Of a stretch of DNA of 64,000 bases, positions 1-64,000 are shown piece after piece (within the stretch, counting starts at the first letter, position 1; the number at the start of each line of letters is the position of its first letter). This DNA comes from an uncultured virus (IMG/VR IMGVR_UViG_3300042391_000450). Its lineage: Duplodnaviria > Heunggongvirae > Uroviricota > Caudoviricetes. A program made the position numbers and the translations under genes. The notes below the pieces were generated by a model, which ran no database searches, was not told the origin of the DNA, and saw nothing but the letters and a program-made list of their open reading frames with translations. The stretch lies in IMG/VR virus record IMGVR_UViG_3300042391_000450, one strand, 5' to 3'.

Positions 1-242
1 AACAAGTTATCTAACGCAGTAAGTCTTTCTACGCTTAAAAATGGTAAGAATAGTGCAATAGTAAAAAACACCATAGAACCCATAGCTACCCAAGCCATTT
101 GTCTTAACTGATCTTCTTTTCTGTCTTTGTTTTCTAATTCTGCTAAACGTTCTGCTTTAGCAATTTCTTCATCGGAAACTATTCCGTCGCCGTCAGCATC
201 ATATTGGTTATATTCTGAATTGTCTTGTAATTTTTTTACCAT
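1..242 (-). CDS. Small membrane protein with EF-hand-like loop (runs off window start)
   Basis: Manually translated from ATG at 242: MVKKLQDNSEYNQYDADGDGIVSDEEIAKAERLAELENKDRKEDQLRQMAWVAMGSMVFFTIALFLPFL...; DxDGDGxVxxxE loop then a hydrophobic helix. Not in the ORF track. Confidence 0.7.
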   Translation of the reverse strand, partial: MVKKLQDNSEYNQYDADGDGIVSDEEIAKAERLAELENKDRKEDQLRQMAWVAMGSMVFFTIALFLPFLSVERLTALDNL

Positions 243-247
243 GTTTA

Positions 248-2197
248 TTATCTCCCGTATTGTAATGACATTAGTTCTTGGTGTCTTTGATCCTGCGCAC
301 CAAATATTTGATTGGAACTAGATACTGCTGGTACACGGTTGTTTGTATACATGCCTCTATCTAAATACCAATTACTCTGATCAACAAGCATTCCGCCATA
401 CTGATCAAATCCTTGTTTATATCCTATTAACTGTAATGCTATTGCTTGAGACTCTGGATCCATAGATCCTATTCTTATCTCTGCTTGACTTTCTATCTCT
501 TCTGTACTCATAGTTTCTATCGTATTTTCTACTTTGGCTGTTTGTACTTGTTCGTCTTGTGTAGGCGGCTTAATTTCAAATCTACTAAAATCAGGAACTG
601 GAGTATTCAGTATTTCTGTTATTGTTCCTCCCAATGCTAATACTTGTTGCATAGAATTATTATTGAATGTAGAAGTAGCAGTGGTTACAACATCCAAACT
701 AACTTCACTCATCAATGTTATATCATCAAAACTGTCATTTGTTGTTTCTTCATTATTATTTGTTTCTTCTTGTGCTACAATATTTCCTACACTTGTTTCT
801 TCTTCCTCACTAACTTGTTCGGTAGCAGCAACTACTGTTTCTGTATTATTTTCTTGTACCGTGTTATCGGAAAGAAGTGTTTCAATATTTGTTTCACTGA
901 CGTTACTCGAAGGTGAAACAGCAATAATTGTTTCTAGTTCTTCTTCTATATTATCGTCAACAATCAGCGTGTCATCAACTGTGGTTTCTATATCTTCTAC
1001 TTGCTTTTCATCTTGATCTGCAATTTCTGCAATCAATGAATCAGAGCTAACGCTTTGTTCTGTTAATTGTGTAACTTCAACTCTTATAATATTTTCTTGT
1101 TTAACCGGTTCGGCAATATCATCTGTTTTAATGATTGAAATATTTGTTGAGGTAATAGTTTCAACAATCTGGTTTTCCATAATTGTATTACTATCATACT
1201 GACTTAAAGAATCAATAGATTCATCGTCTGTGTTGTTAAGTATTCCAATTAATTTCAACAACGACAATACCGACTCCCCGTCTGATAAGTCCTCATCTAA
1301 AAATTCTTCATCCGCTATTAAGTCCTCATCTAACAGTTCTTCATCATCTAAAAATTCTTCATCTGCTATGAATTCATCTTCAAAGAATTCCTCTTCTAAG
1401 TCTTCGTATAGTTCTTCTTCACTATATTCATCATACATCTCATCTTCAAAAACTTCATCTAAATTCATATCAATTTCTGACATAAAATTTTCCAAGTATC
1501 CAGGGCAATCTATACTTGATAATGGATCACCATTACATTGTAATTCTAATAATGCTTCTTGAAATCCAGCACAAGAAGTTGATGACAGTGGATCTTCATA
1601 ACAAGGATCTATCCCATAATTCAATCTAAAATTAATGTTCCTTACTTCGGGCCCATAAAATCCTGCCCAACCATTTGTGTCTCTACCTACAAATCCAACT
1701 TTCACCTCATCCAAATCATTTATTTGATACGGGTTTGTAAAAGTTTCTGAATAATTGAAGTTTGTCCAATTGAATCTATAATTTAAATCATAGTTGTAGG
1801 ATTCTACTAAACTATTATTGTTATAAAACTTTGCATACGCTGTTAAGTAATCAAGTTGCCCGTTATCCCAACCATTACCATTCTTAGCAATAAAGTTAAA
1901 GCTAAACCCGTTAACAATAATGCCACTACCAGCAGCACTCAATGCTTGTGCTATATCAACGGGTTGATAAATGTCAGTTAAGCCATACGAAAAATTAATC
2001 AAACTGGGATTATTAAACGCACCTACAGCAGGCAATGGTCCACAGTATCCAGGACCACCAGGAGACCAGCACGTAAGTTGTTCTCCTACTGATCCAGCGT
2101 TTACCCAACCAGTATAGTCAATTAAGTTTGGTGTGTAATCTTGACTGTGAGCCATAGAAGAAACGACTAACAACACAAGTAATAAAAACTGCTTCAT
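248..2197 (-). CDS. Secreted acidic protein, 649 aa
   Basis: Signal peptide (MKQFLLLVLLVVSSMAHS), beta-rich N domain, Cys motifs (DPCYEDPLSSTSC; CNGDPLSSIDCPGY), long D/E-rich linker. Confidence 0.75.
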   Translation of the reverse strand: MKQFLLLVLLVVSSMAHSQDYTPNLIDYTGWVNAGSVGEQLTCWSPGGPGYCGPLPAVGAFNNPSLINFSYGLTDIYQPVDIAQALSAAGSGIIVNGFSFNFIAKNGNGWDNGQLDYLTAYAKFYNNNSLVESYNYDLNYRFNWTNFNYSETFTNPYQINDLDEVKVGFVGRDTNGWAGFYGPEVRNINFRLNYGIDPCYEDPLSSTSCAGFQEALLELQCNGDPLSSIDCPGYLENFMSEIDMNLDEVFEDEMYDEYSEEELYEDLEEEFFEDEFIADEEFLDDEELLDEDLIADEEFLDEDLSDGESVLSLLKLIGILNNTDDESIDSLSQYDSNTIMENQIVETITSTNISIIKTDDIAEPVKQENIIRVEVTQLTEQSVSSDSLIAEIADQDEKQVEDIETTVDDTLIVDDNIEEELETIIAVSPSSNVSETNIETLLSDNTVQENNTETVVAATEQVSEEEETSVGNIVAQEETNNNEETTNDSFDDITLMSEVSLDVVTTATSTFNNNSMQQVLALGGTITEILNTPVPDFSRFEIKPPTQDEQVQTAKVENTIETMSTEEIESQAEIRIGSMDPESQAIALQLIGYKQGFDQYGGMLVDQSNWYLDRGMYTNNRVPAVSSSNQIFGAQDQRHQELMSLQYGR

Positions 2198-3468
2198 CTA
2201 CTTCTCGGCATATTGGGAGTACTGGCTACATCACGATCTCGTCTTTCATTGTATCCAGGCACTTCTTCTCTGTTCAGTTCCCAAGATATAGAAGCATCGG
2301 ATCCAATCTTACCTTCATAAGGGCAAGGAGTTCCTGCCATTTTCATAGCAGTCCATACTCGTTCGTCTTGGCACATTAGTGATACAGCAGCAACACGCAT
2401 ACCCATATCGTAAAGAGTTTTGCTTAGTTTTATTCGTTCACAATTTTCATCTGTAATGCTTTTACCAGTAGATAAACCAAATATTTGTGTTTGTACTGCT
2501 CCACTGATGCCTGTTGTACACAAGTCTTGTGAGTAACTGCTACCGATACTAGGTGCTATCGCACTAGGAGGCGGTGAGTTAATTTCTTGTTCAATACGCT
2601 GAGTGCTTTCGTTTCTTGTTACGTTTTCATTATAGTTGTTGTTGGTGTTATCTGATACAGTTAAGTTTTGATTTGTGTTGGTATTTGTGTTTACACTTGT
2701 TTGGTTTATATTATTGTCGCTTGTGCTTACACTTTGATTGACATTTAAATTTTCATTAACGCTATTGCTAGTGTTAACATTATTAGAGTTACTAGTGACC
2801 ACACTACTGTTATTATTTGTGTTTACATTGGTGCTTGTATTAACGTTATTATTATTATTGGTAGCAGTGCTAGTATTAACGTTATTGTTGGTATTAACGG
2901 ATGTGCTTGTATTAATATTAGTATTTAAATTTGTATTATCACTGACGCTAACGTTGTTATTATTGTTCGTGTTAACCGATGTGCTTGTGTTTATATTATT
3001 ATTGGTAGCAGTGCTAGTACTGGTGTTTATATTGTTATTGGTGTTTGCACTTACACTATTGTTTGTATTGTTATTAGTATTTACAGATGTATTTGTGTTT
3101 ACGTTGGTGCTTGTATTAACGTTATTATTATTATTGGTAGCGGTGCTGGTGTTTATATTAGTATTCAAGTTGGTACTGTCACTCGTGCTAACATTATTAT
3201 TATTGTTTGTTGCAGTACTGGTACTAGTGTTTATATTAGTATTCAGATTGGTACTGTCACTAGTACTTACATTATTATTATTGTTTGTAGCAGTACTGGT
3301 GTTTACATTGGTATTGGTATTATCACTAGTAATAACATTGTTATTGGTGTTATTGGTTGTGGTTGTAGTTGCGTTAGTAGTATTTATGGTCGTAGTATCC
3401 TGTCCAAATACAGGCATACTAAAAACACAGAATACTATGGCACTTGTTATTATTTTTAGTGTGCTCAT
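2194..3468 (-). CDS. Secreted Asn/Thr/Ser-repeat protein with Cys-containing C-terminal domain
   Basis: Signal peptide; about 260 aa of TSTATNNNNNV/NTNIN-type repeats; globular C-terminus (PPPSAIAP...DENCERIKL...GTPCP); GGAG SD; ACTAAATA late promoter at 3520-3527 (-). Confidence 0.8.
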   Translation of the reverse strand: MSTLKIITSAIVFCVFSMPVFGQDTTTINTTNATTTTTNNTNNNVITSDNTNTNVNTSTATNNNNNVSTSDSTNLNTNINTSTSTATNNNNNVSTSDSTNLNTNINTSTATNNNNNVNTSTNVNTNTSVNTNNNTNNSVSANTNNNINTSTSTATNNNINTSTSVNTNNNNNVSVSDNTNLNTNINTSTSVNTNNNVNTSTATNNNNNVNTSTNVNTNNNSSVVTSNSNNVNTSNSVNENLNVNQSVSTSDNNINQTSVNTNTNTNQNLTVSDNTNNNYNENVTRNESTQRIEQEINSPPPSAIAPSIGSSYSQDLCTTGISGAVQTQIFGLSTGKSITDENCERIKLSKTLYDMGMRVAAVSLMCQDERVWTAMKMAGTPCPYEGKIGSDASISWELNREEVPGYNERRDRDVASTPNMPRSR

Positions 3469-3574
3469 TTTATTCTCCGGCTATATCTTAAAGACTAGCT
3501 ATTGTTATTATTGTAGTAATATTTAGTGTTTACCCGAAATTACAAAATATGTATATATTACGATGAGTTATATG

Positions 3575-3634
3575 TAAGTTGTTGATTTTATTAGTTAAAT
3601 TAAGGCTTGACATTTTATTCAAATCGTATATACT
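3575..3634 (+). promoter_or_regulatory. Early sigma70 promoter with upstream IHF-like box
   Basis: TAAGTTGTTGATT 3575-3587; TTGACA 3607-3612, N16, TATACT 3629-3634. Confidence 0.7.
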
Positions 3635-3668
3635 AGCACTATATATAGACAACAAAGAGGTGATTAAA

Positions 3669-3866
3669 ATGCGTAACGATTTTGTACATGGTGTTATGAT
3701 TAGTGCAGTAGTAACAGGCTTGTTTCTTGCTGTAATTTTTGATGTTAGTAACATGCCAATGCACGGAGAAATTAAAACTGCTCTTGAGACTTGCAAAGCA
3801 GATTTGCCAAGAAATCAAGAATGTGAAATTGTAATTACTGCTCAAGTAGTAACAGAAATAGAGTAA
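3669..3866 (+). CDS. Small membrane protein
   Basis: GAGGTG SD before ATG 3669 (start revised from 3579); N-terminal TM helix, two Cys. Confidence 0.7.
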   Translation: MRNDFVHGVMISAVVTGLFLAVIFDVSNMPMHGEIKTALETCKADLPRNQECEIVITAQVVTEIE

Positions 3867-3867
3867 C

Positions 3868-4419
3868 ATGAAAACTTATATAACTTCAGATTTACATTTT
3901 GGACACAAGTCCATAGCAACTTTTTGTCCGAAAACTCGCGGGCATTGGGATACGCGCAACGACCCTGACACTATGAATCGTGACATGATCCAAATGTGGA
4001 ATCAGACTGTAAACCCTGAAGATATCGTATACATTCTAGGTGACGTAGCATTTTGCTCGGCTGCTGAAGCTGTACAGATCATGCGTCAACTAAACGGTAC
4101 CAAGATACTGGTTGAGGGCAACCACGATAGGAAAAACCTGCGTGATCCTGTTTTCCGAGCATGTTTCAAAGAAGTTCACAAGTATCATGATATCGTCTAT
4201 CAGGATACTATGGTAGTAATGTTTCACTATCCTATCGCCGAATGGGATCAGATGCATCGTGGCTCGGTCCACTTTCATGGTCACTTACACGGTAATGTGT
4301 CTGGTATGGAACAGTATCGCTGCCGAGACATGGGCTTTGATGCTACTGGCAAGATCGTGACGCTGATGGAAGACGCTATCACTGCCGCTAAACTGGGTCA
4401 AATTAAAGGTCATCATTAA
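3868..4419 (+). CDS. Calcineurin-like metallophosphoesterase
   Basis: SDLHFGH, LGD, GNHD, FHYP, HGHLH motifs. Confidence 0.9.
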   Translation: MKTYITSDLHFGHKSIATFCPKTRGHWDTRNDPDTMNRDMIQMWNQTVNPEDIVYILGDVAFCSAAEAVQIMRQLNGTKILVEGNHDRKNLRDPVFRACFKEVHKYHDIVYQDTMVVMFHYPIAEWDQMHRGSVHFHGHLHGNVSGMEQYRCRDMGFDATGKIVTLMEDAITAAKLGQIKGHH

Positions 4420-4426
4420 CCTCAAT

Positions 4427-4521
4427 AAAATCAATAACTTAGCTGGTTCGGTAAGTTATTGATTTTGTTCATATTTTATTTTTAACAAAAGGTTTGACAT
4501 TCTTGCCCAATCTGTTATAAT
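4427..4521 (+). promoter_or_regulatory. Inverted pair of IHF-like boxes plus early promoter
   Basis: Perfect 15-bp inverted repeat AAAATCAATAACTTA (4427-4441) / TAAGTTATTGATTTT (4452-4466); TTGACA 4494-4499, N16, TG-T-TATAAT 4516-4521. Confidence 0.85.
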
Positions 4522-4558
4522 AGTTATATAAATTGATTAAAGAACATTTCGGAGTTGA

Positions 4559-5128
4559 ATGATGAATATCGTAGAACGCGCAAGAGTTTTCGCTACTGCT
4601 GCTCATGCCGCTGTTGGTCAGAAACGCAAGTACACAGGTGAGGACTATATAGTTCACCCCACTGAAGTAGCTGGGATCGTGCGTGATGCTGGCGGCACTG
4701 ATGCTCAAATTGCCGCTGCATATCTGCATGATGTAGTAGAAGATACTGGGGTGACTATTGAGCAGATTGAAAGAGAGTTTGGCACAGAGATAACAGAACT
4801 GGTTAGCTACCTGACAGATGTTAGCAAGCCCTCAGATGGCAATCGCAAGGTGCGTAAAACTATTGATCGCAAGCACACTGCTAAAGCACCTGCTGCTGCT
4901 AAAACTGTTAAGCTGGCTGACCTGATCAGCAACACGCAAAGCATTGTCAAATATGATATGAACTTTGCTGAAACTTATCTGGAAGAAAAGATGGAACTGC
5001 TGAGTGTCCTACAACATGGCGGCGACCCTGTACTGTGGAAGCAAGCACATACCCTGTGTAAAGAAGGTAAGCGAATCGTACAAGAACATCGTGTTCAACA
5101 AGCCCTGGAAAAGATGGAGAACGTATAA
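4559..5128 (+). CDS. HD-domain hydrolase, (p)ppGpp hydrolase-like (SAH/Mesh1 type)
   Basis: AH..QKRK.TGE.YIVHP, AAYLHDVVEDT, VKLAD.ISN motifs. Confidence 0.88.
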   Translation: MMNIVERARVFATAAHAAVGQKRKYTGEDYIVHPTEVAGIVRDAGGTDAQIAAAYLHDVVEDTGVTIEQIEREFGTEITELVSYLTDVSKPSDGNRKVRKTIDRKHTAKAPAAAKTVKLADLISNTQSIVKYDMNFAETYLEEKMELLSVLQHGGDPVLWKQAHTLCKEGKRIVQEHRVQQALEKMENV

Positions 5129-5340
5129 TGGGTAATACAGTTAAGCCAACTCAAGAACATATCCAGCGGGCAAGAAATGGCATAATGATTCAGTACAATG
5201 CTATGTTTGATGCTGAGACTCGGAACAAAATGGCTGAACTGGGCATTGATAAGTTTATTGACTACCAGGCAGAGCGTATCGCACACGAACAGGCATACAC
5301 AATGTTCTACGCTAGCTGTTTGCATCCTAAAAGTGAATAA
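5128..5340 (+). CDS. Hypothetical protein
   Basis: TAATG overlap with upstream stop, GGAG SD. Confidence 0.7.
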   Translation: MGNTVKPTQEHIQRARNGIMIQYNAMFDAETRNKMAELGIDKFIDYQAERIAHEQAYTMFYASCLHPKSE

Positions 5341-5377
5341 GAGGACAAAAGGCTAAGATTCTTTTTCGTAAGAAGGC

Positions 5378-5405
5378 TTGACTTTATACCCAAATACTGT
5401 ATAAT
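5378..5405 (+). promoter_or_regulatory. Early sigma70 promoter
   Basis: TTGACT 5378-5383, N16, TATAAT 5400-5405. Confidence 0.85.
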
Positions 5406-5431
5406 AGCTTTATAGTAAACAAACAGGAACA

Positions 5432-5863
5432 ATGATGAAAAATCTTATTTTGGTTCGCGGCATCCCCGGCTCGGGTAAGACTACCCTTGCTAGAAACTTG
5501 TGCAATCTGCTAGACAACGTAATGGCAAGACACTACGAAGCCGATATGTACTTTGAGGATGCTCAGGGTAACTACAACTTTGATGCCGAGCGACTGGTCT
5601 TAGCACATGGTTGGTGTTTACGTAAAACTCGTGAAGCTTTGGAAGAGAATCGCACTGTAATAGTAAGCAATACTTTTACTACTAAGCGCGAACTGAAGCC
5701 TTACTTCAACCTTGCAAAAGAGTTTTTTATTGTGCCAGTTGTATACTTGGCTCAGAATCAGTTTCCTAATGTGCATAATGTACCTGCTGAAAAGCTGGAG
5801 CAGATGCGCAACCGTTTTCAGTATGATATTCAGGAACTTTTCGAGGCAAACAATGAATGCTAA
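5432..5863 (+). CDS. P-loop kinase (AAA_33 / polynucleotide kinase-like)
   Basis: RGIPGSGKTT Walker A, EAD, VIVSNTF, H.VP...L..M..RF. Confidence 0.85.
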   Translation: MMKNLILVRGIPGSGKTTLARNLCNLLDNVMARHYEADMYFEDAQGNYNFDAERLVLAHGWCLRKTREALEENRTVIVSNTFTTKRELKPYFNLAKEFFIVPVVYLAQNQFPNVHNVPAEKLEQMRNRFQYDIQELFEANNEC

Positions 5864-6086
5864 TTTTACTATCCTGTCCAACTCATCTGAAGTAATCGTT
5901 CTTAGGGATCTAGGTCCCTGGGATACTTACAAAACGATTACTAATGATGCTGAAGCCGTAGTCAAGTATTTGTTTAAGTCAGGCCAAGCAACCGGGACAA
6001 AACAGATTGTATACTTTGACAGTGACGGCGAAAATACCAAGTTGAATCATGATGGCATAGGTAACTTTACTGGGTTCAGTAGCTAA
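5853..6086 (+). CDS. Hypothetical protein, 77 aa
   Basis: GAGG SD before ATG 5853 (start revised from 5712); DLG...TITNDAE.VV...Y.DSDG. Confidence 0.7.
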   Translation: MNANFTILSNSSEVIVLRDLGPWDTYKTITNDAEAVVKYLFKSGQATGTKQIVYFDSDGENTKLNHDGIGNFTGFSS

Positions 6087-6153
6087 GTTATTGATTCTTA
6101 AAGAAATCTATTTTTATCAAAAGGCTTGACTTCTTACCCAAATCTGCTATAAT
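6084..6153 (+). promoter_or_regulatory. IHF-like box plus early promoter
   Basis: TAAGTTATTGATT 6084-6096; TTGACT 6126-6131, N16, TG-C-TATAAT 6148-6153. Confidence 0.88.
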
Positions 6154-6187
6154 AGTTATATAAATTGATGAAACGGGAGATAAAAAG

Positions 6188-6343
6188 ATGTCAGACGATC
6201 AAGTAGTATTATGTTCACGATGCCAACAAGGAGAAGCCCAGTCTCCGCACACTTGCCCTTACGCAGAAGAAATAGCCGACGACCGTGAAACTCTGTGTAC
6301 TTGTTGCCAGGAATGTGAAACTCAATGCTGTCAGGATATATAA
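6188..6343 (+). CDS. Small Cys-rich (metal-binding) protein, 51 aa
   Basis: GGGAG SD; MSDDQVVLCSRCQQGEAQSPHTCPYAEEIADDRETLCTCCQECETQCCQDI (9 Cys); below ORF-track cutoff. Confidence 0.75.
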   Translation: MSDDQVVLCSRCQQGEAQSPHTCPYAEEIADDRETLCTCCQECETQCCQDI

Positions 6344-6344
6344 A

Positions 6345-7262
6345 ATGGGTCGGTTAGAACTGAAAGCTTTTGTAGAACAGAATCCAGACTTAGTAACTAT
6401 GCGCGAGTCCACGCGCTATCCTGGCTTGTTTGTATTAAAGTACAAGCGGCGGGTATTCTTTGACGCACTTTGGAACGAGTATCTGGAAGAGTGCCGAGGC
6501 ACCGTAATTGATCGTGACTTCAACGTGATCGTGCGGCCATTCACAAAAATCTATAACCACGGTATTGAAGATCGTGCTCCTGTGTTCCAGCCCAACGATG
6601 TAGTTTTGGCTTATGATAAAGTCAACGGCTTCATGGCATCAGTGACTACTTATAAGGACGAGTTGCTAGTATCTACTACTGGTTCACTGGACTCTGACTT
6701 TGCTGTAATGGCAGAACGGATGATTTTAGATACGGCTGATGTGTTTGTGATAAAGCATTTTTGTCAGAACGGCAAAGTGACATTGCTGTTTGAAGTAGTG
6801 CATCCGTCAGATCCACATATCATTCCTGAACAAGCAGGATTGTATTACCTGGGATATCGTATCAACGACTGGTACTCTGATATGCGTCATATGGCATACG
6901 AAACAATTGCATGTGATCTGATCAGAAAGGCACGATGGATGAAGGTTAATCCTGTACCCAGCTATATGGTAACTACTGTAGCTGAATTGGAAAAGTCTAT
7001 GTTGACTTCACGTAGAGAAGGTGTGGTGTTTTATCATATGGACGGTCGTGCTGCAAAGATCAAGACAAAGTACTATTTGGCACAAAAGTTTGTAGCTCGT
7101 AACCCTCGCACTGATAAGCTGTTGACACAGGCAGCATATGAGATTTTAGACGAGGAATACTATCCTTTGCTTAACGAGATTCGTGCTAAAATTGACGAAT
7201 TCACTACACTGGATGAACAAGCGCGATTGGCATGGTGCCGTAACTTTTTGGAGAATATGTAA
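6345..7262 (+). CDS. RNA ligase (T4 Rnl1-like)
   Basis: ECRG, PF.KI.N, motif I DKVNG, FEVV, motif IV EGVV, motif V KIKT..Y; start revised to ATG 6345. Confidence 0.85.
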   Translation: MGRLELKAFVEQNPDLVTMRESTRYPGLFVLKYKRRVFFDALWNEYLEECRGTVIDRDFNVIVRPFTKIYNHGIEDRAPVFQPNDVVLAYDKVNGFMASVTTYKDELLVSTTGSLDSDFAVMAERMILDTADVFVIKHFCQNGKVTLLFEVVHPSDPHIIPEQAGLYYLGYRINDWYSDMRHMAYETIACDLIRKARWMKVNPVPSYMVTTVAELEKSMLTSRREGVVFYHMDGRAAKIKTKYYLAQKFVARNPRTDKLLTQAAYEILDEEYYPLLNEIRAKIDEFTTLDEQARLAWCRNFLENM

Positions 7263-7576
7263 TGAAATTTACAATTGAAATAGACTGCGAACCAGCGGCT
7301 GATGTGTTAAGTGAATACTTCGGCACTACACTACCAGAAGAGTATCTGGTTTCTATAATCAAAAAGTCAGGCATACTGATTGGTGAGTTGGCTGATGGTA
7401 GCATTAGGGACACTGCTGCTCGTGACTATCTGATTAATCATTTGGTTGAAAGTTTGGGCGGTGACAGACGAGAATGGCCAATGTACAGTACACCGCAAGC
7501 TGAAGCAACTGCTTTTTATGAATGGTTCGCGGCGGCAATAGTTGGCGTGGGCGGAACATTTGATACAGGTGCTTGA
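7262..7576 (+). CDS. Hypothetical protein
   Basis: TAATG coupling, GGAG SD. Confidence 0.7.
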   Translation: MKFTIEIDCEPAADVLSEYFGTTLPEEYLVSIIKKSGILIGELADGSIRDTAARDYLINHLVESLGGDRREWPMYSTPQAEATAFYEWFAAAIVGVGGTFDTGA

Positions 7577-7606
7577 TTTTTCAAGCGTTTTATTTATATA
7601 AAAGGC

Positions 7607-7634
7607 TTGACTTCTTGCCCATTTCTGCTATAAT
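7607..7634 (+). promoter_or_regulatory. Early sigma70 promoter
   Basis: TTGACT 7607-7612, N16, TG-C-TATAAT 7629-7634; degenerate box CAGGTGCTTGATT 7566-7578. Confidence 0.85.
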
Positions 7635-7668
7635 AGTATTATAAAGTTGATTAACGGAGAGATAAGAC

Positions 7669-7956
7669 ATGACTAAGCTTTTCGCTGAAATGAATGATCA
7701 AGAGCGTAACGAAGTTCGTATGTATGGCTGCTCAGTATCCGATATGCGCGAAACTGTAGAACGTGAAATATTCAGTGGCATCTCATCTTTTCACCGAGAT
7801 GCTGCTATGATTGCTATGAGCATTATGTCAGACTGTCAGGCAATGCTGAACAGTGATAACGGCGGCACATACGATCTTATGACTGTGGAAGATGTTCGCC
7901 AAGCACTAAATCGTGCTAAGTGGATTCTGTCAACTTATGTAAAGGACCCAGTATGA
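7669..7956 (+). CDS. Hypothetical protein
   Basis: GGAG SD downstream of promoter. Confidence 0.75.
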   Translation: MTKLFAEMNDQERNEVRMYGCSVSDMRETVEREIFSGISSFHRDAAMIAMSIMSDCQAMLNSDNGGTYDLMTVEDVRQALNRAKWILSTYVKDPV

Positions 7957-8096
7957 CAATTGAAGAACAAATTGCGGAAGCTATTCGTCTTACAGAAGAA
8001 AGCAATCTCCGTATTGAAAAACTTGAGATAGTGGCTCAACAGTTAATAGACCATATATCGTTATTAACTAAAACTACACATACACACTGCCGATGA
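7953..8096 (+). CDS. Hypothetical coiled-coil protein, 47 aa
   Basis: ATGA overlaps at both ends; MTIEEQIAEAIRLTEESNLRIEKLE... Confidence 0.6.
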   Translation: MTIEEQIAEAIRLTEESNLRIEKLEIVAQQLIDHISLLTKTTHTHCR

Positions 8097-8287
8097 TGAT
8101 GAAAATTAAAAGATCATGGCGATGGTATTTGGTGTTTATTCCCATGTTACTTATTGCGATAAGTGTTTGTGTGTTGTTTGTCATTCGCCAACTTTTAGAA
8201 TTAGTTTGGAATTGTACCGCTTGGATAGAAAAAATGATACATAAATATTTAGGCGACCCTCTTAACAAATTTTCAGAAAAAGATTAA
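8093..8287 (+). CDS. Small membrane protein
   Basis: Basic N-terminus plus TM helix; coupled to upstream ORF. Confidence 0.6.
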   Translation: MMMKIKRSWRWYLVFIPMLLIAISVCVLFVIRQLLELVWNCTAWIEKMIHKYLGDPLNKFSEKD

Positions 8288-8289
8288 TA

Positions 8290-8598
8290 ATGGAAATATC
8301 AGCAAGACGACAATGTGAAAGCAACAACTCAGTTAAACACTGGGAGTGGATGTTTCCTGCCGATGTGACTTTATATACCACAGAAATGCCTAAAATTAAC
8401 ACGATGGAAAAGTATGGATTGCATCTTGGCTACAAGTTTGAAACTTGCATCTTTTGTAAAGATGGTAGCGATGTGTTAGAGCGTTACGACACTTGGGAAG
8501 AAGCAATCGCGGGACATATGAAGCATACTAAAGATAATAATCTCAGGTTCATAGGTGAAGTTTTTATACCTGAAATGGGGAGGACTTCAATACCATGA
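8290..8598 (+). CDS. Hypothetical protein
   Basis: FET.IF...RY.TWEEA..GH motif; operon context. Confidence 0.7.
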   Translation: MEISARRQCESNNSVKHWEWMFPADVTLYTTEMPKINTMEKYGLHLGYKFETCIFCKDGSDVLERYDTWEEAIAGHMKHTKDNNLRFIGEVFIPEMGRTSIP

Positions 8599-8641
8599 AT
8601 GATTGTGAAGAATGGGAAATTTTAACTGATATGGTAGGTGT

Positions 8642-8833
8642 ATGATGAATATTGATTATAAAGAGTTGGTTGATGGTGCTATTGACGAAATAGACGCTGC
8701 TTTATTTAGTGGTGACACGTTTCACGATGAAGAAGCAATTGAAGACTTTAGACGCATGATGGAACGTTGGGAAAGACGATTGGTGGAAATTAAATCTATT
8801 CTGGACGAGATTCTGGACAAGGAGCAAGCATGA
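8642..8833 (+). CDS. Hypothetical acidic protein
   Basis: AGGTG SD, operon context. Confidence 0.7.
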   Translation: MMNIDYKELVDGAIDEIDAALFSGDTFHDEEAIEDFRRMMERWERRLVEIKSILDEILDKEQA

Positions 8834-9180
8834 TTACAGCAACACAAGCAAGAGAAAAAACAGATAACTCAGCAGCTAAAATTGAAAGAGTTTTGGAATT
8901 TATATCTCAACAGATAGATAGTGCTGCTATGTCGGGTCAGCATCATATTTACTTAGATGAAGCACTTGGCAACTATGGGTACATATCAATATTCCCTTCT
9001 AGTAAACCTGTAAGCAATCTTGAGGGTGCTCATAAAATTATTTGTAATAAGTTGTCTGAAAATGGATATGTTCTCAGAATGGTAAAACATAATTCTGATA
9101 TACAATATTTTAAAACAATATACAGCCTTCTTGATGAAGAAGACCCTGATAATAAGTTTAGTATCACGGTATATTGGTAA
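8830..9180 (+). CDS. Hypothetical protein
   Basis: GGAG SD, ATGA overlap; MITATQAR...VYW. Confidence 0.75.
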   Translation: MITATQAREKTDNSAAKIERVLEFISQQIDSAAMSGQHHIYLDEALGNYGYISIFPSSKPVSNLEGAHKIICNKLSENGYVLRMVKHNSDIQYFKTIYSLLDEEDPDNKFSITVYW

Positions 9181-9249
9181 GTTATTGATTTTATTAAAGA
9201 AATCTTTTTATATAAAAAGGCTTGACTTTCTACCCATTTCTGCTATAAT
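9178..9249 (+). promoter_or_regulatory. IHF-like box plus early promoter
   Basis: TAAGTTATTGATT 9178-9190; TTGACT 9222-9227, N16, TG-C-TATAAT 9244-9249. Confidence 0.88.
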
Positions 9250-9273
9250 AGTTATATAAATTGATGAAACGGG

Positions 9274-9312
9274 AGATAAATATCTCAGATAAATATCTCA
9301 GATAAATATCTG
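9274..9312 (+). repeat. 3 x 13-bp tandem repeat AGATAAATATCT(C/G)
   Basis: Units at 9274, 9287, 9300; each contains the late-promoter motif GATAAATA and is self-complementary (AGATA-AA-TATCT). Confidence 0.95.
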
Positions 9313-9313
9313 T

Positions 9314-9538
9314 ATGAGAACAGTCAATACCTTTTTTAGTCTAGCACCAGCACCCATGTTCTTATTGGGGGCAATACTCAGCTATGCACTCACACATCAC
9401 AGTATGTGTGGCGGATTTACACTAGAGATGCCCACGATGTGGTTGGTTATGGCTATCGCACATGTAAGTCCTTGGCTCATGTGGTGGCAACAGAGACGCT
9501 TTCAAAGATTCCAAACACGCCCTGATAAACAGCAGTGA
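9314..9538 (+). CDS. Small two-TM membrane protein
   Basis: Two hydrophobic segments; ATG 5 nt after GATAAATA. Confidence 0.65.
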   Translation: MRTVNTFFSLAPAPMFLLGAILSYALTHHSMCGGFTLEMPTMWLVMAIAHVSPWLMWWQQRRFQRFQTRPDKQQ

Positions 9539-9753
9539 TAGTGTCCGTCTAGTACTGCTAGTATATCTAGATAGAGATCCCATAATCTATCCGGATATTG
9601 CTCATAGTATCCTGCATCAATCCAACCTATGTCATATGCCCGTACTGTACCATGTGGACCTTGTATATACAAGTTTGATACCATTCCGTGATCAGACAGA
9701 CCCAGTGCTTGTTGAGCATACTGTAGCTGATCATTGATGTGTGTCCATTGCAT
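9502..9753 (-). CDS. Hypothetical protein, convergent with 9314 ORF
   Basis: ATG 9753 lies 4 nt after GCTAAATA (9758-9765, minus strand); alternative start 9774. Confidence 0.55.
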   Translation of the reverse strand: MQWTHINDQLQYAQQALGLSDHGMVSNLYIQGPHGTVRAYDIGWIDAGYYEQYPDRLWDLYLDILAVLDGHYHCCLSGRVWNL

Positions 9754-9774
9754 ACAGTATTTAGCTGTATACAT

Positions 9775-9879
9775 GTAGTAGGTCCTGAAATCTTAGCACA
9801 ACACAACTGTGTACCGCTTACTGAACAAGAAGCCTACTCTAAGATTGCTATGGCAGGTGACGGTTATCCCGACTTCTAA
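9775..9879 (+). pseudogene. Probable 3' gene remnant
   Basis: Open frame VVGPEILAQHNCVPLTEQEAYSKIAMAGDGYPDF* with no SD/ATG start; ends right at the next promoter cassette, like intact early genes. Confidence 0.45.
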
Positions 9880-9885
9880 AAAGAC

Positions 9886-9913
9886 TTGACTTCTCGCCCA
9901 AATAGTGTATAAT
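9886..9913 (+). promoter_or_regulatory. Early sigma70 promoter
   Basis: TTGACT 9886-9891, N16, TATAAT 9908-9913. Confidence 0.85.
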
Positions 9914-9945
9914 AGCTTTATAGTCAACGAATAAGGAGCAATAAC

Positions 9946-10164
9946 ATGAAAACCGCATTTATCCTATTATCACTGAGCTTAATGGTTGCTTGTTCACCTG
10001 CTGATGATCGGGTCAGAGACAGTGCTGGTAGAATAGAGACATCTCTCCCGGAAGTTTGTTTAAATGGAGTAGTTTACTACTATCATGGACACGGGGTAGA
10101 CTACCATGGTTGGGGCTTCGCACCAAAATTCAAGCCTGACTCAACCGTAGAAACTTGTGAATAA
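9946..10164 (+). CDS. Small lipoprotein
   Basis: MKTAFILLSLSLMVA-C lipobox; AAGGAG SD. Confidence 0.8.
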   Translation: MKTAFILLSLSLMVACSPADDRVRDSAGRIETSLPEVCLNGVVYYYHGHGVDYHGWGFAPKFKPDSTVETCE

Positions 10165-10167
10165 GGC

Positions 10168-10195
10168 TTGACTTTAGTTCCAAATCTGTTATAAT
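10168..10195 (+). promoter_or_regulatory. Early sigma70 promoter
   Basis: TTGACT 10168-10173, N16, TG-T-TATAAT 10190-10195. Confidence 0.85.
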
Positions 10196-10227
10196 AATCA
10201 CATATTCACTGAACAAAGGAATCTTAA

Positions 10228-12360
10228 ATGATCCTCACTAAGCAAGTTGAAAACGAAGCGATTTTGAGCAATGTTGGTGCTACTACCGACTTCAAGATCA
10301 AAGCTACTGCAAAATCTTTCCGCATTCTAGCTGACGGCTTGTACGCCAACAAGATTCGCGCAATCGTGCGTGAGCTTTCTTGTAACGCATACGACAGTCA
10401 CGTTGCTGCAGGTAAAACCGAAACTCCGTTTGACGTACATCTGCCCAACTCACTTGAATCTTACTTTTCAATCCGCGACTATGGCGTGGGTTTGAGTGAT
10501 AATGAAGTAACCAACATCTTTACTACTTTCTTTGAAAGTACCAAGACTGGCAGCAATGACTTTGTTGGTGCACTGGGTCTGGGTTCAAAGTCTCCCTTCA
10601 GCTATACCGATAACTTTACGGTAACCGCAATCAAAGATGGCATCAAAGGCGTTTACACCGCGTTTATTAACGAGCATGGTGTACCCAGTATTGCACTCAT
10701 GGCACAAGAAGAAACTACTGACCCCGCTGGTGTAGAAATTAGGTTTGCTGTAGAAAATCAGTATGACTTTAATGACTTCTGCCAAGAAGCTATTTTTGTG
10801 TATCGCACCTTCAAGCACAAGCCTGTTGTTTCTGGTAACAGCAGGTTCAAGTTTGATAACTTTGAGTATGAAACTCGTGATGTTGTTCCAGGTGTGCATC
10901 TAGTAAAAGGCTTGAACAACAGTGTTGCTATCATGGGTAACATTGGTTATCCGATTCGCATCCCTGACAGTAACCAAACACTAGGTGATTTGCGTAGTCT
11001 GCTCAACTGCGGATTGGTAATGGAATTTGCAATCGGCGAACTGGACTTTCAGGCATCGCGTGAAGGTTTGAGCTACATTCCTATGACAGTAGAAGCAATC
11101 AAGCGAAAGCTTGAACAGTTGCGTGACCAACTTACAGTACATATAGCTACTGAAGCTGACAAGATTAAAAACTTGTGGGAACGTACTTATTTCTTGGTCA
11201 ACAAGTCTCAGTCTAATATGTGGCGTGATGCAGTATATCAGTATATTCAGAACACAAATTTTGACATGTTTCAAAATAATGGTGGGTATTCCTTGTATCC
11301 GCAAGCCTTTAAGATCAAAGTAAGTGATTTGGCATCACGGTACAACATTACTGTTAAAGCGTTTGATTCTGACTATAGAAGCAGGTGTTCTACTGAGAAT
11401 TCAGATAGTGTTTACAATACAGAAACGCGGGAATACGAAGCTGTTTGGAGTTTTACTCCTTACGAAAAACTCAACTTTGTAATTCAGGATACCAAAACAG
11501 GTGCTTATGAACGTGCAAAGTATCATTGGAAAAACAAGAATATTACTCATCAAAGAGTGTATGTACTTTCTCCTACTGACAAGACTAAAGCAATGGATAC
11601 TGCTGCGTTTTTTACAGCAATCAGGAATCCACCCCAAGCACAAATTTGTCTTGCAAGTACACTTGATGAAAAGCCGCGCAAAGCAGGTATGGCTAAGAAC
11701 GTTAGCATTATGCACTTGGAGCGTAGGGGCGGCAGAAGTAACAGTGAGGACATGGTTTGGCGCGCCAATGGCAAGCTAAACGATTTTAGCAAAACTGAAA
11801 CTCACTACTACTTGCCCATCAAAGGCTTTGGATCTTTGGGTAAAGTTGATAACGTAAAAGCATTGCGTCAATATATGAACGATGCAAACATCAGGGTTGA
11901 GGTTTTTGGTGTGCGTAAAGCAGACTTAGCAGAAGTAGAATCCATGACAAACTGGGTTCATCTGGACACGTATGTTGAACAGGAACTGAAGAAATTCGGT
12001 AATGAACAGATAATGGGTTTGATCAAATCAGCTATTGACTTTGGTGAAGTTTACAAGTACAATGTGTTTAGTAAAGTGAATGCTGACAGCCCGTATCTCA
12101 AGCTGCACACAGAATTCAAAGATGTTAAGAAAGTAGATAGTAAAGTTCAATATGCAGTCCAATGGTTATGTAATCAATACAAGGTTCAAACAAACACAAA
12201 TATTGACGTTACAGCAACCGTTGCTAAGTACAAACAAGAAGTGACCGAGCTTAACAATCGTTATCCTCTTGCGCAATACATTCGTTATGCCCCTGATCAG
12301 GAAGTAGCGAATTACATTAACATGATCGACAATATTATTAACAACCAGAAAGGTGAATAA
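10228..12360 (+). CDS. rIIA: rIIA-like protein (GHKL ATPase N-terminus)
   Basis: LY.NKIRAIVREL.CNA.D, RDYG.GL, STK, G.LGLGSKSPFSY, SREGLSY; followed by rIIB. Confidence 0.92.
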   Translation: MILTKQVENEAILSNVGATTDFKIKATAKSFRILADGLYANKIRAIVRELSCNAYDSHVAAGKTETPFDVHLPNSLESYFSIRDYGVGLSDNEVTNIFTTFFESTKTGSNDFVGALGLGSKSPFSYTDNFTVTAIKDGIKGVYTAFINEHGVPSIALMAQEETTDPAGVEIRFAVENQYDFNDFCQEAIFVYRTFKHKPVVSGNSRFKFDNFEYETRDVVPGVHLVKGLNNSVAIMGNIGYPIRIPDSNQTLGDLRSLLNCGLVMEFAIGELDFQASREGLSYIPMTVEAIKRKLEQLRDQLTVHIATEADKIKNLWERTYFLVNKSQSNMWRDAVYQYIQNTNFDMFQNNGGYSLYPQAFKIKVSDLASRYNITVKAFDSDYRSRCSTENSDSVYNTETREYEAVWSFTPYEKLNFVIQDTKTGAYERAKYHWKNKNITHQRVYVLSPTDKTKAMDTAAFFTAIRNPPQAQICLASTLDEKPRKAGMAKNVSIMHLERRGGRSNSEDMVWRANGKLNDFSKTETHYYLPIKGFGSLGKVDNVKALRQYMNDANIRVEVFGVRKADLAEVESMTNWVHLDTYVEQELKKFGNEQIMGLIKSAIDFGEVYKYNVFSKVNADSPYLKLHTEFKDVKKVDSKVQYAVQWLCNQYKVQTNTNIDVTATVAKYKQEVTELNNRYPLAQYIRYAPDQEVANYINMIDNIINNQKGE

Positions 12361-12361
12361 A

Positions 12362-13204
12362 ATGGCATACCCCTATATCGTACAAGGGTCGCAAGTAACA
12401 GTAGTAATTGGCTCTAAGCCGCACGTGGTAAGCAGGGCGCACCCCATGTATCAGCGTGTGGTTGATGCTATCAAAGCAAACGATTGGGAAACTGTAGACA
12501 GCATTATTGATCCCAAACAGGTAATCTTGGAATACGGTAATGGCAACATTGCTGTTCAAGGTGATACTATGTACTGGAAAGGCGAAGAGTTCCATAACTC
12601 ATTAGCTACTCGCATGATCCGTATGCTGCAAGACGGTTTTGATGTCAAGCCCATGGTAGCGTTCATGGAGAACTTGATGCAGAACCCTAGCAAGCGGGCT
12701 GTGACTGAACTTTATGGCTTCTTGGAAAAGAACAGTTTGCCGATTACTCCCGACGGCTCATTCTTGGCTTACAAGAAAATTCGTCAGGACTATACTGACT
12801 GTCACACTGGCAAAATGAATAACTCAGTGGGTCAGGTAGTAGAAATGGAACGCAACCGAGTGGATGACGATCAGAACCAAACTTGTTCTACTGGCTTGCA
12901 CTTTTGCTCACGCGATTACTTGAACCACTTTGGTGGTGCGCGTATCGTGATCGTTAAGATCAACCCCCGTGATGTTGTGTCAATTCCTAACGACTACAAC
13001 GATTCAAAAGGTCGTGCATGTTGTTACGAAGTAGTGGACGAGATTGACAAGGACAAGGCTGACGAAGCTTTTGCTAAGTCGGTTCAGGAAGCTGCTGTAC
13101 GTGAAGCAAGTGTACTGACTGATGCCGAGCGAGTAGAAGTAGCCCGCTTGATTCAGGAAGTGTTGAATCAGCGTAAAGCACAGGCTCTAGCTACTACTGA
13201 GTAA
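12362..13204 (+). CDS. rIIB: rIIB-like protein
   Basis: LY.FLE...LPITPDG.FLAYK, V.M.RN.VDDD...CS.GLH, VKINPRDVVSIP.DY...KGR.C.Y; ATG 12362 (GTG 12353 alternative). Confidence 0.92.
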   Translation: MAYPYIVQGSQVTVVIGSKPHVVSRAHPMYQRVVDAIKANDWETVDSIIDPKQVILEYGNGNIAVQGDTMYWKGEEFHNSLATRMIRMLQDGFDVKPMVAFMENLMQNPSKRAVTELYGFLEKNSLPITPDGSFLAYKKIRQDYTDCHTGKMNNSVGQVVEMERNRVDDDQNQTCSTGLHFCSRDYLNHFGGARIVIVKINPRDVVSIPNDYNDSKGRACCYEVVDEIDKDKADEAFAKSVQEAAVREASVLTDAERVEVARLIQEVLNQRKAQALATTE

Positions 13205-13209
13205 TTAAC

Positions 13210-13284
13210 AAACCCCAAAGAAATCAGCAACTTACAGAATCAGATGTTTTTAGTAAGTTGTTGATTTCAATGGGGTTTCTTTTT
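13210..13284 (+). terminator. Long hairpin/terminator built from two inverted IHF-like boxes
   Basis: AAACCCCA..GAAATCAGCAACTTAC (13210-13235) pairs with GTAAGTTGTTGATTTC..TGGGGTTT (13253-13278), then a T-tract. Confidence 0.75.
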
Positions 13285-13490
13285 GGCTGTTATTGCTTGA
13301 GCATGTTGACTATGATCTCTGGTTAAGATTTCACGCAGGTAACGTAAGTTATTGATTCTTTGTTAAAATTATGTTTGTAAATCAGTAACTTAGCTCAGTG
13401 GTTTTATAAAATATTTTTAAAAAAGCTTGACAATACTCAATTTATCTAATACTATATAGAAACTATAACTTTACTTCAATAAGGAATGTC

Positions 13491-14768
13491 ATGAAAGCTA
13501 ACAAAATGCTTGAAAAAGATTCTAACAACATCACCCGTAACCAAGAGCGGGTTCTCGCTAAGAAAGTAGCAAAACAAGCAAAGGTAGACCCTTATAAGTT
13601 TAAATGGAATCACCAACCTAAGGATCCTGATATTCTTTATCCTGAAAATGAAATGAAACGGTCTGTTGGTTCACACAATGAAATATCTTTTGCAGATCGG
13701 GTGAAAGAAATAGAAAAGGATCCTAGGTTCGATTCTCTTATTCGCAGAATTAAAAAGAAGTTTGAAGGTAAATTGAAAATGTCTGATCGTCCTGACTTCA
13801 AACTAGTACCTATCAGTAAAATTGTGATTGACTTAGATATTCAGCGGGATATCATTATAAATCACTTGTTTGAAATCTTGGAAAACTTTCATCCATGGCG
13901 AATCAGTCCGGTTTTTGCAGTAAAAGATCCGGGAGTAGAAAGGTACCATGCATGTGATGGTCAACATAATACTACTGCTCAAATGATTCTTTTTGTTGCT
14001 AAGATATGGTCAGACATTACTGGTAACAAAGAGTTTATGGTTCCTGTGTGGTATGTAGAAACTTCTGATCGTAGCTTTGCGCGTGATCTTTTCACATTCG
14101 TTAACGGAAAAGGTAGAAGAAACGTTGACGAATATACTATGATACGTAATGATGTGTATAAAATTCGTATTGATGGTAAAACCAAAGAAGATGATGCAGA
14201 CGCATGGGAAAATCATGTTAAAGTAGAAAGTATTGAGAAAAACAACTGCACACTTATCAAGAAAGAAGATAAAGATAATAGTGGATTAGCTGGCTCTATT
14301 ACACACATTCAAGCAGTAGTTTCCAGGTCTAGTAAGGTACTAGATCATATCACGGCTGAACATGATTTGTATTACCCGGGAGAACCACTTCATAACTCCG
14401 AATTCGGTTTCTTTGAAAGCTTCTACAAAGAGTTTATTGAAACAAAGATTTACAAAACCCGAAACGATAAAAACTTCCGTAGTTTTATGGATGAGATCAT
14501 GGGTACATTACGTAAAGGGTTTTATACGCAAAATAACTTGGCTACCCAAACTAAAAGAGCATGGGAAGAGCATTATAAACACAAGCACGGTGCGCTGGTT
14601 GATGTGCCCACTGCCCCGTTCAATGCTGCTTCCGGTGTCGTGTGCAGAGCTTATGTCAGAAACGGTGGAAGTCATCGTGTATTGGAAATCGCAGACACTG
14701 GTATATTTTCTCAAACTGATATTTACGACTTTTTAGACACTTGTGTTACTGAGAGGTTTGTAAAATGA
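13491..14768 (+). CDS. ParB/Srx-like (DGQH) domain protein
   Basis: VPISKIVIDLDIQR...CDGQH pattern of ParB-like N-terminal domains; TTGACA at 13427 upstream. Confidence 0.65.
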   Translation: MKANKMLEKDSNNITRNQERVLAKKVAKQAKVDPYKFKWNHQPKDPDILYPENEMKRSVGSHNEISFADRVKEIEKDPRFDSLIRRIKKKFEGKLKMSDRPDFKLVPISKIVIDLDIQRDIIINHLFEILENFHPWRISPVFAVKDPGVERYHACDGQHNTTAQMILFVAKIWSDITGNKEFMVPVWYVETSDRSFARDLFTFVNGKGRRNVDEYTMIRNDVYKIRIDGKTKEDDADAWENHVKVESIEKNNCTLIKKEDKDNSGLAGSITHIQAVVSRSSKVLDHITAEHDLYYPGEPLHNSEFGFFESFYKEFIETKIYKTRNDKNFRSFMDEIMGTLRKGFYTQNNLATQTKRAWEEHYKHKHGALVDVPTAPFNAASGVVCRAYVRNGGSHRVLEIADTGIFSQTDIYDFLDTCVTERFVK

Positions 14769-15238
14769 TTGCACTAAAGGATGATTCTACGACCGGTCTT
14801 TATCTCATAAAAACAGGTCATAAAATACCGCTAACTGTCGGATCAGATATATTTGTTCACACCGACGGTTGGGGTAGAACAACCCATGAAGAGAAACGAA
14901 TCAAAGCTTATATAGGTCATACTGGATGTGCTCAACAATTTAATGATCTGTACTATGGGCCCACAGATGTAGTAACAGATTTAGAAGAGTCTCGTAGATT
15001 GCTACAAGCGCATGTTAGTATCAAACTTGACCAATGGGTATGGGAGTGGATAGATCCTAACAGCGGTCAGACGTATAACGATCTACAGAATTGGTTCGAG
15101 AATAGAATCAGAAAATTCGGTCTTCCCGTATATCGCGTGAAAAAAGAGCACATGCCCTACGGACCCTTTACGTCTAAACCTATGTTTAGTATCATTGACA
15201 TTTGTTCTGATCAAAATAAGTACCTAGAATCGGTGTAA
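14765..15238 (+). CDS. Hypothetical protein, possibly degenerate GIY-YIG/T5orf172-like
   Basis: GLYLIK...GWGRT....KRI..Y...LEE...EW pattern; low certainty on family. Confidence 0.55.
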   Translation: MIALKDDSTTGLYLIKTGHKIPLTVGSDIFVHTDGWGRTTHEEKRIKAYIGHTGCAQQFNDLYYGPTDVVTDLEESRRLLQAHVSIKLDQWVWEWIDPNSGQTYNDLQNWFENRIRKFGLPVYRVKKEHMPYGPFTSKPMFSIIDICSDQNKYLESV

Positions 15239-15305
15239 GTAACTGATAGGTCAAGCCTTTTATTTTTGATAGAAGGCTTGACATTCTTTCTAATTCTGAT
15301 ACACT
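15236..15305 (+). promoter_or_regulatory. Degenerate box plus early promoter with an inverted -35 copy
   Basis: TAAGTAACTGATA 15236-15248; GTCAAGCCTT (15250-15259) / AAGGCTTGAC (15273-15282) inverted repeat; TTGACA 15278, N16, TACACT 15300-15305. Confidence 0.7.
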
Positions 15306-15313
15306 AATATAAT

Positions 15314-15541
15314 ATGAATATATACGAAAACTACCCTGTTCAAGTTGAGATTGTACGCAAGTTTACTTCAGGTACACTTGAAGGCATAACCCATACAGAT
15401 CGTATGGGTTTTATGACTTATAACGATGCTAAAGCTTGGGCTTGGGCAGTAAGTAACAGTACTCGTACCAACTATACAATAATCAGTTTAACCGACATAA
15501 AAACCAACAAAGAATTGGATTTTACTTCAGTTGGAAGCTAA
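15314..15541 (+). CDS. Hypothetical protein
   Basis: ORF between two promoter cassettes. Confidence 0.7.
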   Translation: MNIYENYPVQVEIVRKFTSGTLEGITHTDRMGFMTYNDAKAWAWAVSNSTRTNYTIISLTDIKTNKELDFTSVGS

Positions 15542-15608
15542 GTTATTGATTTCTAAAGAGATTTATTTTTAGCCAAAGGCTTGACTTTCGGGTAAAACCT
15601 GCTATAAT
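15539..15608 (+). promoter_or_regulatory. IHF-like box plus early promoter
   Basis: TAAGTTATTGATT 15539-15551; TTGACT 15581-15586, N16, TG-C-TATAAT 15603-15608. Confidence 0.88.
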
Positions 15609-15640
15609 AGTATTATACAGTGAATAAACAGGAGCACAAA

Positions 15641-15898
15641 ATGTCAGCACTTCAAGCACTTATCAATCAAAAGAATCAGTGGAACGCGATTTTCAACGGT
15701 GAGCAATTTGAGATTAAAACTGCTAAAGGTAGACAACGTGTAGCCAGTATGATTGATTCCGATCTTAGCCCTGAGAATCTTACCTGTGACGGTGAACTGC
15801 CCCGTAGTCAGGTTCAAGCCCGGTATCGTGCATTGACTGCTGCTGCTAAAGAGCTAGTTAAGCTGGATCCTTCTGTTAAAATTTACGAATTTAGTTAA
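15641..15898 (+). CDS. Hypothetical protein
   Basis: AGGAG SD before ATG 15641; LSPENLTCDGE motif. Confidence 0.8.
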   Translation: MSALQALINQKNQWNAIFNGEQFEIKTAKGRQRVASMIDSDLSPENLTCDGELPRSQVQARYRALTAAAKELVKLDPSVKIYEFS

Positions 15899-15905
15899 AA
15901 AAGGC

Positions 15906-15933
15906 TTGACTTCTTACCCATTTCTGCTATAAT
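15906..15933 (+). promoter_or_regulatory. Early sigma70 promoter
   Basis: TTGACT 15906-15911, N16, TG-C-TATAAT 15928-15933. Confidence 0.88.
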
Positions 15934-15966
15934 AGTTCTATAGTCAACAAAGAGCGAGAAAGTATA

Positions 15967-16113
15967 ATGTATACTGTAACCTACAAATACTACAACTATG
16001 ATAGCCTGAGCAAGTCTTTTGACACATATATTGCTGCTAAGGGTTTCTTCAACCGCATTAGTCGCGACCGCCGAGTTCGCCGTGTTGAGTTGATCGTACC
16101 TGCAACAGAATAA
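15967..16113 (+). CDS. Hypothetical protein, 48 aa
   Basis: MYTVTYKYYNYDSLSKSFDTYIAAKGFFNRISRDRRVRRVELIVPATE; fills the gap between two promoters. Confidence 0.75.
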   Translation: MYTVTYKYYNYDSLSKSFDTYIAAKGFFNRISRDRRVRRVELIVPATE

Positions 16114-16127
16114 ATTTCAAATAAGGC

Positions 16128-16155
16128 TTGACTTCTTACCCAAATCTGCTATAAT
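16128..16155 (+). promoter_or_regulatory. Early sigma70 promoter
   Basis: TTGACT 16128-16133, N16, TG-C-TATAAT 16150-16155. Confidence 0.88.
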
Positions 16156-16191
16156 AACATCATACAGTAAACAAACAAGAGAGAAAATACT

Positions 16192-17217
16192 ATGTCAGTA
16201 ATCAGAATCAAGCGCGGTACTTATCGTAATGCTCCCATTATCAACACTACTTTCAAGTTGGTACGGGGCTATCAAGTAGGTGTTAAAGGCGGCTACGTTA
16301 CTGTAAAGAACGAAGGTCACTTCCCTATTGATATTGACAACATCAAGATCAAAGTAGATAATATCAGTTCTATTGAATACCTAACAGGTGAACCCATGAC
16401 TGAAGCAGTAGTTGAATCGCAAGTATCCCTCCCGCAAGAAACAGACGAAGAAGCAATGAATCGTATTAGCACCCGCTTTCAAATTATGGATGAAATGACA
16501 AAAGCGTGTATCGCAGGTGACATTCGTGCTTTGATCGTAACTGGTCCTCCCGGTGTAGGCAAGTCACACACTGTTATTCAAGAAATGGAAAAAGCAAGCT
16601 TGTTTGACAAAATTGCTCAACGTAATCCACGTTTTGAAATTGTCAAAGGTGCGATCTCTGGTATAGGTTTGTTTGCTACACTGTACAAGTTTTCTGACCC
16701 ACGCAATGTACTAGTGTTTGACGATTGTGATGTTTGGTCAGACCCTGATGCGTTAAACGTATTGAAAGGTGCTTTGGATTCAGGCAAGAAGCGTAGAATT
16801 TCTTGGAACAAAGATTCACGTTTGCTCAGAGACGAAGGTGTACCTAACTCGTTTGACTTTCACGGTTCAATCATTTTTATCACTAACGTTGATGTTGCTA
16901 ACAACAACAAGCGTTCTACTGTCAAGGCACACATTGATGCGCTGCAATCACGAGCACATTACTTGGATCTGACTATTGACACCGAGCGTGACAAAATGTT
17001 GCGTGTGCGTCAAGTTCACCGTGACACCAACAACGGTTTGTTTGAGGATTATGGTTTTAATGATGCTCAGTCTACTGAAATCTTAGACTTCATGGAAACC
17101 AATCTGACTAATCTGCGTGAAATTTCACTGCGTATGGCTGTAAAGATTGCTGATCTTGTTAAAGTGTCAAAGAACTGGAAAATGCTGGCTGAAGCAACTT
17201 GTGTAAAGCGTGGTTAA
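16192..17217 (+). CDS. AAA+ ATPase with small N-terminal beta domain
   Basis: GPPGVGKS Walker A, VLVFDDCD Walker B, FITN sensor, ALQSR arginine finger. Confidence 0.88.
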   Translation: MSVIRIKRGTYRNAPIINTTFKLVRGYQVGVKGGYVTVKNEGHFPIDIDNIKIKVDNISSIEYLTGEPMTEAVVESQVSLPQETDEEAMNRISTRFQIMDEMTKACIAGDIRALIVTGPPGVGKSHTVIQEMEKASLFDKIAQRNPRFEIVKGAISGIGLFATLYKFSDPRNVLVFDDCDVWSDPDALNVLKGALDSGKKRRISWNKDSRLLRDEGVPNSFDFHGSIIFITNVDVANNNKRSTVKAHIDALQSRAHYLDLTIDTERDKMLRVRQVHRDTNNGLFEDYGFNDAQSTEILDFMETNLTNLREISLRMAVKIADLVKVSKNWKMLAEATCVKRG

Positions 17218-17233
17218 GTAAGGGAGTAATATC

Positions 17234-17464
17234 ATGAACGATAAAACACGAGATATTTTTAGACAAGCGATTACTGAAGTATTTGATCTGTTTCCTGAAG
17301 ACAACGAAGAAATAAACAAGATGTATATACCTGATCCTTTTGTTGAAGTGTTAACCAAACAGCTAATCAACAGAACCTTATTGGTAACAAGAAATGCAAT
17401 TGATAACGGTGTTACTGATTTTGTAGAGATAAAAAATCTTGTCAAAAAATATTTTGATATTTAA
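17234..17464 (+). CDS. Hypothetical protein
   Basis: GGGAG SD. Confidence 0.7.
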   Translation: MNDKTRDIFRQAITEVFDLFPEDNEEINKMYIPDPFVEVLTKQLINRTLLVTRNAIDNGVTDFVEIKNLVKKYFDI

Positions 17465-17495
17465 GTTTTCCGACACCATGATGGTGTTTTGTTTT

Positions 17496-17519
17496 AGGGA
17501 CATTGATGTCCCTTTTTTT
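17496..17519 (+). terminator. Rho-independent terminator closing the early region
   Basis: AGGGACAT-TG-ATGTCCCT plus T-tract; a second hairpin at 17472-17488. Confidence 0.85.
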
Positions 17520-17566
17520 GCCTTTAAGTTTGACTCTATTTTGACTCTATAGTAATATATACTACT

Positions 17567-18586
17567 ATGCAGACAAAAGAACATTTACTTTATTTCTTTC
17601 TATCCAAATCTATTAGACTTCATTATAGTGATAGAAAATTCTTTAATAATCTAACCATAATTATCAAAGATACTAACACGATCACTACGGGTCAGGATAA
17701 GCTATTCTCAAAACTAGTAGAAAAATATCTCCTTCAGTTAAAACAAACTAACCTTACTAAAGATCAGTTACTAGAGTTACCATGGAAAGCGCAGGTAATA
17801 GAAACATCTAAAGAATATACGGCGGCTAGAGTATCATTGCTCAATGACAAACTTGTTATCCGAGTTCCAATGAACAACAAGTTTATTAAAAGGTTTGATG
17901 ATATAAAAGACAATACGTTTAATTGGGATAAGACTAAAAAAGCGTACATATCTTCTATGAGTACCTATGCTTTAAAAATTGCATATACTATTCTTCCCAA
18001 ATACTTTCCAGAAGTTTATTATTGTAATCACATTAAAAGAATATTATCGGAAGTGTCCACTTTAACTGATCCCAATATAATCTGGGAACCAACTTTAGTC
18101 AACATAAATAATAACTACTATATCATTGCTGTAAACGAACCAATAGGCAATCGTATAAGCAACATAGAACTTAACACTGATCCCAAAACTCTTTTTAAAT
18201 TATCTAAGTTGGGTATAAAAACTCACAAAGATTTAATTGATAGCAAGATCAAAAAGTTTGCTAGTGAGTTTGTAACTGAAACAGAAATTGATGAAACTGA
18301 AATAGTAACGTGGTTAACAGAGCTAGATGTTAAACAAGTATTATTAGGTAAAGGTGTTCATACCGCTTTTCTTAAAACTAAACAACTGTTCGTGCCCTTA
18401 ATTAAAAACTTAGAAAAGAACAATATTGAAGTTATACCCGTTAAATCTGATTTTGCAGTAGACAGCACTATCAAAACACCTGTATTATTACAATATCACG
18501 GCGATGAAAGTAGAAAATTCTGCGGAGCTGGTGCTGTTGCTAAATGTGTGTTTATAAAGAATTCAAATCCAATTGAGGTAAAATGA
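17567..18586 (+). CDS. Hypothetical protein (possible HARP-like segment)
   Basis: 339-aa ORF; LVIRVP.N.KFIK...F.WDK.KKAY segment; coupled to the helicase gene. Confidence 0.7.
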   Translation: MQTKEHLLYFFLSKSIRLHYSDRKFFNNLTIIIKDTNTITTGQDKLFSKLVEKYLLQLKQTNLTKDQLLELPWKAQVIETSKEYTAARVSLLNDKLVIRVPMNNKFIKRFDDIKDNTFNWDKTKKAYISSMSTYALKIAYTILPKYFPEVYYCNHIKRILSEVSTLTDPNIIWEPTLVNINNNYYIIAVNEPIGNRISNIELNTDPKTLFKLSKLGIKTHKDLIDSKIKKFASEFVTETEIDETEIVTWLTELDVKQVLLGKGVHTAFLKTKQLFVPLIKNLEKNNIEVIPVKSDFAVDSTIKTPVLLQYHGDESRKFCGAGAVAKCVFIKNSNPIEVK

Positions 18587-20037
18587 AAACAGCTAAAATA
18601 ATTATAACCGATGAAGTAAATGTTAAAATTCAAGGATTAGAACTTGATGCTCGTAAAGCGTTGATGAAAAAATTTGAAGTGGAAAAACCCGGTGCTAGGT
18701 ACTTGCCTAGTGTTCGTCTGGGTAGATGGAATGGTAAGATCAGCTACTTTTCATTAGGTGGCGCCACTCATATTAATTTACTAGATCAAATTATCCCTAT
18801 CATTGATAACTTTAATTACGATATTGAACTAGAAGACTTACGCACTTACAAAACTACATTTCAATTTGAACAAATAAAAGAAGATACCTTTGCTAATAAA
18901 ACTTGGCCTAAAGGTCATGTTAAAGAAGGTGAGTCTATTATGTTTAGAGATTATCAAGTAGAGATTGTAAATACCTTTTTAGCTAATCCGCAATCATTGC
19001 AAGAAGCAGCAACAGGCGCAGGTAAAACTTTAGTAACGGCTGCACTATCTTTGTCAGTAGAACAATATGGTAGATCAATCGTTATCGTTCCAAACAAATC
19101 ATTAGTAGTACAAACAGAAGAAGACTATGTTAACTTAGGTCTTGATGTTGGTGTTTATTTTGGAGATAGAAAAGAACTAAACAAAACTCATACTATTTGT
19201 ACTTGGCAATCATTGAACAATCTGTTAAAAGCAACACAATCAGGTGACGCTGATTTTACTATCAACGATTTTATTGAAGGCGTAGTATGCGTGATCGTTG
19301 ACGAAGTGCACCAAGCAAAAGCAGAAGTTTTAAAAGACTTACTTACTGGTGTGCTATCACGAGTGCCAATTCGTTGGGGCTTAACTGGTACTATTCCAAA
19401 AGCTGACTTTGACAAACTATCATTGTTAGTGTCACTAGGTCCGGTTGTTGGTAAGCTTTCAGCCAGTGAATTACAAGAACAAGGCGTTCTTGCACAGTGT
19501 CATGTAAACATTGTTCAGCTAAAAGACGGCAAAGAATACAAAGACTATCAAAGTGAATTGAAATTTTTAACCACCGATCAACTTAGACTAGATACTATTG
19601 CTAAACTGATTGATAAAATCAAAGATACCGGCAATACATTAGTGCTAGTTGACAGAATCAGTGCAGGTAAAGAGTTAGTAGAAAGGTTACCTAACTCAGT
19701 ATTTGTATCTGGAGAAATGAAATTAACAGAGAGGAAAGAAGAGTATGATGAAATTAGAACGAGTGAGGGCCGAATATTGGTTTGCACATACGGTGTTGCA
19801 GCCGTGGGTATTAATGTACCTAGACTGTTTAACATTGTTATGCTTGAACCTGGTAAGTCGTTTGTAAGAGTAATACAAAGCATAGGCAGGGGTCTGCGCA
19901 TGGCAGAGGATAAAGATCATGTTGCCGTCTGGGATATAACTAGCGATTGTAAGTTTTCTAAAAGGCACCTTACCCAAAGAAAAGCTTTTTACAAAGAAGC
20001 TTCTTATCCGTTTAGTATTGAAAAATTAGACTATTAG
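18583..20037 (+). CDS. uvsW: SF2 DNA helicase, UvsW-like
   Basis: WNGKI, RDYQ, ATGAGKT, DEVH, GLTGT, GINVP, QSIGRGLR. Confidence 0.92.
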   Translation: MKTAKIIITDEVNVKIQGLELDARKALMKKFEVEKPGARYLPSVRLGRWNGKISYFSLGGATHINLLDQIIPIIDNFNYDIELEDLRTYKTTFQFEQIKEDTFANKTWPKGHVKEGESIMFRDYQVEIVNTFLANPQSLQEAATGAGKTLVTAALSLSVEQYGRSIVIVPNKSLVVQTEEDYVNLGLDVGVYFGDRKELNKTHTICTWQSLNNLLKATQSGDADFTINDFIEGVVCVIVDEVHQAKAEVLKDLLTGVLSRVPIRWGLTGTIPKADFDKLSLLVSLGPVVGKLSASELQEQGVLAQCHVNIVQLKDGKEYKDYQSELKFLTTDQLRLDTIAKLIDKIKDTGNTLVLVDRISAGKELVERLPNSVFVSGEMKLTERKEEYDEIRTSEGRILVCTYGVAAVGINVPRLFNIVMLEPGKSFVRVIQSIGRGLRMAEDKDHVAVWDITSDCKFSKRHLTQRKAFYKEASYPFSIEKLDY

Positions 20038-20052
20038 AGATATAATATCAAT

Positions 20053-20556
20053 ATGAGAATATTAAACTTAGATGTAAACAGTTGTTACAATTTAGAATCA
20101 TTACCTGAAGAAATAGACGATCTTCAGTTTGCAATATTAGATAACTCTAATCCAAATAATCCAGACTTTTATTTTATACCTCTGATATTTTTAGAGTCTT
20201 TTAACTCGCCTGCTGTAGTTTTACAAGTGGGTAATAGAAAAATTAAAATGCCAGTAGATTGGCAAATCTTAATTGGAGAATCTGAACACGGTGATTTAGA
20301 AACTCTTCCCTTGTCTAGTGTAAACGACAGAGGATTTAATGCGTTTCAATTTAATCCTCTTACTTCTTATGCGCCCGATTTTCTTCCTATAGAGATTGTA
20401 GACATTTATCAAGATGTAACTTGGTTTTCGCCTAGACTTAGAAATGGTCAGTTTTTATGTGTACCCATTGATGATAGCGAAAAGCCCCGATGCTTATATT
20501 TTGTTAAAGAGATTAGCAGAAACTGTGAAGTAGTTGATTACGGGAAAGTCTTTTAA
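20053..20556 (+). CDS. Hypothetical all-beta protein (possible degenerate Hint fold)
   Basis: 167-aa ORF; TTGAAA-N17-TATAAT ends 6 nt before the ATG. Confidence 0.75.
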   Translation: MRILNLDVNSCYNLESLPEEIDDLQFAILDNSNPNNPDFYFIPLIFLESFNSPAVVLQVGNRKIKMPVDWQILIGESEHGDLETLPLSSVNDRGFNAFQFNPLTSYAPDFLPIEIVDIYQDVTWFSPRLRNGQFLCVPIDDSEKPRCLYFVKEISRNCEVVDYGKVF

Positions 20557-21155
20557 TGGCTAAAAAATCTGTACCAAAAGACGAAACTTTTGAAAATCAA
20601 GATTTGGATCTGTTCAAAACTTTAGAAGCGTTGGACAAAAAAGACTATGACTTTTTTGACAGGTTAACTCCCGAACAGCAGAAAAAGTTTGTACCATTTT
20701 TGTTAGTACAATGGATGAGTGCTATTAAAGGCAATAAAGATTTACAACGATATTATTTGCAAAGCACAGAATATTATGCTAACAAATATTTGCTAGATCA
20801 TATGATTGCTAGTAAAGAACATTCTCATCCAAAACTACAATGGTTAATGTTGTGTGCTGCTAGCCCAGGCAAGGGGAAACAGTTTCATCAATGGATACCC
20901 AAGATAGGTGAAAAAGTAAGCTTACTTAAAGAAGCAGCTAAAACTAAAGAGATTCAAGACTACTATAAAAAGATATACCCAACAGCCAGTGAACGAGACA
21001 TAGCAGAAGTAGCAGAAGTATTTGTTACTGAACACAAAAAGAAAGTAGTACTAGCTAAAAAATTCCCAACACTAAAATTAGACGAAATAGAATTGTTGAG
21101 CACTATTGTAACCGATGATGAACTTAATCAGTATGAAAGAGACTCAGGTAACTGA
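20556..21155 (+). CDS. Hypothetical protein, possibly clamp-loader small subunit (gp62-like)
   Basis: FVPFLLVQWMS...AN..L...Q...L....K.F..W.K pattern; replication cluster. Confidence 0.5.
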   Translation: MAKKSVPKDETFENQDLDLFKTLEALDKKDYDFFDRLTPEQQKKFVPFLLVQWMSAIKGNKDLQRYYLQSTEYYANKYLLDHMIASKEHSHPKLQWLMLCAASPGKGKQFHQWIPKIGEKVSLLKEAAKTKEIQDYYKKIYPTASERDIAEVAEVFVTEHKKKVVLAKKFPTLKLDEIELLSTIVTDDELNQYERDSGN

Positions 21156-21825
21156 ATTTGTTTGCGACTTTTGTAATAAGCAATTCCAACGCGAACAGTC
21201 AATGTTTAAACACATGTGCGAAACTAAGCGTAGAGTGCATGAAAAAGATAACGCTGGAAACAGAATAGCGTTTCAGTGCTGGCTTGCTTTTTACAAAAAG
21301 AATACAAACTCAAGAAAACCAAAAACTTATTTGGACTTTGTAAAAAGCGCATATTACATAGCCTTTGTTAAATTTGGTAACTATTGTGTTGATATTAATG
21401 CTATCAATATTACTAGATACTTAGATTGGTTGCTAGACAATAAAATTTCTATTGATAGTTGGACTAGTGATCAAGTATACAATCGTTACTTGATTTATTA
21501 CTTGCGCGAAGAAGATCCACTTGATGCTATTGCTAGAAGCATTGAAACTACTATTAAATTAGCAGAACCAGATAATATTAAAGCTGGTGACTATTTACGA
21601 TATGGTAGTAAGAATAAAATTTGTTATAAGATTACTAACGGCAAGATCAGTGCATGGATGTTATATCAAAGTCAATCGGGTATTGAATTTATTGAAAGTT
21701 TAGATGAAGGTTTACAACGATTGATCTTTGATTATATCAATCCTGAACAATGGGCATTAAAGTTTTTGCGAAACAAAGAACAAGTAAAGCAAGTTAAAGA
21801 ACTATTGAAAGAAGCTGGGTATTAA
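21133..21825 (+). CDS. C2H2-type Zn-finger protein
   Basis: FVCDFCNKQF......KHMC at N-terminus. Confidence 0.7.
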   Translation: MKETQVTEFVCDFCNKQFQREQSMFKHMCETKRRVHEKDNAGNRIAFQCWLAFYKKNTNSRKPKTYLDFVKSAYYIAFVKFGNYCVDINAINITRYLDWLLDNKISIDSWTSDQVYNRYLIYYLREEDPLDAIARSIETTIKLAEPDNIKAGDYLRYGSKNKICYKITNGKISAWMLYQSQSGIEFIESLDEGLQRLIFDYINPEQWALKFLRNKEQVKQVKELLKEAGY

Positions 21826-21827
21826 AG

Positions 21828-22052
21828 TTGAGCGAACAGATATATTCATTAGATGATGTATCAAAGCAACTAAACATACCCAAAAGTTGTTTAGTATGTT
21901 CACATTGGACCATGCGAAAACAAGTTTGGAAGTGGGCTGAAGATTGTGATATAAAGATAGAATACCAAGGTTCCGAATTGTTTAGTATATCTGATATTTG
22001 GTATGTACCAATAGAAGAACATAGAATTTGGTTTAAACTGAGGTGGGAATGA
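21828..22052 (+). CDS. Small LRWE-family paralog 1
   Basis: Ends IWFKLRWE; TTG start. Confidence 0.7.
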   Translation: MSEQIYSLDDVSKQLNIPKSCLVCSHWTMRKQVWKWAEDCDIKIEYQGSELFSISDIWYVPIEEHRIWFKLRWE

Positions 22053-22306
22053 GCTTGTCACAAAACGAGCATGATGAGATTCTAACTGAGATGGCGAATA
22101 ATATTCGTAATCGTTTAGATCAAGAGTTATTATACAATTTGTGTATCACAAGTGGGTGGCATGGTGCAATAATTTCTTATCAGCAACTTGATGAAGTGAT
22201 AGAATGGGTAAAACAAAACACTATAGGTGAACATCGTTGGTTTGATAATCGTATAGCGTTTGAACAGTCTAAAGATTATGAATGGTTTTTATTGAGGTGG
22301 GAATAA
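22049..22306 (+). CDS. Small LRWE-family paralog 2
   Basis: Ends EWFLLRWE; ATGA coupling. Confidence 0.75.
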   Translation: MSLSQNEHDEILTEMANNIRNRLDQELLYNLCITSGWHGAIISYQQLDEVIEWVKQNTIGEHRWFDNRIAFEQSKDYEWFLLRWE

Positions 22307-22558
22307 ATGGGTTTCAATTATTACGATCATGTAGACATAATTGATTATGTTCCTACCAACCGAAAAATCAGGAAAAAGATTTTCATTAATAATGAATGGC
22401 AAGAACAAATCTTTATTCAGTGTGACTGGACTAGAGCTTTAGAAGATTGGTTATGGGAAAAATATCCTAACAAAGGTTACCTAAAAGATTGGTGGTTGAC
22501 TAGTAAACGTGTTACAATAAACGATAAAATATATGTCCATTGGAAACTATGCGAATAA
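22307..22558 (+). CDS. Small LRWE-family paralog 3
   Basis: Ends VHWKLCE; Trp-rich. Confidence 0.7.
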   Translation: MGFNYYDHVDIIDYVPTNRKIRKKIFINNEWQEQIFIQCDWTRALEDWLWEKYPNKGYLKDWWLTSKRVTINDKIYVHWKLCE

Positions 22559-22839
22559 TAACATTTAAAAAGATAGACAGAAGATACAACGGCGGTAATA
22601 TTTATCAATATATGATAGAGACTCATGGTATGAATTCTCGGGACCAAATCAAGACGTTTAATGAAATTAGACAATGGTGTGAAGTAATTTGGGGACGTAG
22701 TTATGAGTTACACGATGCTTGGGCACATGACGAAGACTGGCCAATATGGGCTTGGGCTAACGATAGCAAGGACAGCAAACGCGCTATTTACTTAAAGACC
22801 GATAAAGAATATATGTTAGCTAAACTAAGATGGGAATGA
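22549..22839 (+). CDS. Small LRWE-family paralog 4
   Basis: Ends MLAKLRWE; IRQWCE..WG. Confidence 0.72.
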   Translation: MRIITFKKIDRRYNGGNIYQYMIETHGMNSRDQIKTFNEIRQWCEVIWGRSYELHDAWAHDEDWPIWAWANDSKDSKRAIYLKTDKEYMLAKLRWE

Positions 22840-22840
22840 T

Positions 22841-23407
22841 ATGCCCTCTCATTTGATGATAGATATAGAATCTTTAGACACATCACCCAATTGTGTTATT
22901 CTTACTATTGGTGTAGTAAAGTTTAACCCAAAAGGAACTGGTGTGCTTGATAGATTAGAACTAAAACCTACTATTGAAGATCAAACTGAAGTATATAACA
23001 GAATCATTAATGAAGATACTCTCAGATGGTGGTCGCAACAATCTCCTGAAGCACTAAACGCAGCGTTTAATGAACAGGGTAGAATGTCATTAAAAGAATG
23101 CATGGAAGTGTTATATCATTATTGTTGGAATCAAGATGCTGTGTGGTCAAACGGTGCCCCTTTTGACGTAGTAGTTATGGAAACAGCGTTTAGACAAACT
23201 TTAACTGATAAACCAAATCCAATACCATGGCCTTTCTATACAGTAAGAGACACTAGAACACTATTTGAAATAGCCGGTGTGAAACTAAAAGATAAAAAGT
23301 ATGGTACTAAAACTACGCACAATGCAGTAGAAGACGCCGAACATCAAGCGATTGTAGTACAAGATGCTTATCAAAAGTTAATAGCCGCTGGATTAATGAA
23401 ACCGTGA
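22841..23407 (+). CDS. DEDDh 3'-5' exonuclease
   Basis: MIDIESL, WSNGAPFD, RDTRT, HNAVEDA. Confidence 0.9.
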   Translation: MPSHLMIDIESLDTSPNCVILTIGVVKFNPKGTGVLDRLELKPTIEDQTEVYNRIINEDTLRWWSQQSPEALNAAFNEQGRMSLKECMEVLYHYCWNQDAVWSNGAPFDVVVMETAFRQTLTDKPNPIPWPFYTVRDTRTLFEIAGVKLKDKKYGTKTTHNAVEDAEHQAIVVQDAYQKLIAAGLMKP

Positions 23408-23985
23408 AATTAAACTTTGACGTAGACATTGACGTAGGTAATAGAGATTTGATCTTGGAAAAGATCAAACATATACCTGCTTCTATGCGTAATATTACAC
23501 CTATTAGAAAACACGCTTCTGGTATATATCCATGCAACATACCATATGATCCTATAAATGAAATTGCAGCTATTTCTTATGAAGAGGCAGAAGAAAGGGG
23601 ATACTTTAAGTTAGATATCTTAAATGTTCACGTTTACGAAAAAGTAAAAAGTGAAGAACACTTGATTAGTTTGATGCGTGAACCTGATTGGACTATGCTA
23701 ACTAAGCGAGATATAGTAGAACAACTTATACACTTGAATGGTCAGTATGATACGATTAGAAAGATGCCTGAACCAATAGATAGTATACCACGGTTAGCTA
23801 TGTTCTTAGCAGTAATAAGACCAGCGAAACGTCATTTGATAGGAAAAACTTGGCAAGAAGTAAACAAAACAGTGTGGGACAAAGGCAGTGATGGCTATAG
23901 CTTTAAAAAGTCACATAGTTTGGGTTATGCATGGTTGGTTGCCGTACATATGAATTTAATAAAAGAGGAACAACATGGATCTTAA
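23404..23985 (+). CDS. dnaE: Miniature DNA polymerase III alpha, C-terminal (catalytic Asp) half
   Basis: FDVDIDV, KHASG, FKLDILN, LAVIRP, GYSFKKSHSLGYA are DnaE palm/finger motifs, in 193 aa. Confidence 0.85.
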   Translation: MKLNFDVDIDVGNRDLILEKIKHIPASMRNITPIRKHASGIYPCNIPYDPINEIAAISYEEAEERGYFKLDILNVHVYEKVKSEEHLISLMREPDWTMLTKRDIVEQLIHLNGQYDTIRKMPEPIDSIPRLAMFLAVIRPAKRHLIGKTWQEVNKTVWDKGSDGYSFKKSHSLGYAWLVAVHMNLIKEEQHGS

Positions 23986-24466
23986 ACTTATACCTGAAGA
24001 TAGCGAAGTACTAAGAGAAGTAGCTGAATCGTGGGACTGGGAAAAAGACGGTGATCCCAGTGAATTAGTTAAGGCTATGTCCAAGCTAATGGTTTTACAT
24101 AACGGCATAGGTTTAGCTGCGCCTCAGTGCGGTATTGCTAAACGCATATTTGTTATGGGTAATTCTGATCATTTAGTAGCATGTATCAATCCAGAAATTA
24201 TCTCAGGTAGCGAAAGAGTGAGAGAGCAAGAAGGATGCTTGAGCTTTCCTGATCTTTGGATGTATGTAGAACGATACAAAGATATCTCAGTAGAGTATTA
24301 CAATGTTGCTGGTGAGAAAGTACAACAAGAATTTAATGGTTTAATGGCTAGGGTCTATCAGCATGAGCTGGATCATTTAAATTCTATATGCTTTGATGAT
24401 AGAGTAGGCAAGCTTGTACTAGAACGAGCAAAAGAAAAGAGAAAAAAGATAAGAGAAAAAAGATAA
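23975..24466 (+). CDS. def: Peptide deformylase
   Basis: GIGLAAPQ, EGCLS, QHELDHL. Confidence 0.95.
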   Translation: MDLKLIPEDSEVLREVAESWDWEKDGDPSELVKAMSKLMVLHNGIGLAAPQCGIAKRIFVMGNSDHLVACINPEIISGSERVREQEGCLSFPDLWMYVERYKDISVEYYNVAGEKVQQEFNGLMARVYQHELDHLNSICFDDRVGKLVLERAKEKRKKIREKR

Positions 24467-24469
24467 GAG

Positions 24470-24850
24470 CTAGAAAAGGCGTTTAACTAAAGTAATTGAT
24501 CTTCTTTTTGATCTACGCTTACCTAAATCAGTCATGCTGACAGTAGGTCCGTGTAATATTGCTAAACTTTTGTTATTAAATGTTCGTAAGTATGGCTTGA
24601 ACACGGCCCAATCTTCTTTCAAAAATATATTGATTGGTATAAGTCTATTTGATTCCCACCACCAAATGTCACCTAGTTCTAAAAACTTTTCTTTTAGTCC
24701 TATCTCTACTATTGATCCATAATCGTAAATAGAGGTAACTATATCGTCCCGATTTTGTACTATACCTACATAATCTTGGCTGGCATAATGACACACAGTT
24801 ATAAACGGGTGATTATCACTTAATTTTTTGAAAAAATCTTCTGCACTCAT
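24470..24850 (-). CDS. Hypothetical protein
   Basis: 126-aa ORF with WWWESNR.IPI motif; AATAAATA upstream on minus strand. Confidence 0.75.
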   Translation of the reverse strand: MSAEDFFKKLSDNHPFITVCHYASQDYVGIVQNRDDIVTSIYDYGSIVEIGLKEKFLELGDIWWWESNRLIPINIFLKEDWAVFKPYLRTFNNKSLAILHGPTVSMTDLGKRRSKRRSITLVKRLF

Positions 24851-24933
24851 ATTGTTAATATTTATTCCCGTTTGAAATCAAATCAAATAATTTATTAAGA
24901 CTAAATATATAAAACAAAGGTATTAATGATAAC

Positions 24934-25701
24934 ATGTCCTATGCAACACAAGTTTTTACATACATACAGTCACAGATTGTTATCATTGATACCGGATACT
25001 CAAGTAGGATATATATGCCACAATATTCAAAGCCATTAAGTTTACACAAAGGGGTTGATAATCAATTACGTTTTCAGTTCTTAAATCAAGAACAAAAACC
25101 TGTTAATATCACGGGCAAGTCTATTACTTGTCGTATTATAAACGGTGACGGTACAAAAGTGCTTGTTAGTAAAGCATTAACACTACAATTACCCGTGACC
25201 GGAATAGCAACATTAGACTTAAATGCGGCAGAAATTGAAAACATTTCAGCACAAAAAGCTTATTATAGCTTAGAAATTCCCACTGGTCAATTTGATTTTC
25301 CTGTTTTTATAGATCAAAATGCAGGAGCAAGGGGTGATCTAAATATTGTAAATTCTATATTACCTTCCTTTGTTCCTTCAGAAATAGTTACTATTCCAAG
25401 TGGTCAAGACTTCCCGAACACATATCCAAATACTACGTCTAACTACACATATTATACTAGTGTAGTTAACACCCAAGATAATCCTATCCTTACTGTTCAA
25501 GCACAATATAATGAATACGAAGGTAATGTAGTCATCCAGGGTTCTACAATACCAGATGGTGAATGGTATACTATCATTGAAAGTGATAATTATTCCAATA
25601 TCACTGATACAAAAGGATATACAATCATTGGATTTCATCCATTTGTAAGATTACAATTTAACAGTGATCAGGGCGAAGTAGACAACATCTTGGCAAGGTA
25701 A
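24934..25701 (+). CDS. Putative virion structural protein (Ig/BppU-like beta domains)
   Basis: ACTAAATA at 24900; KG.DN.L.F.F.NQ.QKP..ITG pattern. Confidence 0.6.
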   Translation: MSYATQVFTYIQSQIVIIDTGYSSRIYMPQYSKPLSLHKGVDNQLRFQFLNQEQKPVNITGKSITCRIINGDGTKVLVSKALTLQLPVTGIATLDLNAAEIENISAQKAYYSLEIPTGQFDFPVFIDQNAGARGDLNIVNSILPSFVPSEIVTIPSGQDFPNTYPNTTSNYTYYTSVVNTQDNPILTVQAQYNEYEGNVVIQGSTIPDGEWYTIIESDNYSNITDTKGYTIIGFHPFVRLQFNSDQGEVDNILAR

Positions 25702-25739
25702 TGTCTTGATTTATTATAGAAATCTGCTATAATCAATGA

Positions 25740-26729
25740 ATGTTTGATATATTAACAATTATTCCCGGCAAAAGAAAAACAACAGCAAAGGGCTGGGTTT
25801 CATTTAATTCACCCTGTTGTCATTATCGTGGACATAAGCCCGATAAAAGAATGCGTGGCGGTTTAATCAAAGACAACTACAACTTTACATACAGTTGCTT
25901 TAACTGCCATTTCAAATGTAGATTTGAGTTGGGTAAACCGTTATCTACAAACACTAAATTATTTCTAAAATGGTGCGGCGCTGATGAAAGCTTGATCACA
26001 AAGATCGGTTTAGAAAGTTTACAAAATAAAGATATATTAGACTATATTACACCCGCAGTAAGAAATGTAGCTATCAACTTTAAAGAAAAAGAACTTCCCG
26101 ATAATAGTGAAGTGTTAGATATTAACAATTCAAAACACACTAGATTTATAGACTACTTAAATAATAGAAAAATAAAACACGATGAATATCCTTTTTTAGT
26201 TACTACGGAAGATATCGGACGAAACTCAAACAGAATCATTGTTCCTTTTACATACAAAGGAACGATTGTTGGTAATACAAGTAGATTTTTAGACGATAGA
26301 AAACCAAAGTATCTTAATGATCAACCAACAGGATATTTGTTTGGTTATGACTTTCAAAAACCTGAATGGTCTATTTGCATCGTTGTTGAAGGTATATTTG
26401 ATGCACTAAGTATAGATGGTTGTGCTTTGGGTACCAGTACAATCAGTTTAGAACAACAAGAATTGTTAAGAAGGTTAAACAGAACTATTATAGTAGTTCC
26501 TGATCAAGACAAAACAGGATTAGAGTTATGTGATCTAGCTATGGAGCTAGGATATCAAATAAGCTTACCTGAATGGGGACTGAACAATGAAGGTAAACCA
26601 ATTAAAGATGTAAACGAAGCTGTAGTAAAATATGGTAAATTACCTGTGTTGCTAAGTATTATACAATCAGCAACTATGAGCAAAATTAAAATAGAAATGA
26701 GGAAACGAAAACTTGTTAAAAGAATTTAA
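25740..26729 (+). CDS. DNA primase (gp61/DnaG-like)
   Basis: Zn finger (PCC...CFNC), PKYLN, VVEGIFDA, PDQD..G, KDVNE TOPRIM motifs. Confidence 0.9.
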   Translation: MFDILTIIPGKRKTTAKGWVSFNSPCCHYRGHKPDKRMRGGLIKDNYNFTYSCFNCHFKCRFELGKPLSTNTKLFLKWCGADESLITKIGLESLQNKDILDYITPAVRNVAINFKEKELPDNSEVLDINNSKHTRFIDYLNNRKIKHDEYPFLVTTEDIGRNSNRIIVPFTYKGTIVGNTSRFLDDRKPKYLNDQPTGYLFGYDFQKPEWSICIVVEGIFDALSIDGCALGTSTISLEQQELLRRLNRTIIVVPDQDKTGLELCDLAMELGYQISLPEWGLNNEGKPIKDVNEAVVKYGKLPVLLSIIQSATMSKIKIEMRKRKLVKRI

Positions 26730-28131
26730 CCCCGAAGTACAAACGCTATTTTTGCGTATGATGATCACTAACCCTGAGTTATATACTAGGGTAATGAACA
26801 TCATGAACCCACTAAACTTTGACAGATCAGTTAGGGCGGCAGCAGAGTTTATAGTAGAACATTCACAAAAATACAATGTGTTGCCTGATCCTACGCAAAT
26901 CAAAGCTACTACTGGTATAGAAATTGAACTAATCCCTGAACTTGACTCAGCAGGGCATACCGAGTTTTTCTTAACTGAGTTTGAACACTTTACAAAAAGA
27001 CAAGAACTAGAACGAGCAATCTTAAAAGCAGCAGAGTTATTAGAAAAGGGTGAATATGATCCAGTTGAAAAACTGATCAAAGATGCGGTACAAATTTCTT
27101 TAATGCGTGATTATGGTACAGATTACTTTGCTGATCCTAAAGAACGATTAAACAGATACTTTAATCAAGGCGGTCAAGTAAGCACAGGGTGGCCTCAACT
27201 AGACAAAGTTATGTATGGTGGTATGTCTAGGGGCGAACTAAACATCTTTGCAGGTGGTTCAGGATCAGGTAAGTCACTTGTAATGATGAACTTGGCTGTG
27301 AACTTTTTAGCACAAGGATTAAGCGGTGTTTATATTACACTTGAATTGTCTGAAGAGCTAACGGCTTTAAGAACTGATGCTATGTTAACTAGCATGAGCA
27401 CTAAAGATATTCGTAAAGACTTAGACACAGTAGAATTAAAAGTAAAAATGGCTGCTAAAAAGTCAGGTAAGTATCGTGTTAAAGGTCTTCCTGCACAAAG
27501 CAACGTAAACGTAATCAGAAGTTATATTAAAGAAGTACAAATACAAACAGGTATGCTAATAGACTTTGTAATGATTGATTACTTGGATCTAGTAATGCCT
27601 GTTAGTGTTAAAGTAAATCCTAATGATCAGTTTATCAAAGACAAGTATGTTAGTGAAGAATTAAGAAACTTGTCTAAAGAGTTAGGTGTTTTAATGGTTA
27701 CAGCATCACAGCTAAACAGATCGGCTGTAGAAGAAATTGAATTTGATCATAGTCATATTGCAGGTGGTATTTCTAAGATTAACACTGCTGACTATGTGTT
27801 TGGTATCTTTACTAGCAGATCAATGAAAGAGCGAGGCAAGTATCAAATTCAGTGTATGAAATCACGTAGTTCTACTGGTGTTGGTCAAAAGATTGACTTA
27901 GAATATAACATTGATACTATGAGAATTACAGATGAAGGCGGTGATGAAAATGCTGGGTATCGTCAATCCGCTACAGATATTATGAACAAAATTAAAACTG
28001 TAAGTACAGTATCTCAAAATGAAACTATTGATGCTAACACTGGTGAAATTCAACAATCTGAGAAAAAAGTAGTAGCAGATGTTCAAGGTTCTAAGCTAAG
28101 AAACATGCTAAACTCCTTAAAGAATAATTAA
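26713..28131 (+). CDS. Replicative helicase (gp41/DnaB-like)
   Basis: STGW..LD....GG, GGSGSGKS, YITLELSE, IDYLDL, TASQLNR, KSR. Confidence 0.93.
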   Translation: MLKEFNPEVQTLFLRMMITNPELYTRVMNIMNPLNFDRSVRAAAEFIVEHSQKYNVLPDPTQIKATTGIEIELIPELDSAGHTEFFLTEFEHFTKRQELERAILKAAELLEKGEYDPVEKLIKDAVQISLMRDYGTDYFADPKERLNRYFNQGGQVSTGWPQLDKVMYGGMSRGELNIFAGGSGSGKSLVMMNLAVNFLAQGLSGVYITLELSEELTALRTDAMLTSMSTKDIRKDLDTVELKVKMAAKKSGKYRVKGLPAQSNVNVIRSYIKEVQIQTGMLIDFVMIDYLDLVMPVSVKVNPNDQFIKDKYVSEELRNLSKELGVLMVTASQLNRSAVEEIEFDHSHIAGGISKINTADYVFGIFTSRSMKERGKYQIQCMKSRSSTGVGQKIDLEYNIDTMRITDEGGDENAGYRQSATDIMNKIKTVSTVSQNETIDANTGEIQQSEKKVVADVQGSKLRNMLNSLKNN

Positions 28132-28161
28132 TCTAAGATAAATATAATAAAGGTTATTGCT

Positions 28162-28410
28162 ATGCAGAAAAAAACGCGCAGTCTCTTAGAAGAACTAGAA
28201 AGTATAGGCAACAATAAGGATGTTAATCTTCTTATTGAAAACCGTGCTAACAACGTTATTTCAAGTGCTATCAATCTGTTAGAATTGATGAAAAAGCATT
28301 ATTCCTCTGAAAAAGCTGAGCTACTAGAAAGAAAACTGCTAAGTGCTATTAAGGGTCGAGACCAAGAAAGATTTTCTAAGTCTTTAAGAAAAAAAGATGA
28401 AGACAATTAA
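28162..28410 (+). CDS. Hypothetical late protein
   Basis: GATAAATA at 28137; helical 82 aa. Confidence 0.75.
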   Translation: MQKKTRSLLEELESIGNNKDVNLLIENRANNVISSAINLLELMKKHYSSEKAELLERKLLSAIKGRDQERFSKSLRKKDEDN

Positions 28411-28434
28411 AATTTAATAAGGAAGTAGATAATA

Positions 28435-30288
28435 GTGTTTATATCTGAAGGCGGAAACATCTTTAAACAACAAGACGGTACTGAGCTAACTAGACGTATA
28501 AATCAGAATGAAGTTGCGCCTACTATTAATTGGTTAGAAAGTATTACTGGATTAGATTTAACTAAAGAAAAAGCTAAAGATGGTTTACCCGCTAAATGGT
28601 TGGGTTCTACTGGTAGAAAATCTACTAGCGGTGATCTAGACTTAGCAGTAAATGCGAATGAAGTAAGTAAAGCAGAGCTAGAAAGCAAACTAAAATCATG
28701 GGCTACGCAAAATAATCTTGATCCAAAAGACTTTGTAAAAAAGTCTGGTATATCTGTACACTTTGCAACACCAATAGAAGGCAATTTTGAAAAAGGGTTT
28801 GTTCAAACAGATTTTATGTTTTTAAACAATCTTGAATGGGAAACATGGTTGCTTAGCGGAGGTATGAGAAGCCCTAGCGAATACAAAGGTGTATTTAGAG
28901 AAGTAGCATTAAACAGCGTAGCTAAAGGCACGATCACTAGTGAACATCCTCAAGGATTGCGTTTGAGTGGCAAAGGCGTAGTTGACAGAGCTACCGGAGA
29001 ACTAGTAACACTAGATCCAGAAGTAGCTACTAAACTGTTGTTTGGTAAAGATGGTACACTTGATGATATGAGTTCAGTAGAAAACATCTATAAGAAACTA
29101 AAAAATGATCCCAACAAACAACAAAAATTAAAAGACTTTGAAGAATATGCAGCAAGAAGTGGCATAACACCTCCCAAGTTTAACGATACTGCTAACGAAA
29201 GCGCATACGATATCATAACAAAGTTTAGAAATTTAGTTGTAGAAAATTCTTTTATTACTGAAGAAGCTAAAGGACCTAGAATACCTCATCCTGAAGATGC
29301 TATTTTTGACGGTGGCGACAGTGCAAAACAATATTTAAATGCACTCAAACAAGCTATTAGTAGTCCAGAATCTGGTAGTATTAAATGGGACGGCGGGATA
29401 GCATTATACTTTGGTAACTTACCTGACGGTAGATTTGTTGTTACTGACAAGTACATGCCAAACAAAGGTGTGTATCCTACTAGCCCCGAAGAATGGGTTG
29501 AATATGATCAACAGCGCGGCGCAAATAGAAACGACTTATACGAAAAGATTGATTTATTATGGCCCGGACTAAAGCAAGCTGTATCTGGAACTACTGGTTT
29601 ATTTAAAAGTGATTTAATGGCTATTAATCCCAAACCACAAAACGGATACTTTGTGTTTAAACCGGTTACTGTAGAGTATCGCATACCAGTTGAGTCTGAT
29701 CTTGGTAAACAACTTCAAGGAAAAGTAGGCTTCTTAATCGTTCACGAGTTTGATAACAAACCATGGCGCGGTGAGCCAGCAATGAATAAATCTAATGTAG
29801 CTTTGATACCTGCTTCTGCCGGAGTTACATTCAATATTAAGCCTCCTGCTAAACTAATTAATGATGCTGAAAGCGTGTTATCAACAAACAGTAAAGTTAT
29901 AGACGACTTTTTAAGCGGACTTAGTAGCGTTGCGCGTGAAGCATTAAAGAAATACATGAATCATAAAATAACCAAGCAAACTAACGATAAGTTAGTACCA
30001 TGGTTATCTCAAAATATCAGTAAATCACAGTATAACTTCTTAGTAGGAACTGACGGTACTGGTTATTTACAGCAAAACGCAGAAGGATTGAATGCTCTTG
30101 TCAAAGTGTGGAATGCAATATACAAACTAAAAGTTAATGTATCCAATCAACTTGAAAACCAAGTTCAAGGCTTTGAACAGTCGTCAGGTGGGCAAAAAGG
30201 CGGAGAAGGATTCGTATTTCCTACTGATTCAGGTTTAGTTAAAATAGTAGACAGACAGCGTTTTGGAGCTGCCCATTTTAACAAATAA
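28435..30288 (+). CDS. Pol-beta-like nucleotidyltransferase fused to a ligase-like (KxDG) domain
   Basis: N-half LGSTG...SGDLDLAV...VQTDFM; C-half HPED...IKWDG...GEGFV...KIVDR. Confidence 0.7.
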   Translation: MFISEGGNIFKQQDGTELTRRINQNEVAPTINWLESITGLDLTKEKAKDGLPAKWLGSTGRKSTSGDLDLAVNANEVSKAELESKLKSWATQNNLDPKDFVKKSGISVHFATPIEGNFEKGFVQTDFMFLNNLEWETWLLSGGMRSPSEYKGVFREVALNSVAKGTITSEHPQGLRLSGKGVVDRATGELVTLDPEVATKLLFGKDGTLDDMSSVENIYKKLKNDPNKQQKLKDFEEYAARSGITPPKFNDTANESAYDIITKFRNLVVENSFITEEAKGPRIPHPEDAIFDGGDSAKQYLNALKQAISSPESGSIKWDGGIALYFGNLPDGRFVVTDKYMPNKGVYPTSPEEWVEYDQQRGANRNDLYEKIDLLWPGLKQAVSGTTGLFKSDLMAINPKPQNGYFVFKPVTVEYRIPVESDLGKQLQGKVGFLIVHEFDNKPWRGEPAMNKSNVALIPASAGVTFNIKPPAKLINDAESVLSTNSKVIDDFLSGLSSVAREALKKYMNHKITKQTNDKLVPWLSQNISKSQYNFLVGTDGTGYLQQNAEGLNALVKVWNAIYKLKVNVSNQLENQVQGFEQSSGGQKGGEGFVFPTDSGLVKIVDRQRFGAAHFNK

Positions 30289-30373
30289 TATATCCTAAAC
30301 CAGCATTTTTTTCTATTTGGCATAAATATTTGTATGGAGCAGTAGGCTTCAAAACATTTAAAGGATATTTAAA

Positions 30374-30763
30374 ATGGCACAATTTACAAGAGTCAATGGT
30401 GACTTTAAACCAGTTCTACACTTAGACAGCGCAGCATACACTAACACTGGTGTTAACACTGTAACTTCAGCAGCTTCTGTTCAGCCACAGGGCCCAAAGC
30501 TTGAGTTTGCAACTATTACCTTTACCGGTACCGGTACTACTGGTGCACAGATTCTTGCTGCTGTGAATACTATTCAGCAATTAGCAACAATTTACATGTA
30601 TGAGTTCACTACTGATACTAACGACACTTTAGCAGTAGCTATGTACCCAATTGGTGCATGGGGCGATGTAACTGCTACTGCTGCTGGTTCACTTGATGCT
30701 GAATTGACTGCTGCATGCGGTGAAGCTGTATCTATTGCTGCGACTGCAACATTCACAAACTAA
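30374..30763 (+). CDS. Small virion protein (probably abundant)
   Basis: CATAAATA at 30321, AAGGA SD, Ala/Thr-rich, own terminator. Confidence 0.75.
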   Translation: MAQFTRVNGDFKPVLHLDSAAYTNTGVNTVTSAASVQPQGPKLEFATITFTGTGTTGAQILAAVNTIQQLATIYMYEFTTDTNDTLAVAMYPIGAWGDVTATAAGSLDAELTAACGEAVSIAATATFTN

Positions 30764-30789
30764 TTTATTAGTTAATCGCAACACAAAAG

Positions 30790-30816
30790 ACCCTGAGTTT
30801 TTCTCAGGGTTTTTTT
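30790..30816 (+). terminator. Rho-independent terminator
   Basis: ACCCTGAG-TTTTT-CTCAGGGT plus T-tract. Confidence 0.88.
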
Positions 30817-30834
30817 ATGCCAATAAATATATCT

Positions 30835-31272
30835 ATGTCACATAGAATTAGATGTTATACATTATTCAATATCACACGAACCGGCACGACTAATCGCACT
30901 AAGCCAAGTGATGATGTAGCAGCTTGGTTGCAATCTAGAAATACACAATGTAATTTTGATACAATACTACAGATTATATCATTGCGATCACAACCTGAAC
31001 TGTTAAAAGATCCTCAAAAGTTAGAAATAAACTTAAGTGAATTTAATAAGTTTGGATTATTATACTTGTCTAAAGAAAAGGTATATTGCTGGTCTTTTGA
31101 ATTTGAAGTACATCATTCAAGCGTTTTTGATAATGGCATAGATGAATTGGGTTCGTTATACACAGATTGTGATAATGTTCCTATGATAAAAGACAGTTTA
31201 GAAATAAGTAACTTACCTACATTTTTAAACATTAGTCCCGAATTAAAGAATATACATTTTGAGATTATATGA
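30835..31272 (+). CDS. Hypothetical late protein
   Basis: AATAAATA-N5-ATG 30835 (start revised); TLFNIT.TG...RN.Q.NF.T..Q.ISLRSQP. Confidence 0.75.
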   Translation: MSHRIRCYTLFNITRTGTTNRTKPSDDVAAWLQSRNTQCNFDTILQIISLRSQPELLKDPQKLEINLSEFNKFGLLYLSKEKVYCWSFEFEVHHSSVFDNGIDELGSLYTDCDNVPMIKDSLEISNLPTFLNISPELKNIHFEII

Positions 31273-31769
31273 AGAAAAACAAACAGATTAAAGTTGAAAA
31301 GTTTTTAGAAAACCAAATACTTGATAAAAACAATAAAACTATGAACATGATAGTATTACCCATAGATAGTAACAGTTATATATTATTTGGAAAATACGCA
31401 GCACTTAAAAAAGACAACCATTATAGATTATTAATAGATGATAATGACCAAGAAAAAATATTCAGTACCTTAAAAACCGCAGTTACTTGGTGCGTGTTCA
31501 AAGAATTGAAAAAAGCAATGGAATGTAAGAATATTGAACAATTGGACTTTAAGTTAAGTAGTTTAGAAATAGACTTATTACAAAAAAGCAAGATTCTTAA
31601 CAGTACTAAAGATGATAAATTCCGCGATATCTATGTTACTAAGATAGAAGAAGATAACTTAAAGAAAAAAATACTGCTTAAACAACTAAATAGATATATA
31701 AATATTTCTAAAGAGTGGCAAACTAAAAAGTTTAACACTGCTAATCTAGCGAGAAAAGATAAATACTAA
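31269..31769 (+). CDS. Hypothetical protein
   Basis: ATGA overlap, 166 aa. Confidence 0.7.
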   Translation: MKKNKQIKVEKFLENQILDKNNKTMNMIVLPIDSNSYILFGKYAALKKDNHYRLLIDDNDQEKIFSTLKTAVTWCVFKELKKAMECKNIEQLDFKLSSLEIDLLQKSKILNSTKDDKFRDIYVTKIEEDNLKKKILLKQLNRYINISKEWQTKKFNTANLARKDKY

Positions 31770-31789
31770 ATCAACATTGGAACAATATT

Positions 31790-32479
31790 ATGAAACTAAA
31801 TGACTTAGAAAACAAGAATTATGCTAAAACAGCACTAAAAGAAAGCTTTAGTGTCAACTTTGATGTATCCTCTTTGGATAAGATAAAAACAAAAACTATG
31901 TTGACTAAAGTATCTTCACTTATTAAAGAATCTAAGCAAGCTGCTGATTTCTATAAAAATCAAACTTCCCCAAGCTACATGAAACTTGTTTTCATGGAAC
32001 AAGCATTGAATTCTCATTACATTGATTTACTTAACAGACCTAGTCCTCGTATTGTTTTTGAAAATGAAGAAGTTGAAAAGTCACAAGTAATCTTAGCTGC
32101 GCAAGACATGATTGATACTGTACAAAAGATGTACGAAGATGTTAACGATATGTTGGTTAAAGAACTTCCTGCATTAGTAAGCAGCATTCAATCTGAAATT
32201 GGTGCAAATGAAAGCACTCAGTTCAATGATCAAGCTAGCAGTTCTTTACAAACCTTAAATGATGCTTTGTTAACAACTAAAACTTCTTTACAAGGAGCAT
32301 TAGGTACAATCACTGGTCAAGGTGGAATGGATTCATTTGCTGCACCTGATCAAAGTATGGATGAATTAGCGCCAGCAGATGATCTTGGTATGGATGACGG
32401 TGCTGATATTGACATGGATTTGGACATTGAAGAACCTGAACAAGCTGCTGTAGGCGGAGTAGGTAGAGCAAAAAGATAA
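31790..32479 (+). CDS. Helical late protein with acidic tail (possible head/scaffold)
   Basis: GATAAATA at 31758; LKES/FENE candidate cleavage sites; ends GR.KR. Confidence 0.7.
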   Translation: MKLNDLENKNYAKTALKESFSVNFDVSSLDKIKTKTMLTKVSSLIKESKQAADFYKNQTSPSYMKLVFMEQALNSHYIDLLNRPSPRIVFENEEVEKSQVILAAQDMIDTVQKMYEDVNDMLVKELPALVSSIQSEIGANESTQFNDQASSSLQTLNDALLTTKTSLQGALGTITGQGGMDSFAAPDQSMDELAPADDLGMDDGADIDMDLDIEEPEQAAVGGVGRAKR

Positions 32480-32808
32480 TGCGTCTTTTTGAACTTGAAA
32501 CAGACCCAGGTCTTAGCGCAAAACTTGTTGCGGTAACCGACCAACTAAAAACTGATTTGGAAAATAACAAATTAAATTTTGGTATGACTACAGATCAGTT
32601 ATTAGATTATTTTCAAGAATATGATATAATCCTAGATGTAACTGACTTGTACAACATGATACAAGTTCCTCCTTTAAAACAAGTTATTACCAATATACAA
32701 GGCGATAAAGTTGTTTTCAAAGGACAATCTGATGATTCAGAAAACCCCAATCAAGAATCCGAACAAGAAAAAACTGTAGCTCAAATGGCTAAAAGCGCAA
32801 TGAAATAG
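32479..32808 (+). CDS. Hypothetical late protein
   Basis: MRLFE start; TAATG coupling. Confidence 0.75.
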   Translation: MRLFELETDPGLSAKLVAVTDQLKTDLENNKLNFGMTTDQLLDYFQEYDIILDVTDLYNMIQVPPLKQVITNIQGDKVVFKGQSDDSENPNQESEQEKTVAQMAKSAMK

Positions 32809-32851
32809 CCTATTTTGTTGTGTCTTTCTTATTTCTTTTGTATAATACACT

Positions 32852-33172
32852 ATGATTAAATTATCCGATACTGCGACAGACAGAGTAAAATCACAACTAG
32901 AGAAAAGAGGTTCAGGCCTCGGTATAAGAATAGGTGTAAAATCCACAGGATGTAGTGGATTTTCTTATGTCTTAGAATTCGTTGATGTAGCTGATTCAAC
33001 TGATCATGAATTTAAGTTTGAAACCTTTTCTGTTTTTATAACTGAAAAATCACTTGTCTATGTTTCTGGTCTAGCAATAGATTATAAGAAATTAGATTTT
33101 AACGAAGGATTTGAATTTACAAACCCGAATGAAAAAGCCCGATGCGGCTGTGGTGAGAGTTTTACAATTTGA
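32852..33172 (+). CDS. iscA: Fe-S cluster assembly protein IscA/HesB
   Basis: GVKSTGCSGFSY, F.NPN...CGCGESF. Confidence 0.95.
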   Translation: MIKLSDTATDRVKSQLEKRGSGLGIRIGVKSTGCSGFSYVLEFVDVADSTDHEFKFETFSVFITEKSLVYVSGLAIDYKKLDFNEGFEFTNPNEKARCGCGESFTI

Positions 33173-33867
33173 TGAACCCAATGTACAATCCTAACAAATT
33201 TAACTATAAAGAACTAAAAAGAGAAACGCTAAACGGAGCTAGAAAGTATATAACTCCCGACGGATTCGCTGTCCCCTCTGTAACAACTATTTTAGACGCT
33301 ACTAAACCTGAAGAAGCAAAAAAAGCATTACAAAACTGGCGTAACCGTGTAGGTCATAAACAAGCACAAGCTATAACTACCGAAGCTGCTGGTCGCGGTA
33401 CTCGTATGCACAAGTGGTTAGAGAATTATGTAAAGCTTGGTGCTACCGGTGATCCTGGCTCCAACCCCTATAGTCAACAAAGTCATTTAATGGCTCAGTC
33501 TATTATTGAACAAGGTTTGTCTAAATGTAATGAATTTTGGGCTACTGAAGCCAGTCTTTATTTTCCAGAAATGTATGCAGGTACTACTGACTTAGCAGGA
33601 GTTCATGATAATCAAGAAGCTATCATGGACTTTAAACAAGCTAATAAAGCCAAGAAACGTGAATGGATTGAAGATTATTTTATCCAATTAGCTGCATACG
33701 GATCAGCACATAATGAAATGTTTAACACTAACATACGCAAGGGAGTTATCCTTATGTGTACTAAAGACAACGAGTATCAAGAATTTATTATAGAAGGTAT
33801 AGAGTATGACCACTATGTTAACGAATGGTTCAAACGTTTAGAGCAGTACTACACTCAGTTCGTTTAG
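33172..33867 (+). CDS. PD-(D/E)xK exonuclease
   Basis: PSVTTIL, RGT.MH, E, AGTTD, MDFK, QLAAY. Confidence 0.88.
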   Translation: MNPMYNPNKFNYKELKRETLNGARKYITPDGFAVPSVTTILDATKPEEAKKALQNWRNRVGHKQAQAITTEAAGRGTRMHKWLENYVKLGATGDPGSNPYSQQSHLMAQSIIEQGLSKCNEFWATEASLYFPEMYAGTTDLAGVHDNQEAIMDFKQANKAKKREWIEDYFIQLAAYGSAHNEMFNTNIRKGVILMCTKDNEYQEFIIEGIEYDHYVNEWFKRLEQYYTQFV

Positions 33868-33918
33868 TATGTATTAAAGATAAATAAGATATAACACTAT
33901 TATGGAAAGTTATATCTT

Positions 33919-35625
33919 ATGGCCATTATACAAATCTCAAAACAACAGCAAAGATCAGGCAACCTAGTTGATCTTCCTCAACTCTCTGAAGCAGAGTTCG
34001 GCTGGGCATCAGACGAAAAACGTCTGTTCATAGGTAAAGAAACCCCCAACGAAAATATTGAAGTTTTAACTTCTTATTCTGAAATAGACTTTAGTCAGAT
34101 AGAAGGTTCCATTGGTAATTTAAATATAAGCAATACTGTAGTCAACGGTCAAGTATTAGCATATGATGGTAATAACTGGGTCAATCGCGGCGGATCAGCA
34201 GGCGGTTTAATTACGTTGGGTGATGTATCTAATGTTAGAATTACCGGTGGTGCTATTGGATATGTTCTACAAACTGATGGATCGGGAAATTTAAGTTGGA
34301 CTCCTAAGGGTACACTTGCTACTGATATCATAGATTTAACACCTGATGGTGCTAATGCGTTCGGTTACGGTGCTAATACTGTAATCATGGAAGTTGATCC
34401 CACTACTCCGTATTCCAACGGTTTAGAAATAACTATTTCGGGCGTAGAAGGAAACAGTAACGCAAACGTTAACTCAGAAGTTTTCTACGTAAGACTTGCT
34501 ACAGACTACCCAACTTCGGGTAACGTAATATTATTCTTAACTGATGCGTTAGATTTAGCCAATGCATTTATAGACGGAAGCTTAGAGTATGATAATCTTC
34601 CTAATTCTCTTGCTATTGCAACTACCGCATTAGGTGCCGCTGGCGGTGGAGGATTAGTAGGAGGAACTACTAATTCTATTCAATATAATGATGGTGTATC
34701 TTTTGATGGTGACACCGATCTTACTTGGAACGGTAGTTTATTATATGTTAACGGTAATGCTAATGTAGGTAACTTAAATGCTACCGGCGTAGCAACTGCT
34801 TCAAGATTTTTATCAAACGTAGCTAACGGAACTCCCCCGCTACAAGTGACATCAATTACCCAAGTAGCTAATCTTAATGTTGCTACTTCTGGATCAGTAG
34901 TAAACGGTAATTCAAATGTAAATATTCCTGCAGCAAATGGTAATGTTAATATTAGTGCTGTTGGTAATGCGAACATACTGGTCGTCACTGGAACTGGCGC
35001 CAACATTACTGGCACACTAACCGTAACTGGTAATGCTAACGTTGGTAACTTAGGTGCTTCGTTACTAACCGGTACATTAACAACAGCAGCACAACCAAAC
35101 GTTACATCAGTAGGCACTTTAACATCACTTGCGGTTACTGGTAATATCACATCAGGTAACGTTTATGCTAACTCAGGCACTATTGGTGCCCAGTTATTAA
35201 CCGGTACTTTAACAACAGCAGCACAACCAAACGTTACATCAGTTGGTACATTAACATCACTTGCTGTTACTGGTAACATTACTAGTGCTAACATTACTAC
35301 TTCTACTCATGTAATTAGAAGTGTTGCAACGGCAATTAGTGCTGCTGGTACAGTACAGGGTGATGCAACAGCATTAGCAAAAGATATTAATGTAGTTTCT
35401 ACAGTTAGTGCAGGACAGGGTGTTAGATTACCAACAGCGGTCGCAGGTATGGTTATTATTGTAAATAATACAAGTGCTACAAGTTTGAACGTTTATCCAT
35501 CTACTAGCGCCGCGATTAACTCTTTAGCAACAAATGCAGCATATACACACATAGCAACAGCTAGTTTACAGTACTATGCTATAAGTGCCACTCAGTGGTA
35601 TACTGTAGGCGCAACTTACTCATAA
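33919..35625 (+). CDS. Tail fibre/baseplate-associated structural protein
   Basis: GATAAATA at 33879; LP.L..AEFGWA.D..RLFIG N-motif; two TGTLTTAAQPNVTSVGTL repeats; C-domain shared with 56500. Confidence 0.75.
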   Translation: MAIIQISKQQQRSGNLVDLPQLSEAEFGWASDEKRLFIGKETPNENIEVLTSYSEIDFSQIEGSIGNLNISNTVVNGQVLAYDGNNWVNRGGSAGGLITLGDVSNVRITGGAIGYVLQTDGSGNLSWTPKGTLATDIIDLTPDGANAFGYGANTVIMEVDPTTPYSNGLEITISGVEGNSNANVNSEVFYVRLATDYPTSGNVILFLTDALDLANAFIDGSLEYDNLPNSLAIATTALGAAGGGGLVGGTTNSIQYNDGVSFDGDTDLTWNGSLLYVNGNANVGNLNATGVATASRFLSNVANGTPPLQVTSITQVANLNVATSGSVVNGNSNVNIPAANGNVNISAVGNANILVVTGTGANITGTLTVTGNANVGNLGASLLTGTLTTAAQPNVTSVGTLTSLAVTGNITSGNVYANSGTIGAQLLTGTLTTAAQPNVTSVGTLTSLAVTGNITSANITTSTHVIRSVATAISAAGTVQGDATALAKDINVVSTVSAGQGVRLPTAVAGMVIIVNNTSATSLNVYPSTSAAINSLATNAAYTHIATASLQYYAISATQWYTVGATYS

Positions 35626-35647
35626 ATAAAATAATAGGAAAATAAAA

Positions 35648-36172
35648 ATGGCATCATATGTATATACAGGTAATTTAGTATCACAGCAATCAGCAAACAT
35701 TGCTACGGATAAGATTAGAATAGCAACTACCACCGTTGGTATTCACGCCGTTACTGGGTATCCCAGAGTTACCGGCACCGGAACAGCAACGGCAGCAACC
35801 AACACCACAGCAGTTACTGGTGTAGGAACTGCGTTTAGTACGCAACTTACCGTTGGTGCTTGGATAGGCAACACAACAGGAAGTACTGTTGGTATTGTAG
35901 CAAACATTGCTAACGCTACTAGTTTGACATTAACTGGAAATGCGGTAGTAGCATTATCAAATACAGTATACACTTTCAATAATGCAGGCGTCCCGTTTGC
36001 AATTGCTACACAAAACTCAGAGATTTATTCTGCTAACGATAGCTTCAATAGTGTTTATTGTGGTCAAGGCAATGTAGTAGCATTTCTTACAACAGGTGGC
36101 GGCGCTGGAGCAGAATTCAGTATTACTGAATTAGGTATGCCACATGCTAACACTGGTACTACTGGATACTGA
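35648..36172 (+). CDS. Virion structural protein
   Basis: TGT......AVTGVGT.F..QL.VG fibre-type motif. Confidence 0.7.
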   Translation: MASYVYTGNLVSQQSANIATDKIRIATTTVGIHAVTGYPRVTGTGTATAATNTTAVTGVGTAFSTQLTVGAWIGNTTGSTVGIVANIANATSLTLTGNAVVALSNTVYTFNNAGVPFAIATQNSEIYSANDSFNSVYCGQGNVVAFLTTGGGAGAEFSITELGMPHANTGTTGY

Positions 36173-36274
36173 TTTTAGAACTTCTAGATAAATAGTTTTA
36201 ATATTCTCATAAGGAGAATTTACGTAGATTTTAATACGTACCGGCTAAAACCCGGATCACAATGGAGAAAAATC

Positions 36275-37543
36275 ATGGGCAGACCCCTAAAAATCGCTAA
36301 AGCACAAGCAGTCTTAACAATTACTGATACAGCAACAACAGGCAGTATCGTCACAGTATCAGGTGGAAATTTAACTACATCACCTACAGTAGGTATAACA
36401 GCAGGTATGCCATTCGTAGTTGCATCAAACATCAGTGGTTTGGTCGCCGGTGTGATATATTATGTTGATACCATTCTGTCAAACACTACTCTCAGTGTTT
36501 CAGAAACAGACCTAAGCGTTCAACCACGTGTGATGGCTACGCTGACTAATTCATCAGGTGGAACAGTTAAAGCATCATTTGCAGTAGTTGACGGATACTT
36601 TAACAACCCAACTGGTGGTACTGGATATCCAGCTACTAACGCAAATACTTACTCAGTAGTAGGTGGTAACACTGCAATATTTGGAAAGCAAGTATTAGCT
36701 AACGTTGCTCTTGGCGTTAACGGTACTGGTACATTGTATTCTGCTACTGATACCGCGTATGTAACTGGTATTGGTACTGACTTGGCAAACACACTAAGTG
36801 TAGGTTCTGTAATTCAAGTTGCAAGCGCAAACATTAATAGTACAACTACTGATTACACTACAATAGGTTTTGCAAACACAGTTCCTGGTTTAACAACCGT
36901 TGCTGTTGCTAACACACAAAACACAGGTAACATCATTGGTACTTCAGGTAATGCTCAGACATTGATTGCTAATGGTACAGTAAGATTTACTGCTAACTTA
37001 GGTGGTCTAGTATCTGGTGAAATTTATTTTGTTAAAGCAATTGCTAACGCATCCGCATTTACTGTTTCAACAACATTGGCTGGATCAGAAGTTGATTTGT
37101 CCAATGCTACTGGTACTCCTGACGCTCAACAGGATGTAGTTGAACTAGTTGCAAACGCTGCCGTCGCATCAACAGGAGCTTCATACATTTATGCAACTCC
37201 AGAAGCAGGCTACATTGTTCGTCAAAAAGGCAAGCAAAAGTACTTAGTACAAGGTACTTCAAGCGGATTAATAGGACAATGTTTTACTGCTAACGTTGCT
37301 AACACTGCTATGTTACCAAACACTATGACTATTACTGCTACATACGCTAACTCAAGTACAGTTAAAGTTCAAAGCTTGAGCGATCACACTGCTGAATTGT
37401 TTAGTTCAACATCTGGTCCGGTAGCTACAGGTAATATTGTTCTTGCAAATGCTGATCCAGCGTTTGGTACGTTTAATACTGCTGCTGCTGCAAATGCTAC
37501 AGACGGACAGCCTTACCCTATCGTAACTATCGGTAATGCGTAA
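36275..37543 (+). CDS. Virion structural protein
   Basis: GATAAATA at 36187; MGRPLK start; two GL..G.IY.V modules; YIVRQKG..KYLV. Confidence 0.75.
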   Translation: MGRPLKIAKAQAVLTITDTATTGSIVTVSGGNLTTSPTVGITAGMPFVVASNISGLVAGVIYYVDTILSNTTLSVSETDLSVQPRVMATLTNSSGGTVKASFAVVDGYFNNPTGGTGYPATNANTYSVVGGNTAIFGKQVLANVALGVNGTGTLYSATDTAYVTGIGTDLANTLSVGSVIQVASANINSTTTDYTTIGFANTVPGLTTVAVANTQNTGNIIGTSGNAQTLIANGTVRFTANLGGLVSGEIYFVKAIANASAFTVSTTLAGSEVDLSNATGTPDAQQDVVELVANAAVASTGASYIYATPEAGYIVRQKGKQKYLVQGTSSGLIGQCFTANVANTAMLPNTMTITATYANSSTVKVQSLSDHTAELFSSTSGPVATGNIVLANADPAFGTFNTAAAANATDGQPYPIVTIGNA

Positions 37544-37549
37544 TAAATC

Positions 37550-37858
37550 ATGAGTTCATCTACGCAGCAATTAAAACAAGCAGAAACAGAAATTGCCATA
37601 CTTCAGGTTAGATTTACCAACCTAGATGAAAAAATAGATGATCTTAAAACAGATGTAAACAGTATTCGTGAAGACATAAAAGAAAGTTCTGAAACAGCTA
37701 CCAAGTTAATAAAAGATTTTCAAGCTGACAATATTGCTTCACATAAAGAAATGTCTGGAAAAATATCTGAGTTAGAAAAGTGGAAATGGATGATCATGGG
37801 AGCCGGATTAGTTATCGGCTCTTTGGGTTCATTTGTTTTAAGTATTATATTCAGTTGA
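37550..37858 (+). CDS. Coiled-coil plus C-terminal TM protein (XhlA/holin-like)
   Basis: Heptads followed by LEKWKWMIMGAGLVIG... Confidence 0.6.
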   Translation: MSSSTQQLKQAETEIAILQVRFTNLDEKIDDLKTDVNSIREDIKESSETATKLIKDFQADNIASHKEMSGKISELEKWKWMIMGAGLVIGSLGSFVLSIIFS

Positions 37859-37863
37859 ATTAG

Positions 37864-37891
37864 AAAACGGCTCTTAGAGCCGTTTTTCTTT
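37864..37891. terminator. Bidirectional terminator
   Basis: AAAACGGCTC-TTA-GAGCCGTTTT between convergent genes. Confidence 0.8.
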
Positions 37892-38284
37892 TAACGCTTT
37901 TAATTTATCTTGTACTAAATCAAAATTTATCGTAGAAAACAATCCAGGATGTAAAGGTTTTGGATACTGATCATTGCCTACCCAAGCATAACCTATATGC
38001 TCATAGTTTAGCTCAGGTATAAATTCTTTTTCAACTTCACTATAAAAAGTATGGTATATAAAATCATTATTTACAAATTTTTGAATAGGTATAAGTTTGA
38101 AACCATTAATATCTACATTCATTTCTTCTAAACACTCACGAGTTAAACCTGTTAAAAGAGTTTCTTCTTTTTCAATACCCCCACCAGGAATACTCCAACT
38201 TGGATTTTTAGCGTCTGATCTAAGTAAGTAAAGATATCTATCAGTTGATGTACTATAAAAGAAAATTCCAGCTGCTTGTTTCAT
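37874..38284 (-). CDS. NUDIX hydrolase
   Basis: WSIPGGGIEKEE......RECLEEM Nudix box; LNYEH.GY.W, LHPG. Confidence 0.9.
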   Translation of the reverse strand: MKQAAGIFFYSTSTDRYLYLLRSDAKNPSWSIPGGGIEKEETLLTGLTRECLEEMNVDINGFKLIPIQKFVNNDFIYHTFYSEVEKEFIPELNYEHIGYAWVGNDQYPKPLHPGLFSTINFDLVQDKLKALKEKRL

Positions 38285-38286
38285 TG

Positions 38287-39657
38287 TTAGATTACTACGG
38301 ACCAGTCTCCCTGATCATACCAACCTTCTACTGACTTCATCCAAGTACCGTCTACAAATCTATACTGAACATTGGTTGTTATGTTAGTAACAAACTCAAT
38401 ATCTTCTGAGTTTTCACTATCAAATGATACTTGCCATTCTCCTGCGCTTGAGTTATATTGAATTATGTCATTAGCGTTAGCTACTAAATTTCCCCATGCA
38501 ACTGTGGTAGCATCTTCTGATCCTATAGACTCTACTATTAAATATCTTTTTCCGTTTATTGGGCCTGGCAACCCTGCATTAGGACCAGTTGATAGCGGAT
38601 TGATCACACTGTCTACTGGATTTAGTGTATTTTGTGGTAGTGTATCTGGATCTATGTTATAAATTAATAGTCTATCATCTAACGGATCAGACACAATAGT
38701 ACCAACGATATCAGTTTCCATATATGGATTTTGTAACCATATTTGTGATATACCTGGTTGGATAGCACCGTATACGTTTAATACACTTGACCAATAAAGT
38801 GAAGTATCAGGTGACGGTGGTAAATTTAAGTCAACATTAGGAGGATTAAATGGTTGATTAGCGGGAAGAAGTTGCAACGAATTACCTATTAATAATACTT
38901 TATATCCATAAGCAGTAATTTTTTGTCTAGTTCCTAATAATATATCGTCATTTTGTATATCATCAATTGCACTACCTTCATGAATAGATGCAATAATCTT
39001 TTGAATAACTCCCATCTTTTTAAGTTTTGCCGGAGCACTAATCCAAATGGGCATATAAAACTTCCAACTTAATACATCTATAGGATTTCCTGTTCCTTGA
39101 GGTATACTTCTGCTAGAAAACGTTATCCCGTCTTGATATACTACAGTTAATGAAGTCCAATCAATGTAATTGTCAGTGCTTTGAATTTCTAAAGACGGAT
39201 TAAATAATACTCCTAACTGTTCCATGATTTCTAATTTTTGTTGAGTATTAGAAGTCCATAAGTCTACCGTTAATCTAAGAGTATACGGCACCGGCATTAA
39301 TCTTTCTACAGTAAAAGCTTGTCCCTGAGTAGTTTCATATGATAGTGTTTCTTGATCATATGCTCTTTGTCTTACATTAATTTTATCTACAAACGTAGGT
39401 ACTTGTGTTCTTTTCTGATCATATTCCAAGCCATTGATATAGTAAGTAAACAGAGGAGTAGATGGTAAATTACTAGCACTGTTGTTAGCAATGATTGTAG
39501 CTGCTTGCCTACTTGAATCTCCGTACATTACCGGAACTCGTGATAATATAACATTGCCTGCCGGGTCTTTACCTTTAGTAACTTGCCAATTGGAGAAAAT
39601 TTTTCCAAATTGAATTAAAAATCTTCTAATCTGGTTATCATAATGAAAATCTGCCAA
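38287..39657 (-). CDS. gp15: Tail terminator/sheath stabiliser (gp15-like) with C-terminal extension
   Basis: FHYD.QIRR..IQF..IFS, VPVMYG, YD..R, MPVPY.L, Q.LEIMEQ...LFNP. Confidence 0.8.
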   Translation of the reverse strand: MADFHYDNQIRRFLIQFGKIFSNWQVTKGKDPAGNVILSRVPVMYGDSSRQAATIIANNSASNLPSTPLFTYYINGLEYDQKRTQVPTFVDKINVRQRAYDQETLSYETTQGQAFTVERLMPVPYTLRLTVDLWTSNTQQKLEIMEQLGVLFNPSLEIQSTDNYIDWTSLTVVYQDGITFSSRSIPQGTGNPIDVLSWKFYMPIWISAPAKLKKMGVIQKIIASIHEGSAIDDIQNDDILLGTRQKITAYGYKVLLIGNSLQLLPANQPFNPPNVDLNLPPSPDTSLYWSSVLNVYGAIQPGISQIWLQNPYMETDIVGTIVSDPLDDRLLIYNIDPDTLPQNTLNPVDSVINPLSTGPNAGLPGPINGKRYLIVESIGSEDATTVAWGNLVANANDIIQYNSSAGEWQVSFDSENSEDIEFVTNITTNVQYRFVDGTWMKSVEGWYDQGDWSVVI

Positions 39658-39660
39658 TTT

Positions 39661-41376
39661 TTATTCCTCTGGAGGTAACACATCAGGTGTTGGTTGTAAT
39701 ATAGTAGAAAGCGCCTGCGATTCAGGAACTGCTCCTTGTGTGTTATTTAGATAGATTTCTGCTTGATCATTAATAAATCCTGATAGTAACGATTTGTCAT
39801 CATATGTAAATCCGGTTTCAGTTCTTACGTTTTCAGAAATTCGTACCCATATTCTTCCGTCCCAGCGATAAAGTATCTGAGGCAAATAATCTATACGCAA
39901 GAAGTAATCTCCCACTTGCGGATTTTGCGGAAATGATATACCTGCGCCTGTAGGGAATCCGTTAGGGGCACTACCATCACCGGTTAAGTAACCACTTGTA
40001 TAGCCAAAAGTTTGAGGAGTAGCACGTACAATAAATTGAAATCTAGGATCACAATCTGCTCTAAAGTCCATTACAGAAGTTATTTCATCAGTAAAGCCCG
40101 GTTGAGTAGGATCTTGATCTGCTGTTGCATAAGTGTTGTCTGTGGTACCATAAGGACCAGTTATTACCCCCAAAGACTGTACTGATAATACTTTTGTTCC
40201 TTCAACTGAACCTGATCCTGTATCAGTTAGTTCAGGTGCTTCAACAACTACTTGTAAACTAGCTTGTACAAACTTGTCTAGTTTTTCACTAAAATCCATG
40301 TCTGCTGTCATATCCCAAATACTTTTTAATGAGTCTTTAGATATCTTGATACCAATACTCGGTGTTTTGTACTTAGGATTACGCATTGATACTACTGACG
40401 CAGTTACTGAATTAGGTGAACCATTCAAGTTAGCGATAACGCTATAAGGTGGAGCAGGCTGTCTATAGTTAGATGATAAAGCGCCGTTTTGTTGAAACGG
40501 TCCATATGTTGGAACAATATAAAGTTTACTAGTATCATAACCAGCTTTTGGTACTAATCGTTTAGCTTCTTCTAACGCAGCGTTGTTGATACTAATATTT
40601 GTATTATAGGTACTTAAAATATCTTTCAAATCTTGTGCTGTATCTAGTTCCCAGTATACTGGATCAGGTGGAAGTTTTCCTATAGGTACTTCTTGTTTTG
40701 CAATATAATTTTTATCACCATATGAAATTACATATCCTTCAGGATATACACGATCAGGTTCCCATAGCCCAAGATAATTGTCTTTATTAATTGGTTCATT
40801 AAGTATTTGTGAAAACTCTTGACTGTCAACTAGCGGCTCGCACTTTATACGCCATAAGTGAGGATACCAAGTTTGTGAAAATCCTTCGCTAGCATAATTA
40901 GAATCGGTTACTTGATAAAATCTTTTTAATGCCACTGGTATAGTTTCTTTCAATGGATTATAATCTAATAAGTGAGGTAATTCTAAAACATCACCAACCA
41001 TTAATTTTCTACCAATGATATCAATCATATCATTGTAATGTATTACTATGAATATAATATCATTGTTTAAAAACAAACCAAACTGAGACAAATCAAAATC
41101 TAAATTTTGTACGTTATAGTGTCCTCGCAGTCTATAAATATCAGGATCATATGTTCTGTCTCTGTTTTCAAGGAACAGCAAATCTTGAATGTTAGTTGGG
41201 TCTAACTTATCATATTCAGGCTGAGTATAATCAATAGACGGACCTTGATTAGTAGGACCCAAATACTTGTGGATGTAAAGGTCTGTCCCACCTACAGTTA
41301 GTTGTTCCGAAATGGTACGATCCATAAATCTGTAGTCGTTTTGTTTATTGGGCCTATATAGGCTTAATCTTGGAAT
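39661..41376 (-). CDS. gp14: Neck protein (gp14-like) with insertions; probable ATT start
   Basis: LLFLENRDR.Y, LSQFGL, GDVLELPH; frame extends 17 codons upstream of 41325 to ATT with AAGGAG SD. Confidence 0.7.
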   Translation of the reverse strand: MPRLSLYRPNKQNDYRFMDRTISEQLTVGGTDLYIHKYLGPTNQGPSIDYTQPEYDKLDPTNIQDLLFLENRDRTYDPDIYRLRGHYNVQNLDFDLSQFGLFLNNDIIFIVIHYNDMIDIIGRKLMVGDVLELPHLLDYNPLKETIPVALKRFYQVTDSNYASEGFSQTWYPHLWRIKCEPLVDSQEFSQILNEPINKDNYLGLWEPDRVYPEGYVISYGDKNYIAKQEVPIGKLPPDPVYWELDTAQDLKDILSTYNTNISINNAALEEAKRLVPKAGYDTSKLYIVPTYGPFQQNGALSSNYRQPAPPYSVIANLNGSPNSVTASVVSMRNPKYKTPSIGIKISKDSLKSIWDMTADMDFSEKLDKFVQASLQVVVEAPELTDTGSGSVEGTKVLSVQSLGVITGPYGTTDNTYATADQDPTQPGFTDEITSVMDFRADCDPRFQFIVRATPQTFGYTSGYLTGDGSAPNGFPTGAGISFPQNPQVGDYFLRIDYLPQILYRWDGRIWVRISENVRTETGFTYDDKSLLSGFINDQAEIYLNNTQGAVPESQALSTILQPTPDVLPPEE

Positions 41377-41496
41377 TTTGGATCTCCTTACACTTTATCG
41401 TATCATTATATTTATCTTCGGGTATTGACTAATGCTCAAAGATTTGTTATCATATGTATTCATGATATAAATACCCCAACAAAGAGAACATATTGT

Positions 41497-42681
41497 ATGG
41501 CTATTAGACAAAAAAACACTGCTGAAGTTCGTGATCTTCGCCCAAAAGACTTGTTTGGGCTTAAAGGGCACGGAAACGAACCTAAATCAGTTGACTACTC
41601 TACTGAACAAAAACGACTGTCTTTTATGGGTAGTGCGTTTAACTGGTATAACTACTTTTGCTCCAATAAAGAAGCAAAACAGTTTATATGTGATTATCTT
41701 AATTCAACTGGCGATACTGCTACTGCTAAAAAAGTATTCCGAACTCCCGATAACAAAGTGGCACCCACATTTGGCTGGTTAGCTAGAATGTCTTTACGCG
41801 GATTTGAGCTAACAGAAGAAGAAAAAAAGCGATTAGCTAAAGAAGTAGCTAGGCTTGTTCATATGGATGATGAAAATCCTGAAACTGAAGAAACTATAGC
41901 TGCTGCGGTTGTAGTAGAAGAAACTAACAAAAGAAACATTCAAATTATAATGCGTGAAAGAGCAAGTGATGTTTCAGGTGAACTTCAAGGAATGCTAGAC
42001 GAATACATTAGTGATGGGTGTAAAACAGGTATTGACCCTACTACAAAAGTAATTAATTATTTGTCTGAAAAAAGTATTTTGCCGCAACACACTTCTATTG
42101 TAACTCAACCATTTACTCCCATTAAAGACGAACTTATTGAAGTTCAGCAAGGTACTGATGAACAATTAGTAGAAGGTTATTCACACCTTTCAAAAATGCA
42201 GATTAAAAATATAATCAAATACATTGACATTATTACTAGTGCGGTTAACTCGTATGTTGCGCTAAAACAAACTAATAAAGTAAAACGAGCTAAAAAACCT
42301 GTTTCTGTAGAAAAGCAAGTTTCTAAACTGAAATATTTGCGTAAGTTTATTGATGAAAAAACAAAACTGAATTTGGTTAGTATTGATCCTACTAAGCTCC
42401 ATAACTCAAGTGAATGTTGGGTATACGATACTGCTAAGCGCAAACTTTACCACTTTGTTGCTGATGAAATGAGCAAATGTTTAATTGTCAAGGGAAATAC
42501 ACTTTTAGGCTTTGACACTAAAGAAAGTGAAGCAAAGATATTGCGGAAGCCAGAAGAACAGTTAAAACAAATTACGGGTAGTAAGCCAGCAGCCAGAAAG
42601 TTTTTTAAAGATATCAAAGCTGTTGCTACTACACCAAATGGCAGATTTAACGATGCTATGATCATACTAAAAGCATTTTGA
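41497..42681 (+). CDS. Hypothetical protein
   Basis: ATG 41497 after TTGACT-N17-TATCAT and TATAAATA; FNWYNY, WVYDT..RKL, LRKPEEQL, NGRFN..IILKAF. Confidence 0.8.
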   Translation: MAIRQKNTAEVRDLRPKDLFGLKGHGNEPKSVDYSTEQKRLSFMGSAFNWYNYFCSNKEAKQFICDYLNSTGDTATAKKVFRTPDNKVAPTFGWLARMSLRGFELTEEEKKRLAKEVARLVHMDDENPETEETIAAAVVVEETNKRNIQIIMRERASDVSGELQGMLDEYISDGCKTGIDPTTKVINYLSEKSILPQHTSIVTQPFTPIKDELIEVQQGTDEQLVEGYSHLSKMQIKNIIKYIDIITSAVNSYVALKQTNKVKRAKKPVSVEKQVSKLKYLRKFIDEKTKLNLVSIDPTKLHNSSECWVYDTAKRKLYHFVADEMSKCLIVKGNTLLGFDTKESEAKILRKPEEQLKQITGSKPAARKFFKDIKAVATTPNGRFNDAMIILKAF

Positions 42682-42690
42682 GGAGAACAC

Positions 42691-43119
42691 ATGAATATTG
42701 ATTTAAACAAGTACAAAGATTTTGTAGAGGTTGTAACTAGTAACCCAAGCAATCATTTTCACATTTTTCAGCAAAGGTGTGAAGAGCTAAATTCGCAAAA
42801 TAAAGAAGATGTAACTGGGCCTGCAGTAAATGTTCCGTTGCTGATTACTGCATGTTTGGGTTTAGCAGCAGAAAGCGGAGAGTTTATCGAGGTAAACAAA
42901 AAAATCATTTTTCAAGGTAAAGAATTGAGTGATGAAAACGTTTACCACATGAAACGTGAACTAGGCGATATTATTTGGTATTGGATCAATGCTTGCAGAG
43001 CATTAGGTTTAGATCCAAACGATGTGATTGCTGAAAACGTTAAAAAGCTTGAAGCAAGATATCCTGGCGGCACGTTTGATCCATTCTATTCTGAAAATAG
43101 AAAAGAGAATGATTTATAA
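42691..43119 (+). CDS. MazG-like NTP pyrophosphohydrolase
   Basis: GL.AESGEF.E..KK..FQGK, RELGDIIWY, EN..KL..RYP. Confidence 0.9.
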   Translation: MNIDLNKYKDFVEVVTSNPSNHFHIFQQRCEELNSQNKEDVTGPAVNVPLLITACLGLAAESGEFIEVNKKIIFQGKELSDENVYHMKRELGDIIWYWINACRALGLDPNDVIAENVKKLEARYPGGTFDPFYSENRKENDL

Positions 43120-43337
43120 TGCAAAAATGGGAGGATGATCTTTATCTTTTTACACCAGAAGAATTAGCAAAGATTCCTGAAGGTACAGTACTTACTTGTA
43201 TTGACATGGAAAACTATACCAAAGGAAAAGATCACTTAGACGATGATACTAGATTTGGCTGTACAGCATATGGTGTAAAAGATCCATGGAATCATCCCCT
43301 TAAAGATTTGTTTTTGATATTTAAACTTATAGAATAA
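43119..43337 (+). CDS. Hypothetical protein
   Basis: TAATG coupling; LFTPEEL..IPEGT.L.CI...D.DTRFG..AYG. Confidence 0.75.
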   Translation: MQKWEDDLYLFTPEELAKIPEGTVLTCIDMENYTKGKDHLDDDTRFGCTAYGVKDPWNHPLKDLFLIFKLIE

Positions 43338-43341
43338 TTGT

Positions 43342-43746
43342 TTATCAAGCAAGGTAAGTGTTAGCCACAATAACATCCAAGTCCCACCTCAATCCGTGTT
43401 GTGTGGGTATAGAAGCGAGTCTAAGCTTGAACTGAGTAAAATCAGTGACTCCATTCACAAGACTACCCCGAATAGGGATGCCATAAACGTCTAACCCTTG
43501 TTAGAAACGTTTCTTGTGTCTAAATGGTTGTTGTTGCCAAGAGATGGTAATTGCGATAGATACTCTTGGGCTGGTTCAAACTCCTCGGTGAATAGCGTTT
43601 GAACGTTAACAGCGAATACGGCAAACTCCCTTTATGGGTTAGTGAGACATAGACAATCCTCCACTGTAATGTTTGAATTCATCGTTGCCTAAGTACCTCA
43701 AGAATAACCCGTGGCTTGTAGATTTTATATCTACTCGCCATGCCCT
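43342..43746 (+). ncRNA. Candidate large structured non-coding RNA (family not recognised)
   Basis: About 400 nt with no credible ORF, more GC-rich than the flanks, at least 9 nested stems, candidate promoter TTGTTT-N16-TAGAAT (43308-43335). Confidence 0.65.
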
Positions 43747-43815
43747 TAGAATAATTATTTCATGTAAACTAAATGTAACCAGATAAATAGTTATAACATA
43801 AAGGAACCATGAAAA

Positions 43816-44592
43816 ATGATCCAAACAATTCCAACTAATCTTAATCTTACTCAATTAAAAGAGCAATTATTTAATTCATGTTTATTAAGATTAGGTCAAA
43901 ATATAATTGATCTTGAAGTTGATCCTGAGCACTTGGAAGTAGCATATAATTATGCTATATCTACATATAGACAACGTGCGCAGAATTCCACACAGGAAAC
44001 TTACACACTTTTTACTATAGAAAAAAATGTAGATACTTATACACTTCCCAGTGAATTTATTAATGTAAGATGCTTATACCGTAGAACAGTTGGATTAGAA
44101 ACTGGCCCCGGCGCCAGCTCATTTGATCCATTTTCAAGTGCGATATTAAATACTTACTTGCTTAATTATAACTCTGCCGGTGGCTTGGCTACTTACGATT
44201 TTTATGCTGGTTATGTTGAGTTAGCTGCTAGAATGTTTGGTGGTTACTTGACTTATACATTTGATCCTGTATCTAAGACACTTAGAATAGTTCGTGATTT
44301 TAAGGGTTCAGGTGAAAAGATCCTTATTTGGGCGGATATCCTGCGACCTGAAGCTACATTGTTACAAGACCCTTCTACTGGTACTTGGATTCAAGATTAT
44401 ACACTTGCGGTTTTAAAAACTATCATTGGTGAAGCCAGAGAAAAGTTTGCTACTATTGCTGGACCCAGTGGTGGTACATCACTTAACGGCGCAGCAATGA
44501 AAAGTGAAGGCTATGCTATGATAGAGAAATTGATTGATGAACTCAAACGATATGTTGATAATTCACAACCTCTGACATGGGTGCAAGGCTAA
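43816..44592 (+). CDS. gp13: Neck protein (gp13-like)
   Basis: LRLG..IIDLEV, Y.LP, WIQDY.LA..K..IGE..EKF..I.GP.GG..LNG; GATAAATA at 43782. Confidence 0.85.
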   Translation: MIQTIPTNLNLTQLKEQLFNSCLLRLGQNIIDLEVDPEHLEVAYNYAISTYRQRAQNSTQETYTLFTIEKNVDTYTLPSEFINVRCLYRRTVGLETGPGASSFDPFSSAILNTYLLNYNSAGGLATYDFYAGYVELAARMFGGYLTYTFDPVSKTLRIVRDFKGSGEKILIWADILRPEATLLQDPSTGTWIQDYTLAVLKTIIGEAREKFATIAGPSGGTSLNGAAMKSEGYAMIEKLIDELKRYVDNSQPLTWVQG

Positions 44593-44657
44593 TTAACCAA
44601 TTTACTTGACAATTGACTGTTCATTCTGTTATTCTATTAGAATCATAGGAGAATAAC

Positions 44658-45275
44658 ATGCCCAACAAAATTATATCTATCTCGGGTTTCATAGGCTCGG
44701 GTAAAGATACAGCAGCAGAATACTTAATCAACAATCATAATTTTACTAAACTAAGCTTTGCAGGATCGTTAAAAGATGCTATCGCAGTAGTATTTGGGTG
44801 GGATCGTGTTTTACTTGAAGGTGAAACTTTAGAGAGTAGACAATGGAGAGAACAAATTGATCCATGGTGGGCTGCTAGATTAAACATGCCCCATCTTACT
44901 CCTAGATGGATATTACAATACTGGGGTACTGAAGTTTGTAGACATGGTTTTCATAAAGATATTTGGGTAGCATCGTTAGAAAACAAAATTCTTAAATGCG
45001 AAGGTAATATCGTAATAACTGATGCTAGATTTGCTAACGAACTAAGTGTAGTAAAAAAACTAAATGGAAAATTGATTCGTATTGAACGCGGTGAACTTCC
45101 GAACTGGTATGATGATGCTGTTAGATTCAATCAAGGTACTGAAGGTTGCTTACCGCCTCGAGGCGTTCATGCTAGCGAATACAGTTCTGTAGGATTAGAG
45201 TATGATTGTTACCTAGCTAATAACGGCACTAAAGAAGATTTGTTTGCATCATTAAACTTAATAGTCAACTTGTAA
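44658..45275 (+). CDS. Deoxynucleoside monophosphate kinase (T4 gp1-like)
   Basis: G.IGSGKDT, SFA..LKD, TPR.ILQ.WGTE..R, ITD.RF.NE, H.SE. Confidence 0.92.
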   Translation: MPNKIISISGFIGSGKDTAAEYLINNHNFTKLSFAGSLKDAIAVVFGWDRVLLEGETLESRQWREQIDPWWAARLNMPHLTPRWILQYWGTEVCRHGFHKDIWVASLENKILKCEGNIVITDARFANELSVVKKLNGKLIRIERGELPNWYDDAVRFNQGTEGCLPPRGVHASEYSSVGLEYDCYLANNGTKEDLFASLNLIVNL

Positions 45276-45608
45276 ATCTCCCCTCTTCCAAGTCACTTCT
45301 TTTCTTTTGACAACTTCTACGCAGCATAAACATATACTGCGTAGATTGTTTAACTTAATATCAGTTAAATCCCCGTTGATATGGTACACTACTATTTGAG
45401 TAGCGTATACACTTCTAAATCCACATAAGTCACACATTGTTTTTTTCTTATAACCGCTTTTTTGCCAAAGAAAAGTTCTGGGTTTTTTTCTGGGCTTTTT
45501 CCTACCGCAGCTATTACATGTGCTTCTATAATGATACACATTATTTTTCTTATAATTGATAGCACAAACACATGTATTACATTTTGGACATATAGGTCTT
45601 ATATTCAT
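45258..45608 (-). CDS. Zn-ribbon / degenerate HNH protein
   Basis: Four CxxC-type pairs; YHINGD.....NNL..IC..C; AATAAATA-N5-ATG. Confidence 0.75.
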   Translation of the reverse strand: MNIRPICPKCNTCVCAINYKKNNVYHYRSTCNSCGRKKPRKKPRTFLWQKSGYKKKTMCDLCGFRSVYATQIVVYHINGDLTDIKLNNLRSICLCCVEVVKRKEVTWKRGDLQVDY

Positions 45609-45740
45609 ATAAATATTTATTCTACCTTCAAAGGCATCCAGAATTGATGTAGGTGTTAATTTTCTTTAGTATTTGATAAATAAAAGAAACGCAGTATAGG
45701 TTAGTAAACCTCAAAATATTACAACTAAAGGAAAATTATT

Positions 45741-48700
45741 ATGGCATTAACATCACCCGGCGTACAAGTTAGTATTACTGATGAATCTCAGTACTTACCA
45801 GCGCCAACAAATTCAATACCATTTGTGCTATTAGCAACTGCACAAAATAAAGTTAACCCTAGCGGTACAGGGATAGCATCAGGAACAACTGCTGCTAACG
45901 CAAACAAATTGTTTAGAGTAACAAGTCAGCGTGATCTTGTTAACTTATACGGTAATCCATTCTTTTATACGTCTACTAATGGTACACCTATTCAAGGGTA
46001 TGAATTAAACGAATATGGATTATTAGCCGCATACTCTGCTTTAGGTGCTACTAATACAGTATATTGCATGAGAGCAGACATTGACTTGGCTGCATTAGTT
46101 GGTCAAACTGGAAGACCTTCAGGTGAACCATCAGATGGAACTCTATGGTTAAATACTTCTGAAACAACTTGGGGTATTTATGTATTCAACCAAACTACTG
46201 GTCAGTTTACGTTACAAACTCCAATCGTAATAACTGATAGTACGCAAGTATCAGCTGGTTCACCTGTTAATACTGTAGGTAATATCGGTGATTACGCGGT
46301 AATCGCTATACCAACTTATAGTACTCCTACTAGTGCTACTGGTAAACAGTTTTTCTACAAAGCAACTACAAATACTTGGGTTAGTATTGGTAGTAATGCT
46401 TGGTTACAAAATGTTCCTGCTATCCAAGGTTCTAACGCACCTACGTCACTTACCGCAGCAAATACTTTTATAATCAGATTATCCGGTACTACTCAAGTAA
46501 GTGCTACTATTACAGTTCCAGCAGCTACTAACAACACAGTATCAGGCGTAGCTGCTGCAATTAATAACTTAGGTTGGGGCGGTGTAAGTGCTTCTGTAAT
46601 CGGTGGAAAATTAAATATATATTCTTCTCAAAATCTTGATGATATAGCACCTAAATTTATTACTATTGTAGCAGGAACAGGCACTGTATTAACTGACTTA
46701 GGTATTACTGCTGGGAATTACTTTCAACCTGTAATTACATACGCTACTTCCTCACAACAACCTCTATGGCAAACTGGTCAAACCGTTTCTAGACCTACTG
46801 GTTCTATTTGGATCAAAGTAGGATCTGTCGGTAACGGATTAACTCCTGTGATAGAAGAATGGTCTAGTGATTTAGCTGCTTGGAATGCTAAAACAGTAAC
46901 CCTTGCGGTATCTGATAACGCAGCCATAGCATCCTTAGATGCAGAAGGAGGTTTAAATATTGATGCAAACACTCTTTATGCGCAATATAACTTCAACAAT
47001 TTGTATCCATCAGATAGTCCTATTTATTATTGGAAAAAAGCAAATGCAGGGGCAACTGTAGTAACGGGAACTGTAGAAAATCCAACGTTTCCTAGCGGCC
47101 CCTATACTCTTTCTGTACAAGTATCGCAACCGGGAATTGCCCCACTGTCTAGTGCTTATACAGTAATTGTAGCTGACAACGCCACCGCCGCCGACTTTAT
47201 CGTTGATTGGACTAATGCTGCAATACCTTATACTAGTATAGAACTAAATTCTGCAGGTGCATTAGTAATTACTCATACTGCCGGTGGTGTGATACAAATT
47301 ACTGATAATAACGGATTTTTAACCGAAGCTGGATTTATCGCAGGTACAACCGACTATGTTAAACAGGGTGCTATTCTAACACCTACATACACACCTGTTG
47401 TTACCGGTGGTGCTGGCTCATCCGCAGTACTATCAGTTTCTCTTGCTTCTACATATGCAGTAAATTCAACCACTTTTTCTAACGCAGGTACAGGTTATGT
47501 AGTAGGAGATCAACTTACCGTTTCTGGAGCAAATTTAGGTGGTACTGCTCCAGCTAACAATTTAGTAGTTGAAGTAACACAAGTAAGTGGTGCAGGCGCG
47601 TTAGAAGGCATAACTTTTGTATCAGGAACTCCTAATGTTGTTTATACTTCATTACTATCTGACTGGATCGAAGCTGATCCTACAGCAAGCGCAACTGCAT
47701 TAACTGAAGCTCCGGTTACAGGAACTAATTGGTTCTATAGCGTTGTAGATCAAGTAGACATTATGGTAAATACTTCAGCAGGCTGGAGAGGATACAGAAA
47801 CATCAACTTTAGCAGTTCAGGTTTTCCACTACCAAGCGGTGTGAACGCTACTGATCCTAACGGTCCTATTGTAAGCGCAAGCGCACCAACTCTTCAATCC
47901 GATGGTACTGCATTAGCATACGGTGATCTTTGGATTGATATAAGTGATTTAGAAAATTATCCTATTATCAATCGTTGGCAAAGTGTTAGCGGTACTGATC
48001 AGTGGGTAAGAATTGATAACACTGATCAAACAAATCCAACAGGTGTTGTCTTTGCTGATGCACGTTGGGCGACCAACGCAACAACAAATCCAGCAACAGA
48101 TGCAGTTCCAACAATTGTTAGCTTGTTAACAAGCAACTACTTAGATTTAGATGCTCCTGATGATAGCTTATATCCAACAGGTATGTTGTTATTCAACACT
48201 AGACGATCAGGCTATAACGTTAAAGAGTTTATAACTAATTACTTTAACTCTACTAGTTTCCCAGATGTTGCGTTACCAACAGAAAAAGATGCTTGGGTAT
48301 CTGTGTCTGGATTACAATCTAATGGTGCTCCGTACATGGGTCGTAAAGCTCAAAGAGCAATGGTAGTTCAGGCGTTAAGAGCATCTATTGACACTAATAC
48401 TGCTATTAGAGATGAAGACAACTTCTTTAACTTGATTGCTACTCCGAACTATCCAGAACTTCAAGCAAACATGATTGTACTAAACGCAGATAGAGGAGAA
48501 ACTGGGTTTATCATTGGTGATACTCCAATGAGATTGCCAGAAACAGCTACAGCAATTCAAGCATGGGCAACTAATGCTGCTGGCGCAACTTCTACAGGCG
48601 ATGACGGGTTAGTAACTAGAAGTACTTACATGGGTCTATTTTATCCAAGTGGTTTGACTAATGATTTAGCAGGAAATGAAGTAGTAGTTCCAGCATCACA

Positions 48701-49310
48701 TATGATGTTAAGAACTATTTTACGTAATGACTCTATCGCTTATCCTTGGTTTGCTCCTGCAGGTACTAGAAGAGGTGTTATTGATAATGCATTAAGCATT
48801 GGTTACTTAGATGCACAAACAGGTGAATTCCAATCTACACGAACTAGAGTTGGAATTAGAGATGTGTTGTATACAAACTTTATCAACCCTCTAGTATTCT
48901 TTACTGGAAACGGATTGTTAAACTATGGCAACAAGTCAAGCTTTAATTCACAAAGCGCACTTGACAGAATTAACGTAGCAAGATTAGTAGCATATATCCG
49001 TCGTCAGTTAACAATAGCTGCTAGACCGTTTGTATTTGAGCCTAATGATGCGTTAACTAGACAGCAAATAACAGGTGTAGTACAAACTCTATTAGTTGAT
49101 TTAGTGGCTAAACGAGGGTTGTACGACTACTTAGTAGTGTGTGACGATTCAAACAACACACCTGCTAGAATAGATAGAAACGAACTTTACGTAGATGTAG
49201 CGATTGAGCCAGTGAAAGCTGCTGAATTTATCTACATCCCAGTTCGTATCTTGAATACAGGTGAGTTATCATCATCATTAGACGGTGCAGCACCAACTAG
49301 TTTGAGATAA
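45741..49310 (+). CDS. gp18: Tail sheath protein with large insertion domains
   Basis: SPGVQV...DES, PWFAPAG.RRG, INP, ALDRINV.RL, FVFEPND, CD.SNNTP..IDRN, PVKAAEFI. Confidence 0.95.
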   Translation: MALTSPGVQVSITDESQYLPAPTNSIPFVLLATAQNKVNPSGTGIASGTTAANANKLFRVTSQRDLVNLYGNPFFYTSTNGTPIQGYELNEYGLLAAYSALGATNTVYCMRADIDLAALVGQTGRPSGEPSDGTLWLNTSETTWGIYVFNQTTGQFTLQTPIVITDSTQVSAGSPVNTVGNIGDYAVIAIPTYSTPTSATGKQFFYKATTNTWVSIGSNAWLQNVPAIQGSNAPTSLTAANTFIIRLSGTTQVSATITVPAATNNTVSGVAAAINNLGWGGVSASVIGGKLNIYSSQNLDDIAPKFITIVAGTGTVLTDLGITAGNYFQPVITYATSSQQPLWQTGQTVSRPTGSIWIKVGSVGNGLTPVIEEWSSDLAAWNAKTVTLAVSDNAAIASLDAEGGLNIDANTLYAQYNFNNLYPSDSPIYYWKKANAGATVVTGTVENPTFPSGPYTLSVQVSQPGIAPLSSAYTVIVADNATAADFIVDWTNAAIPYTSIELNSAGALVITHTAGGVIQITDNNGFLTEAGFIAGTTDYVKQGAILTPTYTPVVTGGAGSSAVLSVSLASTYAVNSTTFSNAGTGYVVGDQLTVSGANLGGTAPANNLVVEVTQVSGAGALEGITFVSGTPNVVYTSLLSDWIEADPTASATALTEAPVTGTNWFYSVVDQVDIMVNTSAGWRGYRNINFSSSGFPLPSGVNATDPNGPIVSASAPTLQSDGTALAYGDLWIDISDLENYPIINRWQSVSGTDQWVRIDNTDQTNPTGVVFADARWATNATTNPATDAVPTIVSLLTSNYLDLDAPDDSLYPTGMLLFNTRRSGYNVKEFITNYFNSTSFPDVALPTEKDAWVSVSGLQSNGAPYMGRKAQRAMVVQALRASIDTNTAIRDEDNFFNLIATPNYPELQANMIVLNADRGETGFIIGDTPMRLPETATAIQAWATNAAGATSTGDDGLVTRSTYMGLFYPSGLTNDLAGNEVVVPASHMMLRTILRNDSIAYPWFAPAGTRRGVIDNALSIGYLDAQTGEFQSTRTRVGIRDVLYTNFINPLVFFTGNGLLNYGNKSSFNSQSALDRINVARLVAYIRRQLTIAARPFVFEPNDALTRQQITGVVQTLLVDLVAKRGLYDYLVVCDDSNNTPARIDRNELYVDVAIEPVKAAEFIYIPVRILNTGELSSSLDGAAPTSLR

Positions 49311-49315
49311 TAAAA

Positions 49316-49346
49316 TAAATGAGAGGGGTTAAGCCCCTCTCATTTA
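49316..49346. terminator. Strong hairpin between sheath and tube genes
   Basis: TAAATGAGAGGGG-TTAAG-CCCCTCTCATTTA (13-bp stem); new GATAAATA at 49351. Confidence 0.75.
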
Positions 49347-49378
49347 AAAAGATAAATATATAAAACAGGAGAAATAAC

Positions 49379-50050
49379 ATGGCGACAGCCTCAAATTCGT
49401 TGTTCAACATGACAGTAGCATCTGATAACGCAGGTGGCAACCAAGGCTTGCTGATGCCTAAACTACAATACCGTTTTAGAGTTAACTTCTTAAACTTTGG
49501 TGTTGATGTTGATGGCGGATTAAGCTTAACAAAACAAGTAATGGATGTAACCAGACCACAAGTACAGTTTGACGAGATTACACTAAACGTATACAACTCA
49601 AGAATTTACTTACCGGGTAAACACACTTGGCAACCAGTTACTGTTAACATCAGGGACGATGCATCAGGATCAGTCTCTAAAGCAGTAGGCCAGCAATTGC
49701 AAAAGCAATTAGACTTTGTAGAACAAGCGTCTGCTGCATCTGGTCAAGATTTTAAATTCCAAGTTAACGTTCAAGTTCTAGATGGTGGTAACGGAACTGC
49801 TGTACCGGTTGTATTAGAAAATTGGGAATTATACGGATGCTACTTACAACAAGCAAACTATAACCAGTTAAACTATGCAACAAGTGAAGCAGCTACTATA
49901 GCACTTACTATTCGTTACGACAACGCAGTTCAAACTCAGGGTGATACTCTTGGTACTGCTGGTGTTGGTCAGCGTATTGGTAGAATTGTTGCTGATGCTG
50001 CTGCTCAAGGTATTGCTACTGGTATAGGTTCAAATACACCTAGTGCATAA
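49379..50050 (+). CDS. gp19: Tail tube protein
   Basis: PKLQYRFRV, RP...F.E, GKHTW..VTV..RDD, W.LYGC, LTIRYD; follows sheath gene. Confidence 0.9.
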   Translation: MATASNSLFNMTVASDNAGGNQGLLMPKLQYRFRVNFLNFGVDVDGGLSLTKQVMDVTRPQVQFDEITLNVYNSRIYLPGKHTWQPVTVNIRDDASGSVSKAVGQQLQKQLDFVEQASAASGQDFKFQVNVQVLDGGNGTAVPVVLENWELYGCYLQQANYNQLNYATSEAATIALTIRYDNAVQTQGDTLGTAGVGQRIGRIVADAAAQGIATGIGSNTPSA

Positions 50051-50069
50051 TACTTTAGGTAGTTTATAA

Positions 50070-51386
50070 ATGTCTGGATTTTTTCAAGACTTACTAAGAG
50101 GCGCTGCTGGAGGATTCTTCGGCAGCGACTATCTTAGAGACTTTACCCATGCATCTAAAACATTTAGACCTAATTTCTATGAAAATACTCCTAAGTATAA
50201 ATTTTTATTTCATACATATTTTGAAATAAATCAAGAAATTTATAATGCAGGAATAGACAAAACTCAAAACTTAGGTTTATTAGTAAAAGAAATTAAATTA
50301 CCTAGCTATACATTTGATACTTTTCAGATGAACCAATACAATAGAAAAAGAATTATACAAACTAAAATAAAGTATGAACCTGTTACTATAACATTTCACG
50401 ATGATAATGCTAACAAAGCTACGAAACTTTGGGAAGCTTATTATAGATACAACTATCGTGACATGGACAAGAGTTTCAACAGACGTATTCAAGGTTCGGC
50501 GTTTTCTGATTTCAGTGCTGACGGAACGGTAGCAGGTGATGACTTAACAACGAGAAACATTTACCAACCTAGTATAATAGGTGAAAACTGGGGATTCACC
50601 GGTGACGCATACAATAACAACAACGTAAAAGTTCAATTCTTTAAAAATATTACAGTGTATGGACTAAACCGACATAATTTCGTATCTTATACATTAGTAA
50701 ACCCCGTCATAACACAGTTTTCTCATGATACTTATAACTATGATCAAGGTAGCGGCATTATGCAAAATCAAATGACTATTGATTATGAAACTGTAGTATA
50801 TGATTATGGCTCAATTGATGGTACTAGACCGGATAATATTATAACAGGTTTTGGTTCAGAAGAAACTTATGATAGAAGATTAAGTCCTATTTCTATCCCC
50901 GGCTCAAATAGAACAATATTAGGGCAGGGAGGTTTAGTAGATGGTGTAGGTGGAACTATAGAAGCGTTAAGTCAAGGAAATATTTTAGGTGCTATCAAAC
51001 TCGCAGGCACCTCGTACAACACTTTTAAAAATACTGATCTTAAACAAAATATAAAACAAGAGTTGTTAAATGGAGTAACATCTGCTTTAACTAATCCCAA
51101 CGTAACTAGAAATATAGGTGCGTTTTTCCAGCAAGTTGGTTCTACTCCGTCACCTGTAGCAACAGCAAGTGCACCTACTACTGGCGCCATCAGCCATGCG
51201 GCAGTTGACACTAGAGCAGGTATAACTAGAGCACCTCTTCCTGCCGGTGCTCAAAGTTTCGCGGCATTTGACACTAGAGCAGGTATAACTAGAGCACCTC
51301 TTCCTGCCGGCGGTCAAGTTAATTCAAGTGGTGCAACATCATATCCAGCTAACTTAGGTCAGCCGATTACTAGAAGAAGTTTGTAA
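50070..51386 (+). CDS. Tube-like baseplate/tail tube initiator (gp48/gp54-like)
   Basis: PKYKFLF, VK.I.LPS, NQYNRKR, YEPVTITFHDD, L.NP.IT.F, M.IDYE. Confidence 0.75.
   Translation: MSGFFQDLLRGAAGGFFGSDYLRDFTHASKTFRPNFYENTPKYKFLFHTYFEINQEIYNAGIDKTQNLGLLVKEIKLPSYTFDTFQMNQYNRKRIIQTKIKYEPVTITFHDDNANKATKLWEAYYRYNYRDMDKSFNRRIQGSAFSDFSADGTVAGDDLTTRNIYQPSIIGENWGFTGDAYNNNNVKVQFFKNITVYGLNRHNFVSYTLVNPVITQFSHDTYNYDQGSGIMQNQMTIDYETVVYDYGSIDGTRPDNIITGFGSEETYDRRLSPISIPGSNRTILGQGGLVDGVGGTIEALSQGNILGAIKLAGTSYNTFKNTDLKQNIKQELLNGVTSALTNPNVTRNIGAFFQQVGSTPSPVATASAPTTGAISHAAVDTRAGITRAPLPAGAQSFAAFDTRAGITRAPLPAGGQVNSSGATSYPANLGQPITRRSL
51205..51310 (+). repeat. In-frame 43-bp direct repeat, period 63
   Basis: TTGACACTAGAGCAGGTATAACTAGAGCACCTCTTCCTGCCGG at 51205-51247 and 51268-51310. 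Confidence 0.95.
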
Positions 51387-51411
51387 TAACACATAATGAC
51401 TAAATAATATT

Positions 51412-51774
51412 ATGCCTACAATAATTAATAACCTTCAAAACACAGACAGAACTATATTAATATACGATAATTTCTATAATACCAAGCTTGGTATAAACGC
51501 CAATGAATTTGACATTGTTTTTTCTTATTTTAAATCAATATCAGATAATGATACGATTGCTGGAAACTTTACTTCAAATCTTTTTAGAATATCACAAGAA
51601 GCAGATATACCTGTATTAGAATTATTAGATCAGTTAAAGGGGTTACCTAACAAACTTGAAATGAATAAAGTTATTTGTTACTTTTTGAATAGCTTTAAAT
51701 CTAATACTTCACTTTACGGTGTAGGAGTTATTGCTAGACCAAATCAACTTGCTGCTAGAAATGTAGTCCAATAA
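51412..51774 (+). CDS. Hypothetical late protein
   Basis: ACTAAATA-N5-ATG. Confidence 0.75.
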   Translation: MPTIINNLQNTDRTILIYDNFYNTKLGINANEFDIVFSYFKSISDNDTIAGNFTSNLFRISQEADIPVLELLDQLKGLPNKLEMNKVICYFLNSFKSNTSLYGVGVIARPNQLAARNVVQ

Positions 51775-52221
51775 ATGGCTAAATGGGCGCAAGGTCAATA
51801 CACTCCAAAAAATCCTGACAAATATATAGGTAAACACACACCAAGATATCGTTCTGGTTGGGAATTACGAGTAATGATGTTTTTAGATGAGAACAAACAT
51901 ATATTAAAATGGGCTAGTGAAGCTATTGCAATTCCTTATAAAAACCCTCTTACGGGAAAACCTTCAATGTATATTCCTGATTTTTTCGTAATGTATGAAA
52001 ACAAACATCACAAAACCAGTGCAGAAATAATTGAAGTAAAACCAAAAAGTCAAACTTCATTACAAGAAGCTAAAACTAGACATGATAAAGTACATGCTAT
52101 AGTCAATCAAGCTAAGTTTACTGCTGCTATGGCATATTGTAAACAAAACGGTTTTGTATTTAGAGTAGTAAGCGAAGACTCAATATTCATGAATACTACT
52201 AGCAAAAAAGGAAAAAGATAA
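51775..52221 (+). CDS. gp4: Head completion nuclease (T4 gp4-like, TnsA fold)
   Basis: G.Y.PKNP.KY.G, YRS.WE, W.SE, Y.PDF, IEVKP, N.AK..AA..YC. Confidence 0.9.
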   Translation: MAKWAQGQYTPKNPDKYIGKHTPRYRSGWELRVMMFLDENKHILKWASEAIAIPYKNPLTGKPSMYIPDFFVMYENKHHKTSAEIIEVKPKSQTSLQEAKTRHDKVHAIVNQAKFTAAMAYCKQNGFVFRVVSEDSIFMNTTSKKGKR

Positions 52222-52243
52222 TTATTTTTTAATAAATAGTTAC

Positions 52244-52726
52244 ATGACTAAAAAATTAAGCGAACTTTTTGAATTACCCGAAGACTCTGATATTTCAGAT
52301 ACTGATTTATCAGAACCTATTTTTGACCACGCGCAAGAAATCACTCAAACTGCTTTAACTAACTTAGAAAAAATAGAAGCTGCATTACCTCAAGTAAGAG
52401 GATTGGAAGCGGCAGATAGCGAATTAGATGAACTTGCAGAATTAGCAGCTAGTAGTTACAAAGACTTAATGGATTTGGGTATGCAAGTAGAGTCTAGATT
52501 TTCAAGTGAAATATTTAACAGTGCTAGTAGTATGTTGGGACATGCGATTACGGCAAAGACTGCAAAAATTAATAAAAAGCTAAAACAACTTGATCTTCAA
52601 TTAAAAAAAGCCGCTTTGGATCAAAAACTACAAAACAAACACGAAGAAGTAGAAAACACACCTATCGGTGAAGGTAAAGCATTAGACAGAAACGAACTTT
52701 TAAAACTTTATACAAAAGACAAGTAG
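52244..52726 (+). CDS. Helical late protein, possibly terminase small subunit
   Basis: gp16-like helical architecture, C-terminal DRNELLK; AATAAATA-N5-ATG. Confidence 0.5.
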   Translation: MTKKLSELFELPEDSDISDTDLSEPIFDHAQEITQTALTNLEKIEAALPQVRGLEAADSELDELAELAASSYKDLMDLGMQVESRFSSEIFNSASSMLGHAITAKTAKINKKLKQLDLQLKKAALDQKLQNKHEEVENTPIGEGKALDRNELLKLYTKDK

Positions 52727-52779
52727 ATTTTAAAAGATAAAGATAAATAATAGATATTATACATATTTAAGGATTAACC

Positions 52780-53400
52780 ATGCGAAGCTTCAAACATTAT
52801 TTGGTAGAATCTGTACACAGTTACGACTACACTATTAAAATTGTAGGCGATATAGATGCTAAACAGATGGACCTGTTCAAGTACAACTTGAATAAATTTG
52901 ATCCAATAGAAATTACTGGACCAACTTCTACACCTATTCAAAAATCACCATATGGATTTCCTGGTGTTACAAATCAGTCTGTAAATATCATTAAAGCAAA
53001 GTTTAGATATCCTGCAACTGAGCCAATGGTTAGACAAATGGCTAGATTAATAAACATAGATGAAAACAGAGTGCGATTAGTTTCTACTGCGTTTGATGAC
53101 AGCATTGATCATGAAGCAGAACAGTATGAAAATCAAATGGAAAAGTCACCAGTATTAACTAACGATTATCCCGATGATAAGTCTGCTAAAGCAGCAGCAA
53201 AAGCATATGGTAATTCTTACTTAGATGAAATTGAAAAGTCTATGAAAGATCATAAAATTGAAAGCCCGTATGCTGGTGAAAAAACTAAACAAGCGTTTGA
53301 TCCATTTAAGCCAGAAGAGTATATGAAATCAATGGGCGATAAAAGTCCAATGAGTACTATCAACAGACCAGCTAAGCCCAAGATTGGCGCCGGAAGATAA
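52780..53400 (+). CDS. Hypothetical head-associated protein
   Basis: GATAAATA at 52742; MRSFKHYLVES N-terminus typical of processed head proteins. Confidence 0.7.
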   Translation: MRSFKHYLVESVHSYDYTIKIVGDIDAKQMDLFKYNLNKFDPIEITGPTSTPIQKSPYGFPGVTNQSVNIIKAKFRYPATEPMVRQMARLINIDENRVRLVSTAFDDSIDHEAEQYENQMEKSPVLTNDYPDDKSAKAAAKAYGNSYLDEIEKSMKDHKIESPYAGEKTKQAFDPFKPEEYMKSMGDKSPMSTINRPAKPKIGAGR

Positions 53401-53410
53401 GGAATCTATT

Positions 53411-56392
53411 ATGAGTATGAAAGATTTATTAAACAAAATGACTGAACTTCAAGGCACTACTAAAGAAGAGAAAGTTACTACTACTGGTAAAAGAGTTCTA
53501 AACGAAAGTGCTGAACGCCCGTATGTATGTGTTCATGCTAAAAAAGGCAAGTATGAAGTTAAGGCTAACTCTAGTTATGAAGCTGTTAAAAAAGCTGCTG
53601 ATAAATGGAAGTTGAAATCAACTGCTGGTATTGATGCTTATGTGGCTGATAAACCCATTTCTGCTGCAAGTTTAGAAGAAAACACGAAGCCATCTTTAAA
53701 AAGTATGTTTAACGCTTTACTTGCTGAAGCTGAACAAGTTACTATTCAACCAGCTCAACAAAACACTCAAGTAATCAAGCAAGGTAATAAAACTCTTGGT
53801 ACAGTTACTAATCCTAATCTAGCTAATCAAATTAAGCAAAGCATTGGTAAAGGTGAAATGAGTTTAGCTGGTGATGAATTAAATGAAGTTGATGATGATT
53901 ATGACGGTGATGATTACGATCATGATGACGGCAGTGATCAATATGCTACAGAATTACACGGTCTTCATCTTGGTGATGTAGTAAAAGCTAACTATAACGG
54001 TAAAACTGTAATAGGTAAAATTAGTGAATTACACCCAACTTATCTTGAAGTGGAATTAGAATTAACTGGAAGAAATGCTGGTAAAACAGTTATAGTTGAT
54101 GTTAGAGAAACTGAATATGTAGATAATCTTAATGAAGCCAAGCTAACCGAAAAAGCAAAAAGTAAGTCACAGCAACAAGCAGCTGGTGCAGCATTAGCAG
54201 CTAAGCGCGGTGATGCTCCAAAAAGCACACTAAAAGGTGCATCAAAAGAAATGGCAAAAATGCCCGCTAAAGAGTTAGAAAAGTTTGCGAAAACTAAACA
54301 CAAAGGCTTACCTGACAAAAAAGAAAAAACTAACGAAGAAAAGGGTTCTCCTTTAATGTGGAAAGATATAAAGACAAAAAAAACAACTCCTGCATTATGT
54401 ACTCAACACAACAAACCCTTATTCAAGAAAGGGGAAGGTGCGAATGCTAAGTATGCTTGTGCAGATTGTCCTAAACCTGAAAAGAATAAAACTGATGAAG
54501 CAGCTATGCCAACCAATGACAGCGACTTTGGTGCAGGATTAGGCGCTGGAAGAAACAGCAAGACTTTAGAAGCTAAAAAAGCCAAGCCAGATTTTCTAGA
54601 CTTAGACAAAGATGGCAACAAGAAAGAATCAATGAAAAAGGCAGCAGCCGACAAACAAAAGGTATCAACAATGAAAAAGACAAATGAAGCTAAAGCTAAG
54701 CCAGACTTTTTAGACTTAGATAAAGATGGTGACAAAAAAGAACCAATGAAAAAAGCTGCGGCGGACAAGAAAACAGGTTCTACTGATAAAAAGAGCAGTG
54801 CAGGGTTAACCGCCGCGCAGAAAAAGTTACCGGCTGGTTTACAAAAAGCTGTTGCGAAAAAGAAAACAGTTAAAGAAGGCACAAATCCAACCGAGTCAGC
54901 AAGATTACTTGGTAAAGCACATGCTATGGCAAATGATACTTTCAGTTGTAAGTATGAAGAAGGTTCACAAGAAGCACAAGCTTATCTTGATGGATACAAA
55001 TCTGGTTTAGACGAATGCTATGGATCAGGCGGCATGGGAATGCAACAAGATATCGGTATGATGCCTGGTATGGTATCACAAGATTCTATGATGGATACTC
55101 CTTCACCAAGAGGCGGTAGTGAGTTTGCGTTTGGTGGATTTGATGATGTGAGTGATGACGATATGATGGCGTTTGAGTCATGGGATCGTGAACTAAATGC
55201 TTTATTGAATGAAGCAGTAACACCTAAATTCCAAGTTCGTTATTTACCTAACAACCGAGACACGTATAAAATAGAGAAAGGATTCGCGAGTAAAAAAGAA
55301 GCTCAGGATTGGATAAAGGGAGAAAATCTACGAGATAGGGCAGAAGATATTAGTATTGAAACTAGTACGAGCAAAGAAGTTAATGAAGGCAAAATTAAAG
55401 ACATTGATATTGACATGACACACATGACTGATACTAAGTTTAAAGAAAAGTATGGTAAATCAAAAGCTGACATGAAAAAAGACTTGTCTGGTTCTACTGA
55501 CAAAAAACCAGTAAAAGAAGGTATGACTGTTTCCGTTTCTAAAGGACAACAAGGATCACCTGACTCTGTTACTATTTCAGCACAAGATAGTGAAGCCGAT
55601 CAGTTACTAAGTCTGATTAAGCAAGCTGGCTTAGGATTGTTCGGCGGTGAAGACACTGCGCGAACTAGCGCATATGGTGCTCCGGTACAATCTGATGCAG
55701 GATCGCAAAGTGTATATCCTGACTCAAATGTAGATACTGGAGATCATGATGGCATGATGGCACTGATGCAGAAAGTAGCAGGCAATGATTACGAGGATGA
55801 AGAATCTCAAGATGCATCATGTGACGTATGTGGATCAGGTGATTGTGGATGCAATGATTCAGACAGTAAAGCATTGGTAGTTGGTGAAGAACAAGGCTAC
55901 GATGACAAAGAAGATGAATCATTGGGAATGCGTACAGGTAAAGAATCTGGTAAAGAACAATCTATGAAAGATCGTAGAGATGATTCTTATGGAAAATTTG
56001 GAAAAAGAACAGACGAAGATGAAACTGAAGATCAAATGGAGTTTGAAGTATCCGAAGCAAATGCTCCTGATTCCGGTGAAGCTGAAACTACTGCTGACGA
56101 AAACGCAGAAGCTAAAGAAGATCAAGCACTAGCTGGTGCAATGTCTGACAACGAAGAAGAAATTGACGAAAGCGAAGAAGAATTAACTGAGTGGGCTAAT
56201 GACGCTGGATATCAAGGTTCTGAAAACATAAAAGACAATACGTTTGAACAAGACATTGAGTTTATGACTAGAGTTATTTCAGGTGGATTGAACGGACAAA
56301 AACAAGATCAAACTACTTTACCGCATACTAAAGTTAAAGTAGCAGAGTCTAGTTTGCTTGATGATTGGAAGAAACTAAGCGGAATAAGATAA
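53411..56392 (+). CDS. Modular prohead core/internal protein with many x-x-E sites
   Basis: AAGGA SD before ATG 53411; DUF3008-like block, two KPDFLDLDKDG repeats, Zn-ribbon, acidic tail, ends KKLSGIR. Confidence 0.75.
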   Translation: MSMKDLLNKMTELQGTTKEEKVTTTGKRVLNESAERPYVCVHAKKGKYEVKANSSYEAVKKAADKWKLKSTAGIDAYVADKPISAASLEENTKPSLKSMFNALLAEAEQVTIQPAQQNTQVIKQGNKTLGTVTNPNLANQIKQSIGKGEMSLAGDELNEVDDDYDGDDYDHDDGSDQYATELHGLHLGDVVKANYNGKTVIGKISELHPTYLEVELELTGRNAGKTVIVDVRETEYVDNLNEAKLTEKAKSKSQQQAAGAALAAKRGDAPKSTLKGASKEMAKMPAKELEKFAKTKHKGLPDKKEKTNEEKGSPLMWKDIKTKKTTPALCTQHNKPLFKKGEGANAKYACADCPKPEKNKTDEAAMPTNDSDFGAGLGAGRNSKTLEAKKAKPDFLDLDKDGNKKESMKKAAADKQKVSTMKKTNEAKAKPDFLDLDKDGDKKEPMKKAAADKKTGSTDKKSSAGLTAAQKKLPAGLQKAVAKKKTVKEGTNPTESARLLGKAHAMANDTFSCKYEEGSQEAQAYLDGYKSGLDECYGSGGMGMQQDIGMMPGMVSQDSMMDTPSPRGGSEFAFGGFDDVSDDDMMAFESWDRELNALLNEAVTPKFQVRYLPNNRDTYKIEKGFASKKEAQDWIKGENLRDRAEDISIETSTSKEVNEGKIKDIDIDMTHMTDTKFKEKYGKSKADMKKDLSGSTDKKPVKEGMTVSVSKGQQGSPDSVTISAQDSEADQLLSLIKQAGLGLFGGEDTARTSAYGAPVQSDAGSQSVYPDSNVDTGDHDGMMALMQKVAGNDYEDEESQDASCDVCGSGDCGCNDSDSKALVVGEEQGYDDKEDESLGMRTGKESGKEQSMKDRRDDSYGKFGKRTDEDETEDQMEFEVSEANAPDSGEAETTADENAEAKEDQALAGAMSDNEEEIDESEEELTEWANDAGYQGSENIKDNTFEQDIEFMTRVISGGLNGQKQDQTTLPHTKVKVAESSLLDDWKKLSGIR

Positions 56393-56425
56393 TAATAATA
56401 ATAATGCTCAACTGAACGTTTCTTT

Positions 56426-56452
56426 AATACCCGGTTCGCCGGGTATTTTTTT
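56426..56452 (+). terminator. Rho-independent terminator
   Basis: AATACCCGG-TTCG-CCGGGTATT plus T-tract. Confidence 0.92.
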
Positions 56453-56499
56453 GTTTGTAACAATGATAAATACAGTAATATATTATAGAGGATATACTT

Positions 56500-58290
<1,791 letters not shown>

Positions 58291-58301
58291 AGGAAATATA
58301 A

Positions 58302-58922
58302 ATGATTACATTATCTTTACTACAACAAATAGCTCCTAAAACTAAAAAAGAAGTTTTAGAAACATACGTTGCCCCACTCAATGCTGTGTGTAAAAAATAT
58401 GGTATTTTAGATAACCATAAAAGAACAGCCGCATTTTTAGCGCAAGTTGCACACGAGTCAGGTGGTTTTAATTTTACTAAAGAAAACTTAAATTATAATG
58501 CTAAAGCATTACAATCAGTATTTAAAAAGTATTATTCAACAGAAAAAGACGCATTAGTACATGAAAGAAAGCCAGAACAAATCGCTAACAAAGTATACGC
58601 AAGCAGAATGGGAAATGGTGATGAAAAATCAGGAGACGGTTGGACTTACAGAGGTCGCGGTTTAATTCAGTTAACTGGTAAAGAAAATTATACTAAGTTT
58701 GCTGAATCTATAAAAAAGCCAATAACAGAAGCAGTTAGTTATCTAGAAACCGCAGAAGGTGCTGTAGCTAGTGCTGCTTGGTTTTGGGATAAGAATAAAT
58801 TAAATGATTTATGTGATAAAGACGATTTTGTTACACTAACAAAAAGAATCAATGGTGGAACAAACGGGTTAGAAGATAGAAAGCATCACTACGAGTTAGC
58901 ATTAAAAGCATTAAAAGGATAA
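58302..58922 (+). CDS. Glycoside hydrolase family 19 endolysin
   Basis: FLAQ..HESG.F...ENLNY, YRGRGLIQLTG..NY, SA.WFW, RINGG.NGL.DR. Confidence 0.93.
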   Translation: MITLSLLQQIAPKTKKEVLETYVAPLNAVCKKYGILDNHKRTAAFLAQVAHESGGFNFTKENLNYNAKALQSVFKKYYSTEKDALVHERKPEQIANKVYASRMGNGDEKSGDGWTYRGRGLIQLTGKENYTKFAESIKKPITEAVSYLETAEGAVASAAWFWDKNKLNDLCDKDDFVTLTKRINGGTNGLEDRKHHYELALKALKG

Positions 58923-58923
58923 T

Positions 58924-61542
58924 ATGTCTCAACCAAATTGGACTACACCTGCAGGCAGTATAGGATCATATCCAGCACTAGTATTATTATCTGTGCAGTT
59001 ACTGGCTCAGCCGGTAGCACCTGCTGCAACCGTAACTTATACATTGATAAGCGGATCATTACCTGAGGGTTTGAGTTTATCCAATATTGGTTTAATATCA
59101 GGAACTCCTATAATAGTTATTAGCGATACGACTTATACATTTGTGGTTAGAGTTACAGACAATTTAGGAAACATAAGAGACAGAACATTTTCTATGATAA
59201 TTTCAGGAGTAGCATCTCCTGAATTTACTACCCCTACTGGTAGTATATTAAATACTCCAGACAGTACATGGGTACAATTACCTATTGAATATAGTAATCC
59301 ATTAAGTAACAATTTAGTTGCTATCAGAATAATACAAGGACAACTACCGCCAGGTTTAGAAATAAACACTAACGGACTGATACGAGGTTATGCTGAGCCA
59401 CCAATTAATAATGTTAACTTGGGTGCGGTAAATACATCTATAACTTCTACAAATTCAAATATTATAACTTGTTTAAGTACTACTGGGTTTAGAATAGGAA
59501 GACCTATAATATTTTCAGGTACACCGTTTGGCGGTATAGTAGCATCGCAAACTTATTACATTAAAACTTTTGATGAATCTTCTTTTACTATATCAAATAT
59601 TGTTGGAGGATCAACCGTTGTATTAAGTAATGACGTAGGATACATGACTGCTAGCCTACCTAACATATCAATAGGACAACCTACTACACGCACATATTCA
59701 TTTACTGTAAAACTAGAAAGCTTATTAGGCAGTGACATAGAATCCTATAACATTACCGTAGTGAATCAAAATGCTCCCGAAGCAGAAGGTGGACCTAAAC
59801 CTGCGAATTCCAGAGAGCCTACTATATACAACACTAGACCCCCTACATTTAATATAAATGAATCTACCCCTTACTATGGTTACTATGTATTACCACCAAA
59901 CGAACAAGGTAATACCTATCTTCCTACAGAAGATGCTTATATAGGTAGTATTACCAGTGATAATATATTTTCGTTTAAGGTAATAGGTCATGACTTTGAT
60001 AGCAATGTATTAACTTATACATTTGCAGACTTACCATCAGGACTAACAGCAAATAGTGCTACTGGCTGGATCACAGGCAATCCCGTAATAGCTAATAATT
60101 CTATAAGTGAATTTTCATTTAGTGTAGCGGTAGCTAAAGCTGGTAACCCAGCTATCACTACTCCTTCTTATAACTTTTCATATAGACTAGTTAACAATTT
60201 GATAGGTGATATATTCTGGATAACTCCTTCTGATTTAGGGCAAATAGAAAATAGTACAGTTAGTGTTTTAAGTGTAGTGGCAGAATCAGATGTAAACTTA
60301 GAATACAGATTAGTAAGCGGAACTCTTCCACCTAATTTGGTTTTGTTGTCTAACGGAGAAATTACTGGTACAGTAGCATATCAACCTACAGATACATTAT
60401 TACCAGCAGGCGCTATTACTGACTTTACATTTGAGATAGAAGCGTTTTCTCCTCTATATTCAACGGTTGTTAACTCTACACGAACTTTTACTTTATCAGT
60501 GGTGCAGCAATATACACAGCCAACTGACACACTATACATTAAGTGTACACCAAGTATACAAGATAGAAATTTACTAAGAACTTTATTGAATGATACTACA
60601 CTAATACCTGACAGTTATTTATATAGACCAACAGATTTAAATTTTGGTAAAGCAACTAGTGTTATATATGCTCATGCTTATGGAATATATGCTAATGATT
60701 TAGACGCATATGTAGCTGCGGTTACTAAAAATCATTATTGGAGAAATATTACATTAGGTGAATTAAATACCGCAGTAGCAAAGAATGATGCAGGCGAAGT
60801 TATATATGAAGTTGTATATAGTTCAGTAATTGATAACTTGATAAACCCTGAAGGTGTTAGTGTCAGTAAAGAAATAGTTTGGCCTAGACTTATAGATTTA
60901 AACTTAGGTCCATGGTATACAAGTGTTACTGATATTTATACTAGTTACATAAATGCACCAGTTGAGGGACAGTCTTGGCTAACACAAAATAATGAATATA
61001 TTACCTCTGAGGATTTGTTCATTTTAGAAACTGAATCAGGTCAGCCCGGTTTTTATACTAGTTTAACTCCCGGATATGCAACCGTTTTATATCCTAACAG
61101 TTTACCTAATATGAGAGAACAAGTGGGGGAAGAATTAGGGCAAGAATATAATTTTAGACTGTATCCAAGATGGATGACTTCACAACAAGCGAATGGTAGC
61201 ACATTAGGATTTACACCAGCTTGGGTTATTGCTTATTGTAAGCCAGGAACAACAACATTAAATGGTCAAACTGTAACTTACGGTGAGTATATCAAGTATC
61301 AAATAGAAAATAATTGGCAAGATCCTGTAACAAATTATAAATTTCAACTTAACGAAATTAACTTTAAGATAGATAGATTTACTGTAGATAAGAGTTTGAC
61401 ATATAACTATGATAATAATTTAAGTCCGGCTACGTGGATTGGATTACCAAGTGCGACTCCAGTACCAAATCCAGTGAATAGTAATGATTTTTATACACTA
61501 TTTCCTAGAAAAACTATTTTACCCGATGAAACTCAGTACTAA
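58924..61542 (+). CDS. Baseplate wedge-like protein with Ig-like (He_PIG) repeats
   Basis: Repeated W.TP.G..G / SG.LP.GL.L...G.I.G units; YEVVY, YPNS..NMR, P.WM.S.Q, IDRF. Confidence 0.75.
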   Translation: MSQPNWTTPAGSIGSYPALVLLSVQLLAQPVAPAATVTYTLISGSLPEGLSLSNIGLISGTPIIVISDTTYTFVVRVTDNLGNIRDRTFSMIISGVASPEFTTPTGSILNTPDSTWVQLPIEYSNPLSNNLVAIRIIQGQLPPGLEINTNGLIRGYAEPPINNVNLGAVNTSITSTNSNIITCLSTTGFRIGRPIIFSGTPFGGIVASQTYYIKTFDESSFTISNIVGGSTVVLSNDVGYMTASLPNISIGQPTTRTYSFTVKLESLLGSDIESYNITVVNQNAPEAEGGPKPANSREPTIYNTRPPTFNINESTPYYGYYVLPPNEQGNTYLPTEDAYIGSITSDNIFSFKVIGHDFDSNVLTYTFADLPSGLTANSATGWITGNPVIANNSISEFSFSVAVAKAGNPAITTPSYNFSYRLVNNLIGDIFWITPSDLGQIENSTVSVLSVVAESDVNLEYRLVSGTLPPNLVLLSNGEITGTVAYQPTDTLLPAGAITDFTFEIEAFSPLYSTVVNSTRTFTLSVVQQYTQPTDTLYIKCTPSIQDRNLLRTLLNDTTLIPDSYLYRPTDLNFGKATSVIYAHAYGIYANDLDAYVAAVTKNHYWRNITLGELNTAVAKNDAGEVIYEVVYSSVIDNLINPEGVSVSKEIVWPRLIDLNLGPWYTSVTDIYTSYINAPVEGQSWLTQNNEYITSEDLFILETESGQPGFYTSLTPGYATVLYPNSLPNMREQVGEELGQEYNFRLYPRWMTSQQANGSTLGFTPAWVIAYCKPGTTTLNGQTVTYGEYIKYQIENNWQDPVTNYKFQLNEINFKIDRFTVDKSLTYNYDNNLSPATWIGLPSATPVPNPVNSNDFYTLFPRKTILPDETQY

Positions 61543-61572
61543 ATACTGTATAAATGAAATTAGGAATTAAGA

Positions 61573-62868
61573 ATGAGCACAATTAATACCAATGGAATAA
61601 ATGTAAACTATCCTATACCGGGAGAGAATAATTCTACTCAAGGTTTTAGAGATAACTTTGCATCTATCAAAACGAATTTAAATACTGCCGGAACAGAAAT
61701 AACTGATCTTCAGAATAAAGTAGTTCTTAAAGCTGCGTTGAATGGTTCTACAATTAACAACGACATGGCTAATACTCTTATTAGCAATGCTTCTACTAGA
61801 TCGTTTAGAGCTACTACTTATAATTTAGGTAATGCGTTATCAGGCACTGTTTTAGTTAACGTAGCACAAGCAGATGTACAATATGGTAATGTAGCAGGAA
61901 ATGTAACATTACAGTTTGGTTCTTGGGCTCCCACTAACACAGAAAGTGCTATTACTTTGCGTTTAGGCATTAGTAATAGTAGTGCAGTTATAACATTTCC
62001 TAGTCAAGTAGTAGCATCAAATAATAATTTTGGTGGAACTATTTTAGAAAACTATGCAAACATAGCAAACGTAATTACAATTACAGCGCCGTACGATGTT
62101 GAGCAGTTAGAATTTAAACTAAGAACATTAGATTGCGGTAATACTATTACTATAGAACCTATGAATAGACCCTACCAGTCTACTCAAATTATAAAAAGAA
62201 CTCCTCCAAGTACCGGCCAACAAGGTGACAAAGTAGGTACTGTTTGTATTGATACCGGTACAAGTCAGTTAGTTGTTACTGGTGCAAATACTGATCCTTA
62301 TTTTACAACGTCAAGCACAACAACTCTGTATCCAGGATTATCAGTAACCTTTACAGGAACTAGTTTAGAAGCAAACGTTGTAGTAGGTAATACTTATTAT
62401 ATTAGAAACGTAGTAAACAGTACACGATTTACTGTATCTTCTACCGTAAGCGGATCAAATATTGCTATAGGTGCTAACGCTACAGGAACAGCAATGCTGT
62501 TAAATGCCGTACAGTATATGTATGTTGCTGTAGCAAATTACTCTGCAAATGCATTCAATAGAAATATAGCTAATACCACCTCTCCGAATATCATAACTGT
62601 AAGTGGATCAACAGCTAACTTAGAAGTAAATAATCCTATTATTTTCGCAGGTAATGCTTCGGGTAATACTGCTAACATAGAACTAGATACAGTATATTAC
62701 ATTAATTCAGTGTCAGGTAGTAATGTAACTATTAGTAAGACTAGATACAACGGTGTAGCAGGACCTGAATATACTAATATTACTACAGTTAGTTCTAATG
62801 TTGATATTGATTATACGGTATACGACGGACCAGATATTTTTAGAAGAACAACGTTGAATCCATTCTAA
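61573..62868 (+). CDS. Virion structural (baseplate/fibre) protein
   Basis: ACTAAATA at 61538; IN.NYP..G.NNSTQGFRDNF..IK motif; G..GD..G; YYI modules. Confidence 0.75.
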   Translation: MSTINTNGINVNYPIPGENNSTQGFRDNFASIKTNLNTAGTEITDLQNKVVLKAALNGSTINNDMANTLISNASTRSFRATTYNLGNALSGTVLVNVAQADVQYGNVAGNVTLQFGSWAPTNTESAITLRLGISNSSAVITFPSQVVASNNNFGGTILENYANIANVITITAPYDVEQLEFKLRTLDCGNTITIEPMNRPYQSTQIIKRTPPSTGQQGDKVGTVCIDTGTSQLVVTGANTDPYFTTSSTTTLYPGLSVTFTGTSLEANVVVGNTYYIRNVVNSTRFTVSSTVSGSNIAIGANATGTAMLLNAVQYMYVAVANYSANAFNRNIANTTSPNIITVSGSTANLEVNNPIIFAGNASGNTANIELDTVYYINSVSGSNVTISKTRYNGVAGPEYTNITTVSSNVDIDYTVYDGPDIFRRTTLNPF

Positions 62869-62870
62869 TT

Positions 62871-63110
62871 ATGGAACATCCATTTATAGTATCACTTACA
62901 GATAAAAATTTAGAAGAGCTCCAGAATACGTTATCCGATTTGTACGGTAAATTAAATTTTGCATACAGATCGGGTAATGGAGCATTGATCAGTCAAATAC
63001 ATATGGTTATAGAAAGTTATCGGACTGAATATAATAAAAGAATGGACGAAATGATCAAAAAGCAAAACATTAACGCTCAAATTAACATTGAAAAAGGTAG
63101 TAAGAGTTAA
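62871..63110 (+). CDS. Hypothetical protein
   Basis: MEHPF...L...L.EL...L..KL helical, 79 aa. Confidence 0.75.
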   Translation: MEHPFIVSLTDKNLEELQNTLSDLYGKLNFAYRSGNGALISQIHMVIESYRTEYNKRMDEMIKKQNINAQINIEKGSKS

Positions 63111-63154
63111 CCTTTTTCATTGACATAAACTTACAATTAATATATCATCAATCA

Positions 63155-63661
63155 ATGATTATTGATAACTTCGGTCAGCACATCTTTAACGAAAAAGACA
63201 TATGTAATTTGTACATGACTGACCCTACTCGGCAGTTAAAATCATTACTTGTAAAAGAAGTAATTAACTTTGATTCAGAACTAGATTTACAAAAACTACC
63301 AGAACTTCTTGAATATCAAACCAGTGACCAAACTATTGAAGAATTTGACAACATAAGATCAACCGAATGGTTCATGCCTGAAGAATATAAAAATTTTGAT
63401 ATTGCTAAATGGATTTTAGAGCAATGCAAAACTGATGAAGAATTACAACGCGCAGGAGAAGAACTGATTATGTTTCAAGAACGAGACATGTTTATTCTTC
63501 TTCAATACTTAAAATATTTAGTAGACACTATGCGTAAACATAACATAGTATGGGGTGTAGGTAGAGGTAGTAGTATTGCTAGTTTTGTTTTATATCTAAT
63601 AGGGATACATAGGATAAATAGTTTATACTATCAAATATCAATTAATGAGTTTTTAAAATAG
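63155..63661 (+). CDS. dnaE: Miniature DNA polymerase III alpha, N-terminal (GRGS) half
   Basis: R..EEL......L.YLVD......WGVGRGSSIASFVLYLIGIH.I...Y....EFL; TTGACA-N17-TATCAT-N6-ATG. Confidence 0.85.
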   Translation: MIIDNFGQHIFNEKDICNLYMTDPTRQLKSLLVKEVINFDSELDLQKLPELLEYQTSDQTIEEFDNIRSTEWFMPEEYKNFDIAKWILEQCKTDEELQRAGEELIMFQERDMFILLQYLKYLVDTMRKHNIVWGVGRGSSIASFVLYLIGIHRINSLYYQISINEFLK

Positions 63662-63668
63662 GAGACTA

Positions 63669-64000
63669 ATGATGACAAAGTATAGAACTGCAATGGGAAA
63701 GACGATAGACATGGCTTCACTAACCGCAAAAAATGAAAAGGTAAGAGCCGTAGGTAACATGAGTGTAAATGCTCGTGGAGACACGATTGATGCTCAAGGT
63801 AACGTAATAGTACCTGCTACAAAAAAAGTAAGTAATAATTATCAAAAAACTGTGGGTAATAGGTCAGCAAACGTAGTAAAACCCCAACCAAAAGCTAATA
63901 AACCTACACCTGAACTAACACCAGATGAAATTGAACTAGAACAATCTCTTGACGATGATATAGAAATAGAACAAATTAAAGCAAAAGAAAGGAAAAGTAC
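63669..64000 (+). CDS. Hypothetical protein (runs off window end)
   Basis: AGGAG SD; MMTKYRTAMGKTIDMASLTAKNEKVRAVGNMSVNARGD... Confidence 0.75.
   Translation, partial: MMTKYRTAMGKTIDMASLTAKNEKVRAVGNMSVNARGDTIDAQGNVIVPATKKVSNNYQKTVGNRSANVVKPQPKANKPTPELTPDEIELEQSLDDDIEIEQIKAKERKS

What the first reader, a model, noticed from the sequence alone, without database searches (positions are those of the whole stretch)
23404..63661. Split, miniaturised DnaE: two complementary halves 40 kb apart, no intein
Seen: 63155-63661 (168 aa) ends ...GVGRGSSIASFVLYLIGIHRINSLYYQISINEFLK*, and 23404-23985 (193 aa) begins MKLNFDVDIDV... then KHASG, KLDILN, IRP, GYSFKKSH. Established: bacterial DnaE reads GRGS...GIT..DP....L.FERFLNPER.SMPDFDVDF, with catalytic D401/D403/D555 in E. 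coli. The break therefore falls exactly between FL(N/K) and the DxD motif, and all three Asp equivalents are kept. The total is 361 aa versus about 1160; PHP, most of thumb and fingers, clamp-binding and OB regions are missing, as are the Arg residues of FERF/PER. No intein or intron flanks either half, and the gene order is reversed. The C-half is coupled to a DEDDh exonuclease. Inference: a heterodimeric minimal C-family polymerase or nucleotidyltransferase, probably not the processive replicase (primer, repair, terminal-transferase or signalling role).
Basis: partly seen in the sequence, partly recalled or inferred. Interest (0 to 1): 0.82.

Follow-up and report, generated by a model that had tools for sequence, protein, structure and literature searches.

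The report
Two-gene miniature phage DNA polymerase III
A giant phage makes a stripped-down bacterial-type DNA polymerase core from two small genes 39 kb apart, alongside its normal T4-type copying enzyme; the arrangement is real and widespread but was already described from sequence in 2021, and what the enzyme does appears still untested.

Summary
Observation confirmed; not new. Both ORFs are intact, under purifying selection (dN/dS 0.06-0.27) and map on E. coli DnaE: the 168-aa half to residues ~279-393, the 193-aa half to 400-~780 with the thumb body and most fingers deleted. Iyer et al. 2021 (PMC7824862) described this split minimal Pol III alpha in group 2.2 jumbo phages, and the scan has found it before on other DNA. 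The 267-kb genome has a separate family B polymerase. Added here: the halves co-occur in 92 of 96 cultured-phage records (2 more recovered by profile), fold as a confident heterodimer (0.90 vs best control 0.00), occur once as a natural single-chain fusion, and occur in a 141-kb phage. The pair keeps DnaE's metal, primer, template, base-stacking and ribonucleotide-excluding residues, which argues for a templated, distributive DNA polymerase and against the terminal-transferase, signalling or RNA-priming readings. R390 is replaced by a near-invariant Glu; R396 and R709/R710 have no aligned counterpart. The exonuclease link is clade-limited (family absent from 4 of 8 complete genomes). No activity measurement was found in 9 literature searches.

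The parts
63155..63661 (+). N-half (168 aa): residues ~70-168 = first part of the DnaE palm (E. coli ~279-393) with the nucleotide-binding R137-G138-S139 (R362/G363/S364); E165 replaces R390; residues 1-70 are a small beta-rich module without a structural match that contacts the C-half in the model
   Evidence: (phrog_11127)
23404..23985 (+). C-half (193 aa): D6/D8 (D401/D403), D71 (D555), K69 (K553), R139-P140 (R639/P640), Y165/F167/H171/Y175 (Y754/F756/H760/Y764); H37 probably H511; thumb body, most of the index finger and everything after ~E. coli 780 deleted
   Evidence: (phrog_11778)
22841..23407 (+). Rv2179c-like DEDDh 3'-5' exonuclease (188 aa), stop overlaps the C-half start; optional neighbour, not an obligate subunit
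   Evidence: (PF16473, E 1.2e-34)
18583..21825 (+). Conserved upstream block: UvsW-type helicase and three conserved unnamed genes (167, 199, 236 aa; the last with a C2H2 finger); none matches DnaE domains
24470..24850 (-). Conserved convergent 126-aa gene of unknown function that follows the C-half in most relatives
   Evidence: (phrog_11637)
25740..28131 (+). DnaG-type primase and DnaB-like helicase, conserved downstream of the C-half
63669..64000 (+). Conserved 112-aa gene after the N-half; GroES-like genes and the RFC clamp-loader follow just outside the window (window-extended 64973-65902); family B polymerase at window-extended 80583-83303

Best explanation
The two proteins assemble non-covalently into one DnaE-type catalytic core (palm plus middle finger) that acts as a template-directed, dNTP-specific, distributive DNA polymerase accessory to the phage's T4-type family B replisome, adding short stretches at primer-template junctions (extending primase-made primers, filling gaps, or repair and recombination synthesis). 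Shown here: homology, break point, conservation, co-occurrence, selection, separate family B enzyme. Modelled: the heterodimer. Inferred: activity, template dependence, low processivity, role.
For: Residues that E. coli structures place at the incoming dNTP, primer and template (bioRxiv 10.64898/2026.06.29.735100, passages; PMC8485763, passages) are kept across 89 diverse C-halves: D6 89/89, D8 89/89, D71 89/89, K69 89/89, R139 87/89, P140 89/89, H171 88/89, H37 88/89, and R137/G138/S139 70/70 in N-halves. Complex model: score 0.90, best of 3 controls 0.00; mark reached by 116 of 157 solved complexes and 2 of 215 mismatched pairs; runs agree in at least 96% of contacts, partner pLDDT at least 89. 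C-half residues 1-70 are poorly folded alone (block pLDDT 44-64). One natural 375-aa protein fuses N-half to C-half in DnaE order. Co-occurrence: 92 of 96 cultured-phage records have two matching places, 2 of 3 tested singles have the N-half by profile; 4 of 4 complete IMG/VR records. dN/dS 0.056-0.118 (C-half, 8 pairs) and 0.063-0.27 (N-half, 29 pairs). Each half sits in a conserved replication block. Family B polymerase in this genome and 8 of 8 relatives.
Against: No activity has been measured. R390, within 4 A of dGTP and worth 27-fold in E. coli, is Glu in 69 of 70 N-halves and Asp in the other; R396, R709, R710, K714, K715 have no reliably aligned counterpart; compensation by K168 (N757 in E. 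coli; K/R in 88 of 89) and K142 (80 of 89) is only inferred. With the thumb body gone, DNA binding may be too weak without a partner, and no clamp-binding motif was recognised at the C-half ends. The complex score may come from likeness to solved DnaE. The H37 = H511 match ranks third in an ungapped whole-protein scan and rests on collinearity; MAFFT placed that segment elsewhere.
Confidence: 0.6

Rival explanations
1. A specialised templated polymerase with a relaxed pocket: lesion bypass, mutagenic synthesis, or use of a modified nucleotide that the family B enzyme handles badly.
For: Loss of most of the index finger, which closes on the dNTP and enforces selection in E. coli; invariant charge reversal at R390; no obligate proofreading partner; Y165 (Y754) is less conserved, 62 of 89.
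Against: Steric gate and the F-K-K-S-H loop are tightly conserved; no link to base-modification genes was seen in the neighbourhoods; low Y165 count is partly alignment jitter next to an indel.
Confidence: 0.14
2. Template-independent nucleotidyltransferase (terminal transferase, signal-nucleotide synthase) or RNA-primer synthase.
For: Pol-beta-like fold and loss of thumb and fingers; many minimal Pol-beta enzymes are untemplated (own knowledge).
Against: Template-contacting R639/P640 equivalents are 87/89 and 89/89 conserved, and the ribonucleotide-excluding His is 88/89; a DnaG-type primase is encoded 1.8 kb away; both genes lie in replication blocks.
Confidence: 0.1
3. Catalytic core of a processive second replicase whose other parts are supplied by unrecognised phage subunits (the conserved 236-, 199-, 167-, 126- or 112-aa neighbours) and the clamp.
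For: These neighbours travel with the halves in distant phages; this genome record is only 76% complete.
Against: No PHP, finger or HhH_6 match in this genome and none over cut-off for finger or HhH_6 in 8 of 8 complete relatives; profiles of eight neighbour genes do not match E. coli DnaE (best E 0.067).
Confidence: 0.09
4. Catalytically dead or nearly dead DNA-end-binding scaffold or decoy.
For: Several basic phosphate-binding residues are lost.
Against: All three metal ligands are invariant in 89 of 89 sequences that are only 28-56% identical to this one; purifying selection.
Confidence: 0.06
5. Decayed fragments of a captured host dnaE, or halves rejoined by protein or RNA splicing.
For: Two partial genes far apart.
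Against: dN/dS far below 1; 51 of 57 N-halves end one residue after E-F-[LIMV]; thousands of relatives of the same size; no intein or known intron; six residues between the ends are missing, unlike a clean splice junction.
Confidence: 0.02

Closest known systems
Split minimal DNA polymerase III alpha of group 2.2 jumbo phages (Iyer et al. 2021, PMC7824862; section 3.4.1 read whole, passages of 3.5 and Fig. 3 legend; supplement not readable)
   Same: [quoted passage not shown]
   Different: Only the genome is new. In the passages read the paper gives no residue map, complex model, fused form or sub-200-kb example; it proposes cooperation with the family B enzyme in synthesis of one strand or repair.
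Bacterial DnaE / PolC (E. coli Pol III alpha; PDB 2hnh, 5fku, 2hpi, 5lew, 3f2b)
   Same: Palm fold, GS motif, three catalytic Asp, K553, R639/P640, Y754/F756/H760.
   Different: 361 vs 1160 aa; two chains; PHP, thumb body, most index finger, ring and little fingers, clamp motif and OB absent; R390 to Glu; R396 absent.
Intein-split DnaE of cyanobacteria (own knowledge) and intein-free split full-length phage DnaEs (earlier scan notes e1-5466535, e1-6458002, unchecked)
   Same: Active site assembled from two gene products.
   Different: Those are full-size replicases; this one has no intein, is a third of the size and coexists with a family B replicase.
Bacillus subtilis DnaE extending RNA primers before hand-off to PolC (recalled, not checked here)
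   Same: Possible functional analogy: an accessory family C enzyme doing short synthesis beside the main replicase.
   Different: B. subtilis DnaE is full length and clamp-binding; the role is unproven for the phage enzyme.

Membership tests
Split minimal Pol III alpha of group 2.2 jumbo phages (Iyer 2021) | Two separate, distantly located genes for the NTP-binding and the Mg/template-binding parts | tested here: met
   39,170 bp apart; mapped on DnaE
Split minimal Pol III alpha of group 2.2 jumbo phages (Iyer 2021) | Accompanies a T4-type family B polymerase, DnaB, gp32-type SSB, UvsW, RFC loader | tested here: met
   PF00136 match; DnaB, UvsW; loader homologue annotated in relatives; SSB judged by eye only
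Split minimal Pol III alpha of group 2.2 jumbo phages (Iyer 2021) | No other Pol III alpha domains in the genome | tested here: inconclusive
   None found, but the record is 76% complete; finger and HhH_6 not over cut-off in 8 of 8 complete relatives
Split minimal Pol III alpha of group 2.2 jumbo phages (Iyer 2021) | Orthology to the proteins of group 2.2 phages | tested here: met
   37-48% identity over 94-99% of the C-half and 39-50% for the N-half match in Atu_ph07, GAP32, PA5oct and others; same synteny
Family C DNA polymerase (DnaE/PolC) | Pol-beta-like palm with GS motif and three catalytic Asp | tested here: met
Family C DNA polymerase (DnaE/PolC) | Steric-gate His and base-stacking Tyr loop | tested here: met
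   H171 88/89, F167 74/89, Y165 62/89
Replicative DnaE (full architecture) | PHP, full thumb and fingers, clamp-binding and OB regions in one chain | tested here: not met
   168 + 193 aa only
Family C DNA polymerase (DnaE/PolC) | Template-directed dNTP incorporation | not testable with these tools
   no assay available; none found in print
Intein-split DnaE | IntN fused to the N-half and IntC to the C-half | tested here: not met
   N-half stops at the residue equivalent to N393; C-half starts 5 residues before the first Asp; no Pfam intein hit

The most novel reading that the evidence does not exclude
These phages run a two-polymerase fork: the 361-residue heterodimer is a dedicated primer-extension enzyme that takes over the primase's RNA primer, adds a short DNA stretch and hands it to the family B replicase (a Pol-alpha-like step done by the smallest family C polymerase), with a rewired triphosphate site (R390 to Glu, N757 to Lys). 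Putting the halves in two separate operons would then act as a timing switch.
Probability: 0.22. Interest if true: 0.7.

Novelty: new member of a known kind. Interest (0 to 1): 0.3.

Why it matters
The family is described but apparently untested. If active, it is a natural minimal version of the bacterial replicase core (a third of the size), useful for asking which parts of family C polymerases catalysis needs and why a phage with a family B replicase keeps a second polymerase so strictly. The residue map, the complex model, the natural fusion P0282 and culturable phages on laboratory hosts make the question directly testable. This locus itself adds only another member.

Tried and rejected
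Single-sequence searches of the C-half against Pfam and PDB gave nothing useful, nor did a close-relative profile or Foldseek (Taq DnaE only at rank 19, E 1.4); a diverse profile and VIA-align were needed. A word-index search for longer forms of the C-half found none among 237 candidates (weak evidence), yet the HMM search found one fusion among the 150 of 516 hits listed. No relative of that fusion was recovered from viral or metagenome contigs, so it is a singleton on one 2,415-base contig and a gene-calling artefact is not excluded. Exonuclease as obligate subunit: rejected. Neighbour genes as the missing DnaE domains: no match; my by-eye idea that the 167-aa gene is Hint-like found no support. 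Clamp-binding motif at the ends of the halves: the N-half's terminal E-F-L is the ancestral F391/L392 palm helix and touches the C-half in the model; C-half ends are variable. Expression: no RNA holder listed; the PA5oct spreadsheet supplement has no per-gene phage expression sheet (its PDF was not read). Distance matrices of the two halves correlate (Mantel r 0.92, 13 genomes), but shared descent alone gives that, so it is not counted as co-evolution. Searches for papers naming R390/R396 or finger boundaries returned none. The 5 surplus N-half records (101 vs 96; four Clostridium phages are in the tally) were not examined. Slickus01 was not tested for the N-half. The Iyer supplement could not be read and may already hold the alignments and neighbourhoods reported here.
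Full report
1. Observation. The N-half matches Pfam DNA_pol3_alpha (residues 89-167, E 1.2e-8). Each half has its own PHROG labelled DNA polymerase (phrog_11127, phrog_11778). The window belongs to a 266,967-base phage record, 76% complete, with T4-like tail and replication genes and a 906-aa family B polymerase outside the window.

2. Map on DnaE. A 70-sequence N-half profile aligns residues 98-167 without gaps to E. coli DnaE 323-392; its model superposes on DnaE/PolC over residues ~70-168 (E. coli 279-393; best Z 12.3, rmsd 2.1 A, 95 residues). Residues 1-70 are not covered by the structural matches, although phmmer stretches a weak alignment over them (E 0.0023), so they may be new or an eroded PHP end. 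An 89-sequence C-half profile aligns positions 54-140 to 538-641 and 151-180 to 739-769 (E 5.5e-6); the DxDxD motif scores best at 400-407. The C-half model's top seven matches are all DnaE/PolC (best Z 8.4, rmsd 7.3 A, 169 residues; next unrelated Z 3.9), with a high rmsd expected for half an enzyme folded alone. So the pair covers the palm (271-432 and 511-560 in the preprint's numbering) and the finger segments flanking the active site, and lacks PHP, the thumb body, about 90 residues of the index finger and everything beyond ~780.

3. Active site. Roles are from passages of bioRxiv 10.64898/2026.06.29.735100 and PMC8485763. Kept: R362/G363/S364 (70/70 each); D401, D403, D555, K553 and P640 (89/89), R639 (87/89), H760 (88/89), F756 (74/89), Y754 (62/89). 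H37 (88/89) probably is the primer-contacting H511, by collinearity only (third-best in an ungapped scan; MAFFT placed it elsewhere). Changed: R390 is Glu in 69 of 70; R396 lies in the six residues lost at the break; R709, R710, K714, K715 have no reliable counterpart. N757 is Lys/Arg in 88 of 89 and K142 is conserved in 80 of 89; they may replace the lost charges (inference). Conservation of template-, primer- and sugar-contacting residues points to templated dNTP addition; loss of thumb body, clamp motif and OB points to short products (inference).

4. Do the halves belong together? Complex model: score 0.90, best of 3 controls 0.00; this mark was reached by 116 of 157 solved complexes and 2 of 215 mismatched pairs; runs agree in at least 96% of contacts; partner pLDDT at least 89. 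The pass may reflect likeness to solved DnaE, though the interface also uses N-half residues 1-74. Alone, C-half residues 1-70 are low-confidence (block means 44-64). Among the 150 listed of 516 hits at 50%-identity level, one 375-aa protein carries both halves in one chain; it is a singleton nested among split forms. Used as a query it hits 96 cultured-phage records at 188 places, that is 92 with two places given the four single-place rows listed. Of those four I tested three: the N-half is present in Slicko01 and, broken, in an unverified record, and absent from a 109.5-kb unverified record that is probably partial. In IMG/VR, 9 of 13 large records with an N-half have the C-half, including 4 of 4 complete ones. 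Relatives number in the thousands at 90% clustering (7,268 and at least 7,992). The break is fixed: 51 of 57 N-halves end one residue after E-F-[LIMV].

5. Selection and missing parts. dN/dS is 0.056-0.118 for 8 non-identical C-half pairs, 0.11 and 0.27 for two divergent N-half pairs with the window, and 0.063-0.268 for 27 further N-half pairs (kept from 276 by >80% identity and >5 synonymous changes), like the neighbouring exonuclease and deformylase (0.10-0.17). No PHP, finger or HhH_6 domain is found in this record. In 8 complete relatives finger and HhH_6 have no match over cut-off; three of the four weak finger matches are the C-half itself. All 8 have a family B polymerase. Profiles of eight conserved neighbour genes do not match DnaE.

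6. Neighbourhood. The C-half sits between a UvsW block and primase-DnaB; the N-half sits a few genes before the clamp loader, here and in Paride, GAP32 and Atu_ph07. The exonuclease is near the C-half in 20 of 42 loci, all at 64% identity or more to this one and many redundant, near the N-half in 10 of 83 loci, and its family is absent from 4 of 8 complete genomes. It may assist where present but is not a required subunit.

7. What is known. Iyer et al. 2021 (PMC7824862; section 3.4.1 read whole, passages of 3.2, 3.5 and the Fig. [quoted passage not shown] This is the same system. Five searches aimed at the phage enzyme (listings only, apart from the papers named) showed no experimental follow-up; the library lacks most subscription journals. 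PMC7318152 (passages and spreadsheet index) gave no gene-level timing. The scan noted the same family on other DNA (e1-5824206, e1-5379017, e1-5697564).

8. Verdict. A real, conserved, selected two-gene minimal family C core; a new member of a known kind. Most likely an accessory templated, distributive DNA polymerase (0.6). Rivals: relaxed or specialised polymerase (0.14), untemplated transferase or primer synthase (0.10), core of a larger replicase (0.09), inactive scaffold (0.06), decay or splicing (0.02). Interest 0.3: the arrangement is in print, but its activity is an open and easily testable question, and the R390-to-Glu reversal is unexplained.

Noticed in passing
P0282 (375 aa, one 2,415-base contig): Natural single-chain fusion of N-half and C-half in DnaE order with a short linker (hhalign 99.7% to the N-half profile); its C-part nests among stand-alone C-halves (local support 0.95), suggesting secondary re-fusion. 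Singleton.
   Followed up: partly
L130, L133 (Alishewanella phage Slicko01, OQ508956.1, 141 kb): Both halves and a family B polymerase occur in a phage below jumbo size, about 11 kb apart.
   Followed up: yes
P0241-P0390: In 18 of 93 near-full-length C-halves the first catalytic Asp is residue 2, directly after the start Met, so the free N-terminus lies beside the active site; a peptide deformylase gene follows the C-half here (23975-24466) but not in most relatives.
   Followed up: no
L079, L081, L084, L085, L093, L105-L108, L110: In 10 of 83 N-half loci the Rv2179c-like exonuclease lies 1.6-3.1 kb downstream of the N-half instead of next to the C-half.
   Followed up: partly
window 24470-24850 (-): Convergent 126-aa gene with an invariant W-W-W motif follows the C-half in nearly all relatives; no Pfam or PDB match. 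Candidate partner.
   Followed up: partly
window 20053-21825: Three conserved unnamed genes between UvsW and the C-half; the 236-aa one has a C2H2 finger, the 199-aa one resembles by eye a clamp-loader small subunit (recalled, no hit).
   Followed up: partly
window 21828-22839: Four small tandem genes, three ending in L-R-W-E, inserted before the exonuclease; similar arrays are in earlier scan note e1-5984227.
   Followed up: no
window 28435-30288: 617-aa protein with DUF6267; earlier scan note e1-5365842 reads it as a nucleotidyltransferase-ligase fusion.
   Followed up: no
window 2194-3468 (-): 424-aa protein with a signal-like N-terminus and a long Asn/Thr-rich low-complexity tract.
   Followed up: no
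G000: The 266,967-base record is classed as provirus and 76% complete; no terminal repeat was found.
   Followed up: no

Follow-up and report, generated by a model that had tools for sequence, protein, structure and literature searches.

The 64,000-nt stretch of viral DNA analysed here (the window), part of the 267-kb phage record G000, carries on its plus strand, at 43338-43755, a member of a real and so far undescribed RNA family of large and small phages. It is a conserved, heavily pseudoknotted non-coding RNA with four pseudoknots; its ends were placed by conservation, and 69 representatives share 42 invariant and 80 near-invariant alignment columns, many of them unpaired. Covariation, together with the absence of an Rfam family and of any tRNA or tmRNA call in the window, bears out the preliminary description of the locus as a new large phage non-coding RNA. 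The explanation that fits best, to which we give an even chance, is a replication-origin RNA similar in action to RNA II of ColE1 and unrelated to it in fold, which would form an R-loop and supply a primer. The RNA probably works like this known kind of origin primer without being a member of it. Such a role was not among the options of the preliminary description (ribozyme, scaffold, decoy or template).

The RNA directly abuts the end of an operon at 42691-43337 (+), formed by MazG (42691-43119) and an ORF of 72 codons (43119-43337) whose stop at 43337 borders the 5' end of the RNA. The downstream neighbour is a neck (head-tail adaptor) gene at 43816-44592 (+; phrog_211, E 1.9e-25), whose product is 37-41% identical to the listed proteins of Pseudomonas, Agrobacterium, Sinorhizobium and Salmonella jumbo phages; the jumbo myophages Atu_ph07 and PA5oct are among the listed relatives. 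The phage also encodes a DnaB-like helicase, a Toprim primase, a UvsW-like helicase and a tail sheath. All sequence words that had been named in this region are present where they had been placed, and the RNA is indeed more GC-rich (41.8%) than each 1-kb flank (34.8%). It was said to fill the largest ORF-free gap, which is true of 43338-43815 (478 nt) if a 71-codon antisense ORF at 43639-43854 is ignored; otherwise the gap measures 301 nt and ranks fourth. The proposed promoter TTGTTT-N16-TAGAAT is not supported: it overlaps the last part of the 72-aa coding sequence and is missing from the three sites called, with 5.5 expected by chance. The sole minus-strand site called lies in MazG and no opposite-strand promoter stands out. 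The word TAGAATAATT does occur at both ends, but its 5' copy consists of the last codons of the 72-aa ORF and was seen in the subclade of the window only.

The late-type promoter word GATAAATA at 43782-43789 (+), which we take to be a T4-type late promoter, precedes the neck gene outside the RNA and is shared by neck loci that lack the RNA. Directly 5' of the RNA, many homologs (L007, L012, L085, L089, L093, L102, L111, L141, L223 and others) have a GC-rich hairpin, which has a U-run in some of them and may be a terminator or a processing signal. Metatranscriptome X1 (one study, depth about 3-4) contains contigs nearly identical to 43523-43750 and 43747-43897, which were not counted as evidence of expression since the search that found them used this very stretch and they are strandless and may be DNA; a near-identical MazG piece is absent among the listed X1 matches. 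Two or three short AACCCATAGA-type repeats were seen between the RNA and the late promoter in L088, L139, L151, L159 and L247.

Full copies of the RNA were found at 214 loci, many of them redundant; 86 copies are distinct and 69 of them, used as representatives, are below 95% identity. Their mean identity is 67% (lowest 47%) and their median length about 386 nt (range about 365-655). They precede a neck gene in 53 cases, belong to small phages in 11 and stand in other or short contexts in five; seen from the other side, 17/80 neck-gene loci have a homolog at the same place. The pattern scans yielded hits that were genuine by profile score in 75/83, 16/52, 34/52 and 0/18, then in 16/27, 1/43 and 66/66 cases; these scans require exact words and will have missed more distant members. 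The second copy in G002 was detected by the profile alone. In GTDB genomes none of 18 pattern hits was genuine, the scan having used a single 18-mer that is absent from divergent copies. GenBank phages gave no match beyond one 38-nt hit (E 0.1), and blastn of the L223 copy against the 72,556 PLSDB plasmids gave none at E 0.1.

The window has no Rfam match at gathering score, and the RNA region searched up to E 10 gave one chance hit (E 6.6), so that no known family was matched, as had been supposed. Among 17 homolog loci Rfam returned six weak hits to unrelated small families and no ribozyme at E up to 10. The covariance models of GOLLD, ROOL, ARRPOF, PAGEV, GEBRO and HEARO likewise gave 0 matches in the window at gathering score, and ARAGORN called neither tRNA nor tmRNA there. 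A full-text literature search, covering few subscription papers, found none of four conserved words of the RNA and no description of such an RNA. In the parts of the IMG/VR survey available to us, RNA candidates measure at most 151 nt and four tables contain no match; its remaining files may catalogue fragments (PMC10690425).

The structure was read from an alignment of 54 representatives (A2), in which 84 pairs were named in 20 helices. Over these pairs 96.2% of 4482 cells are paired, a score favoured by the derivation of the structure from the same alignment, and slid registers pair in at most 40%. Both sides change in 52/84 pairs, compared with 33.1 in column shuffles, none of 500 being as high. 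A home-made tree-aware test returned ten pairs at E 0.05 or lower, one of them non-canonical, in P2, P5, P5b, P6, P7b and P8, with the strongest signal in P6. The pseudoknots failed this test (pseudoknot 3, E 0.5; pseudoknot 4, E 2.9 and 9.9; pseudoknot 1, E 12). Their support comes from independent double changes on the tree (11 events in four pairs of pseudoknot 3, five in two pairs of pseudoknot 4, four in two pairs of pseudoknot 2) and from divergent copies found later. The folding energy is modestly better than that of shuffled sequences (z -2.08; 3/100 equally good). G.U pairs and UUCG/GNRA loops assign the RNA to the plus strand, to which all elements below refer.

From the 5' end, pseudoknot 1 joins 43345-43350 to the P4 loop (43425-43430), the register in the window being read by eye, and both partners change in 5/6 of its family pairs. 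H-type pseudoknot 2 (43352-55 with 43364-67) covaries and has 3 bp in the window. Stem P2 (43359-63/43371-75) is supported by covariation and tree-aware pairs; P3 (43384-88/43401-06) and P4 (43417-21/43447-51) come next. P3x (43407-09/43464-66) shows no both-side change in A2 and one compensatory case in L374. P5 (43456-62/43512-18), which encloses the hairpins P5a and P5b, is 100% paired with 5/7 pairs changing on both sides, and the hairpin P6 (43537-43569, loop L6 43544-43562) is 100% paired with 6/7. P7/P7b, P8, P9 and P10 lie within 43570-43684, and pseudoknot 3 (43586-92 with 43678-84) is 99.7% paired. The conserved loop L10 of P10 (43645-43661) varies at several positions in divergent copies. 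The 5' end was first guessed to pair with L10, which was dropped since it covaries with the P4 loop. A telomerase-like template in L10 was also rejected; neither a reverse transcriptase nor matching repeats were found in G000.

Most of the stems proposed earlier belong to this structure. TGTTA/TAACA, CCCAC/GTGGG, CACAAGA/TCTTGTG, CCAAGAG/CTCTTGG, AAACG/CGTTT with CTAAC/GTTAG, GCTG/CAGC, GTTCAAAC/GTTTGAAC and AGTG/CACT are all backed by covariation in the 54 homologs, and GTAGAT/ATCTAC was upheld as part of a longer 3' helix. GAGTC/GACTC with ACTGA/TCAGT is misaligned in A2 and was left out of the pair count, and CCATT/AATGG lies outside the set examined pair by pair. The two long-range pairings of the preliminary description are not supported: one position of AGCCAC/GTGGCT pairs in just 9/53 homologs, and the last two positions of AGGTA/TACCT pair in 23/45 and 24/44. 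In divergent copies AGG covaries with the adjacent loop, not with TACCT. What had been overlooked are four real long-range helices and a tandem repeat at the 3' end.

The 3' tail is a tandem repeat whose unit consists of a docking word and, 3' of it, a distal word. In repeat R1 (43685-43705) the docking word at 43685-88, complementary to L6 by alignment column, is followed by the distal word CCTCAAGAAT at 43696-43705. In repeat R2 (43729-43752) ATCTACTCGC at 43729-38, which pairs with L6 or with the spacer M, is followed by the distal word CCCTTAGAAT at 43743-52. Spacer M (43706-43728) can hide R2 in the hairpin GGC..GTAGAT/ATCTAC..GCC. Pairing of L6 with R2 forms pseudoknot 4, with one conserved bulged pyrimidine. 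The L6 core pairs with R2 in 69/69 copies, the R1 docking word is complementary to this core in 61/69, and M and R2 share a run of 6 bp or more in 66/69, the last being a loose count as a long region was searched. An alignment-free comparison of own with swapped partners (55 segment pairs in 69 copies, ignoring relatedness) gave the strongest signals for M:R2 (z -10.1) and L6:R2 (z -8.5); pseudoknot 1, between the 5' end and the P4 loop, came third (z -4.9). The L6:R1 duplex was not significant (z -1.3), several segments having been mis-extracted.

Individual copies agree with these pairings. Pseudoknot 4 shows three independent C-G/U-A swaps; in L359 a G to A change in L6 is matched by C to U in both R1 and R2, and in L362 L6, M and R2 are altered together at one position. 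M is much longer in L152, L370 and L362. The RNA is a two-state switch, as the two covarying partners of R2, L6 and M, occupy the same R2 bases and are mutually exclusive. Between R1 and R2 the distal words vary in concert (longest shared run 6.3 in own versus 5.1 in swapped pairs), for example as AGTAAT, AGGAAT, TGAAT, AGAAGAT, AAGCAG or GCAT in both copies. No partner for them was found inside the RNA among the 55 segment pairs, with J5, X, M and L4 weak or inconsistent. Their partner would be a protein or, in the template strand of the DNA, the other repeat; concerted change without a partner in the RNA fits pairing with DNA.

In jumbo myophages the RNA is optional: of 70 neck loci whose upstream DNA is long enough, 16 have it. 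Its distribution needs five changes on a tree built from 48 distinct neck proteins (mean of shuffles 10.0, lowest 6), which indicates inheritance in part and gain or loss in part. It is absent from G005 (333 kb, 92% complete) and G004, which makes an essential packaging RNA unlikely, and present in two copies in G002. No link to MazG, to the neck gene or to the mini-DnaE gene was found; 11/69 representatives are in small phages with no neck gene near. The suggested role as a template is unlikely and RNAs linked to reverse transcriptases (retron, DRT, DGR) were rejected, since RVT_1 is absent in the 4/4 carrier records G000-G003, one of which is complete. Three of the 303 ORFs of G000 follow the RNA in a comparison of three genomes with two, too few genomes to mean anything. 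One of the three, a GP88-like 422-aa ORF (G000 41260-42528; L355:3261-4529, -), occurs in three RNA-bearing jumbo genomes and is absent from two RNA-less ones. No GC or TA skew switch was observed at the RNA in G000, G001 and G002, which counts for little in phages that may use recombination for replication as well.

A tmRNA does not track the RNA, since it is found in G000 and G001 and was not called in G002, G004 and G005. The RNA itself is not a tmRNA: its internal frame is broken by indels, ARAGORN found none in the window and the tmRNA of G000 lies elsewhere. The latter is a permuted two-piece tmRNA at 168987-169409 (-), and G001 has one too; G000 has no tRNA and G001 has 46. RNase P RNA was rejected as well, there being no Rfam hit at E up to 10 and the 5' end pairing with the P4 loop, not with the 3' end.

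The 11 representatives from small phages belong to phages of about 35 kb. One of these, G009 (35 kb, 99% complete), has an SU10-type portal and capsid and a terminase, and lacks a neck homolog. Searches of all its 31 ORFs of at least 75 aa against Pfam, PHROGs or both, and with our own profiles, detected no polymerase, primase or helicase. We surveyed the corresponding slot in 70 small-phage loci around the virion gene next to the RNA in G009. It contains a primase/helicase in 12 loci, a gene for a PolA-like protein in 11, the RNA in one (G009 itself) and none of the three in 46, many of which are short or arranged differently; no locus carries two of the three. The order of genes in L531 is up101, a 381-aa gene of the PolA-like type, dn144 and zn109, and in L508 and L527 the same without dn144. 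In L104 it is up101, the RNA, dn144 and zn109, in L263 the same as far as dn144, and in L097 and L266 the same without dn144. The RNA and the PolA-like gene are thus exchanged between the same flanking genes. The slot also houses HNH, methyltransferase and other accessory genes, and may be just a variable region.

The 381-aa gene (L531:4071-5213) represents a family of 350-400 aa, present also in L508, L527, L546 and L547; the L531 protein has at least 449 relatives. A model of the protein (pLDDT 91.7) was used in a fold search, and all listed PDB matches were family A DNA polymerases (best E 3.5e-5, TM 0.32-0.41), the TM values pointing to a shared polymerase core and not to a whole-chain match. 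The likeness was revealed by the fold search alone and missed by a profile search of PDB sequences. The Atlas places the L531 protein near D5/DUF5906 proteins and T7-type RNA polymerase. A 600-aa form was grouped with it by sequence likeness (33% in L552), not by fold. Proteins of the family A polymerase type serve as primases, with a partner protein, on other mobile elements (PMC7581432, PMC10061031). All five PolA-like loci examined have a pair of near-perfect direct repeats of 28-61 nt; in 4/5 one of the two is internal to the gene and the other is at its end. Fold and repeats make the family a likely new initiator or primase with its origin. The repeat at L531:4370-4397 and 5218-5245 contains GTGAGACAAGTC, which resembles the start of L10, in one of the five loci and probably by chance.

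None of the 11 RNA-bearing small records has the PolA-like gene; one of the 11 is at least 90% complete. No RNA was found in 20 related genomes, which gave two flank hits of 21-23 nt only. In seven further complete small genomes the slot is empty; two have the PolA-like gene elsewhere and five have neither RNA, PolA-like gene nor recognised primase/helicase, so that the lack of a replication gene does not imply the RNA. Phages of 33-40 kb form a large group that includes G009, G010 and G022-G041 (L492-L495, L499-L584). The members read have a TAAATA word seen at late genes of jumbo phages, and the group may be satellites of jumbo phages. In several small-phage copies TAAATA occurs some hundred bases upstream of the RNA. 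In six small phages (L492:13957-14238, L495:5298-5582, L365, L367, L445 and L472) the RNA is directly preceded by a lone DUF5710 ORF, which encodes a possible partner of the RNA. ORF-free stretches of 600-640 nt were also noted in small phages (L492:4930-5546, L572:4093, L573:342, L579:630); that of G009 is located right behind the capsid gene and is possibly another RNA or an origin.

Long gaps behind the RNA often contain either a GAGCGNAGCGA-like word or a pair of adjoining hairpins whose internal loops are GA/GAA. The double hairpin or the word occurs within 220 nt downstream on the RNA strand in 19/69 copies and on the other strand in 0/69, a rate inflated by the descriptor having been written from these same sequences. 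The positives comprise 9/11 small-phage copies and 10/58 others; behind the copy of the window and 48 of those 58 no pas-like hairpin is present. The background of the GAGCGNAGCGA-like word in five jumbo genomes is 0.4-1.8% per 220-nt strand window. In ColE1 (NC_001371) the same word is found at 1332 on the RNA II strand, about 135 nt behind an A5 run in which RNA II presumably ends, and we assume that it belongs to ssiA. G6 runs of ColE1 lie at 928-933 and 1175-1180, about 265 and 20 nt before the primer end. RNA II, too, has a two-state pairing switch.

Unwinding exposes ssiA, which is situated downstream (PMC3167613); PriA binds the hairpin known as pas (PMC5778457). The hybrid formed by RNA II is persistent and is cut by RNase H (PMC5043065), and it requires an rG/dC contact (PMC4412123). 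The phage RNA resembles RNA II in being a long non-coding RNA with a word repeated upstream and near the 3' end; behind a minority of copies, that of the window not among them, a GAGCGNAGCGA-type word or double hairpin follows at a short distance on the RNA strand. ColE1 needs no initiator protein (PMC5043065, PMC4412123, PMC3167613). G009 has no recognised replication gene, but neither have 5/7 complete relatives without the RNA, and the phage of the window has primase and helicase. In contrast to RNA II, the phage RNA measures about 390 nt instead of 550, has an unrelated fold with four pseudoknots, is phage-borne and had no plasmid match, and its priming is a prediction. The family has no conserved G-run and a different direct repeat, R1/R2, and neither an antisense RNA I equivalent nor Rop was seen.

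Phage T4 primes from R-loops at several origins (PMC3016281). Its oriF and oriG are transcript-primed origins, among several, of a large myophage (PMC3016281), as proposed here; they differ in that T4 needs no more than a promoter and an AT-rich stretch, whose sequence is not fixed, whereas a 400-nt fold is conserved here. The structured plasmid motifs ARRPOF, PAGEV and GEBRO (223-349 nt) have been tied to replication by position or deletion (PMC5737381); the RNA described here occurs in phages and not in PLSDB plasmids, and has no Rfam match.

If the RNA is an origin primer, it would be co-transcribed from the upstream operon and would fold as it is made. In the first state L6 would hold R1 and M would hide R2; in the second L6 would grip R2. 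The direct repetition would allow R1 in the RNA to pair with the template DNA at R2, or R2 with that at R1, and L6 might also grip the displaced DNA strand, giving a lasting R-loop at the 3' end of the RNA. RNase H, or the RNA itself, would leave a 3'-OH primer from which leading-strand synthesis could start, and the displaced strand would expose the pas-like hairpin for helicase loading. In small phages the RNA would replace the primase/polymerase module; in jumbo phages with their own primase and helicase it would be an optional origin, one of several as in T4.

The exchange of the RNA with the PolA-like gene in one slot, its presence in G009, and the lack of co-occurrence with this gene (0/11) or of the RNA in the 20 related genomes argue for the primer. 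So do the strand-specific downstream hairpins, with the ColE1 word in a like position, and the concerted distal words of R1 and R2, to which the G6 runs and rG/dC contact of ColE1 offer a parallel. The direct-repeat pairs of the PolA-like modules in the same slot and the several R-loop origins of T4, matched here by a dispensable RNA with two copies in G002, point the same way. The argument is weakened by the 5/7 complete small genomes that have neither the RNA nor a replication gene, by the 46/70 loci without any module, by the completeness of one in 11 RNA-bearing small records and by the chance that the slot is a mere variable region. It is further weakened by the hairpin missing behind the copy of the window, by the lack of a skew switch, a plasmid match, a G-run and an antisense RNA I equivalent, and by the L6:R1 value. 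If true, it would add a structured phage primer RNA with a fold unrelated to RNA II and an origin of a new type, and would hint at how DNA is copied in small phages that lack replication genes. If false, the family is still a new one of 400 nt with four pseudoknots and a conserved two-state 3' end, and a candidate for ribozyme assays and cryo-EM.

A self-processing ribozyme is unlikely. Its core would dock R1 and R2 in turn and cut or join there, in 3' end formation or in excision or circularisation of M. The four pseudoknots, the many unpaired invariant and near-invariant columns, the docking of two repeats on one loop and the conserved bulge in the L6:R2 helix are what such an RNA might show, but neither the window nor the 17 homolog loci matched an Rfam ribozyme at E up to 10, and none of the 69 representatives lacks M. 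Nor is P7 formed by the group I-like words. Three short words, closest in L370 and L356, resemble what we take to be the P, R and S elements of group I introns. Positions 43461/43462 covary with 43513/43512 in P5 instead, C43654 is unchanged in L360, L365, L445, L450, L460 and L468, the order R, P, S fits no circular permutation, and the RNA is intergenic after a natural stop and interrupts no gene; a group I intron was therefore rejected. A cut that leaves a 3'-OH would reconcile ribozyme activity with the primer role. We regard with similar doubt the combination of both, a self-priming origin ribozyme that would invade its own gene via R1/R2, make the 3'-OH primer by its own catalysis and replace the primase-polymerase. 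It would mean that a 35-kb phage, perhaps a satellite of jumbo phages, replicates without a replication gene of its own.

Equally tentative is a free RNA of the GOLLD/ROOL type, acting as scaffold or decoy and forming multimers by swapping of 3' tails. GOLLD and ROOL are large, ornate phage RNAs with structures but no known function. The present RNA is likewise large, ornate, pseudoknotted and optional in phages (PMC12286853, PMC5737381), and its covarying long-range helices could form between molecules. It is shorter, has tandem 3' repeats with a switch and is not beside tRNAs in the window, G000 having none. A scaffold or decoy would leave both the exchange with primase/polymerase genes and the strand-specific downstream hairpins unexplained. 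Since the present RNA trades places with primase genes and genes of the family A polymerase fold, replacement of a replication protein is directly testable.

The gains or losses over the 48 neck proteins (at least five), the occurrence in unrelated jumbo and small phages and the two copies in G002 could also reflect a selfish or passenger cassette that spreads between gene junctions via its repeats and fold and has no role for the phage. We hold this to be quite improbable, as the RNA has no conserved internal ORF, a transposase, reverse transcriptase or endonuclease is never a constant neighbour, and 53/69 copies sit at one junction with no gene interrupted. The mutually exclusive 3' pairings and the shared orientation with the downstream genes would suit a cis-acting switch or antiterminator controlling read-through or processing. 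Such control is about equally improbable: no U-run follows the M:R2 hairpin and no terminator was called there, a separate late-type promoter usually stands between the RNA and the gene, and the downstream genes are unrelated across carriers. Least probable is a structure acting as single-stranded DNA at an origin, which the slot evidence would suit as well as it does the primer and which covariation cannot separate from RNA (PMC5737381), but the frequent G.U pairs, the UUCG/GNRA loops, the several pseudoknots and the constant sense orientation behind an operon speak against it.

Three other features of the window were noted. A second long ORF-free stretch of 421 nt is located at 5864-6284. 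A Cys/His-rich ORF of 116 aa with an HNH-like look at 45258-45608 (-), without Pfam or PHROG matches, is kept between the dNMP kinase and sheath genes in relatives. At 63155-63661 (+) an ORF of 168 aa, for which no link to the RNA was found, matches just a short part of a DNA polymerase III alpha domain.
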